Shown here one piece after another: positions 1-64,000 of a stretch of 64,000 nt of DNA. The translations under genes were made by a program, and so were the position numbers. Source of the stretch: Chiloscyllium plagiosum (taxonomy: Eukaryota). The notes below the pieces were generated by a model, which had not been told where the DNA came from, ran no database searches, and saw nothing but the letters and a program-made list of their open reading frames with translations. The stretch is taken from the NCBI RefSeq assembly GCF_004010195.1, contig NC_057747.1, positions 17,419,454 through 17,483,453 on the forward strand, written 5' to 3'. Every line of letters starts with the position of its first letter. Positions within the stretch are counted from its first letter, which is position 1.

Positions 1-971
1 CTAAGAAGGGAATAACCAACATGCAGAGAGCATAACTGTATACACAAGGGCACAAATAATAATTAATAAATAAAAGAAAGAAGTTAACAGTAAATAGAAC
101 AAACTTGAATATGAATGGACCCTAAGATAAAAAAAACAAGAATAAAGCTCAAATGAGAGGAATTTTAAAGACAGTGTATTGGCCAAACTTTATGTTTGTA
201 GGTATGTATGTACTGGACAAATGAGAATGCTTCCCTTCAGATATATTTGGTGCAAACTTGATGAATGGAATATTATCTGTTGACAGTTGTGCTGTGAAAT
301 TTAGGTTTTTATAAAATGCCTTAGGAGTATAAATGCAGCCTGACTAAAATCAATTCCCATTAAAGGGAAGATGATGGTTTTACATAACAGCACATTGAAA
401 TAAAAAATCTAGAAGCTGCTTACATAGTCTCATCTCACTGATGCACATCGATCAAAATTTAGGTTACATCTGGATTAACGTTCTACATAGTGTACTTCTG
501 GCATTTGCTCTAGGTATCTATCCTTAGAATACAGCGACTGCAACATGTTAATGTAACATGTGCCATTTAACAAGCATTATGTTTTTCAGTGTAGCATTTG
601 TTTGAAAGTCATTTATGTTCAATTGAATAATACTGTTTGATACAGTCCCTTAATAATAATAAGTAGGTTGTTAATATCTTTTGCAGAGTCCACTTGGTCT
701 GATACTGAATAAAAGTATGTACGTACTTTTAAGCAAATGAAGCATACCTGATGAGGTTATGTGCAATATTTCGCAACTATTTTATATTAGATTCACATGC
801 AGAAATATAGTTTTACTCTCTGAATATCTATGATTTTAGCTGTTTAGTTTTTATTCTAACTTGAATATCTGAGTACAACTGGCTATTTGCAATTCTCTAT
901 TTCTCTCTAATTCTCACTAATTCTAAATACTCACATACAGATGACTTAATGATGTATTTTAGTCATTGATA

Positions 972-1075
972 ATAAAAACATAAAGTGCTGGAGATACTCA
1001 GCAGGTCTGGTAACATCTGTGGAGACAGAAACAGAGTTAATGTTTTGAGTTCAATCTGACCCTTCTTCACAACAG
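972..1075 (-). mobile_element. Penelope-derived mini-element, family C, degenerate hammerhead
   Basis: Reverse complement resembles ...GAAGAAGGGTC...AAAACATTAACTCTGTTTCTGTCTCCACAGATGTTACCAGACCTGCTGAG, shared with the copies at 14741, 53436 and 59219. Confidence 0.6.
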
Positions 1076-1110
1076 TTTCAATCATTATCTTGCTTATAAA
1101 AAATAGAGAC

Positions 1111-1421
1111 GGGGTGGCATGGTTGCTCACTGCTTAGTACTATTGCCTCATAGTGCCAGGGACCCAGGTTCAATTCCAGCCTTGCAAAGCTGTCTGTGTG
1201 GGTTTCCTCCAGGTGCTCTGGTTTCCTCCCACAATCCAAAGATGTGTAGGTTAGGTGAATTGGCCATGCTAAGTTGCCCAAAGTGTTCAGGGATGTGTTC
1301 GTGAGGGGGTAAATGTAGAGTAATAGGAGAGTGGGCTAGGTTTGGATGGGATGCTCTTTGGAGAGTTGGTATGGATTTGTTGGGCTAAAGGGACTGTTTC
1401 CACACTGTAGGGATTCTATGA
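1111..1421 (+). mobile_element. HE1-type tRNA-derived V-SINE
   Basis: tRNA head with B box GGTTCAATTCC, V-domain GGGTTTCCTCCAGGTGCTCTGGTTTCCTCCCACAATCCAAAGATGTG, CR1-like 3' tail. Confidence 0.85.
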
Positions 1422-1799
1422 CATAAATCTTATATACAATCAGAAGACAGATTTACACAAATTTCATTGTGGCCGGATAATAGCACAAAATAATCACTGG
1501 TTTCATATTGTTCTTTTAGTAGCATTAAAGACTCAATATTGATCATAAACTATGAGAATAATGAATGTGAATATCAAACTTCAATATGTTTCAACTACAA
1601 CCCAAGGGAGGCTTTGGAGCTAATTCTTTATTTGGGATATGAGATGGTGATGACAGTGTCTGGGACTTCGCCTGAAAAGTATGTTTCTGTGAGGGCTGTT
1701 GCTTGTGGGACAGCTTTCTCAGTTTTGGCACAAGCCCCCCCCCCCCAATGCTGGTAAGGAGAACTTTGCAGGGTCAATGCGACTGAATGATTTTTAAAA

Positions 1800-2075
1800 C
1801 TCATTTATGGGCTGTGGGTATCTGGCTAGGGCAGCCTATATTTTGCATTTCTAATTGACCAGAGGGCAGCAGCTGACAGCCAACCACATTGCTGTGGGTC
1901 TGGAGTCACATGTAGTTCAGACCATGTAAGGATGGCAGTTGCCTTCCCTAAAGGGCAGTAGTGAACCAGATAGGTTTTTCCTGACAATAGATTCATGGTT
2001 ATCATTAGACTCTTAATTACAAACATTTTATTGAATTCACAATCCATCATTTGCCATGGCAGGATTCAAACCTGG
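1800..2075 (-). mobile_element. tRNA-derived SINE (same family as 17795-18650); an older copy follows at about 2170-2430
   Basis: Reverse complement aligns by eye with 18375-18650 (GAAGG..GCCATCCTTAC..TACATGTGACT.CAGACCCACAG). Confidence 0.65.
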
Positions 2076-2774
2076 AATGAGTGAACCTTTTCCATTGTTA
2101 TTTCTGGTGGCAGGCAGTCTATCCAGTTTAATTCCTTTTGTAAGCTTTTGTGGCAATTTGAGGAAACTAAAGGAGTAGTTTAGGCTATTTCAGAGGAGAG
2201 GTAAGAGTTAAACACATAACATGTCTGCGATCCATTTACGTCAGACCAGATAACAACTTAACATTTCCTTCCTTGAAAGACATTAATGAACCAGATGAAT
2301 GTTTCCAGCAATTCAGAATAGTTACACTATTAGGATCACGGATTTTATTGAAATTTCCTCATTATGTTCTAACTCATTTCCCCTGAGATTCTGCATTGCA
2401 ATCCAATGGCATTACAATAGTACTGTTGCCTCCCCTATATAGCCATAAAGCCATGAGATTTGTAAAGGAAGTAGCTCTTAAGAGGCATCTTAAATGAATA
2501 AAGAGAATTAGAATTAGAATTGGGTTTGTTATCATGTGCACTCAGATTACAAAAGGAGGACAGAGTAAAGTGTACAATTTCATCAACACGTGGCACCATC
2601 TTAGTTTCAAAGAGAGGCAGGACCAAACAGATTTAAGGAGCGGATTCCAGAACCTGGGGCCATTGCATGTGAAAGACTTTGGTACTTTGCTACAGAGTAA
2701 GACAAGGAAGAAAAGTGCATATGGGGTAATCAACAACTTGGAGAAATAAGAGTTCTAAATTGGAGTAAAGCAAA

Positions 2775-4190
2775 TTTTGGTATGAGGAACATACTTTCAA
2801 AAGTTGATTGGGGTAGTCAGTTCACAAGTAAAGAGACAACTGGCAAGTGGGAGGCTTTCAAAAGTGAGATGATGAGAGTTCAGGAACATTATGTTCCTGT
2901 TAGAGTAAAGAGTAAAGCTGATAAGAGGAGGGAACAATGGATGAATACAGATATTGAGGTTCTGGTCAAAGATAAGGAGGCATATGTTAGGTATCGACAA
3001 CTGGGATCAAGTGAATCTCTTGAATAGCAGAAGGAGGGTAGGAGCATTCTTAAAAGGGAAACCAGGAAGCCAAAGAGGAGGTATGAAATAGCCTTGGCAG
3101 ATAAAGTTAAGGATCATTGAAAGAGATTCTTCAAATACATTGAGAGCAAAAGAGCAACTGGGGGAGAATACGGCCTCTTAAAGATCAATGAGTTCATCTC
3201 TGTGTTGGACCACAGGAGGTGGAGGACATGCTAAAAGAATATTTCATGCTCAGTTTTTACTGTGGAGAAAGACATGGAGGCTAGAGGATTCATAGAAATA
3301 AATATTGATCCATTGAAAACAGTACACATCATGGAGGAGAAGGTGCTGGAAGTCTTAAAAAGCATAAAGGTGGATAAATCTGTGGGATCTGATCAAGTGT
3401 ATCCCAGGACATTATGGGAAGTTGGGGAAGAAATTGCGGGGCCCCTAGGAGAGATATGTCTATCATCGATAGCTACAAGTAAGGTACTGGAGGACTGGAG
3501 GGTGGCTGATAGAATGACAGAGCCATAGAGTCATACAGCAAGCAAACAGACCCTTTGGTCCAACCAGTCCATGCCAAGACTATTGAACACATGAGTTGGG
3601 ATGTCATATTGAGGTTGTACAGGAGATTGATGAGACAACTTTTAAAGTTCTGTATACAGTTCTGGTTGCCCTGCTGTAGGAAGGATATTATTAAATTGTA
3701 GAGGGTTCAGAAAAGATTGACCAGGATGGTGCCAGAAATGGAGGTTTGAGTTAAAAGGAGAGGCTGGAGAGACTGGGACTTTTTTTCACTGGAGCATAGG
3801 TGGTTGAGGGGTGATGTTATAAAGGTTTATAAAATCATGAAGGGCATAGATAAGGTGACTAGCAAAAGTCTTTTTCCTCAGGAGTTCAAAACTAGAGGGC
3901 TTTTTTTTAGGGTGAGAGAAATATTCAAAAGTGACCTGAGGCAACTTTTTCACACAGAGGGTGGTTTGTATTTGTAACAAACTGCCAGATGAAGTGATGG
4001 ATGCAGGTACAGTTATAACATTTAAAAGACATTTGGATAGGTACATGAATAGGAACAGTTTAGAGGGATATGGGTCAAACACAGGCAAGTGGGACCAATT
4101 TAGTTTGGGAAACTTGATTGGCATTGATGAATTGGACCAAAGGGTCTGGATTCACGCTGTATGACGACATGACTGTGTGACTCCATGACA
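2775..4190 (+). mobile_element. CR1/HER LINE ORF2 and 3' end, degenerate, internally deleted
   Basis: KVDKSVGSDQVYPRTLWEV, LPDEVMDAGTVITFKRHLDRYM, and a (TATGAC)-like tail. Confidence 0.9.
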
Positions 4191-4915
4191 TTTTACGGAG
4201 TCCCAAAAGAACATGTGGTGAGGTGGTGGTCTTTATAAAAATGATTCCAAACAGTAGGATTTATGAGGCTATACAGGGCAAAGGAAAGATGGGATTTCAG
4301 AGACTGAAGGCAGTGGAACAAAGCCTTGTGGGGGCTGGAGAGGGTGTTGGGATGTGGAATTGTGGTGGTTATAAGGTGGGAAAGGGCATGGAGAAATTCA
4401 GAAGAGAATTAGCCAGAGGGACAGAAAAGTACATTTAAGATAAAATCAATAAGGTCTTCAGCAGACTTACAGTGCTATTTTGCCAAATAGTTATTTTTTA
4501 CAATTGTTCAGTAGACCTTTTCATATTAACTACAATGAGCATGAGTGTGAAAAACAATTCATAACAAATAGATTTAATATATGGGTCCACCTTCTGCTAA
4601 AGTGGATGGAGTTAATCTTAAGGATGCTATTTACAAATTAATCTGCTCCTGTGAGTCTGTTGAAATAAACCCAGATTAGTGGAATGAAAGTCTTTCTGCC
4701 TGCTTCCTGTAAAAGTCTAAAATGAAATGACCTTGGCAGCCTCAGTGTTTCTTATTTATATGAGACTATGGCATAAAGCTACTGATATTAAATTAGTGAC
4801 AATCATTTGGCCAAAAAGTGACTGCAGTGTTGTCACTATGCCTATCAAGCAATTGGGGGGACTGTCGAGAATACTTTTGGATGGATGAATTAGAATGGGT
4901 CAAATAACCTCTCTC

Positions 4916-5662
4916 GTAGAGTCATGGAGTTACACGCCATGAAAACAGACCCTTCGATCCAACCAGTCCATGCCAAGCATAATCCCAAATTTAACTAGTC
5001 TGACCTGCCTGCTCTTAGCCCATATCCCTCCAAACCATTCATATTCATGTATCTATCCAAATAGTCTTTTAAATGTTGTAATTGTACCTACATCCACCAC
5101 TTCCTCAGCAATTTCATTCCATTCTGTGTCTTTTGTAAATGTCTATCCTCTCACCTTTAAACTGTGTCCCCCTGCCTTGAAATCCCCCATCCTAGGGAAA
5201 AGATAACTCTCATTAACTCTATCTGTACCTCTTGTTAGTTTAGAAACTTATATCAGGTCACTCTTAACCTCCTACACTCCAGTGAAAGAAGTCCCAGCAC
5301 TATCCAGCTTTTCTTTATAACTCAAACCTTCCATACTCGACAACACCCTGGTAAATCTCTTCTGAAGCCTCTCCAGCTTAATACTATTCTTCCTATAAGT
5401 GGGCAACCAAAACTGGTCACAGTGTTCCGGAAGAAGCCTCACCAATGTCCTGTAGAACCTTGACATGATGTCCCAGCTCCTATACTCAATGGACTGAGTA
5501 GTAAAGGCATGCATGCCAAACACCTTTTTAATCACCCTATCTATATATGATGCAAACTTCAAAGAATTATGTACCTATACTCCTAGGACCCTCTGTTCTA
5601 TAATACTACCCAAGGCCCTATCATTAATTGTATAAGTTCTATCCTTGTTTGTTGTACCAAAA
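4916..5662 (-). mobile_element. CR1/HER LINE 3' fragment
   Basis: IEYRSWDIMSRFYRTLVR...LERLQKRFTR on the minus strand, plus the CR1 tail. Confidence 0.9.
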
Positions 5663-6660
5663 TAGTTATGTGGGAATCTACAACTTAAAATCAGAGCTAT
5701 GTTCCTTGAAAGTTAGAATTTAAGAACCTGATTTAGGGGAAATAGATTCTGCATAGTCCAGTGCATGTTGGAATTACTTAGTATATTTATTTATGTATCT
5801 TTAGTAAGTTTCATTCATTTATTGGCTTCCACAAGCCATATAAAAAGGTAATGGAATTTCACTTTTCAATATATATAATTTAATTTTTCTACACTTTCCC
5901 ATCAGTACATTGGCTTCTTTGCATATATTAACAGCACATTGATTAAGACCTGAAATGTGTAGCATCAAAACACAGGGCAGCATTTAATTATCCTGACTGT
6001 ATATTAACATTTTGCCACATTTCCTTTACCCTGTCTTCTGTAAAACCACTGCCACTTGCTCTCACTTATAAAATGCAGTTGTAAACATTGTCGAATTAAT
6101 CAGGAATGGCATGACAGTAAGATGGGGCTAATGTTGACTTGTAAAGTTTGTTGTTGTAAGTGTCCTAGTTTTATCTGCACAGTTGGGTGATATAGGAACA
6201 ACAGTGTTCTTGTCACTGACCATTGGCAAGCAGAAATCCGGTGCTCCTGATTCAGTTATGCCTAATTGAATGTGATATTGGGTGCGGGGAGTGAAGCTAC
6301 GATGTATTCTCAGCACAAACAATCTTCACCTTTCATCCACTACAATATGAATATGGATTTCCCCTCACATTTGTAGCCTTGCAAATTGTTCTGATGAGCG
6401 CAAACTTTGACAAAATATGTCTTTTTCTTAATGGTATTATTTACTTAATAGTAAGTCTTTTTTAATTAATGTTCAACGAGCAGAAGTGGAGTTAAGCAAG
6501 TAAGCACAATTAGCCCACATGAAGCTGACGCTGAGGGAGTTACTGAGTATTATTCTGCTAAATATGGGATATTGATGAGCAAGTGGAGATCTCCTCATAG
6601 AACTGCATACAAAAAATAGACAGTTGTTCATAAGATAGTGAGATCACCCAGATATCATGA

Positions 6661-6978
6661 TTAGATTAGATTAATTACAGTGTGGAACAGGCCCTTCGAC
6701 CCAACAAGTCCACACCGACCCGCCGAAGCGTAACCCACCCAGACCCATTCGCCTACATTTACCCCTTCACCAAACACTGTGGGCAATTCAGCATGGCCAA
6801 TTCACCGAACCTGCACATTTTTGGATTATGAGAGGAAACCGGAGCACCCGGAGGAAACCCACGCAGACACAGGGAGAATGTGCAAACTCCACACAGAGAG
6901 TCGCCTGAGGCGGGAATTGAACCCAGGTCTCAGGTGCTGTGAGGCAGCAGTGGTAACCACTGTGCCACCGTGCCGCCC
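6661..6978 (-). mobile_element. HE1-type V-SINE (young)
   Basis: Begins GGGCGGCACGGTGGCACAGTGGT on minus, CpGs intact, (AATCT)n tail. Confidence 0.9.
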
Positions 6979-6989
6979 ACAAAGTGATG

Positions 6990-7410
6990 TTGTGAGTAGC
7001 ACATGAAATTCCTATTTCAGGACATGTAAGAATATGTAAAACTCAAGCATTTTATAAATAATATTTTTTATTGATCCAGATGTCTCAAGGATGTGATGTA
7101 GTTTTCTTAAACATGCCATTTGTGCCAGGTGGTGTGAAACCCTCGATATACAATCAAACCGATCCCTTCAATACCTGCACCAGTGTTTGAGGAATCATTC
7201 AATAGAGTATTGATAGATCAAGTAAGATAATTAATGAAACAGAAAGTAGGACAACAGTGTATTATGGATATGACAACTTGGACAAAGGATGGATATGGTA
7301 TCTCTTTAAGGACAATCACAGCTAAAGTATTAACTGAAAAAAACATTTCTTTAAATGATTATGGACTACCAATAGAAATACAGTCAGAATAAGACTCTCA
7401 TTTCTACAAT
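6990..7410 (+). mobile_element. Very old Gypsy-type integrase remnant
   Basis: Broken translation gives TCHLCQVV (HHCC finger end), ESFNRVLID, TITAKVLTE and DYGLPIEIQS, paralleling the integrase at 59580-60030. Confidence 0.55.
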
Positions 7411-7438
7411 TTTCTCTTCTTGTGTCCTAAAGGAGTTG

Positions 7439-7628
7439 CTGAAAATGTGTTGCTGGAAAAGCGCAGCAGGTCAGGCAGCATCCAAGGAGCAGGAGAATTG
7501 ACGTTTCGGGCATGAGCCCTTCTTCAGGAATGAGGACTTTCCTGCTCCTTGGATGCTGCCTGACCTGCTGCGTTTTTCCAGCAACACATTTTCAGCTCTG
7601 ATCTCTAGCATCTGCAGTCCTCACTTTC
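7439..7628. mobile_element. Penelope-derived inverted-pair mini-element, family A, hammerhead motif on minus at 7496-7531
   Basis: Inverted arms, 14-bp TSD TCCTAAAGGAGTTG (7425-7438, 7629-7642), motif CTGAAGA-A-GGGC-TCAT-GCCC-GAA-ACGT-C. Confidence 0.8.
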
Positions 7629-8739
7629 TCCTAAAGGAGTTGGTTTTCTATTGGTGTATATTTCCAGAAACCATTTGGACCTCGCCCATTGTACTTTGCC
7701 TGTAATTCATTAGTAGATAATTCTACTTCGTTGTTCCACTGTTGCAGGCATCACAACCAAGCCCAACAATGAAATATGAAGCCCGAATGTGAGTATTTAA
7801 ATCGGAGGTTTGTGGATTATGATCAGGAGGAGGAACATTGGCCAATTGTCCTCTCTACACAAGAATGTTGAAAGATATTGTAATGGGATTGGTTACCTTC
7901 GCACATTTCAGTGCAAAACCTACTGTTGTATTTGGCTAAATACACTAAACTCAATAACCCATTATAAAAGCTTTCTTCCATCTTTAAATACACACTTTAT
8001 TTTCTTCTATGAATTTAAATATTTGCATGTTTCAATTATATTTTTATATGAAAATTCTGTGTAAATTCAAAATGGCTAATAAAATAATTGCAATTTTACA
8101 GGCTAAGAATATTTGAATGACTTTGGATTTATTCTGGATAGTCTTCCACTGGCAGTGAAATTATGATCCAGCTACCTCTTCTCCTCAGGAGATACTGCCA
8201 GGTACCCAATCTGACACTTAAACATTCTGGGATAAAAGTAGCTATTTCTAATGGATGCTCCATGTCATGTGTTGCATTTGATATCATCACTCCTTCCAGT
8301 TTCTTCCTCTCCCTGCCCCCTTTCTCTCTCTTAACCCTCCCTTAATTGGGCACAATATGATACTGTCACCTCTGTGAGACAGCCAGATTTGAAGATATAC
8401 TTTTACTTCAGGAATATCGTAAGTATTTCATCTCCCTGTAAAATCCATCCCAATATTCTGAACCAATTAATTATGATTCTATGCATAATCTATTTTTAGT
8501 TGCATAAATTTAGTTCCATCTACTTTTTTATAAATATGTTTCTTCACATTCTTCCAACTTGACCTAAAGTGGACATTCTTTCATTTCAATCACATTTTTG
8601 TAACCCAGTTTTATCATGGATTAATATGTCATGCTCCCATCTTCATGAATTATGGTAAATATAAATTCAGGCGCCTCGATTATCTCTATGCTGATAAACC
8701 AAGCAGATTGAGCTTTCACCCAACTTAACCACCAGAAGA

Positions 8740-9040
8740 GGTTAAAAATCACACAATACCTGGTTGTAGTCCAACGGTTTATTTGGAAACACTAGTATAC
8801 ACCATTACTACATGAGGAAGAAGCAGTGCTTTGAAAGCTTGTGTTTCCAAATAAACCTGTTGGACTATAACCTGGTGTTGTGTGATTTTTAACTTCCTGA
8901 AGTAGGGCTTATGCCCAAAACGTCGATTCTCCTGCTCCTCGGATGCTGCCTGGCCTGTGCGCTTTTCCAGCACCACACTTTTCAACTCTGATTTTTAACT
9001 TTGTCCACCCCATTCCAACACCGGCAATTCCAAGTCATGA
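8740..9040. mobile_element. Family B Penelope-derived inverted-pair element with a nested family A copy (8896-8988)
   Basis: Inverted arms of AAATAAACCTGTTGGACTATAACCTGGTGTTGTGTGATTTTTAAC. The inner copy is flanked by a 13-bp TSD TGATTTTTAACTT (8883-8895, 8989-9001). Confidence 0.8.
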
Positions 9041-10305
9041 CCAGAAAGGTAACACTTTTACTTGCTTTGCATCTTTTTTATTCAAGATTAAGTTATCTTG
9101 ATTGCTATTTTGTTGAAATCCTAAATGAACATATGTTCACCAATCCTGTCATTCTCACTTTTTAACAAACCAAGAGTATTCAATCATCTTGACTGCCTTC
9201 TGTTTTTGATCTTGGAGTTACCAGTGATTCATATTAATCCCTTTGCTGTTATCAATTATGCTATACTCACTAATAGTTGTCAAACTCCATCTCTGATTCT
9301 TTATAGTTTATCTCTCTGCTGCATTGTTGTTGCACTGACTGAGAAGATCTATTCCTTGATTGGATGTATACTAAACTGATTTTATTCCTATGATAGTTTA
9401 CTTACTCAAAAATTGATTTGATGAAAATAATGCACTTTGGGATGTAATAAGTAACATTAAAACGTTTTTTTCAACTGTGAACCATCTTTATTAATACATT
9501 TGCCAGTTTACAGCTCTACCATTATCAACTGCTTTTTGATAGTTATTTTGTTAGTCTTGAAAAACCATAAAATATCCAGGCCTTCTCATCTTCCTGACTG
9601 CTTTTCATTAACTTAGAAAAGTAAGACTGTGTGCTTTGAATTAATTTCCTTTTAGCTGCATTTGACGAAATTAAGCTAACAGGATCCAATGTCAACAGTG
9701 AAGTAAGCCCTTGGATAGAAAATATTAATGTGCATGAATATACCTAAAAATAATACCCAAAATCTTACATTTATATTCATTTCATTATGAATTTCTATGC
9801 CCACACTCATTGCTGAAATTGTATATGTAAAGCTATCGTGTTATAACCACAACCCACGTCAGTGACACCATTGTTCATTCTTTATTCTACGTTTTCCTGT
9901 TCCTTAGCTGGTATTCCTCGGGGAGAACCTATTCTCCAATTAACTCCACACTTCTCTGCTTCCCAACTTGATGTAAGTGTTTTCATTCATTTATAATACT
10001 AATTCCAAATGTTAGATACAAAACTTTAAAGTGATAAAATTGCGTTCACTCTCTCCTTCCACTTTTCCAAAAGACAGCACTCCTAATACCCCAGGAGATC
10101 AGCAAGACTTTTGTTCTGCTTCATCATGACTATCAATCTGAATGCCTAAAGTAAATTGCAATAACAGATGCTTTAACTAGGACCAAAATAACTGTGCCAC
10201 ATTGGCAGCAGATGTTCAATGTAGCCAGGGCATTCAGCCCCAAGTACAAAATATTCACTGGTGGATAAATAAATTTTGACTAAAGCAAGTTAATAGTAGT
10301 TCTGC

Positions 10306-11108
10306 TTAATATAATTCATCACTATTTTTGTGCTCCGTTTTGACCTTATGGGTTTTGTCTTCTGATTTTTTACGTCTTCTCCTGTCTTCCTTGGAATTTC
10401 TGTTGCAAAGCTCAGCATCACTACCTGTCTGCAGGCTGTCAAAGGTGACATCCTGTGTTCTTGTTTTCAGTGTTTTCTCTCGTCTTTGTCTTCGACAAAA
10501 CTTGCTGCATTTATCAAAGCAGCTGAAACGTGTTTCTGTTGTACAAGCATACATTCCAGCCGGGACTGCCAGAATCATGGCACAAACAATGACTATAATG
10601 TGAATGAGTTTCTCCCTTTGCTCCAGTTCACTAATGTCATTGCCGGTAACAAATATAATGCATTGACCTCTCTTCGGAGGCTGATTCCTCAGTGTAACAC
10701 ACACCTTGTATTTTGTTGCTGGGAACAGATCGTTAACAGAATAAGTATTTACTCCTGGTCCAATATAAATCATTTCCTTTTTAGCGTCTTCGAATTTCCC
10801 AAAGTGCAGGGTGTACCAGGTCTCAGCAGGGTTCTGAGTTGCTGCATACCACTCTAGGGTTATGCCATAGACTGTTTGCTTTGCAATCCTCACATCTATA
10901 TAAACATTCTCTTCTTCAAAAGCTGTCGGGGCCATGGATGATTGGGTACCCAAAGACTCTGAAGTTAAAATGTTTACCAGGATCTGCACGGATGAGTTTC
11001 CAAGATAGTTTGTAGTAATGCAGATGTAACTTCCTTCATTGGTACTCTGAGCTGATGGAATCACCAACTCTGACTTTACTGTTTCTTCATCAATATTTGC
11101 AAAAGACA
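10306..11108 (-). CDS. LRIT2: LRIT2 exon 3 (end of Ig domain, FN3 domain, TM helix, cytoplasmic tail, stop)
   Basis: ORF 10306..11109 with Ig strand EGSYICITTNYLGN, FN3 (ITLEWY...PATKYKVCV) and TM LIHIIVIVCAMILAVPAGMY. Acceptor ttattattacag at 11109-11110; phase 1 matches the exon 2 donor. Confidence 0.93.
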
Positions 11109-11659
11109 CTGTAATAATAAAACAAAGATGTGTTTATTAATTCAAGTCAAAGTACTTGTGTACCATGCGAAATTACTTGAGAGAGGCACAAATTTTGACA
11201 ATGCTGAGGAGCAGACAACCAAAAAATAGCTTCCACATCCAATATAGTAAAATACATGCAACAAAAATGGTTATGGTAGAATAAATGGTATTGTTATGGA
11301 TGTTGAAATAACTCTGCAGTGAAGCGTCCCACAAATTATCAGCCAAGGTTATCTCCAATAATAGTAAACATTCTGCATTTCTAATGTAAGTAACTAAAAT
11401 ACTACAAAAATCTTGGCATTTAGACTTAATGTGAAACAAGAGATGAGGTTAATCAATACTACTGAAATACATGTTGAATTTATATATCCATTGGTCATCT
11501 CAAAAGATTACATTACATAATTTCCATAGCTAATAATGTAAAATATGCATTAATTTTAGAAAGGCTGTAATAATCTCACCATCAAATCTCACCACAAATG
11601 ATAATAATAAAGGCCACAGCCCAAACTGTCTTAAATTTATTTATATGGACTAGTGTTTT

Positions 11660-12042
11660 CCTTTCACAAAAGGTCGAGGCTGGCACTCCAGAGCATTATT
11701 GAGGGAATGCTGCACTGTCAGAGGAGCATTTTTTTACAAAAAATGTTGTTCAATTGAGGTCTTGTTTTCCAAGTCAGGTAAAAAGATCCCATGGCACTAT
11801 CTTGACCAACTGCATGAGAATAATTTTATTAGTTTCCTGCTCAACATTTATCACTCAATCAACATGACAAGAGCAAATGGTCTGTTGTTGAAAGATTGTT
11901 GTTTATTGGAATTTTTTGTCTGTAAATTGGGCATGACATTTCCTACATTTTAGCAATGACTACACTTCAAAAAGTACTTAATTGACTGCAAAGTGCTTTG
12001 GTGTGCCTGTAATTGTGAAAGGCTCTATATAAATGTAAGTGA
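11660..12042 (+). mobile_element. DeuSINE (SacSINE1/AmnSINE1-like) in LRIT2 intron 2
   Basis: Deu-domain blocks TGAGGGAATGCTGCACTGTCAGAGG and AAAAGATCCCATGGCACTAT, and tail GACTACACTTCAAAAAGTACTT...TATATAAATGTAAGT, recognised from memory of the consensus. Confidence 0.75.
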
Positions 12043-13284
12043 TCATTGTTTTGTATTCATTACATGACATTATTTGTATGTCAACCTGAATGTAACAAAA
12101 AGGTGTATTGAAATGTGAGTGAGTTCACAGATTTGGCCTTCTTAGTTTCATTTGTAATGTCATGAGTGAGTGGTTGGAATTTGTTAATTGCCCAAACTCT
12201 CCTACCAACTATTTAGATATTTTTAAAACTACGACTATGTCTTGGGTTCGAATTAAAATGCATTAGGTCAGAAGCACAAATGAAAGTTGTCCAAATGTTA
12301 CACCCGAACTTAAAATTCCCATTTTAAATGTACTGAAAAGTTTGGAAGGATTCCATATCCTGAATGAAGTACTGAAATCACAGTTTCTTTGCACCTGAGA
12401 TTATTGTATTGACTCAAGAGTGGCAGTCAGTAAAGTGACACCCAATTTGATGTATGAATGAACAAATGAAGTTGTGACACAATAGTACGTTGACTTTAAA
12501 ACCAGTTAGAGAGTGTCATAAATGTTTGTAATAAATCCTTTCAACATTACACATTTGCACTCTACTTTGCTCAGCTTATTTCATGACATATTGCACAAGG
12601 GCAAGCCACTGGATGAGTGAAAATGTTACCCAATTGTGATGTCATTAATGTAGGAGTTAGATTGAGTTGAGGGTCAGAACAGCAAAATCACTGAATGGTA
12701 AACTGCTTGTTCTGACAAATCAATTTATGTCTGGGAATGTAGGGATTCCTGGATGAAAGTAGTCCAAAGTGCATTAAGTTCAACTTCTATGATCTTGATA
12801 GCCACATGTTCTGGTGCTTTAATTGTTCACTAATCAGAAATTAAACTCTGTAAATTTCTGTCAGCTCACTACAGACCTAGAAACTATAGTTTGCATTGAT
12901 GTGACATATCGGATTTACATTGATACAGCTACAAATCTCAAGGCTTTCCTCCTGGTGAATTTTAGGGTCTGCTGTTTTGTATCAAGATGGTTGTTAGCAA
13001 CAAAATGGGACCAATTGTGACAGGAAGCAAACATCAAAATTACAGGAAGTGTGACAATATTATTCGTTATCAATGATTTGGCAACATTATTTCTGGAAAT
13101 AAGAGTAATGTAATGCAATTATAGATCATCAATGTATCCTTTTTGTGCTCTGTATCCTAAACTATTAGATTCAACAGCTATCTCAAAAAAAAGGAAACTT
13201 TCATTCTGAGTATAGTTTAATTGCTATTGTACATGCAAACAAAAAGGTAACTTGCAGATCCTCACAATAGCTTGTTGGTCATAC

Positions 13285-14066
13285 CATTAAACTTCCGAAT
13301 GATCTTCCCACCATTTGTCCACCACACAGTAGGGGTAGGATTTCCTTTAGCCTCACAAAATAAATGGACCTCGTCTCCGAGTGAAACGCTCATGTTCCTG
13401 ACCGCGGCCGTTGCTAACGGTTTAAAGCAACTCTTTAGTTCCACCTCGTAGAAAAATTTCCCGGTCCTGGACTCCGGGCCTGAACACGTTAGGTAAGAGT
13501 TCATCAAAATCAAAGGGGGGCTGATGGATTTGATAAAGTGCACAAAACCTTTAAGGCGGCAGTCGCAGAGCCACGGGTTATCATGAAGGGCTAGCACTGC
13601 GTTGGAATGGCTGTTCCCCTGATCCCGAGGCTGCTGGCTTCTCTGATAAACTGACCAGTTTGAGAACACATCTTGAGAAATCACCGTGAGTTGGTTGAAA
13701 GATACGTCCAGGAAGGTCAGGTTGATGAGATGCCTCAATGCGTATTCTGGGAGGACGTCCAATCGATTGTGCTTCAGATCCAAAATCTTCAAAGCCGGAC
13801 AATCCTGGAAAGCTGTCCATGGTACTGAACGCAGTTTGTTCCCTTGCAGCCTCAGCTCGGACAGATTGTGCAAATGCTGCAGGCTCTTCACATGCATGAG
13901 CGTGATCTGGTTAAAATTCAACCACAGGTATTCCAAGGCACGGACTCTGGAGAATGCACCACGAGGTAGTTCTGCCAGACGGGAGTTTTCGATTCGGATC
14001 TTTCTAACATCGTGTGGAATATTCTCTGGTATTCTCTGCAAAGAGGAAGGCATGCAGATCAGACTT
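13285..14066 (-). CDS. LRIT2: LRIT2 exon 2 (LRRs, LRRCT, first half of Ig)
   Basis: LxxLxLxxN repeats, LHDNPWLCDCRL LRRCT and CEAKGNPTPTVWW Ig strand. Acceptor tttgctttgcag, donor G|gtatga at 13284; 782 nt, phases 2/1. Confidence 0.93.
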
Positions 14067-14182
14067 CTGCAAAGCAAAAAAGATACAGGCATTTACAAAC
14101 TATCCTTTCTGGTTAAAAAAAAAAGAGAATATGGCAAATTTTACGAAATGGTATTGAGATAGCAATAGGAACTTGCTATCAC

Positions 14183-14289
14183 CTTCCAAAGCTGTCATTC
14201 CTACAATAACATTCTGACACACAAGAAGCAGCTGTTGGTTTTGTACAACAGACCAGCAGAAGAAAGAACATATTCCAAATTATGTCCAT
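14183..14289 (-). CDS. LRIT2: LRIT2 exon 1 (signal peptide + LRRNT; MDIIWNMFFLLLVCCTKPTAASCVSECYCRNDSFGR)
   Basis: Not in the ORF track. Hydrophobic leader, CxxxCxC cap, ends SFG-R like human LRIT2 exon 1, donor AG|gtgata. Joined CDS 1692 nt = 563 aa + stop. Confidence 0.9.
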
Positions 14290-14339
14290 GATTGCTTCAA
14301 CGTAGGCAAAGCGTTTGGCTTCACACCAGACCTGTCTAT

Positions 14340-14540
14340 AGTTAGAGATTATATCGAATCACATTAACAGTAATCCTATCTGACGCAACTTTGGGCTGGG
14401 CGGAAGGCAAGATGTGTCGGCGAAAATAAGATAAAGTCCTACTTTCATTCTCCAGAGCAAACCGGCTAGTCCTCCAGAACCGAATAAGATTGCTCAATTT
14501 ACTGGAATATATTGATGTTTATTTTAATCGATTGGGGAAT
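14340..14540 (-). promoter_or_regulatory. LRIT2 proximal promoter region with K50 homeodomain (CRX/OTX2-type) motifs
   Basis: TAATCC at 14371-14376 plus GATTA and TAATC half-sites near 14347 and 14525, within 250 nt upstream of the ATG in a locally CpG-rich stretch. Function is inferred. Confidence 0.45.
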
Positions 14541-14740
14541 CGCGGTGTTACAAAACCAAATTGTAAACGAAATTCATTCCGACTTCTTAGCGTTGATCTG
14601 AAACAAACACGACACATCCATGCTGCTCAAATTCAACTCTAAGCCGCACCTGGTTCGTTCCTCTTCGTTTTTCAAATGTACGTTTTAGGTGACCCGCTTT
14701 CAGATAAATGCGATCTGAGGGGCGGGGGGTTATATCCTTC

Positions 14741-14865
14741 CTCTGAAGGGTCATATTAGACTCCGAACGTTAAATCTCTATTTCTCCACAGACACTGCCA
14801 GACCTGCTGAGTTTTGCTAACACGTTCTGTTTCAGATTTCCAACATCCCCAGTATTTTGCTTTAA
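14741..14865 (+). mobile_element. Penelope-derived mini-element, family C, upstream of LRIT2
   Basis: CTGAAGGGTC...CGAACGTTAA...TCTCCACAGACACTGCCAGACCTGCTGAG plus tail; the hammerhead core is damaged. Confidence 0.65.
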
Positions 14866-15210
14866 TCACTGTGTACGTGGGCCTTATTTATAGTGTATCC
14901 CCTTTACAGAGCCTGGACAAGATATACATCATCCTGTAACTGACTTATGAAATCGTATTGATGACAGCTAAATTTCTATAATATTAGTTCCATTTCGGAG
15001 ATGTATACTAATTGGTGCAAACGCTAGCTAAAGGAAATGTTTAGTGGCTGCTATAAAAGAAAAGATTTCTATTTATTTAGCATATTTCTCAATTTCAGGC
15101 GATCCCAAAGGCTTTGCAGTCAATTAAGTACTTTAACACTAGCTATTGTAGTGTAAGCTTTGGGCAGTGGCTTTAGCAGTTATGGCTGTAGAACAGGTTC
15201 TACCTGTCTC

Positions 15211-16990
15211 TGATGTGGAGGTGCAGGTGTTGGACTGGGATGGACAAGTTCAAAAGTAACACCAAACCAGGTTATGGTCAATCAAATTTATTTGAAATCA
15301 CAAGCTTTCAGAGAGCTGTTCTTTCATCAGGTGAAGTGAGGAGGAGCACACAGGCACAGAATTTATAATCAGCAAGATCATACAAGTTGTGTGAGTGTCC
15401 ACTGGTTGAATAAGTCTCTGCAGGTGATCAAAAGTGTCCGATTGTGTGAGCAAAATGTCAACAGCTGAATAGCCAGTGAACGGATGACCTATTACCTGAT
15501 TAATTGAGGTAGAGAGATAATTACAAAAAACTTTTAAAAAGGTGGTGCTGGAGACAAACCAAATGGATGGAATAACATGATAGGTATAAGGGTCTAACCA
15601 AAGTAACAAGAAATCCAAAACTGAACAAACTAATTAAGGTAGAGAGATCATAATGAGTTATCAAAGTGATGGTGTCAAAATCAGCTTCCACGGTAAACAT
15701 ATTAAAGAAGCCATCTCCTGCAGACAAGCCCTGCATGTACACAGGATCTGTTCAGATGAAGAGGACACGACAGGCAATAAAAAAAATGTTGACAGATGCC
15801 CCCATAAGAACGGGATACGATGCTCAACTCATCGATCACCAGTTCCAAAATGCCACAGCAAACAACTATAATTATCTCCTCAAAAGACAGACACAGCACT
15901 CGACCGATAGAGTATCCTTCACCATCCAGTACTTCCCTGGAGTGGAGAAACTAAACCGTGTTCTTTGCAGCCTTCAACATGTCACTGATGATGATGAACA
16001 TCTGACCAAGATCATTCCTACATCTCCACTTCTCACCTTCAAACAACCACCAAACCTTAAACAGTTCATCATTCTGCCCAGTTAACTGCCCAGGACAACA
16101 TTGACCACAACATCACACAACCCTGCCATTGCAACGTCTGCATAACATGTCAAATCATCGACATGGATACTACCATCACATGTGGGAACACTCATATAAG
16201 TCAGCTAATGTTGTCTATTTCTTATGTTGCAGGCAAGTATGCCCCGAGGCATAGTATATTGGCAGGACCATGCAGACACAATGACAATGGACAAATGGGC
16301 ACCATGCAACCATCGCCAGACAGGAATCTTCCCTCCCATTTGACATTAATTTTAACACTTCAGTGGTCAAGGGCATTCAGCCTCCTATCTTTGAGCAAGT
16401 GTCCTCCAAGGCAGCCCTTGAAATACACAGAATCGCCAAGCAGAAATTGATAGCTAAGTTCTGTACCCATAAAGACAGCCTCAGCCATGATCTTGGGTTC
16501 ATGTTACACTATATGTGACCGTACCATACTGTTTTGTGCATGTAAACATTTTCTTACCATCCTGTTTTGCACCATTGCCTTGATAAATTGTTATGATCTC
16601 TCTACCTTAATTAGTTTGTACAGTTTTGGATCACTTGTTAGTATGGTTATGACTATGTTATTCCAGTCATTTGGCTTATCTCTAGCATGACCTTTTTTTT
16701 GTAATTGTCTCTCTGCTTCAATTAATAAGATTATAGGTCATGCCTTCACTGGCTATTCAGTTGTTGTCATTTTACTCACACAGTCAGACACTCTTGATCA
16801 TCTATAGAGACTTAATATTCAGCCTGTGGACACTAAACTCACACCATTTCTATGATCTTTTGATCTCTCTGATTATAAATTCTGCGCCTGTGTGCTTCTC
16901 TTCACTTCACCTGATGAAAGAGCAGCACTCAGAAGCTTGTGATTTCTAATAAACCTGTTGGACTATAACCTGGTGTGATGTGACTTCTGA
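15211..16990 (+). mobile_element. 5'-truncated Penelope-like element (Neptune-type) with inverted pseudo-LTR, family B
   Basis: RT thumb remnant HIKEAISCRQALHVHRICS, linker FKQPPNLK and CHCNVCITC, GIY-YIG remnant NVVY...YIG. 15250-15680 is the reverse complement of about 16565-16990; hammerhead motifs at 15299-15333 (-) and 16908-16941 (+). Confidence 0.88.
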
Positions 16991-17435
16991 TCTCAATATA
17001 TCCCGGGAGCACTGGGCTCGGCTATAATCTGAAGTGCATGTTGCCATTGGAATGTCGAAATAACTAGGGCAACATATCTATGTTTAATTTCTAAACCATT
17101 ATTCCTCTGTCAGCTGTTCAATTAGGCTTCCAAACGCATGAAGGACAGTGCCAGATCTCTCCTGATGTTCTCTGACATTTCTCCCTCCTCTTGTGCCGTT
17201 CTTTTGGAAATCCAATCACCAAGCATGAAGAAATAAAACAGGTGCTAGCCACTCTCTCTGCGGTTTGTTCTCCCTCAAGCTGCACTGAGCTAACCTTTCT
17301 GGCTGTTACCACACTGAAACTTTGGGTGGTCCTATGTAGAAGAGCTATTCATATCTCTGGATAATGGAATACTCTTTATAGAGGGGGCGGAGAAAGCATA
17401 AAGCCTCCAGATAATTAGATGAAAGTCAAATAGGA

Positions 17436-18142
17436 GGACTCCTGTGCGGAATGTTACACATTGGTTGTGAAATGAGGTGAATTAAGGGGAGCTAACAGCC
17501 TAATGGTATTATCACTGGACTGTTAATCCAGAGAGTTGAAAAGGGCGGCGCTGGAAAAGCACAGCAGGTCAGCCAACATCTGAGGAGCTGGCAAATCACT
17601 GTTTCAGGCATAAGTGGCTCAGTGGCTCACACTGAGCACCATAGCACCAAGGACCCGGGTTCGATTCCAGTCCCATTGTGTTAGGTGAATTAGCCATGCT
17701 CAATTACCCATTGTGTTTAAGGATGTGTAGGTTAGGTGCATGGGGACTCCTCTGTGGAATGTTACACATTGGTTGTGAAATGAGGTGAATTAAGGGGAGC
17801 TAACACCCTAGTGGTATTATCACTGGACTGTTAATCCAGAGAGTTGAAAAGGGCAGCGCTGGAAAAGCACAGCAGGTCAGCCAGCATTTGAGGAGCTGGC
17901 AAATCACTGTTTCAGGCATAAGTGGCTCAGTGGCTCACACTGAGCACCATAGCACCAAGGACCCGGGTTCGATTCCAGTCTCGGGTAGCTGTCTGTGTAG
18001 AGTTTGCACACTCTCCACATGTCTGCGTGGGTTTCCTCTGGGTGCCCCAGCTGCATCCCACAATCCAAAGATGTTCAGGTTAGGTGAATTAGCCATGCTC
18101 AATTACCCATTGTGTTTAAGGATGTGTAGGTTAGGTGCATGG
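17436..18142 (+). repeat. Local tandem duplication (308-bp deleted copy + 399-bp copy)
   Basis: 17436-17743 repeats 17744-18142 almost exactly, except that 98 bp are replaced by 7 bp. Confidence 0.9.
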
Positions 18143-18650
18143 GTCAGGGGTAAATGTAGAGTAATAGGGTAGGGGAATGGTCTGGGTGGGGTACTCTTTG
18201 GAGGGTCGGTGTGGACTTGTTTGTCCAACTGGCCTGTTTCCACACTGTAGGGATTGTATGATAAGCCCTTCATCAGGATGCTGCTTGACCTGTGCTGTGC
18301 TTTTTCAGCGCCACCCTTTTTGACTCCAACTCTCCAGCATCTCCAGTCCTCACTTTTTCCCTATTAATCCAGAGACTAAGGTAATGCCCTGGGGTCACAT
18401 CCCACCAAGGCATTTGTGGAATTTGAATTCAATACAATTCTGGAGATAGGAGTCTGATGATGACCATTGCCAGTAGTCAGGAAAAAACCATTTGATTCAC
18501 AAATGCCCTTTAATGAACACTCTTCCTTTAGAGAAGGAAAATGCCATCCTTACCTGTTTTGGTGTACATGTGACTTCAGACCCACAGTAATATGATTGAC
18601 TCTTAAATACCCTCAGAGCAATTCAGGATGGGCAATAAATGCTGGGAAAA
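17795..18650 (+). mobile_element. Three nested elements: tRNA-SINE > family A inverted-pair element (17843-18360) > HE1 SINE (17922-18260)
   Basis: TSD CT(G/A)TTAATCCAGAGA at 17828-17842 and 18361-18375; the HE1 copy is flanked by ATAAG. Confidence 0.82.
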
Positions 18651-19399
18651 CCAGGGATATCTGGAATCATACTCCAGAGGATGTCAAACCAAAGCAGCTA
18701 AAAACTGGACTTGAAATGTGAAGTCTGATTTCTCTCCACAGATGCTGCCAGACCTGTTGTTTTTCGCTAGAAATTTCAGTTTTTGTTTATTGTAAAATTA
18801 CTGATTCCTGGAAGTCTTATGCATCATTACAGTGGTGTAAGTTGAAAACAGATTTCTCCAAATTTGAAAGTGTTTTCATTGCAACAATTCAGAAAATGGG
18901 AATGGTCAAGAAATGCAATTAACAACAGTGTCCAGTAGACAAGTGTTTATGAGGAGTTTGAGAAGCACTGAAACACCAAATTCTAACAAGCTCCTGCCTA
19001 AAAGGGGTAAAACCCAGAGTGAATTTTACAGCAATGAATACCAAATAGATTCTCATCAGAGTTACCAAACCTTTCCAAAAGAGGCTTTATGGATGAAATG
19101 GGTATTGCCAAGAGAGACAATCCCCTAATCACCACATTATGCAAGAGCCAAGTGTCAACAGTAGCTTTATTTGTCATTTCTACCATATACAACTAATACA
19201 GTAAGAATGAGATAGCGTTCCTCCAGGACCGAGGGTGCTACATGGACAGCACAAACTACACGATCATACACAGGGCAGCATGAAGTGCTTAAGAAGTCAA
19301 AACATGCAAGACAGCATTCGTTTAAAATTGTGCAACTGTGCAATCAACTATTTTATGGAATAAATTGTGGAATGTTCATTTTCTTATGTCCTCAGCTAC

Positions 19400-20760
19400 A
19401 TATAAACTTCAAAAATAAGAGCAGGACTAGGCCATTCAGGCCTTCAAGTTTTCTCCACCATTCATTGAGTTAAAGAATCATACAGCAAGGAAACAGACCC
19501 TTCAGTCCAACCAGTCCATGTTGACCATAATCCCAAAGGAGAAAGTGAGGACTGCAGATGCTGGAGATCAGAGTTGAGTGTGGGGTGCTAGAAAAGCACA
19601 GCAAGTCAGGCAGCATCTGAGGAGCAGGAGAGATCCACCTAAGTGGAGGGCCCATATCCCTCCAAACATTTCTTAATCATGTGCTTACCCAATGCCTTTT
19701 AAACACTGTAACTGTACCCACATCCACCATTTCCTCTGGAAGTTAATTCCACACACGAACCAACTCTCTAGGCAAAAACAAAAATGTCTTTTTCATTTAT
19801 CTTTCAATATGATCATTGTTGATCATTCAACTCAGTACCATGTTCCTGTTTCTCCTAACACAGTTTGATCCCTTTAGCCCTAAGAACTATACATAACACC
19901 TTGAAATCATTTAGTGGTTTGGCCTCAACCACTTTCTCTAGTAGAAAATTCTACAGACTGACCACTCTATAGGTGAAGATAATTCCCCTCATCTCAGATC
20001 TAAATGGCCTACCTCATATCCTTAGACTGTGACCCCTGGTTCTGGACATCCCATTCATTGCAAACATCTTTCCTGCAGTTACCCTGTCCAGTCCTGTTAG
20101 AATTATATAGGTTTCAATGAGATTTCCCCCTCATTCTTCTAAAATTCCATTGGATACAGTCCTCACTAATCTGGTGCCTTCACATTCTTGATTGTGTACT
20201 TGTATAAAATCTGATCAGAACACATCGAGGTTTTTAGAGCATTGAAAGAAGCCCTTTGGCCCATCATGTCCATGCTGATCATCAAGCATCCATTTATTCT
20301 AATCCCATTTTCCAGAACTTAGTGAGCAGGAAATCTGTTTTTTAACAATGCAAAAACACAAGAATGAAGGAAGTGGTTGGCTTTTTTCATTCACCCTTCC
20401 TCAGAAAACTAAGTTTTCCCACCCAACTCAATCCCACCTACCTTCACAGCCTTGTATGCTGTGTCATTTCAAGTTTCATCTAAATAGTCTTAAATGTCTT
20501 GATGAATCCTGCCTCTACCACCCTTTTAGGCAGTGAATCTCGGGTATCCACAACCCTCTGGGTGAAATGAAAATCCTCAAATCCCCTCTAAATCTCCTGC
20601 TCCGTAATTTAAAATTTTGCTACTCTTGATTGACACCTCTACTAAGGGAAAAAGTTCCTCCTACCTACCCCGACTATGTACCTCAGAAGTTTATACAATC
20701 AGATCCAACGTCAGCCTTTTCTGCTATAAGTAAAATAACCCCAATCTATCTAGTCTCTCT
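19400..20760 (-). mobile_element. Cluster of CR1 3' fragments, including a family A tail fragment at about 19538-19635
   Basis: CR1 tail motifs GAAACAGACCCTTCAGTCCAACCAGTCCATG, CCCCTGGTTCTGGAC and ACCCTCTGGGTGAAA. Confidence 0.7.
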
Positions 20761-20788
20761 TGGTTAGATAGGCTGTGTAGACTAATAG

Positions 20789-20935
20789 ATGCAGAGGTGC
20801 CGAAGTTGGACTGGGGGGGGGGGGGACAAAGTTAAAACTCGCACAAGTTATCTGATGAAGGAGCAGTGCCCTGAAAGCTAGTACTTTCAAATAAACCTGT
20901 TGGTCTATAACCTGGTGTTGTGTGATTTTTAACTT
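20789..20935. mobile_element. Family B mini-element with hammerhead motif at 20849-20883 (+)
   Basis: Short inverted arm with tail, then TAT-CTGATGA-A-GGAGC-AGT-GCCCT-GAA-AGCT-A-GTA and the family B 3' end. Confidence 0.8.
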
Positions 20936-21879
20936 AGATAAAAGATGTTTACCTGCCTGTCATTGTAACCCTTTACAAACAATGAATATACTCCAAACAA
21001 AATTATAACAGAACTTTAAGAGTTTACCTTGACAGTTATGGATCATAAGGAGAATCCCCAGACTATATGAGTTGGTAGGGGAATTGTTTCATGGAATTCA
21101 AGAGTTAGAGTGGCAAAAATGAATAACATGCCTTCACACTTGAAAGCAGGGCTTTCACCTCTAATGATGCAATTTTTCATGCAATATTTTCTGTAAGAAT
21201 CCTGAATGAAATTAGTAAAATCTAATTCCTGATGGTAGACAAAACTCAAAAGTTTAATTTTGCACAGAAGTGGCAGTCTCAAATAATTGAGAGAGCTGCT
21301 GTGAGAAATAGAAATCTCAAGTGCTCTTGCAGTTGATTTTCTCTGAAACAGCAAAGGACAGAAAGAGGATGAGATTCATTATTCTGTGTCTGACCCAGTC
21401 TGGGAATAAACATGAAATATTTGCCTAGAAGTGGCAATTAGTTAATTCTTCCAGTATTCTGACTGCTGGTGTCTTATTTTGATGAGAATCCAAAATTGCA
21501 GGCCAATATGAATTCTGAATCTTTAATATAAAGACATTTTTGCATTTATATAACACTTTATCATGTTTTTAAAAACATGCCACCTGTCTTAATGTACAAG
21601 GAATTGCTTTAAAATTTGCAGTAGCTATTTTCTACAGAAGATCCTACAAGCAGTATTGTATTAGTGAGCAGGCAATCTGTTTTTTAACAATACTAAAACA
21701 CAAGAATGAAGGAAGTGTTTGGCTTTTTTCATTCACCCTTCCTCAGAAAACTAAGTTTTCCCACCCATCTCAATCCCACCTACCTTCAGCCCCACATCCA
21801 CATTACAGCATCCAAATGCCCTGAAGACCGCAGATGATTTTAGATCTAATATCTGGCCCTAACTATAATTTATGCCATA

Positions 21880-22875
21880 CATTAACCACTTCCAACAAGT
21901 GAGAATCCAATTATCACCCTGTGACATCTATTGGCATTATCATTGCTGAATTCTCCAATGTCAATACCTAGGGGTAACCATCATTCAGAAATGAACAGAA
22001 CCAGCCATATAAATGTTTTGGCTGCAAGAGCAGGTCAGATGCAAAGAATCTTGCAGCAAATAACAAGAGGGCATAGGTTTAGGGTGAGAAGGACAAATTA
22101 CAAAAGAGACCTAAGGGGCAACTTTTTCATGCAGAGGGTGGTACAGAATGAGCTGCCAGAGGAAGTGGTGGAGGCTAGCACAATTGCAACATTTAAAAAG
22201 CATCTAGATGGGTATATGAATAGGAAGGGTTTCGAGGGATATGGGTCGAGTGCTGGCAGGTGGGACTAGATTGGGTTGAGATATCTGGTCGGCATTGACG
22301 AGTTGGATTGAAGGGTCTGTTTCTGTGCTGTAAGTCTCTATGACTTTATGACTTGAAATAATCCCCAAAGCCTGTCCACCATCTCCAAGCCACAAGTCAA
22401 GAGTGTGATGAAACACTCCCCATTTGCCTGAATGATTGCTGCTCCAAAAAAATTCAAGAAGCTTGACAACATCCATGACAAATCAGCCTGCTTTATTGGC
22501 ATTACATCTTCAAGCGTTCACTCCCGCCACTACTGATGCTCAGTAGCAAAATGTGTACCATCCACAAAATGCACTACTGTAATTCCCAAGATTCCTTAGA
22601 CAGCTGCTTACAAACGCATGACCACCACCATCTAGGGTAGTGGATACATGGGAACCTTGCCACCCACAAGTTCCATTCTGTGCCTCTCACACTCCCAACT
22701 TGGAAATATACCTCCATACCTTCATTGTCACTATATTGAAATCCTAAATTGAAAGCATTGTGGGTCTACCAAAATGAGGGCAAAGTTTCAAGAAAGCTGC
22801 TTACCTCCTCCTTCTCAAGGGCAACTAGGGATGGGTGATAAATGCTGGCAGACCGAATGATATCCACATCTCATA
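21880..22875 (+). mobile_element. 3' end of a second CR1-clade LINE, interrupted by a young CR1/HER tail (22062-22352)
   Basis: LSTISKPQVKSVMKHSP...KKLDNIHDKSACFIG-type ORF end; tail GGGCAACTAGGGATGGGTGATAAATGCTGGC. Confidence 0.7.
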
Positions 22876-23869
22876 AATTAACTTTTAAAAATCTATTATC
22901 TCAGTATTGATCACTCCTTACCTGACAAAGTGATCCCTGCAATTGATCCTAAATGGAGCTTTAACTTTGATTGTACCTATGTTTGTTTGTCCTGCATGCT
23001 TGATTCAACTTGCAATGATTGTTTAGAATTGGTTAACTGTTCCATCCTATTCCTCCTTCATTTATAACTACTGGCTGTCTTCTCATTCTCTTCTTTTTGA
23101 AACTTTGTAATCTCTCCAGGTTCAATTTTATGTCAATTTGGATCAGCCACATTGTCCTTCTCTGCCTCACTTGGTTTTGATGGCCATTTGGTCCTACTCA
23201 AAGTCATTTGCCTTATTCATTGCGTAACCTTGCAAATGCACTACAAAGTTCAACAAGATGACCTTAGATTTATACTCCACATTTTGACAATAAAATACTG
23301 CCCTCAGAAAACCCTTGGAAAGGTTTTACATGAAAAACAGTCTCAAGGCAGTGGGTGATTTAGATAAAATGCATGGTGTATAGGCATTGTCTCAAAAAGG
23401 TGAAGCACTAAGTGCTCAATAAAGGAATTATGGGAAATGTGTTGGCCAGAGTGAAACCATGATTTCCTGTATGTTCAGGTAATGTTCTTAAAATTGGTTT
23501 CCTGCTTTCATATTTTTCCCTGAGTATTCTGTAATACAAAGGTGCACCTATCATTGTTCATAATATTTCCTTTCTTAAAAGAAAATAATACCCTATATTC
23601 AACTTACTTAAAAATAATTTCCCTACCTTGTATAATTTGAAAATGTATTGAGACCAACTGGGAAGGTTTTCTAAAAGGTACCAAGAAAAACATTTGAATC
23701 TTGACTACCTTAAGTCTAAAACATACACAAAAGCCAGGAAAGCTTAAAATAATTGCTTCACGTTGTTATAATCTTTTATAAGCTTGACATATGTTGCAGA
23801 ATTTATTGGTAAGATTACATGTTTTTTCTTTAGCTGGGAATGTCTGCTGTGATAGCTTAGGTTTGTCAG

Positions 23870-24141
23870 TAGGGGGAGTTCAGAACTAGAGGGCATAGGT
23901 TTAACGTGAGAGGAGAAAGATCTCAAAGAGACCTAAGGCTTTCACGCAAAGGGTGGTACGTGTATGGATTGGGCTGCCAGAGGAAGTGGTGGAGGCTGGT
24001 ACAATTGCAACATTTAAAAGGCATTGAATGGGTATATGAATAGGAAGGGTTTAGAGAGATATGGGCCAAGTGCTGGCAGCATGGACAGGTTAGACTGAAG
24101 GGTCTGTTTCCATGCTGTACACCTCTACGACTCTATGACTA
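23870..24141 (+). mobile_element. CR1/HER 3' fragment
   Basis: GCTGCCAGAGGAAGTGGTGGAGGCTGGTACAATTGCAACATTTAAAAGGC and CTATGACT tail. Confidence 0.85.
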
Positions 24142-26187
24142 TAAGAAGTATCAATTCTGCTTCGTAATCCACAGAAAGATGCAGAAACCTAGTGTCATAT
24201 AATGTCAAAATTAGCAAAATAAAAAAAAATACTTTTTCCCAACACACTATATAATATGTTGCGTGTCATCACTATCTGTTCCTCAGAGATTCTGGTAACG
24301 TCTAGTTCCTGGTGCACTTTATTTTATAGATGTGAATCCTTCCAATTACCCCATGCTAAGGTATGCATGAATATATATTCACTCCCTGGCACAACCTGCA
24401 GTGCATTGTTGTTTGGTTGTATTCCATTTTAAGTAGAAGGTGAGGGAATGGTTTCATTTCAAGTTTTTAAGATATTAAAAGGAGTTGGGTAAAATAAATG
24501 AGGCATTTTTCTTGCTGGTTGGAGTGTTGAGGGAAAGGGTTTGTAGTCTAAAGTTTTGAGTCTGCTTTTAAGAGAACTTCTAATTCAGAAAATTTCAAAA
24601 TCCAAAGGGCAGTAGAAATTTGGAACTCTGCATAATTATTGATGGCTCAGTTACTAATTTTAAATCTGATTTCGATAGATTATTGTTAACCAAAGGTATG
24701 AAGGGATACGGAGCAAAGATGGCTATGTGGAGTTGGGTCACAGGTGATCCATAATCTCACTGAATGCCAGAACAAGCTCAAGGGTGAAATGAAGTCCATC
24801 TATTCCAATGTTCATGTGTTCCCCAATAATATTGGAAAAAAGGGCTTGGACTATATGAAGTTTCATTTTCAGTTTCAAAGTTTAAGGTAGTGTTTGAATA
24901 CTAGAACATAGGGGCTGCTCTCATTTGAGAGAAGCAACTGGTGGTGATTTAACCTGAGGGCCAACAGACCTCAGGCGAGGGAAGAGGTTGAGAAGGAAAG
25001 TCCTATGGTAAGACTTCAAAGTAGAGAACTTTCTGTACAGTGACACTACATGTAGCATGGTTTCCTTTAGTTGGATATGCTGCTGATAAATAGCTCAATT
25101 GATGTTTTGGCCAAACTTGCATAGCTCTGCACAAAGTGGTCTGAAGATCAGATTTGCCATTTTTCACATTGTAATAAACAAGCTAAACATTTCAATCAAG
25201 AAAATCACTCCTTTCAGATACTACTGGGATTCTAACATTTATTGTACTGATGATATGTGTAAGTTGGCTGAGTGGCAAATGTTCAGATGTTCTGAGCCAA
25301 TTACAAAATGCACCTTCAAAGTAATTTCTTTCATCAAAGCAACAGAACAGAGCAAAAGAAAGCAGCAAGTATTGCTGTAAAACATTCACACACCAAATTG
25401 TTATATAACAACATAAATAAAATGCACAACTGTTAGCCATCGGAAGTACAACAGTAATGTTAAAACTGTTGCTACCCATTCTGTTACATAAAGCTTTTCT
25501 TAGGCAAGGTGTACAGACAAGGACACTGAAACAATATCATAGTTTGATGCAGAAACAGGATAACGAAAGAACCTATCTACTGTTTGAAAGATATATTGGA
25601 TGGAATTTCTTCCTTACAGAATGTAAACAGACATTCAGATGAGCCAAGCAATGAAGTGGAGGGGTTAATATATCCAGGGAAGCAAGAGCTTAGAGATTGA
25701 ACTTTCAATGCTGGGTTCAAACCAAATCTTGATTTATGGTTTGATAGCGTGCTTTGCTGAGTGTAATGTTCACAATATGGTCTGGATCAATTTAACATAT
25801 AGATATTTGGAAATGTTACTCAGGAGGTCAAGGATGGTTGGTTAGGAGATTGGAAAAAGATCCAAGGTTGAGGCACGGTGTAGGAGTCAGCTGGAAGGAA
25901 ATTCATTCAGCTTCGGGCTTTGCTGTGCTGTATTTGACTGGAAATGTGTGATATTGACACTGACACCCCAAGGCAGGAAGTCTTTAATTTCTGGAAGGTG
26001 ATATTCTTGTTGATCTTAAATTAACAATCAAAAATACAGACACTGTTGGGTATGAGATTTATAGCTGCACATGGCGAAAGAGGTCATAATACTAACTAGT
26101 TCTCCATTCCTAAAATTTCTTCAAAACTGTATTGCCTTCACAAAGAATCCAAGGATCATGGTTTATTGTTGCCTTATTGTTGCTCAC

Positions 26188-26490
26188 GGGGCAGCATGGT
26201 GGCTCAGTGGTTAGCATTGCTGCCTCACTGTGCAGGGACCTGTGTTTGATTCCCACCTTGAGCGACTGTCTGTGTGGAGTTTGCACATCCTCCCCGTGTC
26301 TGCATGGGTTTCCTTCAGGTGCTCTGGTTTCCTCCCACAGTCCAAAGATGTGCAGGTTAGGTGGATTAGCCATGCTAAATTGCCCATAGTGTTAAGTGCA
26401 CTAGTCAGAGGGAAATGGTTACTCTTCGGGGGGTCAGTGTGGACTTGTTGGGCTGGAGGGCCTGTTTCTATACTGTAGGGAATCTAAACT
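26188..26490 (+). mobile_element. HE1-type V-SINE just 3' of the LRIT1 stop
   Basis: Head GGGGCAGCATGGTGGCTCAGTGGTTAGC, V-domain and tail. Confidence 0.88.
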
Positions 26491-26645
26491 TTCTGTACAT
26501 GTATTAGTCATGTTGAAATTCTGGAATATGGGGCTTAGATTTGATTAGCCTTTTGGCAGGGGAAATAGTGAGAAGTTAGTTTATTTGCTAATGGTATGTC
26601 CATTCAGATGAACAAGTTTGATTGATCCAAATGCATATGAGTCGA

Positions 26646-27718
26646 TCAGCAGAAATATTCATGCTGTTGTACTTCACTGTTTGTTGCTTCTTCAGAATCT
26701 AAACTGGATCTTGGTGAGAGAAGTCGATTAGACTCATCTTTATTGTGGCGAGTCTGATATTCTCCTTCAGCACCGCTGGGTTTGGGCCCTGTTGACAGAC
26801 TCTCAAACGTGACGTATGAGTCATTTTGGAAACCCTCTTCTGGTGGCTTAATCAGAAACTTTCTGCAGCGCCTCTTCAGTGCTCCACAGCAGACAATGAG
26901 AGTGAGAGGGACCACAATAACACAGGCCACAGTGATCACCACCAGGTTAATTAGTTTCTGTGTCCCACTTGCATTAGCTACTTCATCTGTGGAGAAAATT
27001 ACGCACTGTTCCTTCTTGGGAATGAGGCCTTTGAGACAAATGCAAACAATATACTTGGTCTGTGGCATTAAACCACCAATGGTGATTTTGGTCTTTCCAG
27101 GACTCACATTTATTCTTCGCATTTCCCTTTCACCGAAAGTAGTGTATAGAATGCTAAAGATTGTGATATTTGTAGCCTTTGGAGATCTCCAAGCCAGGGA
27201 AACACTATGATAGGTACCCCCTATAACTCTAACAGTTCTGACCAGACAGTCTGCTTCTGGCTGAGTTGAAGAAGGACTAGATGTAATATTGTCAGAAAAA
27301 TCATCAGCACTTCTTCGCTTTTCCAATAAGCCACTAACTTGTGGAGGATCCATAACCTGTGAAAAAATTTCTGATGCATCTTCATTTGGTTTAACCTGGT
27401 GGTTAGGCATGAGGAAGTAATCTGTCCCATTTATACCATGAAAGATCCCTGATGACTCCCTTGGTGATACTGTGGTGGTCAGTGCAGTCACATACTTGGC
27501 CATGAGCTTCCTCATTTTTCTGAAGCATGTTCTTTTGGGTGTGGTTTTGATTGGTGCTAATGCAATGGCAGAGTTCACCACAAGAAGGGAAATCGAAGCA
27601 TTTGATGTACCCACCAAATTACTGGCTCTGCACAAATATATTCCAGAATCCTGATGGGATGTAGTTGATAGACTGAGTGCAGACCACTTCAATCTCTCAT
27701 GAGAATTGTCCTGTATTA
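26646..27718 (-). CDS. LRIT1: LRIT1 exon 4 (end of Ig, linker, FN3, TM, tail ending EYFC)
   Basis: DSGIYLCRASNLVG, FN3 PQTKYIVCICLKGL, TM KLINLVVITVACVIVVPLTLIVCC, and a C-terminus RLLSPRSSLD...EYFC diagnostic of LRIT1. Acceptor tgtgttttacag at 27719-27720. Confidence 0.94.
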
Positions 27719-28004
27719 CTGTAAAACACAACATTTGCAGCATTTTATATTTGAGTTGGAAGTTACAAGAATATGTGCTTTTTCTGGATTAAAAATGAAA
27801 TACATTTAAATGTGCCTGCTGTTGTTCCTCATCAACTAGTGTTGTCTATAGAAATTGCTGGCAAATATTGGAACTCTCCATTACAGGTGCAAAATAATCT
27901 TGATAAAAGAGAGAAAAGACTTTCATGTCATAATGGGTTCTTCTGACTTGAAGGTTAAAATTTGCAATTAACAATTGTACTTAAACATCACAAATTTTCA
28001 AGAT

Positions 28005-29280
28005 GAATCACAGGAATTATTACAGTGCAGAAGAAAAAAATCATTCAGCCTATCTTGTCTGTGCGAGCTCTCTGAATGAACAATTCATTTAGTGCCATTC
28101 TCCTGCATTCTCCCAGTGAGCCTGCACATTGTTTCTTTTCACAATAACTATCTAATTCCCTTTTGAATATCTCCACACTCTCAAGCAGTACATTCCATAC
28201 CTTAACCACTCACAGCATGAAAAATATTTTTGTTGTAGTGAGAGGGGAAAGATATAAAAGAGACCAAAGGGGCAGCTTTTTCATGCAGAGGGTGGTATGT
28301 GTATGGAATGAGCTGCCAGAGGAAGTGGTGGAGGCTGGTACAATTGCAACATTTAAAAGGCATTTGGATGGGTATATGAATAAGAAGGGTTTGGAGGGAT
28401 ATAGGCTGGGTGCTGGCAGGTGGGACAAGATTGGGTTGGGATATCTGGTTGGGTTGGACCGAAGGGTCTGTTTCCATGCTGTACATCTCTATGACTCTAT
28501 ATCATTTTTGTTATTTTTCACTAATTACTTTAAATCTGTTGCCACTCATCCTTGATCCTTTCATGAATGGGAACAATTTCCTTCTATTTACTCTATCTTG
28601 ATCTTGAATACTTGAAAGAGATCACTTAGCTTCTCTTCCCTGAGCTAAACAGTCCCAATTTCTCCAACATACCTTCATAATTGCCCTCATCTCTGTAACC
28701 ATTCTGGTAAACTTCTGTACACTCATCCATGCCTCCCCTTATTTTTTGAAAGTGCAGTGCCCAGAACTGGGTGCAATATTCCAGCAGAAGCTGAAGGAGT
28801 GACTTACATAACTTCAATATAACTTCCTTGCTCTTATACACTGTGTCCCCATTAATAGAGTTTCATATACAGTATGTTCTATTAACTCAACCTCTCCTGC
28901 CACCTTTATGATTTGTGCACATTTACACCGAGGACCTTCCAACCTTACATTTCCTTTAGAGTTATTTATTTTATTTTATATTGTCTCTCCATGTTCTTCT
29001 ATACAAAGCTATCACCTCACATTCTCTGCATTGATCTTTATCTGCTGCATAACCACCCTGTACCTGTGTATGTTCATCTGAATTTCTACATGATCCCCTT
29101 CATGGTTGACAATGCTGCCAAGTTCCATATCATTTGTAATTTTGAAATTGTACTATATATTTAAGAAGTTAATATTTAGCAGAAAATGCAAGACTCTCAA
29201 CACTGACCTTGGGGACTTCCACTACAAACCTTCCCAGACCAATATTCTGTTTCCTGTCAGTCAGCCAATACAATAGCTTA
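28005..29280 (-). mobile_element. Old CR1 (minus) with a nested young CR1 tail (plus, 28238-28500) in LRIT1 intron 3
   Basis: YKSKEVILKLCKSLLQLLLEYCTQFW on minus; WNELPEEVVEAGTIATFKRHLD on plus. Confidence 0.8.
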
Positions 29281-30268
29281 AATCAACCACCGAAGTGCAC
29301 GTTAAAATAGGAATTTTTTAATGAATTTTGGGTGCCGCAGACTGGACCAGGGTTTATTGCTTGTCCCTGGTTACTTTGAGAAGGTAATGGTGAGTTCTTG
29401 AACTGTGGTCTTAAAAAGATATGTCAGAAGGCAGCTTCAAATTAAAAGACACATGTGTTTCACATTAACGTACATTGCTTTACACAGTAGAATTTCAAGG
29501 CTTTGATCAACTGCCACAGCTTGCATATTTCACAAACATTTACAGGTAAATTATAGCAGGCAATCTAATGGTAAGACTTTGTTCGGGAGCGAATTAAGGG
29601 TTATGGAACCCAGATAGGTAAATGGAGTTAAGATACAAATCAATCATGACATAACTGGATGGCAGAACATGCTTATGAGGATAAATGTCCTATTCCTGTT
29701 CCTATGCCCCAATGAGAAATTACAATCCTTAATTCTATTTAGCTGGGTTAATCTAAGTTTAAGAAACATCAAAGTTTAATGTAAAGGCAAAGCTTATCGG
29801 AAACAGAACATTTGCCTCTGCAGCAGTGTGAAGTAAACTTTTAAAGTCATACAATATTTATGGACATATAGAACACATGGATTATGCAATATAAGATGGT
29901 CAACTAGGTGTAATTGTAAGACAATATTTTATTGGAAGGATCCAACGTTAAATTATGAGAGCAAACCTAAAAGTTTTAAATTGTTATCTAAAAATAGATC
30001 ATTCCCTTCTGGTTGCAGTAACATGCCCAAATATTTTGTAAAAATCTATTCTTGATTGATAATCTTTCAACATGTGTACTGGCTATAATCAATGTGCTAA
30101 TCTCTTCAGTGAAGGCTGACTGAAAAATGTAATCACAGTATTTATTGAGATTAGTATAAGTAAGTAACAGTTGGGTATATATTGGAGCTTAATGCTTCCT
30201 TAGTATCAGAGTTTAGTTTTTTTAACTAAAAACAGTTAAAAAATGGCTTTATTTGACCAGAGACCTAC

Positions 30269-30574
30269 CTGTATCATTCAACAGGATATTATCCAATCTA
30301 AGCCAACTAATGTCTGGAATGGGAACCCCTGTAGCGACACAATATAGTGAGACAATTCTTCCCATGACTGTGGTCACTTTACTTTCCACGGCATGAATTG
30401 TTGGACTCTGGCACTTTTTTAGGTCAATGCTGCTGAGTTGGGATTCAGAGAGGTTTTCTGGCCATGTGCACTTTAATCCAGGGTCCATCAAAGCTGTAGT
30501 TAAACCATTCCTCTTGACCAAATGAACTAGTTCTGATAATCTGCAGTCACATTTCCAAGGGTTGCCATGTAGTC
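30269..30574 (-). CDS. LRIT1: LRIT1 exon 3 (LRRCT + first half of Ig)
   Basis: GLHGNPWKCDCRL...CVATGVPIPDISW. Acceptor ttcctttcaatag, donor G|gtaggt; 306 nt, phase 1/1. Confidence 0.93.
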
Positions 30575-31074
30575 CTATTGAAAGGAACAAGTGTACATTT
30601 CGTTCAGAGGAAAGGATTGCAAAACATGTGGATCTGCACTGTTGGATATAAATTCTTTCATTTTAGTATATTAAAATTTTAAATATTTTAGATACACATT
30701 TTTAAATTATTGATCCTGCCTGCACAGCAAGGCTTTCAGCTCTTCTGAAGTTTTGATGTGAGTTGTTATCTCACAGTTTCTGATAGTCCAAGGGACCAAT
30801 CAGTCATCATGCAGTGTGCCTCAGTAAAGTATTACACTCTGGAGGGTAATGCAGCCAACTACTGTGATATCCTCACCTTGTGTCTTTTCCAGGGCACTGA
30901 TGAGGAGCAGAAAACCAAGTTGATATTTACTCTGGCAGGAAACGCCATCTCAGTTGTACTGTTCTCATTGCCACATTACTTCAGAATAGCAAACTCATCA
31001 CGTGAAAAACATTAAAGTTCATATTTGATTGAATATTCTACCCTCCCAACAAGTAACATAACAGAACAAAAAAA

Positions 31075-31950
31075 AAGGTGGAAAGGCAGGTTACGAAAGG
31101 GGTACAGACAATTTACAGAGATATTGAAAGTTTAAGTTAAGTGGGCAAAATGTTGGCAAATGAAGTACAATGTGGGAAAATGCAAAATTGTTCATTGAGA
31201 ACAAAAGCACAGAATATTATTTAAATGAGAAAAACTGTAGAAAGTTGCAACACAAAGGGTTTTGGGTATATGAAACACAGAAAGCTAGCACACAGGCACA
31301 GCAGATAATCAGGAAAACTAATGGAATGTTGGCCCTTATTTCAATAGGGTTGGGTGTAAAGAGTAGGGAAATTTTACTGCAACTGTACAAGGTGCTGATG
31401 AGACCACATCTGGAGAACTGTGAGCAATTTTAGTCCCCTCTATTTAAAAAAAGATATAATTTCATTGGAGGCAGTTCAGTGAAAGTTCACTCAGATGATC
31501 CCTGTTCTGGAATAAAGATTAAACAGATTGGGATTCTACTTTCTGGAATTTAGAAGAATGAGAGGTGATTTCATTGAAACATAGGATTATTGCGATGCTT
31601 GACAGGGTAAATGTTTAGAGGATGTTTCCCCTTACGGGAGAGCCTAGAATCAGAGGGTTTAGTTTCAGAATTAAGGGGCATCAATTCAAGACTTAGGTGT
31701 GGAGGAATTTCTTCACTCAGAAGGTTTTGAGTCTTTTGAATCTTTGCTACAGATATCTGTTGGGCATTGTCCTTTTGTATATTTATAAGGCTGAGATAAA
31801 TAGATGCTTGATTAGTAGGGGAATCAAATGTTTTGGTGAAAGGGAAGGAAAGTTGATGTGAGGACTGGTGGATCAGCCATGCTCCCGTTGAATAGTGGAG
31901 CAGATTCAAGGAGTCAAATGACCTACTCTTGTTTGTATATCTTATTGCCT
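31075..31950 (+). mobile_element. CR1 3' fragment in LRIT1 intron 2
   Basis: KSREILLQLYKVLMRPHLENCEQF. Confidence 0.85.
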
Positions 31951-33013
31951 TTGCAAAGTTGTGTAACACCCAATCTTAAGGTGGTTATGAGAAATATTAA
32001 AATGGTCCCTACATTCATTTGATCATAATTGTTACGAAAAAATTAATAAGTGATGTAACTAAAATTTTACATGAATGTATACAATCTATTGTTTGTAGTC
32101 ACATTGTCTTTAGTTGCTAATTTTATGACATTAATTTGTTTATTTGTAAATTTAAGTGCAATAACAGCAAACATTGACATTTGCCAAGGAGAAGTGTGGG
32201 ACTTTAACTGACCTTATATCTATATTCCCTCTTTGATTGAAGTCAGGTACATGAAAAATAAAGTATTATAAATAAGCATATGCTGAGGAATTATATTAAA
32301 TCAATTGGACTCCTAATTTATGTTGTGGTAAATCTGAACATATTGGGTATACTGTACAGGAAAACATACAATATTGCAGGTTTTTATGTATTGGCAATTG
32401 AATACAGTCCTAATAGTTTCTTCAGTGTGTTCTGAATCATGATGACGAAAAGGCAAGTGGGGTATATAATTACCACAGTGTTGCCTATTATTTTGCATTA
32501 TAGAGGTGTTTGTCCTTGTTGTTGAGTTATGAGCACCATATCAGGTGTGATGATTAAGAGTTGTTTCAGCGTCACTTTATACAAACAGAAGGATAACCTC
32601 AAATTCAAAATACATTGCACCAGCAATCAGTTAAAACTCATAGTCAACAAAACTCATAACTTGAGGTAAAAGAAAATTAACATATATATAGAAGTAAACT
32701 TAATGATTTGAGCCAGTCAAATGATTCAAAATAAAGAAGTTGAGGTAAGAGTATAGCAGAGAGACACTTGCCATAGTGAAAAGCAAATGCATAACAGAGG
32801 AATATTACATTTCTGTTGTTACATGTGACACTGCAGCTTTCTCTAAAATTGCTTGCTTAAGAAACTAATCACCAATCAAAATGTATTATTTTAATGGAGA
32901 ATTATGTCAATAAATTAGCTAAAGATCTACCTTTTATGAGAATGAAACATTATTGATGGGTTTTTACAAATGAGTCTACTGCACAGCAGAGATAGGGCAT
33001 TCTTTGTGCTTAC

Positions 33014-33486
33014 CTATGATGCGTTTTGAATTGTCGGTTGATGAAGTTGCACGGCACACCTTTGGAGCAGTCAGCCAGATGGAAATCACTTTGATTGACA
33101 AGGTAGTCAGCTGGTTTCCTGATAAATCCAGGTAGATGATATTTCTTAAATAAGTGGCTGCTTGGCTCGGGAATGATTGAAGAACATTGTCATGTAAGTC
33201 AAGGAGCCAGAGTTGTGGCAAATAAGAAAGGGCTTCCCATGGAAAAGTTGCAAGTGCATTTCTATCCAGACGAAGTTCCTTCAGACCGATTACACTCTGC
33301 AGACTCTGTCTGTCAAAGCTGCTGATGGAGTTACTGGACAGCCAAATGTACTCCAGACTGGAGGTAGAAGAGAAAGCTTGGGTGGGAATTTGTTTAATTA
33401 ATGTTTTCTCAATCACTAGTTTTACAGTTTCAGCTGGAATATTGTTTGGAAACAGAGTCATTTCAGGGTCATTACAAAGCACAGTC
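33014..33486 (-). CDS. LRIT1: LRIT1 exon 2 (LRRs)
   Basis: TVLCNDPEM...LKELRLDRNALATFPWEAL...LDLSGNQL. Acceptor ctttactttcag, donor G|gtaagc; 473 nt, phases 2/1. Confidence 0.93.
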
Positions 33487-34166
33487 CTGAAAGTAAAGAG
33501 AATCTCTTGTTAGTTTAATTATTCATTACATGTGACAACTAAACAAACTTTTTAGTTGCAGAGAACACAGCATGGTAATTTTTTTTGCTTGTTTGTGATC
33601 CAGTTTTCTCCCATCTTTGCTTGAAAGCTGCTGTGACACTGAGTGTTATCAATTCTCCTGTAATATGTCTGAGTAATGTGGACCGAGGCAGTGTGGAGCA
33701 GCCAGTTGATCTACCATGAAAAGTGAGGGCTATGAGAGCAAAGACAAGTCCTCATCATACCAATAGTTTTTCCATCCCTGAAGTGAAGGAGAAGATTTAG
33801 CTCTCCCTATTCCTGGATACCAATTGTGTTGTCCTCATTTCAGTCTTAGCTGAATTCTGGCATTGGGCTTGCTTGGCCTCTAGCTTCACTACCAACTGAA
33901 GGAAATTTGGTCCAAAAAGCTTCACTTGTTTGCAAGTAGCTCTCTGCTGCTCAGAACCAGGTTTAGACAGATATTCTCTTACACTGAGCATTAATGAGGC
34001 ATGAATAATAGGAAATGTAATATAGGATATACATCCATCAATTAGGAATGGTTGTACTAATCTTGATTTAACTTCAGCTGAAAAATGCCAGAAACAGCAA
34101 AGACAAGTCAGGAGTGGTGCTCAAAGAAGTTCTTACCACATTCCATTTGAGTTATGGCAGCCAATT

Positions 34167-34495
34167 GGGTGGCATGGTGGCTCAGTGGTTAGCACTGCTG
34201 TCTCATAGTACCAGGGAGCTGGGTTCAATTCCAGCCTCAGGTGACTGTCTGTGTGGAGTTTTTATGTTCTCCCTGTGTCTGTGTGGATTTCCTCTGGGAG
34301 CTCTGTTTCCTCCCACAGTCCAAAGATGTGCAGGTTAGGGTGATTTGATCATGCTAAATTGCCCATGGTGTTCAGGGAAATGTAGGTTAGGTGCACTAGT
34401 TAGGGGAATGGGTCTGGGTAGGATGTTCTTCAGAGGGTCAGTGTGGATATTTTGGGCTGAACGGCCTGTTTCCATACTGTAAGGATTCTAATCTA
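34167..34495 (+). mobile_element. HE1-type V-SINE in LRIT1 intron 1
   Basis: tRNA head, V-domain and ATTCTAATCT tail. Confidence 0.88.
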
Positions 34496-35183
34496 GCTCA
34501 ATTTTCTTTACCTTCTCTTAAATTTTATTATTTATTATCAAACGCAATATGTATTTGTCAGTAATATGCACTTTGGAGAAGTAATTTAAATGTAAGTGCC
34601 TCAATGAAAGTATGATGGAGCTTCACATTTAATCTGTAGAAATGGAAATGTCTTGACTAATTAAGACTTAATTCACTAGGTCGACAGCTCAGAAGAAATT
34701 ACCTCAGAGCTGACATCAATCAAAGAAATTCATAATAGTTTCCTGAATTAAACATGATTTCAATATTTATAATTTTCTTTTAGTATAGACAATGCAGATA
34801 AGGAGTAAAAATTGTATTGTAGAATAAAATACAATGTCAAATATTAAATATTGAGGAAATTGAAATACAGCAAAGTTATCCTCAGTGCTTTTTTGAGCAT
34901 TGTAAAATGTTTCCAAAAATATGCAATGATATTCTACAATTTACCTCAGTACAAAGTATACATATATAAATTGATATTATGGCAGATACTGCTAGAAATC
35001 TATTAGAAAAGCACAACTAAAATTAATCTCTTCGGAAGTAAATATGTTGAACATTAGAAATGATAAATTAAGTGCATGGAATTTTGGGAAAGGACAATTT
35101 CAATTGTACAACTATGCAGTTTCAGTTATAAAATAATTAGATATCTCTCCCAATTTAAACCCAAAGTTGAAATGCTGAGATAC

Positions 35184-35305
35184 CTTGTCATGTGTTCACC
35201 ACTGTAATTCTGGAAAGTGCAAATGCATTGAGAAGGGCACGAGCAGAAAGTCACAGACAGATCGCCAAAACACAAAAAGCAAAGCATCCAAATGTTGAGT
35301 GACAT
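35184..35305 (-). CDS. LRIT1: LRIT1 exon 1 (signal peptide + LRRNT; MSLNIWMLCFLCFGDLSVTFCSCPSQCICTFQNYSGEHMTR)
   Basis: Not in the ORF track. CPSQCxC motif as in LRIT1, donor AG|gtatct, 122 nt phase 2. Joined CDS 1974 nt = 657 aa + stop. Confidence 0.91.
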
Positions 35306-35399
35306 TTTCTCTGCTCCTCATAGCACTGGTGATCTGAAGACTGTGCTGCTTAACACAGCTCCAGCAACATCTCTCTGTCTTTGTGGCTCACAATCCAAA

Positions 35400-35610
35400 G
35401 TCCTCAGCTGCTGCAGTGAATCCTGAGATAAAAAAAGGATAGAAAAGGATTAAGAAGGGCTTTCTGCTGTCATGAGATTGGTATATAGTCTGGGCACCAT
35501 CGGGAGATATTGTACTGAGAGAGCTAACATGCAAGGATGTGAATTATCCTGGCATTGTTTTATTCTCTTTAAATGCATGTGTATTTGTTTGCATGGAGAT
35601 TAATTGGATA
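35400..35610 (-). promoter_or_regulatory. LRIT1 proximal promoter region with CRX/OTX2-type sites and an E-box
   Basis: GGATTA (TAATCC on minus) at 35447-35452, AGATTA at 35597-35602 and CAGCTG at 35405-35410, upstream of the ATG. Function is inferred. Confidence 0.45.
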
Positions 35611-35974
35611 GTATCATTCAATATGATACCACTGCAGAAGGGTAGGAATAAACTGAATGGTCTACTTAGATGAAGTAGAACCGTTCCTTAATGTTGATGG
35701 ACCAATGGTTTACTTCTGTTTTATATCATTCTATGCTTCTGAAATAAAAATCATGTTGTATTAATTATTTAATTGCTAAATGGAACAAGCCGTAAAAGTT
35801 TGATGAAACCAAAGGTAAATGCTATAGGCAGTATAGCTGGCATTCCTTCCAATCCACATCTATTCAAAAAAGCGACATGCATGTTCAGTTCAAGACTGAC
35901 ACGATGCTCAAGGTATGTTTGAGGTTAAACCTAACGGAATCTGAGCAAGTTGATTAAAAATAACTGAAACTGCT

Positions 35975-36095
35975 GGAGAGGACTCTTGTGGTACAGCAGT
36001 AGCGTCCCTACCTCTAAACCAGGAGGCTTGGATTCAAGTCTCGCCTGCTCCAGGGAATGTGTCATGATACCTTTGATACAGGTTGATTAAAAATA
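35975..36095 (+). mobile_element. Short tRNA-derived SINE-like element flanked by a 22-bp direct repeat
   Basis: A-box-like TGGTACAGCAG, B-box-like GGATTCAAGTC; GTTGATTAAAAATA(A/C)CTGAAAC at 35949-35970 and 36082-36103. Confidence 0.5.
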
Positions 36096-37764
36096 CCTGA
36101 AACCTGATGGAGGAAAAGATCTCTGGTGAATGAGCAAGTGGGATGTAATTTAAAAGGTAAGTGCATTAGGCCTTCTAAAAATGTTTTTCTGTACTGTTAC
36201 TGTGTTCCCATCTGGGCTGCTAGACTTTTATGAGCTGGAGTGACAGGTATTATTTTGCCACAACCCCCAAAGGGAACAAAGGCTAGACAATGTATGCTGG
36301 TCTGACCAGAAACAATGACATCCTCTGAACTAATAAAGGAAGTAAACAAATCTTTATTTGGGAAGTGTTTGCCACAAGGAAACTTTCAAAGTGATGTCCA
36401 GTGGAAAAGTAGACAAGTGATAATGTACCACATCATTCAGGCTTCTTGATGAGTACTGTGTGATCTTCTGTATGCACCTACAGCCCACAGCCGTAAAGCC
36501 ACAGGAAGCTCATCTTGGCCGACATTGGGAAATGGAGCCTCCTCTTCTGAGTGATGTCTGCATCACTGGCACTTTGAATGACAATATAATGCAATGTGAC
36601 TCTCTGCCTCATCATTCTGCCTATAGGCTCTTCAGTAAGTATATAATCTCAGCATGGTATTGTATGAAAAGTGGCATGCCAAAATGATCAGGAATATATG
36701 TGGCCTGTTTGCCCACACCTACCAATGTTCCATAAAGCATTTCTATGGGCCATGTGAAAGCCTAAGACGTGATAACCTCCCTGCCCAGCATCTGTATGTT
36801 TATATGTTTATATCCCTCAATCTTTCTAATTCTCTACATGTGTTGGCATATTTCCACTGTGTGTAGATTTTATTTCTTTATTTTTCTCTCATACTTCTCT
36901 GCATTGCAATGCATCTTGCAATGTCTCTTTAAAATCTTTCAGAGTGCTTTTTTGCCAAATTGTTGGATTTTGTATCAAGCAGCAACTATTAATGTTGAGC
37001 TCCTAGTGACTGCTAATCATCATCTGTTTAAATATCCTAGTTCTGGCTCTTTATAAATCACAGTTTACATTTTGTTTGGTTCACTTCATATAAATTATCT
37101 ACTTTCACCATTTTATCACAACTACTAAAACAAGTAAATGGAACTGCATATTGTTCAATCAAATTGTTTTGATCTCTCAACTAGCCTCAAAACAAGTCTT
37201 ATTCCAACTTAGATTGTTATCTCTCATTTTGTGCTTGGTCTCCATTTATTTTACTCTGGTGATTATAGCATGATTAGTGCATTACAGCATGCAGCAATAG
37301 CCTATCTCTTCCATTACTTGATTGTGAGTGTGGCTGCTATAAAGCACGTTAAGGGACTGCATCAGTTTTGTAAATATGGCACAGATTCTTGTCGCAAATG
37401 GCAACTCTAATAATGATTTTCTTAATCTGACCCAATGCTTAATCAGATTTGAAAACCCAACCAAGTGATGATTCACAACGCTCAACATCTGTTATTTTGC
37501 AATTTATTGAAAGCATACTTACTTTAATAAAATCTGATGTCTCTGAGATATAGTGCAGAGATGGATTATCTTATTCACATGATATGATTGTATGAACATC
37601 CCCAGAGTTTAATTGAATATTTTTGTCATTTGGCTCATGCAAATACATCTTACGTGAGTTCAGACCAATGGCCCCTTAATAATCCAATCTTTGTTTGGCT
37701 AATGGCAGCATAGCTAAGCTCTTAAAACCAAATTAGCTGTCAATTATTTTTGGGTGATTTTTCT

Positions 37765-39865
37765 TCTGGGGAAACTGAAAGGTCTGAAGGTAGACAAATC
37801 AGCTGGAGCAGATGGACTAAATTTCAGAGTTCTTAAGGAGTTAGCTGAGGATATTGTAGAGGCATTGGTGGTGATCTTGCAGGAATCATTGGCATCAGGG
37901 AGGGTTCCACAGAACTGGAAAATGGGTAATGTAACACTCCTGTTTAAGAAGAGAGTGTGGCAGAAGACCGGAAAATATAGACTGGTTAGCCTGACTTTGG
38001 TTGCTGGTCAGATTTTAGAGTCCATTATGAAGAATAAGATTATGGAGTAGTTGGAAGTGCATAGTTAAATACAGCTGAGTCAGCACGGCTTTGTCAAGGG
38101 GAGGACATGCCTGATACATCTGTTTGAATTCTTTGAGCTGGTAATGAGCAAGTTAGACAAAGGAGAGCCAGTGGATGTCATAGAGTCATAGAGATGTACA
38201 GCACAGAAACAGACCCTTCAGTCCAACCCGTCCAAGCCAACCAGATATTCCAACCCAATCTAGTCCCACCTGCCAGCACCCGGCCCATATCCCTCCAAAC
38301 CCTTCCTATTCATATACCCATCCAAATGCCTTTTAAATGTTGCAATTGTACCAGCCTCCACCACTTCCTCTGCTGCTCATTCCATACATGTACCACTCTC
38401 TGCGTGAAAAAGTTGCCCCTTAGGTCTCTTTTATACCTTTCCCCTCTTACCATAAACCTATGCCCTCTAGTTCTGGACTCCCCAACCCCAGGGAAAAGAC
38501 TTTGCCTATTTACCCTATCCATGCCCCTCAAAATTTTGTAAACCTCTATAAGGTCACCCCTCAGCCTCCAAAGCTCCAGGGAAAACAGCCCCAGCCTGTT
38601 TAGCCTCTTCCTATAGCTCAAATCCTTCAGCCCTGACAACATCCTTGTAAATCTTATCTGAACCCTTTCAAATTTGATATCTTTTCAATAGGAAGGAGAC
38701 CAGAATTGCACACAATATTCCAATAGTGGCTTAACCAATGTGCTGTACAGCTGCAACATGACCTCCCAACTCCTGTACTCAATACTCAGGATTCCCTCCA
38801 ACAACTTGCTCACCACCAAGGTCAGGCTCACTGGTCTATAGTTCCCTGGCTTGTCCTTACTGCCCTTCTTAAACAGTGGCACCACTTTTGCCAACCTCCA
38901 GTCTTCTGGCACCTCACCTGTGACTATCGATGATACAAATATCTCAACAAGAAGCCCAGCAATCACTTGTCTAGCTTCCCACAGAGTTCTCGGGTACACC
39001 TGATCAGGTCCTGGGGATTTATCCACTTTTACTCATTTCAAGACATCCAGATGTATTTGAATTACTAAAAGGCCTTTACAATGTGCTGCACAGGAGGCTG
39101 CTGAATAAAATAAGAGCCCATGGTGTAAGGGATAAGGTACTGGCATGGATAGAGGATTGGCTGACTGGTAGAAGACATAGAGTAGGGATAAATTGGGCTT
39201 TTTCAGGATGGCAGCCAGTAGCTAGTGGCGTTCTGCAGGGGTCAGTTTTCAGATCACAATTATACATGTTATGCATTAGAAATCTGAATGAAGGAACTGA
39301 GGGCATTGCTGCTAAGTTTGTAGATGACAAAGGTAGCCAGGGCAGGTACTATTGAAGAAGGGAGGAGGCTGCAGAGGAATTGGAGAGGCGAGAAGAGTGG
39401 AAAAGAAGTGGCAGATGGAACACAATGTGGGAAGGCGTGAGATGTGTACTTTGGTGGAAGAATAGAGGTATAGACTAGTTTCTAAATAGGGAAAGGCTTT
39501 AGAAATCTGAAGCTCAATGGAATTTGGAAGTCCTAGTTCAGGATTCTTTTAAGATGTTTCTACTTTTGGGAGAGACTGGAACCTGAGGGCACAGGCTCAG
39601 AGTGAAGGGACAGCCCTTCAGAAATGAAAAAAAGAGCTATTTTTTCAGCCGGAGGGTGGTTAATCTATGGAACTCATTGCTACAGATGGCTGTGGAGGCC
39701 AAGTCATTGAGTGTATTTAAGAGGGAGAGAGGTAGATTCTTCATTAGTAAGGGGATTATGGGGAGATGGCAGGAGAATAGGATTGAAAAACACATCAGCC
39801 ATGATCAAATGGAGAAGCAGACTTGATGGACTAAATCATCTAATTCTGTTCCTATATCTTATAGC
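37765..39865 (+). mobile_element. CR1 ORF2 fragment with a nested, inverted, internally deleted young CR1 (38179-39050, minus)
   Basis: Outer RT motifs QHGFVKGRTCL, SGVLQGSV and KFVDD are split at the VDV-YL motif by the inner element. Confidence 0.9.
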
Positions 39866-42189
39866 CTTTTGGTCTCATCATTTGTCTGTAGAAGACATTG
39901 GAATCCTCCTTTATGTTGGATGCCCATCAATTTCAATATTCCCACAATGCTTCTCTTACTTACTTTGTTACCACCCCACTGAAGCTTCTATATTCGGCCT
40001 GGTTCTCAATTGCATTTTTATGTGACACCTTGCATTAGTAACCTGTTTCTTTGTCAGAATTTCTACATCTTATGTGATCCAGGAAGCTTTGAATTTGTTT
40101 GCCTCACCTTTTCATTTTGAAAGAGTTTTCCTTCTCTTTTCCCTTTATTGATCCAATCAAGGGATGTGGGTTTTACTGCTGGGCCAGCATTTATTACCCA
40201 TCTCTCGTCACCCTTGAGAAAATGATGAGCTGTCATCTTGGACTACAGCAGTCCATTTGGTGTGAGCTGGAGGTTGGGGCAAATGTTGGGGTGCTCACTG
40301 GGTTGGGGTGGTATAGCAGCAAGGGGTGGGGTTTGCAATGATAGGTGGGTGAGGGGTTGGGGTAACATGTGGGTAAGAGGATACAATGCCAGATGATTGA
40401 GGAGGTAATGTGAATGATGACTGAGGGGTGGGGCGGCAGCTGAGTGTCGTCCTCATTAGCAGTCACTCACTAACAATTATAATTGTCTATCTCAGAAATT
40501 CCGTGTCACTGGTCATGGGTTCTGTGGACCCTTATATGGCACTGATGAGCCTGATCCTAGAGCTACATCTCCCACTACACCTTTGGCAGATGTCTCCAGG
40601 AGATGGAATTGGTCCTTGTCCTCGAGATCACTGGCTTTCCTTTCTCCGGTTCCTTTTCTGTACTTGCTCTTGCTGGAATAGCGTGTCATGTGGGTGAGGG
40701 GTAGGTTGGTAGGTGGATGAGGGCATAGGGTGACAGTGATTGAAGGGTTGAGATGTCAGGTAGGTGAGGGGGTGCATGGCAGGAGGGTAGGTGTTAGGAT
40801 AGCAGATCGGTGAAGGGTTTACATACCATGTAGGCAAAGGGATAGGTACATGGATGAATGAGTAGAGTAGATCATGATGTGGTTGGGGGAAAGAGATTCA
40901 GGTTGAAGGTATTTACAAGACAAATCCATTTCGGGGTGGTTGGGTCCAACTGGGGGCAGGTATGCTTGAGTGATTGGTCTTTGGAATCGCTTTGAGTAGT
41001 TGGAGGGTTCAGATTTATGTGGCGATGAGGGTGTCGGTGAGGTGCAATGGAAGGAGTATCTAGTATCTGTGGAGAGTCTGATGGGGGTGAATTGTGAGTT
41101 TCAATCCCTCTAACGTGTCCTGGGTAACTATTAAACAAAACCAGTCAGGACTGCACAAAGTCTCAACCTCTAACTCAGAGCTGGGTCTTTTCTCAGAGGG
41201 TTCTCAGAAATCCCCTCAGAAATCTCAACTTCCAGGGTCATTCCCAGGGAATCAGCCCCATCAGCATTTCCACGTGATTTTTCTGTCTATGCTGCTGCAA
41301 CAATTATTTTCCCATCAGAACATCTTTCCACCTGGCAGTCTGCCCCTGAAACCCATCAATCCTATTTATCAAACTCCTTCATTCGCACACATTGTGAGAA
41401 ACAATTCCCAATGCAATATTGTCTGCCAGTCTGAATAATGATTTAATCTAAGCTTCCCCATTGCACCGAGAAGCAAAACCTGAATTGCTTAATCCTGAAA
41501 TTGTATCCACCATTGGAATGCTACGTGGAGACTGTACCATTTTACCTTTAAGTCATTCACCATCTGGTTTCTCCATCCGTTTTTAGCAGAGGTATCTCCA
41601 TGCATTTCTCCATTGTTACGCCAAAGATAGTACAATGTCAAACACTTAATAGCATGGCCTTACAACCAACTTATATTACAAATGAAGTGCAGCGGTATAG
41701 ATCTGTGACCACCTCTTCCATGGGTGACCTACTTCACATAAAATGATAAATGACTGCAAAGTTTAGTGGAAAAGCCATATAGTAAAACATTAGTATTATT
41801 GAAGTTGTAAAGTGAGAACACAGAATACAACGAACTCATTCTTCACAGCTGGCTATATTGGAACTGATTGCATTTTAATTAAATGAAGCAGTGTAAATCA
41901 TTTAACTTGGACAGACATGTTTGTTGATCATTGTAATTATGGGTAAGAATATTCGCAAATGTAAGAGAATTGTTATTAAAGAACGATTGTGTATAAAACA
42001 GTATGGTGCCAGAATGGTCACTCAATCTTGGCCACAAGAACAATAAATTATGCTCCTTCACAAAGGCCTGGCTGTGATTTAATGAATGCATTTCAAAGTC
42101 TGCAAATGCGATTTAATAGGCTTGACTGTACTGCAGTCATGAGACACTCTTCAAGATTGCTAAACCTTCCCCCTGCCCTCCTCTCTGTC

Positions 42190-42262
42190 CCAGAAATTAC
42201 ATAAACAACTGACGTGTATCAATGCTTGTTTAATGCCTTGATTTGATCAGCAATATTTAAGG
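42190..42262 (+). promoter_or_regulatory. RGR proximal promoter: D-box-like TTACATAA, CRE-like TGACGT, TATA-like TATTTAA
   Basis: TTACATAA 42197-42204, TGACGT 42210-42215, TATTTAA 42254-42260; ATG at 42299. Confidence 0.45.
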
Positions 42263-42298
42263 GAACAAGTCAGGTTCTTGCTGTACCAGGGTGTAAAA

Positions 42299-42377
42299 AT
42301 GGTATCTACCAAACCTATCATTGAGGGATTCAGTGAGCTGGAAGTATTTGCACTCGGGACTGCTCTATTACTTGAAG
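42299..42377 (+). CDS. RGR: RGR exon 1 (MVSTKPIIEGFSELEVFALGTALLLE)
   Basis: Matches the RGR N-terminus pattern GFxELEVxAxG. Donor G|gtaaag; 79 nt. Confidence 0.93.
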
Positions 42378-42986
42378 GTAAAGATGGGCTTGTTTGATTT
42401 CACAGAAACTTGTAAAATTGATATATCGGTATACATTAGATTAATTTATCCTCAGTTTCTGCCATTAATACAATATTCCCTCACAGTGACAATGCAATGT
42501 CCTTGAACACCAATTTGTGATAATAATTTTGCCTCCTTGTAGCATATGAATAAGTGGGAAAACTCTAGGTTTATGTGAGTCAATATCAAATATATGTGTG
42601 AATGCTATGTTTGTCTAGCAAGACAATATTTTACCTTTCACATTTGCATTAGCCAAGAAAATCTTAGAATTCAAATGAGATTTCCAAAGTGCATGTCTGG
42701 GATTACTTTGCATGGTTATTTCAGCTATTAGAAAAACTGAACACAGCAAATTCAATAAACTCCAGACTACATTGTAAGTGTGATTATATGTGAGCTGGTT
42801 TGATAATGATTTAACTACAACCTGCTTCAACATTAATGAATAAAGGGGTACTTTGTTGACGTGGTGTTACTTCTCAAGAAAAAAGCAAAGGAAAACATTG
42901 TAACTGTGTGATGCAGCCCAAATGAAAAGCAATATGTTATGTCTCATCATTTGGACCCATCCCTTGATTTCTGTTCTCTTTCACAG

Positions 42987-43143
42987 CTCTCCTTGGACTT
43001 CTCCTGAATGTGATAACGATTTTATCCTTTTACAAGATAAAGGAAATCCAGACACCAAGCAATCTCTTAATAGCCAGCTTGGCTGTATCAGACACTGGCA
43101 TCTGCTTGAATGCATTTGTAGCTGCTTTCTCAAGCTTTCTAAG
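42987..43143 (+). CDS. RGR: RGR exon 2 (TM1-TM2)
   Basis: ALLGLLLNVITILSFYKIKEIQTPSNLLIASLAVSDTGICLNAFVAAFSSFLR. Acceptor ctctttcacag, donor AG|gtagac; 157 nt. Confidence 0.94.
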
Positions 43144-43711
43144 GTAGACACGGTTATCAATTTCTCGGTTTGGTTTCAGAAAATTACATAAGGTGTACAG
43201 CACAGAAGAAGGTAATTTGGCTCAATTGATCGATTCCAGTGTTACAGCAGCCTCTTCTCATCCTTCATCACATCCAATCAATGTTACTTTCTATTCCTCC
43301 CTCCTTCATGTTGTAACAATCAAATGGCAAGGGGGAATGAGTTCTGTTTTTCTCAATTCCCCCTCAGTCAATTGCAAGAAGTATTTTTTACTTCTTTAGC
43401 ATGCAGTTGTACCACACATTAATTAAAGATATGGGTAGTAGACCAAAATAAAGGAACCAATTACAAGGGTTTCTTAAGTAAAAGAATATTTCTATTACTT
43501 ATTAACCCCGAGTAAAATAATAAAAACACAACATCAAAACTACACAACACAGCTGATAACTTTAAAAGGATAAGTGCCTTGTACAGACAGTAAGAATAAA
43601 GGCTACACTTAAAATCCTTAGAATTCTTCAGGTGTAAGACTTCTAACCTGACACCACAGTTGTTTAATTGTCAATTGGTAACCTCAGCAGTGGTAAAACT
43701 TGTAGGTACCT

Positions 43712-43835
43712 TGGAGGTGGAGGTGCCTTGGACTGGGGTGGGCAAGATCAAAAGTCACACAACACTGTGTTATAGTTTAACAAGTTTATTTGAAATCACA
43801 AGCCTTCAGAGTGCTGCCCCTTTGTCACTTGAACT
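43712..43835 (-). mobile_element. Family B mini-element (degenerate hammerhead) in RGR intron 2
   Basis: Matches the left arm of the element at 15211: TTGGACTGGGGTGG...AAAAGTCACACAACAC...TTTATTTGAAATCACAAGC. Confidence 0.7.
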
Positions 43836-44806
43836 GTACTTTCCACAATTTGTTTTTTCATAATTTGTTTTATCATTTGATGCTGTCTTCCTCCGATGAT
43901 GAGAAACACAGAGAGGAAGAAAGTGTCCTGCTATTAGCAATCCCGATTCTTTCTTTCTGCTCTGCTGGTTAAAACCACCTACTGAAATATGGCTTAGTAT
44001 ATATTCCGGTGTTTGATTTCATTGTCTTCACAAACTGTCTTTGCAGTCACGTCTCTCATCTGTCAAAATATGCAATTATCACACAGTTGTGAATTAAAAC
44101 AGAAGACGTGAATCTGAGATGCTTATTTCAATTGTCAAGTTTCAAAATGTTTATATAAAATGACAATTTCAACGCAGGTGGTTTTGTTTATTCCACATTA
44201 GACTGCTGGACTTAGCTCAGCCTATTGTCAGGTAATCATGAAAATCATTGTAGAAGAGTTTTATTCTTTTAAAACAATTTTAGTCAATAAAATGTATAAG
44301 GTATAAAAATCAGATGATGGAAATTAACATCCATATTTACCACCATTGTAACATTATATTTATCTAGCTGCCTCTTAAATGTTAAATATATGTTTCACAT
44401 TCTAATTAAAGAGTTCTCCTGAATTTGCAACTGGATTTATTAGTTGCTGCCTTATGTTTATAGTACCTAATTTTGAACTCCCATACTTGGACACTTACCC
44501 TATATTGTTGAATTTTTTAGACTAGTCTTAAAGGTTAAAATTATAGTTACATGATACTACTTTTGAGGGGCTGAAATTCATGCTACATTCCAAAATATTG
44601 TATCATTAGCAGAAGCCCAATTGGTCACTAAATAAAGAAAGAAAAAAATGTTGATCTGTTATCTGTAAAGAACTAGGGTTGACTTTTACATGAGATAAAT
44701 GGAAAATGCCAGATTTTTCGGACAAAAATAGGGAATTGACTTTTACATGAGATTGACTTTTACTCACGTATGTACAGTATATGTTTGTTGCCTGCTTCCC
44801 TCACAG

Positions 44807-44928
44807 GTATTGGCCTTATGGATCTGAAGGTTGCCAGACTCACGGTTTCCAAGGATTTTTGACATCCCTCGCCAGTATTAATGCATGTGCTGCCATTGCT
44901 TGGGACAGGTACCACCTAAACTGTAGCA
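44807..44928 (+). CDS. RGR: RGR exon 3 (TM3, His91, DRY)
   Basis: YWPYGSEGCQTHGFQGFLTSLASINACAAIAWDRYHLNCS. Acceptor ccctcacag, donor A|gtaagt; 122 nt. Confidence 0.95.
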
Positions 44929-46083
44929 GTAAGTCATTCCAAGCTAACTCTGAAACACAACTGACACAGACTGAATTGCCTTCTGACAATAACGTTTTGT
45001 TTCAGTTTATCCTCTTTACAGTTTACAAAGTAAATCTGAGAAGGTCAGGAAATTATGAAATATAAAGAAGTGTTATATTTTTTTCCCCTAAGACAATTAG
45101 ATTATAAAAGAAGCATAGGAAACTTTAAATTTGTAATGAAGACATGGTTGAAACCTTTTCTGGGATCGACTTGTATAACAGTTTAATCTGCCTCTCTGGA
45201 GCCTTAGAAAAACAAGTTTATTCATCTGAGTGTCAGAGATGTGAACAAACTGTAAAATTGGAAGCAGGACAAAAAATTCCAAATCCATTTGAAGCCTGAT
45301 AAAGTTGTGTCCAGCTCCTTATTAAAACAGCAGTCATTGTGAAGCTTATTAGGATTCATCCCTTGTGAACAAATTAACAATTAGTGAAAGACTCATTGTG
45401 CAGTTGATCTTTCTTTAAGCAGTCTGTTGGCCAATTCTAGCCAAGTGGAGCTTCAACTTATTCCCGTTTCTCCTTTAACAAAGCACTTAAGTGTAGTGAT
45501 TCCAAATAGTCACAGTGCTGGTCAGTTATATAAAGAGCTGTGGAAATAATCCCCTTTTCATGAACTGGAAATGCACTAAAGCTGATGTAATTTTTTTAAA
45601 ATTTCCACGTTCTCTTCTAACCAGAGGATGGTGATGCATTACTGGACTGTAATTCCATTGTGGCAGTAAAGCCTTTACAAGCTGCTTAATTATAGGAAAG
45701 CATTATGGTCAACCTTCAAACTGTCCACACTTTTGTTAGAAAAGGTCACTCGAGAACTGTTAGAGGTAAGAATCCTGGATAACTTCCATTTATCTAACCC
45801 CATATATCACGGATCAAACTTGGGACCATTTTGGAGTGATGCTCAGCTGATTGGTGATTCAAATCACAGTATACCCTGACATACCTGAATGTTGGCAATA
45901 GTTTGTACATGTCCAGAAAACTAAGCAAGCTATAATATTAAAGTTGTTTTCTTTTCTGCAAATTAATTGTGAAAATGCTGGTTGGTGAACTTAACGGTGA
46001 GTTAGCTTAGCTTAGATTTTCACTGATTAAATACTGCTTACGTATGGATTGACATCCATCCATGCATTAAATCCTATTTATAG

Positions 46084-46237
46084 GATCTAGATTACAATGG
46101 AACAGTACCGTGACTATTTTGGCAATTATCTGGGGATTTGCTGGATTCTGGGCTTCTATGCCCTTATTTGGATGGGGTGAATATGATTACGAACCATTAA
46201 GAACTTGCTGCACCCTGGACTACTCAAAAGGTGACAG
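46084..46237 (+). CDS. RGR: RGR exon 4 (TM4, ECL2 with Glu156)
   Basis: RSRLQWNSTVTILAIIWGFAGFWASMPLFGWGEYDYEPLRTCCTLDYSKGDR. Acceptor atttatag, donor AG|gtacgt; 154 nt. Confidence 0.95.
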
Positions 46238-46429
46238 GTACGTCGATGAATTTCTTATTAATGCAATTCATCCTCAGGATGTAGGTCTTGCTGGCAAGAG
46301 TGGCATTTATTGGCAATCCATAGTAGCGCTGAGAAAGTGTAGTGGACCTTCTTTGTTCTTGGTTAGCACAAACAAATAATTTTGCAAAGCTGTTGGACAG
46401 AGACGATAAGAATTAATCAAGAGGCACAG

Positions 46430-47334
46430 TTAGTCAGTTTGCAGATGACACCAAAATTGGAGGTGTAGTGGACAGATTACAACAGGATCTTGAGCAGATG
46501 TGCCAATGGGCTGAGAAGTGGCAGATTGAGTTTGATTCAGGTAAATGCGAGGTGCTGCATTTTGGGAAAGCAAACCTTGGCAGGACTTATACACTTAATG
46601 GTAAGGTCTTAGGGAGTGTTGCTGAACAAAGAGACCTTGGAGTGCAGGTTCATAGCTCCTTGAAAGTGGAGTCGCAGGTAGATAGGATAGTGAAGAAGGC
46701 GTTTGGTATGCTTTCCTTTATTGGTCAGAGTATTGAGTACAGGAGTTGGGAGGTCATGTTGCAGCTGTACAGGACATTGGTTAGGCCACTGTTGGAATAT
46801 TGCAAGCAATTCTGGTCTCCTTCCTATTGGAAAGATGTTGTGAAACTTGAAAGGGTTCAGAAAAGATTTACAAGAATGTTGCCAGGGTTGGAGGATTTGA
46901 GCTATAGGGAGAGGCTGAAAAAGCTGGGGCTGTTTCCCCTGAAGCGTCAGAGGCTGAGGGGTGACCTTATAGAGGTTTATAAAATGTTGAGGGGTAAATA
47001 GGCAAAGTCTTTTCCCTGGAGTTGGGGAGTCCAGAACTAGAGGACATGGGTTTCGGGTCAGAGGGTAAAGATATAAAAGAGACTTAAGGGGCAACTTTTT
47101 CACGCAGAGGGTGGTACGTGTATGGAATGAGCTGCCAGAGGAAGTGGTGAAGGCTGGTACAATTGCAACATTTAAGAGGCATTTGGATGGGTATATGAAT
47201 AGAAAGGGTTTGGAGGGATATGGGCCGGGTGGTGGCAGGTATGGGACTAGATTGGGTTGGGATATCTGGTCAGCATGGACGGGTTGGACCGAAGGGTCTG
47301 TTTCCATGCTGTACATCTCTATGACTCTATGACA
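46430..47334 (+). mobile_element. Young CR1/HER 3' fragment in RGR intron 4
   Basis: FADDTKIGG, KCEVLHFG, RDLGV, LERVQKRFTRM; (CTATGACT)n tail. Confidence 0.93.
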
Positions 47335-47529
47335 TGGAACAGGAAGATAGTTTCACCTTCTGGCCACTAAATGGCTAATTCAAGTGGGCAGATGACTGAC
47401 TGTTTCGCATGCTCTACAGGCCTCTGATCATCATTTGACCCTGAAGTCAGGGTCCCAAAACCCAAAAGGAAATTTTTTTGAACACCAAAGACCTGATGAC
47501 TCTTCAACCCTATCTCATACATCAATGTT

Positions 47530-47910
47530 AGCTCCCAGTCACCCAACAGCTTAATTTTAAAATCCTTGATTTCGCTTTTAAATTCCTCATGACCTCACTT
47601 GATCCTATCTCTGCATCCTCCTCCAGCTCTACCATTTCTTTAAACTCTGCATCCCTCTGCCAATTATCCTCTTGTACATTACCCCCACTTGCTTTGCCCA
47701 TCTTTGGCAGTCATGCCTTCAGAAGCCTAAGCTCCCACTGGCAATCTCTAAATTCTTCTTTAAGACCCTCCATACACCTGGTCTATTCACCCTTTTGCTC
47801 ATCACATCTGATCTTTTCTTCTGTGGCTTGATATCCATCTTCCATCACACCTCTGTGAAGCTCCTTGGAATCTCACTCTAAATAAAAGGCACTACATAAA
47901 TGCAAGTTGT
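47530..47910 (+). mobile_element. L2-type LINE 3' end remnant
   Basis: LPVTQQLNFKILDFAFK-like ORF end, GSHAFRSL motif, tail AAAGGCACTACATAAATGCAAGTTGT. Confidence 0.6.
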
Positions 47911-48437
47911 ATCTGGGCAGAAGAACACTTACAAATTTAAATCCTTTTGCAGAAAAGGAGAATTACTGCTCTCAAAATGCAGGTAAATTCTTGGAGTGCT
48001 AATGGGTGTCCATTGGGATCCAGGAGAATGTTACAAACAAAATTTGACACTATGTTGGATCTAAAGTCTATGCAGCATCAAACTGAATCACATCAGCTCT
48101 GATTCCAGACATGCACTACTTTTGCTCCATGTGAAGTACCAGCTGCAAAGCTAAAAGTATGAAGCACCTTAGATTAATTCAGTTTAAATAAAGAAAGACA
48201 TTCTGTTCCTTTTGAGAAATTAGTCCTGAGCAGATATCTTCAATGAGGCCTGAGGATCCCTTTGGGAATACTCTTGTAGCTACATTGCCTGCAGCAAGTC
48301 AAAGCTCAACCATGTCCACTGTCTGCATAATATAAACTGCAGATGCTGTAAAATTAGGCATGTTATTCTCCTCTGTGAAACATGAATTGGAGTCTGACAC
48401 ATAACATTGTCTGTACCTTGATTTATTTTCCCACCAG

Positions 48438-48555
48438 AACATTTGTCTCATTCTTCATTTCGGTGGCATTTTTTGAATTTGTCTTCCCACTTTTCATCTT
48501 GGTAACTTCTTACCAATCTTGTGCCAATAAATTCAAGAAAACCGGACAAGTCAAG
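48438..48555 (+). CDS. RGR: RGR exon 5 (TM5)
   Basis: TFVSFFISVAFFEFVFPLFILVTSYQSCANKFKKTGQVK. Acceptor ttttcccaccag, donor AAG|gtaaaa; 118 nt. Confidence 0.93.
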
Positions 48556-50192
48556 GTAAAAATAAGTTATGTAATCTTATTAAGCCTGCAACAAAATGTC
48601 TTCGATATTTTCATTGCCATGACAGTACACTTGCAGTTTAAACATAGTTTTCTTGATTGTTTTAATGATCTTACTGTACAGACTTTTGTTCTAAATGCAT
48701 TAAAAGGGGATAGTGCATAAAAAAAACAACTGTGCATAACTTCTTCTAATTCATTATATGGGGCAATAATATTTGCCAAGTGCTAATCAAAGCAAGTTAT
48801 TAATGGAGCAAGTTGTTTAACAAATACAATGAAAGAGTGTGTTTCTGTAAATTAGTATGAGCAAATACTGAGACGTTGTCACAATTGGTGAAGTTATCAG
48901 GGATACATCTCTAGGTGGTTGGTGGTCTGACATCATTAGATTATCTTTCTATCGCACATCTGGGGATGTCAGATTGACTTAACTGGTAAAGGGAATTGAG
49001 CAGAAATGTTAACTCCTATAATGCATTCTGTAAAATAGATTTCACTCACCACATCCACGAGTGACAATGTTCCCAAACTTATATGACCATATCCTGTTGA
49101 GTGCATCTCCTGTCTTCTTTGGATTACAAGTGTTAGTTTCAAGAGTGTCGTGCCAATGAGCTCCTTTCCAAGGAGGCTTACCTGTCTCAGTTGGATCTTC
49201 CCTCGTGCTGTACTTACTTTCCACATGGGTACTATCCGAGCTAGTTTGACCATTTCTCATCCCTCCAAATCCTGCAATAACTATACAGTTAAATCATTGT
49301 AACTTCTTCCTGAAGCATGCTAAAAAAAAAGTCTTATTCCCTATGTTGCTATAGCTGTACTTGTATAAGTTCCCTTTCTACTTCTGATAGATGAAGAAAC
49401 TACTTACAGAAAGAGCTTGGAGAAAACAAAAAGAGTGTTTTTCTAATGAAGAGTAGTGAAGAGAGTGAGTCTATTCCTATTTCTACATTTACAGATAGAA
49501 ACTGACTGGGATATACGTCAGACTAAGAATATCTGCTACTATTATCTGGAGAACCATCATGCTTTATTTTTATGCATTTGCATCAAAGAAATGTTCACAT
49601 CCCATTTTCCTGTTGACTGGTTTTCTTGTTCAAAACTAATGATCCCATAAATCTCATAACATCTTGGAGTCCCATCCTTAAGTCCTTGGGCTGCCTTTAA
49701 ATTGATCAAACCTGGATTCTTGAAGATTTTGAAACTGAATGTATTGTTCCTATTCCCAGGTTGTCCACATAATTTTAACAATTTAATATTTTGTGAAATA
49801 TTGCCCTTGGCTCTGATTTTTGATTTTGAAATAACTAAAGGTGCCAATGTAATGTTATAGATGAGTCATGGGAATCTGATTGCACATTAACATAGATACT
49901 GTAGTTTGGAACTACAGATGGTGATGTTAGGGACTTCAATTTTCTTATCATCACATGCATGGCCACTCGGGTGTTTGGCAAGTATTTGCTGTTGATACTC
50001 AGTCTTTTTGGTCACGTTATGAATGCACTTTCTTTGTCTATCAAGGCCATCGAGAAGTGGGACTTGAACTTTGAACTTCTGGGTCAGGAACAAGAACTCG
50101 CTGTCCCAAACATCCTCAACAATGTTACCAGTAGGGAATGGTTATTTGTAGAGACAAGCATTCATGCTGAAACTAATTTTGAATATTTATAG

Positions 50193-50496
50193 TTTAGATT
50201 AGGTTAGATTTCCTACAGTATAGAAACAGGCCCTTCGGCCCAACATGTCCATAATGACCATCTGAAGAGTAACCCACCCAGGCTCATTCCCCTACCCTAT
50301 ATTTACCCTGACTAATGCACCTAGCACTATGGGCAATTTAGCATGGCCAACTCACCTGACCTGCACATCTTTGGATTGTGGGAGGAAATCGGAGCACCCA
50401 GAGGAAACCCACAGAGACGGTCATCCGAGGTGGGAATCGAACCTGGGTCCCTGGCGCTGTGAGGTAGCAGTGCTAACCACTGAGCCACTGTGCCGC
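50193..50496 (-). mobile_element. HE1-type V-SINE in RGR intron 5
   Basis: Head GCGGCACAGTGGCTCAGTGGTTAGC on minus, with a small internal deletion. Confidence 0.88.
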
Positions 50497-51447
50497 TGAG
50501 TCCCCCACCCCCTAATGCTGTTTAATTAACTAAGAACTCATGCTAGCTACAAAGAGTATGACTTGATGGTTCCTGCTCAGTATCAATGTCCAAGCATTCA
50601 ATTCAATGATTGACTCCATCCTGACTGGGCAGTTTTGTTGTAAAGCTCCACTTTGTGTACATCCCAAGCCATTAACAGCATTTCCCATCCAAATAGGTAT
50701 TGTGAATCTTCAATACAGTGATAGCAGGAATGCAAAATGCAGCTATGAAGAAAACCTCAATGAGGGCACTTTTTAATGTGGCAAACCAACAGAGATATTC
50801 AAGAAGTGCCAAGTGATGAAAACTGTTCCATGAAATGGTAACAAGAGGGAAAAGTCTGATGAAGAATGAAGGAATAATTTAGAAAATATTTTTCGCATGA
50901 TGACTTACTTGGACAGAATACGCTTCTTTCAATTCCCATTATGGCTGAGTGGAACACCCTCAAACAACAATTTGATGACTATTTGTAGAGGAATATATAC
51001 AATGAACCAGGAAGAGAACAAGAACTAGCAGATTTTTGGATGTGTAATTTCTGTTATTATATTTAGAATTTTTTTTTTCTGCTTCTGTGAATGCCCAGAT
51101 GCTCTTTCTTGTATTGCTTCGAGGCCAAAATGGAAGGCGGCTGTTACAATAGAATCAAAAGAGGAACAGCACGGAAAGAGATCACTAGATTTTTGTTGGA
51201 TCTTTCCAGTAGCAACTCAATTAGCCCAACCTTTCTCCAAATCCAAGCAATTCTTGTCCTTTAGCTATTATTCCTGTACCCTTTTGAGGTATTCAATTGA
51301 ACTTGTTTCCAACACACTATCAGCCGGTGCGTTCCAAATCCTAACCAATTATTCCTGGTGTACATCTGCCAGGCCAGGCCTTTCATTGCAAACTGTTAAT
51401 CTTAATGGAGGGTTGATAATTAGTGAGGATATTGCTGAATTTCTCGT

Positions 51448-52035
51448 AAAATGGTGACAAAATAGGACGCTCCAGCCGGAGCTCATCAGCCATGCCTGTT
51501 CTTTTCTTCCTTTTTCTTTTTCTCTCCCTCTTTCCCTCTCTAGTCTTCCTTCTCTTGGCCTTGGACACCCAGCCTCAGCCTCTGATTCCTGGATTCCAAA
51601 GCAGGGACAGCGGTTGGCGGCCTCAAGTGGGGACACCAGACCCGCAGCCCAGTGCAAAGCGGGGGGCAGCGGCCCAGGGCAGAACATGGTGGCAGCCATC
51701 AGTCAGGCCAAGTGGAATCCCCCCATGCTGGTCTGCTGCGGAGAGCCCTTGGCGAGAGGCTGGGATGCTTAACTTTTTAACTTTTTGTTTTTCTACCTTA
51801 TACTTATACTCTGTATGGCCGTTATGTAATTTTGTTTCATTTCTCTATTCTGTGCCTGATTGCACCTGGGTAATGTGTACGTAAGATGGCACCATGTTTT
51901 GGTGACATTGTTGCACTGTAACTGAAGAAGCTGTACCAAGGTATGTTTGGACCTAAAATGGTGCTGTAAGTGGCAACTTGTCAACTCTTCACTGTACTCA
52001 TTTGAGTACATGTGACAATAAAGCTAATTTAATTA
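51448..52035 (+). mobile_element. GC-rich non-coding retroposon with a Rex1/Babar-like 3' tail; a second 3' fragment lies at 2507-2605 (minus)
   Basis: GC-rich body, tail TCACTGTACTCATTTGAGTACATGTGACAATAAA; TAAGATGGYRCCA block and tail shared with the 2507-2605 fragment. Confidence 0.55.
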
Positions 52036-52640
52036 AAATTCTTCTAATTCTGCTGCTGACAGTCCAAATAGTCCATTTGTCAGCACAACTACAAAAGACA
52101 GTATTACAACATGAAGGGAATAGTCAAATTGAAAAAGAAGTAGTCCTCAAGAAAAGAATTATTTTGACTTCTCACATTGTTGCTGCTCTTTCTGAGATTA
52201 GCATCTGAATGCAAATCTGATTCGGAAGTTTCTTGTCTGTAGAGGGTTCAGCTGTGCGCAAAATAAATGAGGTGAACCGTTTAGGGGGACCTAGAATGGA
52301 TATTAGGTATCTTAGAAAATTAATCTAGAGAGGAACCACAAGGCATGGAATTATAATCCAGTGAGGGTTTAATATTATCAAAGAACGGGGAAAAGATAGA
52401 GCAATTTAAACCAGTGATTAATTCTCTACAGCTAGCTAAGGATAGTGGGTTAATGTATGGATTTCACAGGCTTGGACTGACAAGTCTGATAAATAAGGAG
52501 GTGGAAGCTAGAGACAGATTGGGTAATATCATTGACACAAGATAGACATAATTCTAGTGCAACCTGATGGTTTAGCATCATAGTAATACGATCATTGCAC
52601 GACTTGAGCCATTCTCACTCAATTTGTTTTGTTTCCTCAG

Positions 52641-52754
52641 TTTAATACTGGATTACCTTTTAAGACTCTTTTAATATGCTGGGGACCATATAGCCTGCTG
52701 TGCATGTATGCTGTCATGGAAAATGTTACTGTATTGTCTCCAAAACTAAGAATG
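52641..52754 (+). CDS. RGR: RGR exon 6 (TM6)
   Basis: FNTGLPFKTLLICWGPYSLLCMYAVMENVTVLSPKLRM. Acceptor gtttcctcag, donor ATG|gtgagt; 114 nt, phase 0/0. Confidence 0.95.
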
Positions 52755-53072
52755 GTGAGTAGTAATAGTTGGTATTATATCAAAAAGTCATGATTATAAA
52801 TTGGTGTGGGGTGGGAGTTACACAAATAGTGCTATTTTACTAAAGGATAAACCAGAATGATTCTTTTGATTTTCACTCTATTTTTCAAATATTATACCGA
52901 TTGGAGATAAACAAATAGAAAGAATAGTAAATTAGCTACTTGTTTAGAGAAGCATTATGTTGATATAGATATATGATTCTTGTTTCATATATTTTGTTTC
53001 TATTATTGAGTTTTATACATTTTCAAAACTAAAGTCACTATGTATGCTTTCTGCTTACTCTTGTCTTGACAG

Positions 53073-53216
53073 CTTCCTGCCATTCTTGCAAAAACATCAC
53101 CTATAGCCAATGCTTTTGTCTATGCTCTTGGAAATCCAAACTACAGAGGAGGGATCTGGTCCTTCTTAACAGGAGAGAAAATTGGATCCATTGAAATGGA
53201 TGGGAAGCTTAAATAA
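53073..53216 (+). CDS. RGR: RGR exon 7 (TM7 with retinal-binding Lys255, stop)
   Basis: LPAILAKTSPIANAFVYALGNPNYRGGIWSFLTGEKIGSIEMDGKLK-stop. Joined CDS 888 nt = 295 aa + stop. Confidence 0.95.
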   Translation, partial: LPAILAKTSPIANAFVYALGNPNYRGGIWSFLTGEKIGSIEMDGKLK

Positions 53217-53435
53217 GTGAAATACAACCACTTACAGAACAATCATTGGAACATGAACTGAAGTGCCAACAGAAGCTTTTGACCCAACCTTTATATCAAG
53301 TTGCTTTCACAGTAGAAGCACTTTGTACCTTTCACAAATCAAGGAGTTAGAATGAATATACTGGCAGTTTATAACAACACTTGAACACGCATGCACAGCT
53401 ATTGGCTCCAAAAGGCCGTAACTCCATGTTATTTA

Positions 53436-53629
53436 CATACACAAACAAAAACAGAAATTGCTGGAACATCTCAACCTGTCTGGCAGCATCTGTGGAGACA
53501 AATCAGAATTAATATTTTGGGTCCAGTGACCCTTCTTCAGAACAGATTTCTCTCCACAGAGCACCCAGACCTGCTGAGATTTTGTTTCTGATTTGCAGCA
53601 TCCACAGCTCTTTTGTTTTTATTTTAATC
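53436..53629. mobile_element. Family C inverted-pair mini-element within the probable RGR 3' UTR
   Basis: Inverted arms, 12-bp TSD CCATGTT(A/G)TTTA (53424-53435, 53630-53641), decayed hammerhead on minus at 53508-53543. Confidence 0.75.
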
Positions 53630-53661
53630 CCATGTTGTTTAAGACTGCTCAGTTGGTTGCA

Positions 53662-53667
53662 AATAAA
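53662..53667 (+). terminator. Candidate RGR polyadenylation signal AATAAA
   Basis: First AATAAA I find after the RGR stop, followed by a T/GT-rich tract. Confidence 0.5.
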
Positions 53668-54466
53668 TTACATTCTATATTCTATTTTTTGTAGTCCCTT
53701 TGATATTTGCACTTCAGCTGATCTATAGATGATGAATAGCTATGGAAAATTTGTTATTTGTTGAACTGGAGCAATGCGCAATTAGAAATGCACAGCTTGG
53801 TTTAAAAAGAAGGTGAAGGTTATAACATGAATGGATTCACTCCTTCCTCTATGGAAATGTCTGAATGCAGAATATGACTACATTTTCAAAAATACAGTTG
53901 GTTCTGACATGATGCAATAGTTCTATTCCCAAGCAATCACACGTTATAAGAAAATTGTATAATAGCAGTGCCATTTAAACTGATGGGGCCAGAATTGCGT
54001 TATAGCCAATACAGGTAAGGAAAGTTCGCTTTCTGCAAATAATGGTCTAAATTCTTCAATTGCATTATAGCCAATTCGCGTTGAAGAAACACACATCATA
54101 TCAGAACCGACTGTACATTCTCAGCCATTTGTGAAAATTGGAGAAAGATTGCAAATGAGTCTGAAGATGGAGCTGTTGTTTTGAGAAATTGTTAACAATA
54201 TACGTAAATATTATAGACGTGACATAATGATCAGCCATTGCATTGAAAAAACAATTAGCATGGTGTATTTTTCTTACAGGCTGCAGATACATAATTAGTT
54301 TTTGTGTTAGAGCACTAACTGGATGGCCATATATTTTGACAGTGTTTATCTTTTCAATGTTATACATTTGAACTCAAGGGGGTTTAATTTTGGATGAATT
54401 TAGACATTGATGGAAATGTGTTGCTGGAGAAGCGCAGCAGGTCAGGCAGCATCTAGGGAACAGGAG

Positions 54467-54502
54467 AATCGACGTTTCGGGCATTAGCCCTTCTTCAGGA
54501 AT
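54467..54502 (-). ncRNA. Minimal type I hammerhead ribozyme motif (left arm)
   Basis: ATTC-CTGAAGA-A-GGGC-TAAT-GCCC-GAA-ACGT-C-GATT; all core nucleotides present. Activity not shown. Confidence 0.7.
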
Positions 54503-55145
54503 GAGGAAAGTTTGTCCAGCAGGCTAAGATAAAAGATAGGGAGCAGGGACTTGGGGGAGGGGCGTCGGAAATGTGATAGGTGGAAAAAGGTCAAGGTGAG
54601 GGTGATAGGACAGATTGGGGTGGGGGCGGAGAGGTCGGGAAGAAGATTGCAGGTTAGGGAGGCGGTGCTGAATTTGATGGTTTTGACTGAGACAGGCTGG
54701 GGGGAGGGGAAATGAGGAAACTGGTGAAATCCGAGTTCAACCCTTGTGGTTGGAGGGTTCCTAGACGGAAGATGAGGCGTTCTTCCTCCAACCATCGTTT
54801 CGCTGTGGTCTGACGATGGAGGACTCCTCCATCGTCAGACCACAGCAAAACGACGGTTGGAGGAAGAACGCCTCATCTTCCACCTAGGAACCCTCCAACC
54901 ACAAGGGATGAACTCGGATTTCACCAGTTTCCTCATTTCCCCTCCCCACAGCCTGTCTCAGTCAAATCCATCAAATTCAGCACCGCCTTCCTAACCTGAG
55001 ATCTTCTTCCCGACCTCTCCGCCCCCACCCCAGTCTCACCTATCACCCTCACCTTGACCTCTTTCCACCGATCACATTTCCGACGCCCCTCCCCCAAGTC
55101 CCTCCTCCCTACCTTTTATCTTAGCCTGCTGGACAAACTTTCCTC

Positions 55146-55181
55146 ATTCCTGAAGAAGGGCTTATGCCCGAAACGTCGATT
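55146..55181 (+). ncRNA. Minimal type I hammerhead ribozyme motif (right arm), predicted cleavage after GUC at 55177
   Basis: ATTC-CTGAAGA-A-GGGC-TTAT-GCCC-GAA-ACGT-C-GATT; all core nucleotides present. Activity not shown. Confidence 0.72.
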
Positions 55182-56360
55182 CTCCTGTTCCCTAGATGCT
55201 GCCTGACCTGCTGCGCTTCTCCAGCAACACATTTCCATCTCTGATCTCCAGCATCTGCAGACCTCATTTTCTCTTCATGAATTTAGACATTGACAAGCTC
55301 ACAGAAACCCCACTTCAAAGTGATCTATGTGTTTCAATTCAGAAAAAAAACTGAATGCTTATTTTAATCTCAAAACAATTGGAAGTTTCACTCTAAATTG
55401 TTAACCTTTAACATTCTTTTTAAGTTTAAATGCCTACACATACTAACTGTTCTACCTATGTCTGCATTTGGGCTCAACATTTAACAGTGCACATTGTTAT
55501 AGAGAATAACAAAATCAGTCTGTTTCCATATTCTAGAACTAATGCTAATATATTCTGATTGCTGAGGCTGAAAAAGTGTTATTTGACTGCCAATCTAGTG
55601 GTAAATCATTGTAATCCTTTATCCCTGGCACAATGTCGGACTAATCAGTGTAAGTGGAAAGGGCAAAGCCTTGGGATTTATTTTGCAAAACAACTTTATT
55701 AGCACAATTTATTTTGTTTACCTAAGTTGAAAAAGAGTACTTTAAATGTTTTGTTACTTTACAGTCAGGTTTAGGGGGGAATTAGACTTGCATTAGAAAA
55801 CTCTAGACATGAATATCATTAATAACAACAAAATATTAATTTATAACAGCATTACAATTCTGCAGAGTGCAATTTGTGGAAATTACAATTGTTGTAGAAT
55901 GGACACTATTGAATACTCTCATACCTCTAATTTAAAAAAATCTATTGGTCAGGTTAAAGAGGTTTTAAGAAATGTCTTGGAAAATATGACTTTAACCCAT
56001 TAATTATGTTGTTACTGTTCCTGATCTAGGTGGATGGGGCTGCTAATTCTATAATTCATGAAATTTAGTATGTTTGTCTCATCTGCCTTGTCATTTATTC
56101 AAAAATATCTCAAGGACTTGTTCAACAATGCCTTAACATTTTCTTTGTGTTCCTTTAAAAATAATTCTTTTGTTATCTGTCATGTTCTTTATGCATCTAA
56201 TTAACTATTTGCCTTTTTTCTCTTTCAATCTCAAATTTAACTTTTATTTATTTTTAAATGTATTTCCCTGTAACTCATTCTGCTCCTTTCTCTATCCTCT
56301 ACTTTCATAAATTAAGTTAATGAGTCATTGGCCATGAAATTCACATGACCCCAGATTTAT

Positions 56361-56669
56361 GGGCGGCACGGTGGCACAGTGGTTAGCACTGCTGCCTCAC
56401 AGCGCCAGAGACCCGGGTTCAATTCCCGCCTCAGGCGACTAACTGTGTGGAGTTTGCACGTTCTCCCCGTGTCTGTGTGGGTTTCCTCCGGGTGCTCCAG
56501 TTTCCTCCCACCATCCAAAGATGTGCAGGGTCAGGTGAATTGGCCATACTAAATTGCCTGTAGTGTTAGGTAAGGGGTAAATGTAGGGGTATGGGTGGGT
56601 TTCGCTTCGGTGGGTCGGTGTGGACTTGTTGGGCCGAAGGGCCTGTTTCCACACTGTAATCTAATCTAA
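56361..56669 (+). mobile_element. HE1-type V-SINE (young)
   Basis: GGGCGGCACGGTGGCACAGTGGTTAGCACTGCTGCCTCACAGCGCC..., (TAATC)n tail. Confidence 0.92.
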
Positions 56670-57319
56670 ATGACGCATTGACTTTACTATGCTGTTACTG
56701 GATTAAGGCTCTAGCAATTGAAGGTGCCAATGTAATACAAGGTCAGCAGTAAGCTAAAATATCAAACAACTTCATTATTCAGCATTACAGCTTGCTATCA
56801 CCATCATAGGAATATCAACAAACATTGGAAGTGCCTTTGTAAATAGGACCATCAAACCTGTGAGCCATTTCCTAATTCCACTGGCACCAATGCTCTCTGA
56901 GGCAGCAAGCAGTGGCATTACTGTGTGAGCTTTCTCTATTGAGTTGAATGGGTTTGAGAGAGAGCTGTGAATGGTTCTCTGCAGTGTACCAAATATTGAC
57001 ACCAAATCTGATCCTTCAAGGTTGCTTTTGCATGTGATTGTTAAAACTGAATACCTCAAGTGCTAAACTAAACATGAAAATGTATCTGTTGAACGACACA
57101 ATGACTGCCTGAGAATACCTCATTAAAAACACTCCACACTTTTGGTATGAAGCCTTACTGAGCCTTGAGAATCATTCAGTCACTGCTTTGCAGTCATGCC
57201 AGCTGGAGCAACAGATAATTTCCAATCAACCTACTCAGCAATGTTATAACACACCACTGGAGGTGGTGACACTATCACTGTACCACAAGACCCCTCATCT
57301 GGAGTGATAGTAGATAGCT

Positions 57320-57846
57320 ATGAAGTATTTTCAGCTTATGGAAATAGACCCTTTGGCCCAACTTATCCATGTCAGCCAGATATCTTAAATTAATCTAGTC
57401 CCATTTGTCAGCACTTGGCCTATATCTCTCACAAACCCTTCCTATTCATATATCCATCCAGGTGCCTTTTAAATGTTGTAATTGTACCAGCCTCCACCAC
57501 TTCCTCTGACAACTCATTCCATACACGCACCACCCTCTGCGTGAAAAAGTTGACCATTAGGTCCCTTTAACATCTTTCCCCTCTCACCTTAAACCTATCC
57601 CCTCTAGTTTTGGACTCCCTTACCCTGGGAAAATGACCCTGGTTATTCATCCTATCCATTGCCCCTCATGAAGTTCTATAAATATTCTATACAAACTTCT
57701 ATACATATTTTATGAACTCCAATATTCCAGGGAAAATAGCCCCAGCCTAATCAGCCTCTCCCTATAGCTCAAACCCTCCAATCCTTGTAAATCTTTTCTG
57801 AATCCTTTCCACTTGCACAACATCTTTGCTATGGCAGGAAGACCAG
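57320..57846 (-). mobile_element. CR1/HER 3' fragment
   Basis: Reverse complement of the 46800-47330 region. Confidence 0.88.
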
Positions 57847-59218
57847 TTACAATTTAAAGACAGAAATTCATATGGAATCTATAGCACAGAAACAGAACTT
57901 TCGGTCCATATGTTCTAAGAAACTTTTATGACCCATACCAACTTTATCCCATCCATCTCCTTCTAACTCATTAATATATCTTTCTATTTCTTTCTCCTTC
58001 ATATATTTATCAGGTTTCCCCCAAAGTGCACTAATACTATTGTTTCAACCACACCTTGCAAAAAATAAATGCAAATAATTTGTTTTCAGGGAAAGGTAGA
58101 AAATCAGCATTAGCTGTAAGGGAGGATATTAAACAAAGAGAATGTTTTATCCTGGAGAGAGTTTTGCTTGTATCACAGACACTTGAAAAAAATTATGAAT
58201 GCTGCCCTCCACTGTGTTGAAAGTGTAAATGTTTCTTTTAGTTTCTGTTTCTAAAAATCATTACAAAGAGCAAATCAAATCACATGAATTATTTTTAATG
58301 TCCACAAGTCTATTACATGAACTTTCAAATTTCACCTTCCTTTTTAACATTAGTTGTAATTTTTAATAAAGATTAGTAGGTTCCCGTGGCATTGCTCACA
58401 TGATATTTGAAGTGTGACAGTGTCATGACAATGGATCATAATCCCGAATTAATTATAAGCATATTGAACTTTTAAAATAAGACATGTATTTTCAAACTGA
58501 CATGCCAAGAATGGATGATAAAGTAAATGGAATTCACTGACCACTGGAAGTCTATGTGCAAATCCATGGAATGTGACATCCTTATAGCGTCTGGGAAACT
58601 TCAAACAGAGGAAGCGATGCAAAGCAAAATGATTACTCCTCTCAGCAGTAAAGTCACCTCCGATGGGTTGTATCCCACTCTGTGGACATGAGTCAAAAAG
58701 CATGCTATGTTTAACCTTCTCAGCAATACACAAGAACAGGGGTTTAAAAATGCCTGCAGTCCTCGTCTCACTATGTACTATGTTAGTTGGCTGATGTGCC
58801 AGTGTGGTCAAGTGTGCTAATATGAAGGTCATAGCTTAGGGACAGCCATTAGTCCAACTTGCACTTCAGTTAAAGAAAGAACCTCTCTCAATCTGTGTTC
58901 TGGAAACTAGGCCAGCCAATGAAATCATCATAGAAAAGGAGCCAGGACAAAAGCCTGTCAACTAACCTGCAGGGCAAAGAATCTCAAAATCAATTGCTCA
59001 ATTTCCAACATCAGTATCATCCCAACTTAATGGCTGCAACGTTCCATCATGTATTCTTCACAGACCCTAATGACTGATTCATATATCTTCTTTACTGTTA
59101 TCATTTTATTCAATTCACGTTTGTAAACTGTCTGTATGGGTAATGTGTTTTTTTTTATCTTTTCTTGTATTTGGGAATGAATAAACTCCTGTTTCATTAC
59201 CTCAAGAAAGCTTGGTTA

Positions 59219-59478
59219 TCATGGCAAATAAAAACCGAAAGAACTGCAGATATCGTAAATCAGAAACAGAAACAGAAGTTGCTGGAAAAGCTCAGTAGGT
59301 CTGGCAGCATATCTGTGCAGAAAAATCAGAGTTAGCATTTTGTATCCAGTGACCCTTTCTCAGAATGTCGTGCCTCCGTTCTGAGGAAGGGACACGAGAT
59401 CCGAAATGTTAATTCTGATTTCTCTTTACTGATGCTGCCAGACCTGCTGAGCTTTTCCGGCAATTTCTGTTTCTGTTT
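59219..59478. mobile_element. Family C inverted-pair mini-element; hammerhead motif at 59378-59413 (+) and a decayed mirror copy
   Basis: Inverted arms, TSD TTGGTTA (59212-59218, 59479-59485), GTT-CTGAGGA-A-GGGAC-ACGA-GATCC-GAA-ATGT-T-AAT. Confidence 0.78.
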
Positions 59479-59542
59479 TTGGTTAATTTGACTCATTTTA
59501 AAACATAAATACATTCGGATTGGAAAAAAGAAATCCACAAGG

Positions 59543-62500
59543 TGTGACGATGCTATGGCTTTAGACGATTATTTTGTTACGACTAAAAGGATTGTAGAAG
59601 AGTTACTCCAATGTTTTACTAGATATGGACTACCCACACAGATACAATGAGATCAAAGGTCAAATTTTACATCAAAATTAGTTAAGATGGTTATGGATTG
59701 CTTAGGAATAAAACAGTTCAAATACCCTGCTTACCATAGAAAATCTAGGGAGCATTAGAACAGTGGCATCATACGTTAAAGACCATGTTAAGGGCTTATG
59801 GTCAAAACTATCCAGATTGGGAAAAAGGAATTTCATTTCTACCTTTGGCAACTGGGGATGCACCTAATGAATCTACCAAATTGTGTCCAATTGAACTTGT
59901 ATTTGGGCATGAAGTGAGAGGACCACTGAAATTAATTAAGGAGAAATTGGTGAGTCAGAGTTCAGAGACCACATATTTGGACTATATGGCAAATTTTAGG
60001 GAAAGATTAAATAGAGCAGGTGAGTTGGCTAGATAGTATGTGATGAAATAGAGAGGCAACAAGAGATCAAAATAGTTGCAATTTTGCTTGTGGAGATAAT
60101 GTGTTAGTGTTACTCCCAATGGTAGGTGAACATGTAAAGGTGCCATTTAGTGGGACTTACCAAATTGAAAGGAAATTGAGTGAGATGGATTATTTAATAA
60201 GAATGCCAGATAAAAAAAATCTCACAGAGTGTGTCTTGTGGATATGCTCAAAAGGTATTTTGACAGGGAAGGAAAGCAAAAGGAGAATGTGTTACTTGTT
60301 ACAACACTAAATGAAGCACCAAGTTCAAATGAACTGGACATTCCTCAAATTAAATTGGCAATGAGGAAGTTCTCAAAAATTGGGATAAATTATTGAGTTA
60401 CCTTCTAGAGGAAAATTGAAATGACCTGAAAGTGTTGTTATAATCACATGGGGAAATATGTGGGAATAAGATAGGAATTACTAATCTAATTATGCATGAA
60501 GAAGACATAGGAAATACTGTTCCAATTAAGCAACATGCTATAGACTTAACCCTTTAAAGTTGGCACAGGTTCAAAAAGAGATTGAACACTTGCTCAGAGA
60601 TAATATAATTGAAGTGAGTTGGAGCTCACCTATAGTAATGGTGCCGTAACCAGGTGGTACCCAATGATTATGTGTAGACTATCGCAAAGTCAATGCAGTT
60701 ACAAATTCTGATTCATATCCTATTCCACATTTGGAAGACTGTATTGAGAAGAGGGAACAAGCAACTTACATTTCTAAGTTAAAATTACTCAGAGGACTCT
60801 GGCACATACCTTTATCCAAAAGAGTGAAGGCAATTTCAGTTTTCGTGACACCAAATGGACTCTTTCAGTTTAAAATCATGCCATTTTGTATGAAAAATGT
60901 ACCAGCCACATTTCAAATACTAGCCAATAAAGCCATTCTAGACTATCCAATTGTGTGGTGTACGTCAACAATCTGATGATTTTTAGTCACACATAGAAGG
61001 AACATTTGCAGCATCCATTGGAATTATTCGATCGACTTTGGAAGATGAACTTGATGATAAACCTGGCTAAAAGTGATTTTGCAAAAGCCCAAGTCACGTT
61101 CCTGGGCCATTTTTGGACATGGACAGATGGCTCCATGGGACGTGAAAATTACGTTGTTGAGGAGTTTCCCTTACCATCAATGAAGAGGGCAGTACCACAA
61201 TTCCTGGGATTGAATGGTTTTTATCGGAAGTTCGTACCGAATTTTAGCAGTTTGGTTGCTCCACTCACTGCCTTATTGAGGAAGAGCAGAAAGCTTCAGA
61301 AGGCATTTAACAGCTGAAAGCTGTGTTAAAACATTGCCCCAGTGCTAGCCACATCTAATTACTCAAAGCCGTTCAGAGTGGCTATCGATTTGAGTGGTGT
61401 AAGTGTTGGTGCTGTACACTTGAAGAAAGATGTTAAGAAGATAGAAAGACTTATTAGGTATTTTTCCAGAAAATTGAATAGTCATCAATAGAAATAATCC
61501 ACAATTGAGAAGGCGACCTTGAACTTGGTATTGGCATTACAACATTTCCACATTTATATTGCCAGTACTTTGTCTGAGACAATTGTATATACTGATCAAA
61601 ACCCATTAAAGTTTGCAGAGAAATTTAAGGACATAAATTCCAGACTGTTTAGTTGGGGCTTATTATTGCAGCCATTCAATTTGAAAATTATACATGTGGC
61701 CAGACAAGAGAATGGAATGAAGGAAGACAGAGGGGTTCAGTGGCAGAAAATAATACGGACTGAAATAGACTGTAGTAGTGAATGTTTGCATGCTTAGAGT
61801 CAGTGTAACATATCTGTAGTATGTACTAATAGTGTAAGATGAGGATTTTAAAAAATGAAGCCGTCTTTGTACATTAATGATTTTTTTTGGGGGGATAGGT
61901 GTGACAATGCAGTGGTTTTAAAAGGTTATTTATGTCCTCATTTTTTTTGAAGAGTGGTTGTAAAAGCAGAGTAGCTGAAGTGGCTACTGAAGATTGCTTA
62001 AGTCAATAACTTAGGATGCTTTTCAGTTTTTTTTAACAGTTGTAACAGTGGAAGGTGAGTGGCCAACTCTGACAGACCAGGCTTTCTCATTTTTCTAGCT
62101 TTAGCAGTCAGAAGCTGTTTGGGTCACAGAGGGGTTGGAAGATTTAGGAAAGGATACCTCTCTGCTAATCTCTCTGAAATCTCTCTTGATGCTGTTTCCT
62201 CCTGGATTGGAGAACTGCATGTGAAAATCTGTGTCAGATTTTACCTTTTTGGCAACAGGTGTGTTTATGGGATGTTACGATATTGGAACATTTAATTAAT
62301 AATAGATACAGTATATATTATTTGGTTAACTTGTCACAATAGTTATGTTATTCCAACTTGCTTCTTTATTTTGTTTATATTTTAATTATTATGTTTAAAT
62401 AAATTGTGTTTTGCTTAACATTGAGTCGTTTGACCAGTCATATTATATCTGGATCACGCACTTCACCTTTAAAATAAGAAAAACCTAGGGTCTAGAAAAC

Positions 62501-62760
62501 CTTCTGAAAAAATTGTGAGGGAATCTGGTCTGATCCATAACACTACAGTGGATGAATAAAGTGCATTTTGCTTTAAATCCAGTAATTCGACCAAATCAAA
62601 TTGCATCTAAAATGAAACCCCTTACATTTACATTTAAAATAAGAAAAATTCAGGGTCTAGGCTTTCTTCCAGGGTGTGCTTATGGGATGTTGTTATATTG
62701 GAACAGTTAATTACTAATTGTTACTGAACATCTTGAAGGGGTTTAGTCTGATCCATAATA
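59543..62760 (+). mobile_element. Defective Gmr1-like Gypsy LTR retrotransposon (INT-RT-RNaseH order), 3' LTR 61900-62542
   Basis: Integrase FTRYGLPTQIQ...GALEQWHHTLKTML (59600-60030) precedes RT LCVDYRKVNAVTNSDSYPIP and FLGLNGFYRKFVPNFS, then RNase H YFSRKLN. PPT at 61889-61899, LTR TG...CA, 4-bp TSD AAGG at 59539-59542 and 62761-62764; many stops and frameshifts. Confidence 0.85.
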
Positions 62761-62789
62761 AAGGGAAAGGATCATTTTTGATTAACCTT

Positions 62790-62886
62790 GTTCCTGAAGA
62801 AGGGCTTATGCCTGAAACATCGATTCTCCTGTTCCCTGGATGCTGCCTGACCTGCTGCGCTTTTCCAGCAACACATTTTCAACTCT
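62790..62886 (+). mobile_element. Single family A mini-element with hammerhead motif at 62790-62825
   Basis: CTGAAGA-A-GGGC-TTAT-GCCT-GAA-ACAT-C-GATT; TSD TAACC(T/C)TGTT at 62783-62792 and 62886-62895. Confidence 0.8.
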
Positions 62887-64000
62887 AACCCTGTTGCAAC
62901 CAATCCAGAGAGGAGTTCAATTAAGGAAGAAAACTGGGTTATACAAGCTCACCTGAGAGCGTAATCATGTGAAGACATTCTGACCAAAACTAGGACAAAT
63001 TCAGGACTGATGCCCACAGACCAATCACAATATCAGGAAGTATGTGACCTAGTTCAAGGAAACAGCCATTATATGAAATGATTATATTATTTTATTTTGA
63101 GATTTGTTGTGTCATTGCTTATAAAATATTGGAAATGCACAGCTTTATACTAGATGAGTTAGCAGGTCACTGATTAACCATAACAGGATGAGGAAAAGTC
63201 AATTTATTTTCATTGGAAATACAGTAGCAGTTTCAGAATCAAACTAAGACAACATGGACTGCTGTTCTACAATTGCCATCAATTAGTAACATTTTGTTTG
63301 TAGTCTAAGTATTCAATGCTTATCTCTTACCCATGAGGAGGACGTGATCTGTTTGTGCTGTTCCAGTTCAACCAAACTCAACACCATGTAGAATATTTAA
63401 ACCTCACTTCCTCACTGCTGCCAAAATCCGTAAAACTGTGCTGTACTTCCAGTCCCCACATTTTGTTTCTAGAACTGTAAATCATCGAAGGACACAGCTC
63501 ATTCAATCCATCATACCTATAATTGCTCTTCAGTGGAACTATTCAATTAACCCATGTCCCCTGCTCTTTCTGCATAGCCTTGTGAATAATTCCCTTCAAG
63601 GAGTTATTTAGTTCCCTTTGACTGTGACTATTGAGTCTGCTTTCAGGCAGCGCATTCCAAGCCACAACAACCCATAGCATAAAAAAACAGGTTTTCCATA
63701 TCACCTTTGTACCAAGGGAAAATTTAAATCATATTTCCCACAAATTTGCTATTTATTGTGATGAATTATTCATTGCCTTCTTGCATTACTGTGCATTTAA
63801 ATACAAAAGGTTGAGATTCATAAAAAATGTTATGCATAAATGGAAGATGGCTGTCATAGCGAGTAGTTGAGGTTAATAAATACACATAAGGGGAAGCTAG
63901 ATAAGGACATGAGAGAGTAACAAGTAGAAGGATGCACTGATAGAGTTAGATAAAGAAGGATGAGAAGAGGTTAACGTGTAATTATTGTCATAGACTGGTT

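Follow-up and report, generated by a model that had tools for sequence, protein, structure and literature searches.

The short repeats scattered through the 64,000-nucleotide stretch of Chiloscyllium plagiosum DNA analyzed here (the window) are a real, non-random sequence class that ends coding Penelope-like elements (PLEs). On the reading that we regard as probable, they are insertions of three coding Penelope-like families, A, B, and C, and most likely complete run-off copies of a capped, uncut mRNA 5′ leader, rather than a SINE class or the products of random truncation.

The first-pass annotation had described three families of hammerhead-bearing, mostly short, non-coding repeats of Penelope origin, amplified to very high copy number, at 15 loci. 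Every one of these loci carries a copy of one of three families, within about 10–50 nt of the position first assigned to it, and three further copies had been missed (16565–16993, family B; 17532–17614 and 18276–18358, family A). Exact-pattern counts across the genome are 48,404 for A, 3,777 for B, and 130 for C, with 0 for reversed controls, and extrapolation from 779 kb gives about 1 million insertions, in keeping with the copy number claimed. The copies are indeed mostly short, at most 260 bp in 89 of 109 (A), 31 of 44 (B), and 58 of 59 (C) cases; those at 15211–15680 and 16565–16993 are 3′-UTR copies of 430–470 bp. The description as non-coding fails for 54409–55274, both arms of which carry 57 GIY-YIG C-terminal codons, and the claim that copies have their own TSDs holds at 4 of 19 grouped window entries (14, 13, 12, and 17 bp) but at none of 13 others in a wider search. 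Outward-pointing inverted pairs, previously unmentioned, are present at 6 loci (Table 1).

TABLE 1. Features of the window. Arm positions (+ or −) are counted relative to C3 of CUGANGA.
Position	Strand	Feature	Detail
971..1073	−	Family C solo arm, −2..+97	Degenerate core; no TSD found
7425..7642	both	Family A inverted pair 7438–7630 between 14-bp TSD copies	Left arm −9..+90 (short start), right arm +22..+124 with tail
8739..9039	both	Family B inverted pair	Right arm broken at +84 by nested family A copy; displaced tail at 8989–9039
8883..9001	+	Family A solo copy 8896–8988, starting at about −2/0	Nested in B; 13-bp TSD
14745..14859	+	Family C solo arm, +6..+125	Damaged core
15211..15680	−	Family B long copy	About 350 nt of 3′ UTR, hammerhead, tail
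16565..16993	+	Family B long copy	Short start site
17532..17614	−	Degenerate family A arm, +12..+93	One of two copies in local duplication
17840..17922	−	Degenerate family A arm, +12..+93	Joined to SINE-like repeat
18265..18358	+	Family A arm from +45 with tail	Preceded by short inverted stub
18704..18788	+	Family C arm, +14..+98	Core lost
19539..19631	−	Family A arm, +32..+124, without hammerhead	Inside LINE-like 3′ repeat
20788..20936	both	Family B inverted pair	Tail arm +67..+119, short arm −2..+85
43714..43827	−	Family B solo arm with tail, +2..+119	Damaged core
53424..53641	both	Family C inverted pair 53441–53621	12-bp TSD, one mismatch
54394..55293	both	Family A long palindrome 54409–55274, arms 95.5% identical, 17-bp TSD	Each arm: GIY-YIG C-terminal codons, 3′ UTR, intact minimal hammerhead; tail only on right arm
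54824..54994	+	57 codons matching Penelope GIY-YIG endonuclease C terminus	
55144..55150	+	Initiator-like TCATTCC	A at 55146: predicted transcription start and outer base of stem I
55146..55181	+	Minimal type I hammerhead, C3 = 55150	Predicted cut after 55177
55238..55275	+	Tail between two putative RT start sites (about +89 and +125)	Compare PMC11167929
59229..59484	both	Family C inverted pair	Tail arm −1..+133, short arm −2..+104
62785..62888	+	Family A solo copy	Short start site

At the level of the families, motif and pairing point to a complete minimal type I hammerhead, as had been proposed, with the CUGANGA/GAAA core, helix II, the palindromic 15.2–16.2 pairs, an NUH, and helix I. The stem II sequences are as described (A, GGGC-ttat/taat/tcat-GCCC; B, GGAGC-agc/agt-GCTCC; C, GGGTC-actg-GACCC), and the stem I arms pair as CAC/GTG in B, AGTT/AACT in C, and ATTC/GATT (A1, with one U.U mismatch) or ATTC/GAAT (A2) in A. 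Conservation of CTGANGA and GAAA was upheld at this level only; within the window, 3 of 25 profile matches pass the intact-core descriptor (54498 on the − strand, 55150 on the + strand, and 7527 on the − strand, the last with stem I broken). In 779 kb, our own descriptor found 42 intact minimal hammerheads, versus 0 in each of 5 shuffles. Pair changes between the families, which give only three independent comparisons, occur at 15.2–16.2 (C-G/G-C), 10.3 (G-C/A-U), 10.4 (C-G/G-C/U-A), and 1.1–2.1 (G-C/A-U). In the hammerhead at 55146–55181 there is an extra A between 9 and 10.1, and a palindromic ACGU replaces helix III.

The Penelope origin is supported by RT or GIY-YIG sequence upstream of the family arms, and all three families also end coding PLEs. 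RT and then GIY-YIG pieces, in this order, precede A arms (L056 and L012) and a C arm (L160), and GIY-YIG sequence precedes a B arm (L065) and C arms (L160 and L022); a near-full-length family A element lies at L056:3177–6965, and the ORF starts about 37 nt past the tail. The Pfam matches (GIY-YIG, E = 1.6e-4; RVT_1, E = 7.3e-4) are both under the curated cut-off, every coding copy seen is broken, and no intact full-length ORF was recovered. The piece at 54824–54994 gave no Pfam match when taken alone and presumably carries the GIY-YIG motif. The elements combine an RT with a C-terminal GIY-YIG endonuclease and have pLTRs with a hammerhead, direct or inverted, and an optional 30–40-bp tail, as in EN+ PLEs. 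A CX4CxxC linker precedes GIY-YIG (CNRRRCKTC in L210, family A; CYGRHCKTC in L065, family B), and a CX2-5CxxC linker at this place defines the Neptune/Nematis clade (PMC8557442); by this linker the families would be Neptune-type PLEs, a placement that covers Neptune and Nematis jointly.

The 5′ breakpoints are non-random and concentrate at the 5′ edge of stem I of the hammerhead (6–9-fold hazard). The hazard is not flat, and the extreme random truncation that the first-pass annotation had offered as its alternative is not supported. In 779 kb, 77 of the 119 family A arms that reach +12 end between −9 and +12 (hazard 0.047/nt versus 0.0074 upstream), 34 of 55 family B arms end at the edge (0.042 versus 0.0047), and TSD-defined A starts concur, 10 of 12 lying between −6 and +8. 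Among 51,119 exact A cores genome-wide, 27,109 lose the match at −3, −4, or −5; of 30 cores that continue past −5, 26 extend beyond −30. About 47% of exact A cores continue upstream, so that many templates would have been read-through RNAs. A copies that begin at −2 (11,223, G-poor) slightly outnumber those at −3 (10,918), and the ends are scattered as far as +12, so that one has to assume that a few bases are lost when ends are joined. The edge is the A of an Initiator-like motif (TCATTCC in A, at −3; TCCACA in B, at −7; TCAGTTC in C, at −3), judged by what we take to be the Initiator consensus; no DPE match was seen by eye at +28 to +33.

The base before this edge is frequently G, against a background of 26%. 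A hand count for family A gave 59 G, 28 A, and 13 T in the first 100 among the matches listed, with G at 14/100 and 29/100 at neighboring positions in the matches listed (Fisher p = 3e-11 and 3e-5). For family B, the first 100 among the matches listed gave 59 G, 13 A, and 28 T, compared with 21, 20, and 59 in the control (G:A p = 0.001), at a position picked after two examples and the motif had been seen; for family C, the signal is weak (38 G, 25 A, and 37 T in the first 100 among the matches listed; p = 0.008). Restriction to true breaks gives G in 16 of 20 (B) and 13 of 23 (C), and partner-resolved A junctions have a single untemplated G in 6 cases, A in 2, and T in 0. For some junction Gs the partner, either target or inverted arm, supplies the template, G is likewise frequent at apparent starts +1 (7/8) and 0 (8/14), and the small numbers of G at −5 to −7 are in part older subfamily sequence. 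In four public sequencing runs, the top 5′-side loose-end site includes 55146; the consensus base next to it is G in three runs with three organism codes (X18, X15, and X2), and run X20 has T instead of G as its consensus at 55146. A poly(A) single-cell run (another organism code, an unsuited library) gave no pile-up of read starts and had reads on both strands. The extra G at the front edge suggests that the copies are likely complete for the first ~100 nt of a capped mRNA, and the transcription start would then be the edge of the uncut ribozyme. It should be noted that, according to PMC2718515, RT can add untemplated bases at any end on run-off, and the extra G therefore marks an RNA end better than a cap.

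The same property is compatible with a different origin of the edge, in which RT stalls on leaving the hammerhead fold, or a 5′–3′ exonuclease trims the RNA of the autonomous element to a protein-bound hammerhead, and RT adds C there. Such a structural barrier, which we regard as unlikely, would explain why, in A and C, the edge falls exactly on the outermost pair of stem I and why ends are scattered from −9 to +12, and the 3′ landing at +56 to +80 past the tail (see below) suggests an RNP footprint with trimmed ends; however, the G-marked edge of B (−7) is 4–5 nt outside stem I, yet on an Initiator-like A, and the G excess drops at adjacent positions. In addition, RT would be expected to stall where it meets the 3′ foot of a hairpin and not once the hairpin has been passed.

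Derivation of the copies from hammerhead-cleaved or circularized RNA, with the ribozyme setting the element ends, is the model proposed in PMC4209133 and would suit the compensatory pairs kept at family level and the arms that start after +29. The cleavage site is not the copy end, however, since arms that start within 2 nt of it number 5 of 150 in A and 1 of 67 in B, and the predicted NUH cut site has no pile-up of genomic copy ends or of reads. Tandem junctions, which differ from copy to copy, are imprecise and lie at the 5′ edge, not at the cut, and the anole protein uses uncleaved RNA (PMC11167929). This source is largely refuted for the bulk of the copies and appears very improbable overall.

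The 3′ ends fall at two sites ~35 nt apart, from which proximal (+85 to +97) and distal (+121 to +126) RT start sites are predicted. In 61 of 65 inverted pairs the ~35-nt tail is on exactly one arm (p = 4e-14). Self-priming (snap-back) on one cDNA or on an antisense template, with short length due to random truncation, was suggested for a rotifer Penelope (PMC3846280) and might account for near-perfect palindrome junctions (within 10 nt in 27 of 61 pairs) and for the loop variant common to both arms in 27 of 31 pairs (38% expected), a finding that also counts in favor of the run-off reading. Nevertheless, in 22 of 61 pairs the 5′ end of the short arm lies more than 10 nt beyond that of its partner, so that snap-back on the long arm is excluded as its source; because the short arm thus holds sequence that the long arm lacks, and the tail is always on the long arm, neither arm is a copy of the other. 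With the uneven hazard also opposed to it, self-priming has very little probability as the general route.

The first-pass annotation favored a SINE-like or retrozyme-like class without a tRNA head. The lack of such a head stands (none by ARAGORN), and no tRNA-, 7SL-, or 5S-derived head was matched in Rfam, the copies being wholly pLTR sequence. The class itself is not supported as the main source: 97 short and 37 long family A copies share five subfamilies (chi-square p = 0.35), short copies resemble one another no more than they resemble long copies, and no short-only lineage, such as the separate master lineages that characterize SINEs, was found in family A over the low-resolution 90-nt marker region. 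No separate SINE lineage is therefore seen, although at this resolution a young master identical to an autonomous pLTR would be missed. At least two head-to-tail units with complete hammerheads, as in retrozymes, are found neither in the window copies nor in the bulk, but 8 of 68 selected tail-ORF junction loci keep two intact cores, 197–364 nt apart. Of these 68 loci, 42 stop 56–80 nt past the tail, and in 32 of the 42 a new unit follows, giving mini-tandems with hammerhead, tail, and first ORF codons, that is, every cis element a template needs. Together with the vast numerical excess of short copies over intact ORFs and the proposal that retrozymes derive from pLTRs (bioRxiv 10.64898/2026.07.22.740005), this would allow non-autonomous master loci, SINE-like or ~200-nt mini-tandems, mobilized in trans by Penelope protein, to be the source of most short copies. 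We consider this quite unlikely, since no junction has been amplified, only one intact tandem pair occurs in 80 random stretches, the ORF-side binding region is absent from solo mini-copies, and the subfamilies are shared.

In the run-off mechanism that we prefer, an internal promoter would start transcription at the A of the Initiator-like motif, so that the hammerhead would lie directly behind the cap; the Penelope promoter is internal and TATA-less (PMC2377424). The protein would bind the leader and first ORF codons, the target would be nicked on both strands 13–17 bp apart, and each nick would prime a cDNA, the proximal start serving for one and the distal start for the other, usually with a single RNA as template for both. 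Where this mRNA is monomeric, the two RTs would arrive at the cap after ~90–130 nt and copy it as an additional G; the resulting cDNA ends would then be joined, often minus a few bases, giving solo or palindromic mini-copies. Sometimes RT may jump from the cap to 56–80 nt past the distal start, producing ~200-nt mini-tandems, and read-through or tandem RNAs would be the source of long copies. For the Poseidon element of Anolis carolinensis (PAc), PMC11167929 describes internal RT initiation at two sites with extension of both strands, uncleaved RNA as the dominant template, and a minimal 3′ boundary at +172 of the ORF. A broader proposal is possible, if clearly more speculative: the EN+ Penelope hammerhead may be a cap-proximal element overlapping the Initiator, with capped uncut RNA as the productive template, so that a ~100-nt leader copy is the default product. 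The million copies would then amount to a fossil CAGE library from which Penelope start sites, and the two RT start sites as well, could be read to the base. The ~200-nt two-hammerhead tandems made by cap-to-leader jumps would represent the birth stage of retrozymes, and cleavage would be confined to tandem read-through RNA, which it would either strip of its cap or resolve.

Hammerheads in pLTRs, inverted pLTRs, and the tail have been published already, whereas a literature search found no cap or transcription-start explanation of such copies; the available text of PMC11167929 describes neither start-site mapping nor run-off copies. How PLE pseudo-LTRs form and what the hammerhead does are stated to be open in PMC8557442 and PMC11167929. 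Should the G-marked edge correspond to the cap, internal initiation would account for most copies being tiny and for solo pLTRs and minimal hammerheads outnumbering full elements by orders of magnitude, a full copy would require a tandem or a template jump, and templates in vivo would be uncleaved. Exact predictions follow, namely the base at which transcription starts and the use of two start sites, one per strand, and annotators should be warned that such repeats are not SINEs, MITEs, or miRNA hairpins.

The EN+ PLEs of the Neptune/Nematis type (PMC8557442; PMC3846280) have the same single ORF of RT and C-terminal GIY-YIG, CX4CxxC linker, pLTR hammerhead, adjacent inverted copy, one-end 30–40-bp tail, partial tandems, and TSDs. 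They differ in that most insertions here are only 90–260 bp, with 5′ ends clustered at one G-marked position instead of spread truncations, and in the extrapolated load of ~1 million. With PAc (PMC11167929), the elements share two RT start sites bounding the tail, a distal site ~120–125 nt behind the hammerhead core, a need for sequence ~55–60 nt further on, extension of both target strands, and independence of hammerhead cleavage. In contrast, the ORF starts inside stem II in PAc and past the tail here, and the strict use of one proximal and one distal site per insertion in this genome has no counterpart in PAc in vitro, where no strand difference was seen. The minimal hammerheads of metazoan PLEs (PMC4209133) have the same extra base between 9 and 10.1, G10.1-C11.1 pair, palindromic 15.2–16.2, and short helix I, and are mostly single motifs with some opposite-strand pairs; singles were read there as truncated PLEs, and cleavage and circles were proposed. 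Intact motifs number ~190,000 here, extrapolated from the 42 found with our own descriptor, versus ~4,000 in coelacanth and ~9,000 in Xenopus. Non-LTR retrozymes (bioRxiv 10.64898/2026.07.22.740005) are likewise pLTR-derived and non-coding with a type I hammerhead, and the ~200-nt mini-tandems fit their two-unit definition in a few cases, but the bulk here is solo or inverted, not head-to-tail, and unit junctions are neither at the cleavage site nor shared across loci. Finally, full-length L1 copies frequently have a 5′ G interpreted as cap-derived, an extra G at the first transcribed base where RT meets the RNA 5′ end, as proposed here (cited in PMC2831318); however, L1 primes at the 3′ end and the G marks long copies, whereas priming here would be internal to the leader and the G-marked copies are the shortest.

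Self-comparison of the window and a profile search yield 25 arms (single copies) of the three hammerhead-bearing Penelope-derived families, A, B, and C, in 19 grouped entries, six of which are inverted pairs with their 3' ends outward; all 15 loci listed in the first-pass annotation are recovered, together with three more. The expectation that copies carry their own target-site duplications (TSDs) holds at 4 of the 19 entries, and none was found at 13 other entries tested. Only 3 of the 25 arms pass the intact-hammerhead descriptor, the Rfam search matched no hammerhead family, and Tandem Repeats Finder found no array. Across the 3.56-Gb genome, counting with exact patterns gives 48,404 matches for A, 3,777 for B, and 130 for C (reversed controls, 0). 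A sample of 80 stretches of 10 kb each, spaced evenly and together holding 778,671 non-N bases, contains arms of A (150), B (67), and C (70) that group into 117, 46, and 59 insertions, respectively, which extrapolates to a genome load of ~1.0 million insertions; the same sample holds 42 intact hammerhead motifs by descriptor, as compared with 0 in five shuffles. The short repeats are real and very abundant, and they belong to a known kind of element. It should be noted that Rfam matches to MIR860 and mir-9449, with scores far under gathering, are palindromes; palindromic insertions in introns could be mistaken for miRNAs or could form long hairpins of dsRNA.

With C3 of CUGANGA taken as +1, the predicted family A hammerhead cut falls after +28. 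The distribution of 5' breakpoints, proposed earlier as a check on simple truncation, is non-random and piled at the hammerhead edge: the termination hazard is 0.047/nt at −9 to +12 versus 0.0074 upstream in family A (6-fold) and 0.042/nt at −13 to +9 versus 0.0047 upstream in family B (9-fold), family C being left out because its profile reference begins at −5 and bounds its 5' ends. Among 51,119 exact A cores genome-wide, the match is lost at −3 in 11,223, at −4 in 10,918, and at −5 in 4,968, and continues in 24,010; 26 of 30 continuing copies pass −30, so that the family A distribution combines an abrupt edge with a long tail. Only 5/150 A and 1/67 B arms start 2 nt or less from the cut site, and an apparent 5'-end cluster at +25/26, a candidate cleavage-site pile-up, was rejected: it came from a deletion in the reference copy and is gone under profile coordinates.

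At the other end, the arms stop at two sites, about +85 to +97 and +121 to +133. Exactly one long arm is present in nearly every inverted pair (33/35 in A, 19/19 in B, and 9/11 in C; p = 4e-14). TSDs of 13–22 bp, with a mode of 15, flank 23 of the 35 A pairs (shifted controls, 0) and 12 of 68 solo A copies. Because a loop variant is common to both arms in 27/31 pairs and the short arm extends >10 nt further 5' than the long arm in 22/61, the arms of a pair are two distinct cDNAs, in most cases made from a single RNA or a single source. In one nested insertion of the window, a family A copy has entered a family B arm at +84, which is the proximal start site of B itself, and there family A is younger than family B.

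The short copies had been put forward as a possible non-autonomous class, SINE-like or retrozyme-like. As the bulk source this is unsupported, since the 97 short and the 37 long arms of family A fall into five common subfamilies (p = 0.35); their size-matched nearest-neighbor difference is 0.0009 (interval −0.0045 to 0.0075). The source is very probably the autonomous element and not a non-autonomous master. The repeats are termini of protein-coding elements: the long palindrome of the window contains C-terminal GIY-YIG codons, GIY-YIG sequence is found upstream of a B arm (locus L065) and of C arms (L160 and L022) elsewhere in the genome, and a family A element is nearly complete at locus L056, where an inverted 5' piece and a partial tandem accompany RT, GIY-YIG, 3' UTR, hammerhead, and tail, the tail being the ~35 nt between the two putative RT start sites. 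Pfam gave no match for three short or frameshifted pieces, nor for two of the four pieces of another set. Families A and B carry the CX4CxxC linker, a Neptune/Nematis feature (PMC8557442). In full elements the tail continues into the ORF, with the ATG ~37 nt beyond it. The family A ORF (L209, L210, and L056) also has a long Ala/Thr/Pro-rich low-complexity insert separating the N-terminal region from the RT.

The tail-ORF junction pattern occurs 124 times in the genome, and 68 of these loci were examined. The ORF side ends 56–80 nt past the tail in 42/68, with 22 loci recorded as "108 or more" because the ungapped walk halts at 108, a reference indel; in 32 of the 42 a new unit follows, mostly starting from the hammerhead edge. 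Two intact cores lie 197–364 nt apart at 8/68 junction loci, as compared with one pair in the 80 random stretches. The junctions differ at every locus, and the tandems therefore formed independently.

These products could be accounted for by reverse transcription of a capped, uncut mRNA made from a putative internal promoter. Since the RT primes internally and requires sequence on the ORF side, the only full priming site on a monomeric mRNA would be at its 5' pseudo-LTR (pLTR), from which the RT would copy ~90–130 nt before reaching the cap. Short copies marked by a G would be run-off products at the cap, palindromes would arise when both nicks are extended, presumably in a dimer geometry, tandems would arise when the RT jumps, and long copies would come from read-through RNA only. 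The predicted classes match those seen, and we judge this explanation as a whole somewhat better than evenly probable. Its testable addition concerns what the short copies preserve, which is likely a record of where capped transcription begins and of a template that had not been cut.

The 5' edge falls on an Initiator-like A. Among the first 100 matches listed, counted by hand, G precedes this A in 59 for family A, 59 for B, and 38 for C, where 26% is expected; at neighboring positions the corresponding counts are 14 and 29 for family A and 21 for B. At true breaks, with point-change copies removed, G is present in 16/20 (B) and 13/23 (C). In family A, G precedes −3 in 12/19 inverted, 7/9 tandem, 5/6 TSD, and 7/16 unresolved copies, and six junctions have one untemplated G. 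In four public sequencing runs a top loose-end site is at window position 55146; the base next to it reads G in the consensus of X18, X15, and X2, and T in that of X20. The edge looks like a capped transcription start. However, more A copies begin at −2, without G, and many starts at +1 and 0 likewise have G, as do a small number at −5 to −7. Reads aligned to copies gave no RNA 5'-end pile-up and no start or end pile-ups, one alignment being confounded by a variant at −3 in its reference; no reads of run X21 aligned. Furthermore, whichever end RT runs off, it may add bases there (PMC2718515), which weakens G as a cap mark.

Neither splicing nor trans-splicing was accepted as the origin of the G, families A and B having, by eye, no AG before the A and a mixed A or T before the G. 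Separately, family C (e.g. L160:1480-1500) has a pyrimidine tract and CAG just 5' of the core, which at the edge of helix I looks like a 3' splice site, and family A has a similar tract and TAG ~26 nt upstream of the core. At window position 55227, 44 reads of run X20 diverge into a subfamily 3' end and then an A run, which may mark a transcript, polyadenylated or internally primed, that ends at the proximal start site; the reads may come from a single locus.

The Penelope repeats of the window lie within the introns of, or between, genes that we take to be LRIT-like; two separate Ig/FN3 exons suggest two adjacent genes. The ~300-bp SINE-like family presumably resembles shark HE1, and other repeats of the window presumably resemble HE1/HER1 elements.

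Coordinates of features in the window
Feature	Position	Remark
LRR-, Ig-, and FN3-encoding exons	10309-14092, 26649-27788	− strand; Pfam
Long family A inverted pair (palindrome)	54409-55274	
Palindromes matching MIR860 and mir-9449	8740-8895, 54775-54874	
Family A copy in family B arm	8883-9001	13-bp TSD
Local duplication, 237 bp	17436-17672 / 17744-17980	97% identical; includes degenerate A arm fused to SINE-like repeat
SINE-like family, ~300 bp	1109-1421, 6659-6983, 26186-26490, 34166-34495, 50197-50496, 56356-56669	
LINE-like 3' fragments	3346-4191, 4914-5663, 38175-39050, 46559-47339	and others

In a literature search whose coverage left most subscription journals and Repbase outside, nothing was found on cap-marked run-off copies of Penelope-like elements (PLEs). 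Minimal hammerheads sit in pLTRs and occur as abundant singles (PMC4209133), inverted pLTRs and a one-sided tail are described for PLEs (PMC8557442, PMC3846280), retrozymes are proposed to derive from pLTRs (bioRxiv 10.64898/2026.07.22.740005), an Initiator-like motif is noted in a rotifer pLTR (PMC3846280), Drosophila virilis Penelope has an internal promoter (PMC2377424), and a cap-derived G is reported for L1 (PMC2831318). The splice-site-like tract at the helix I edge in family C is like one described for D. virilis Penelope. A further comparison is with the anole element, for which PMC11167929 describes two RT start sites and cleavage as unnecessary: its start sites resemble the two 3'-end sites of the arms, and the required 3' boundary of its protein, at +172 of its ORF and ~55–60 nt past its start sites, agrees with the 56–80-nt stop in the mini-tandems.
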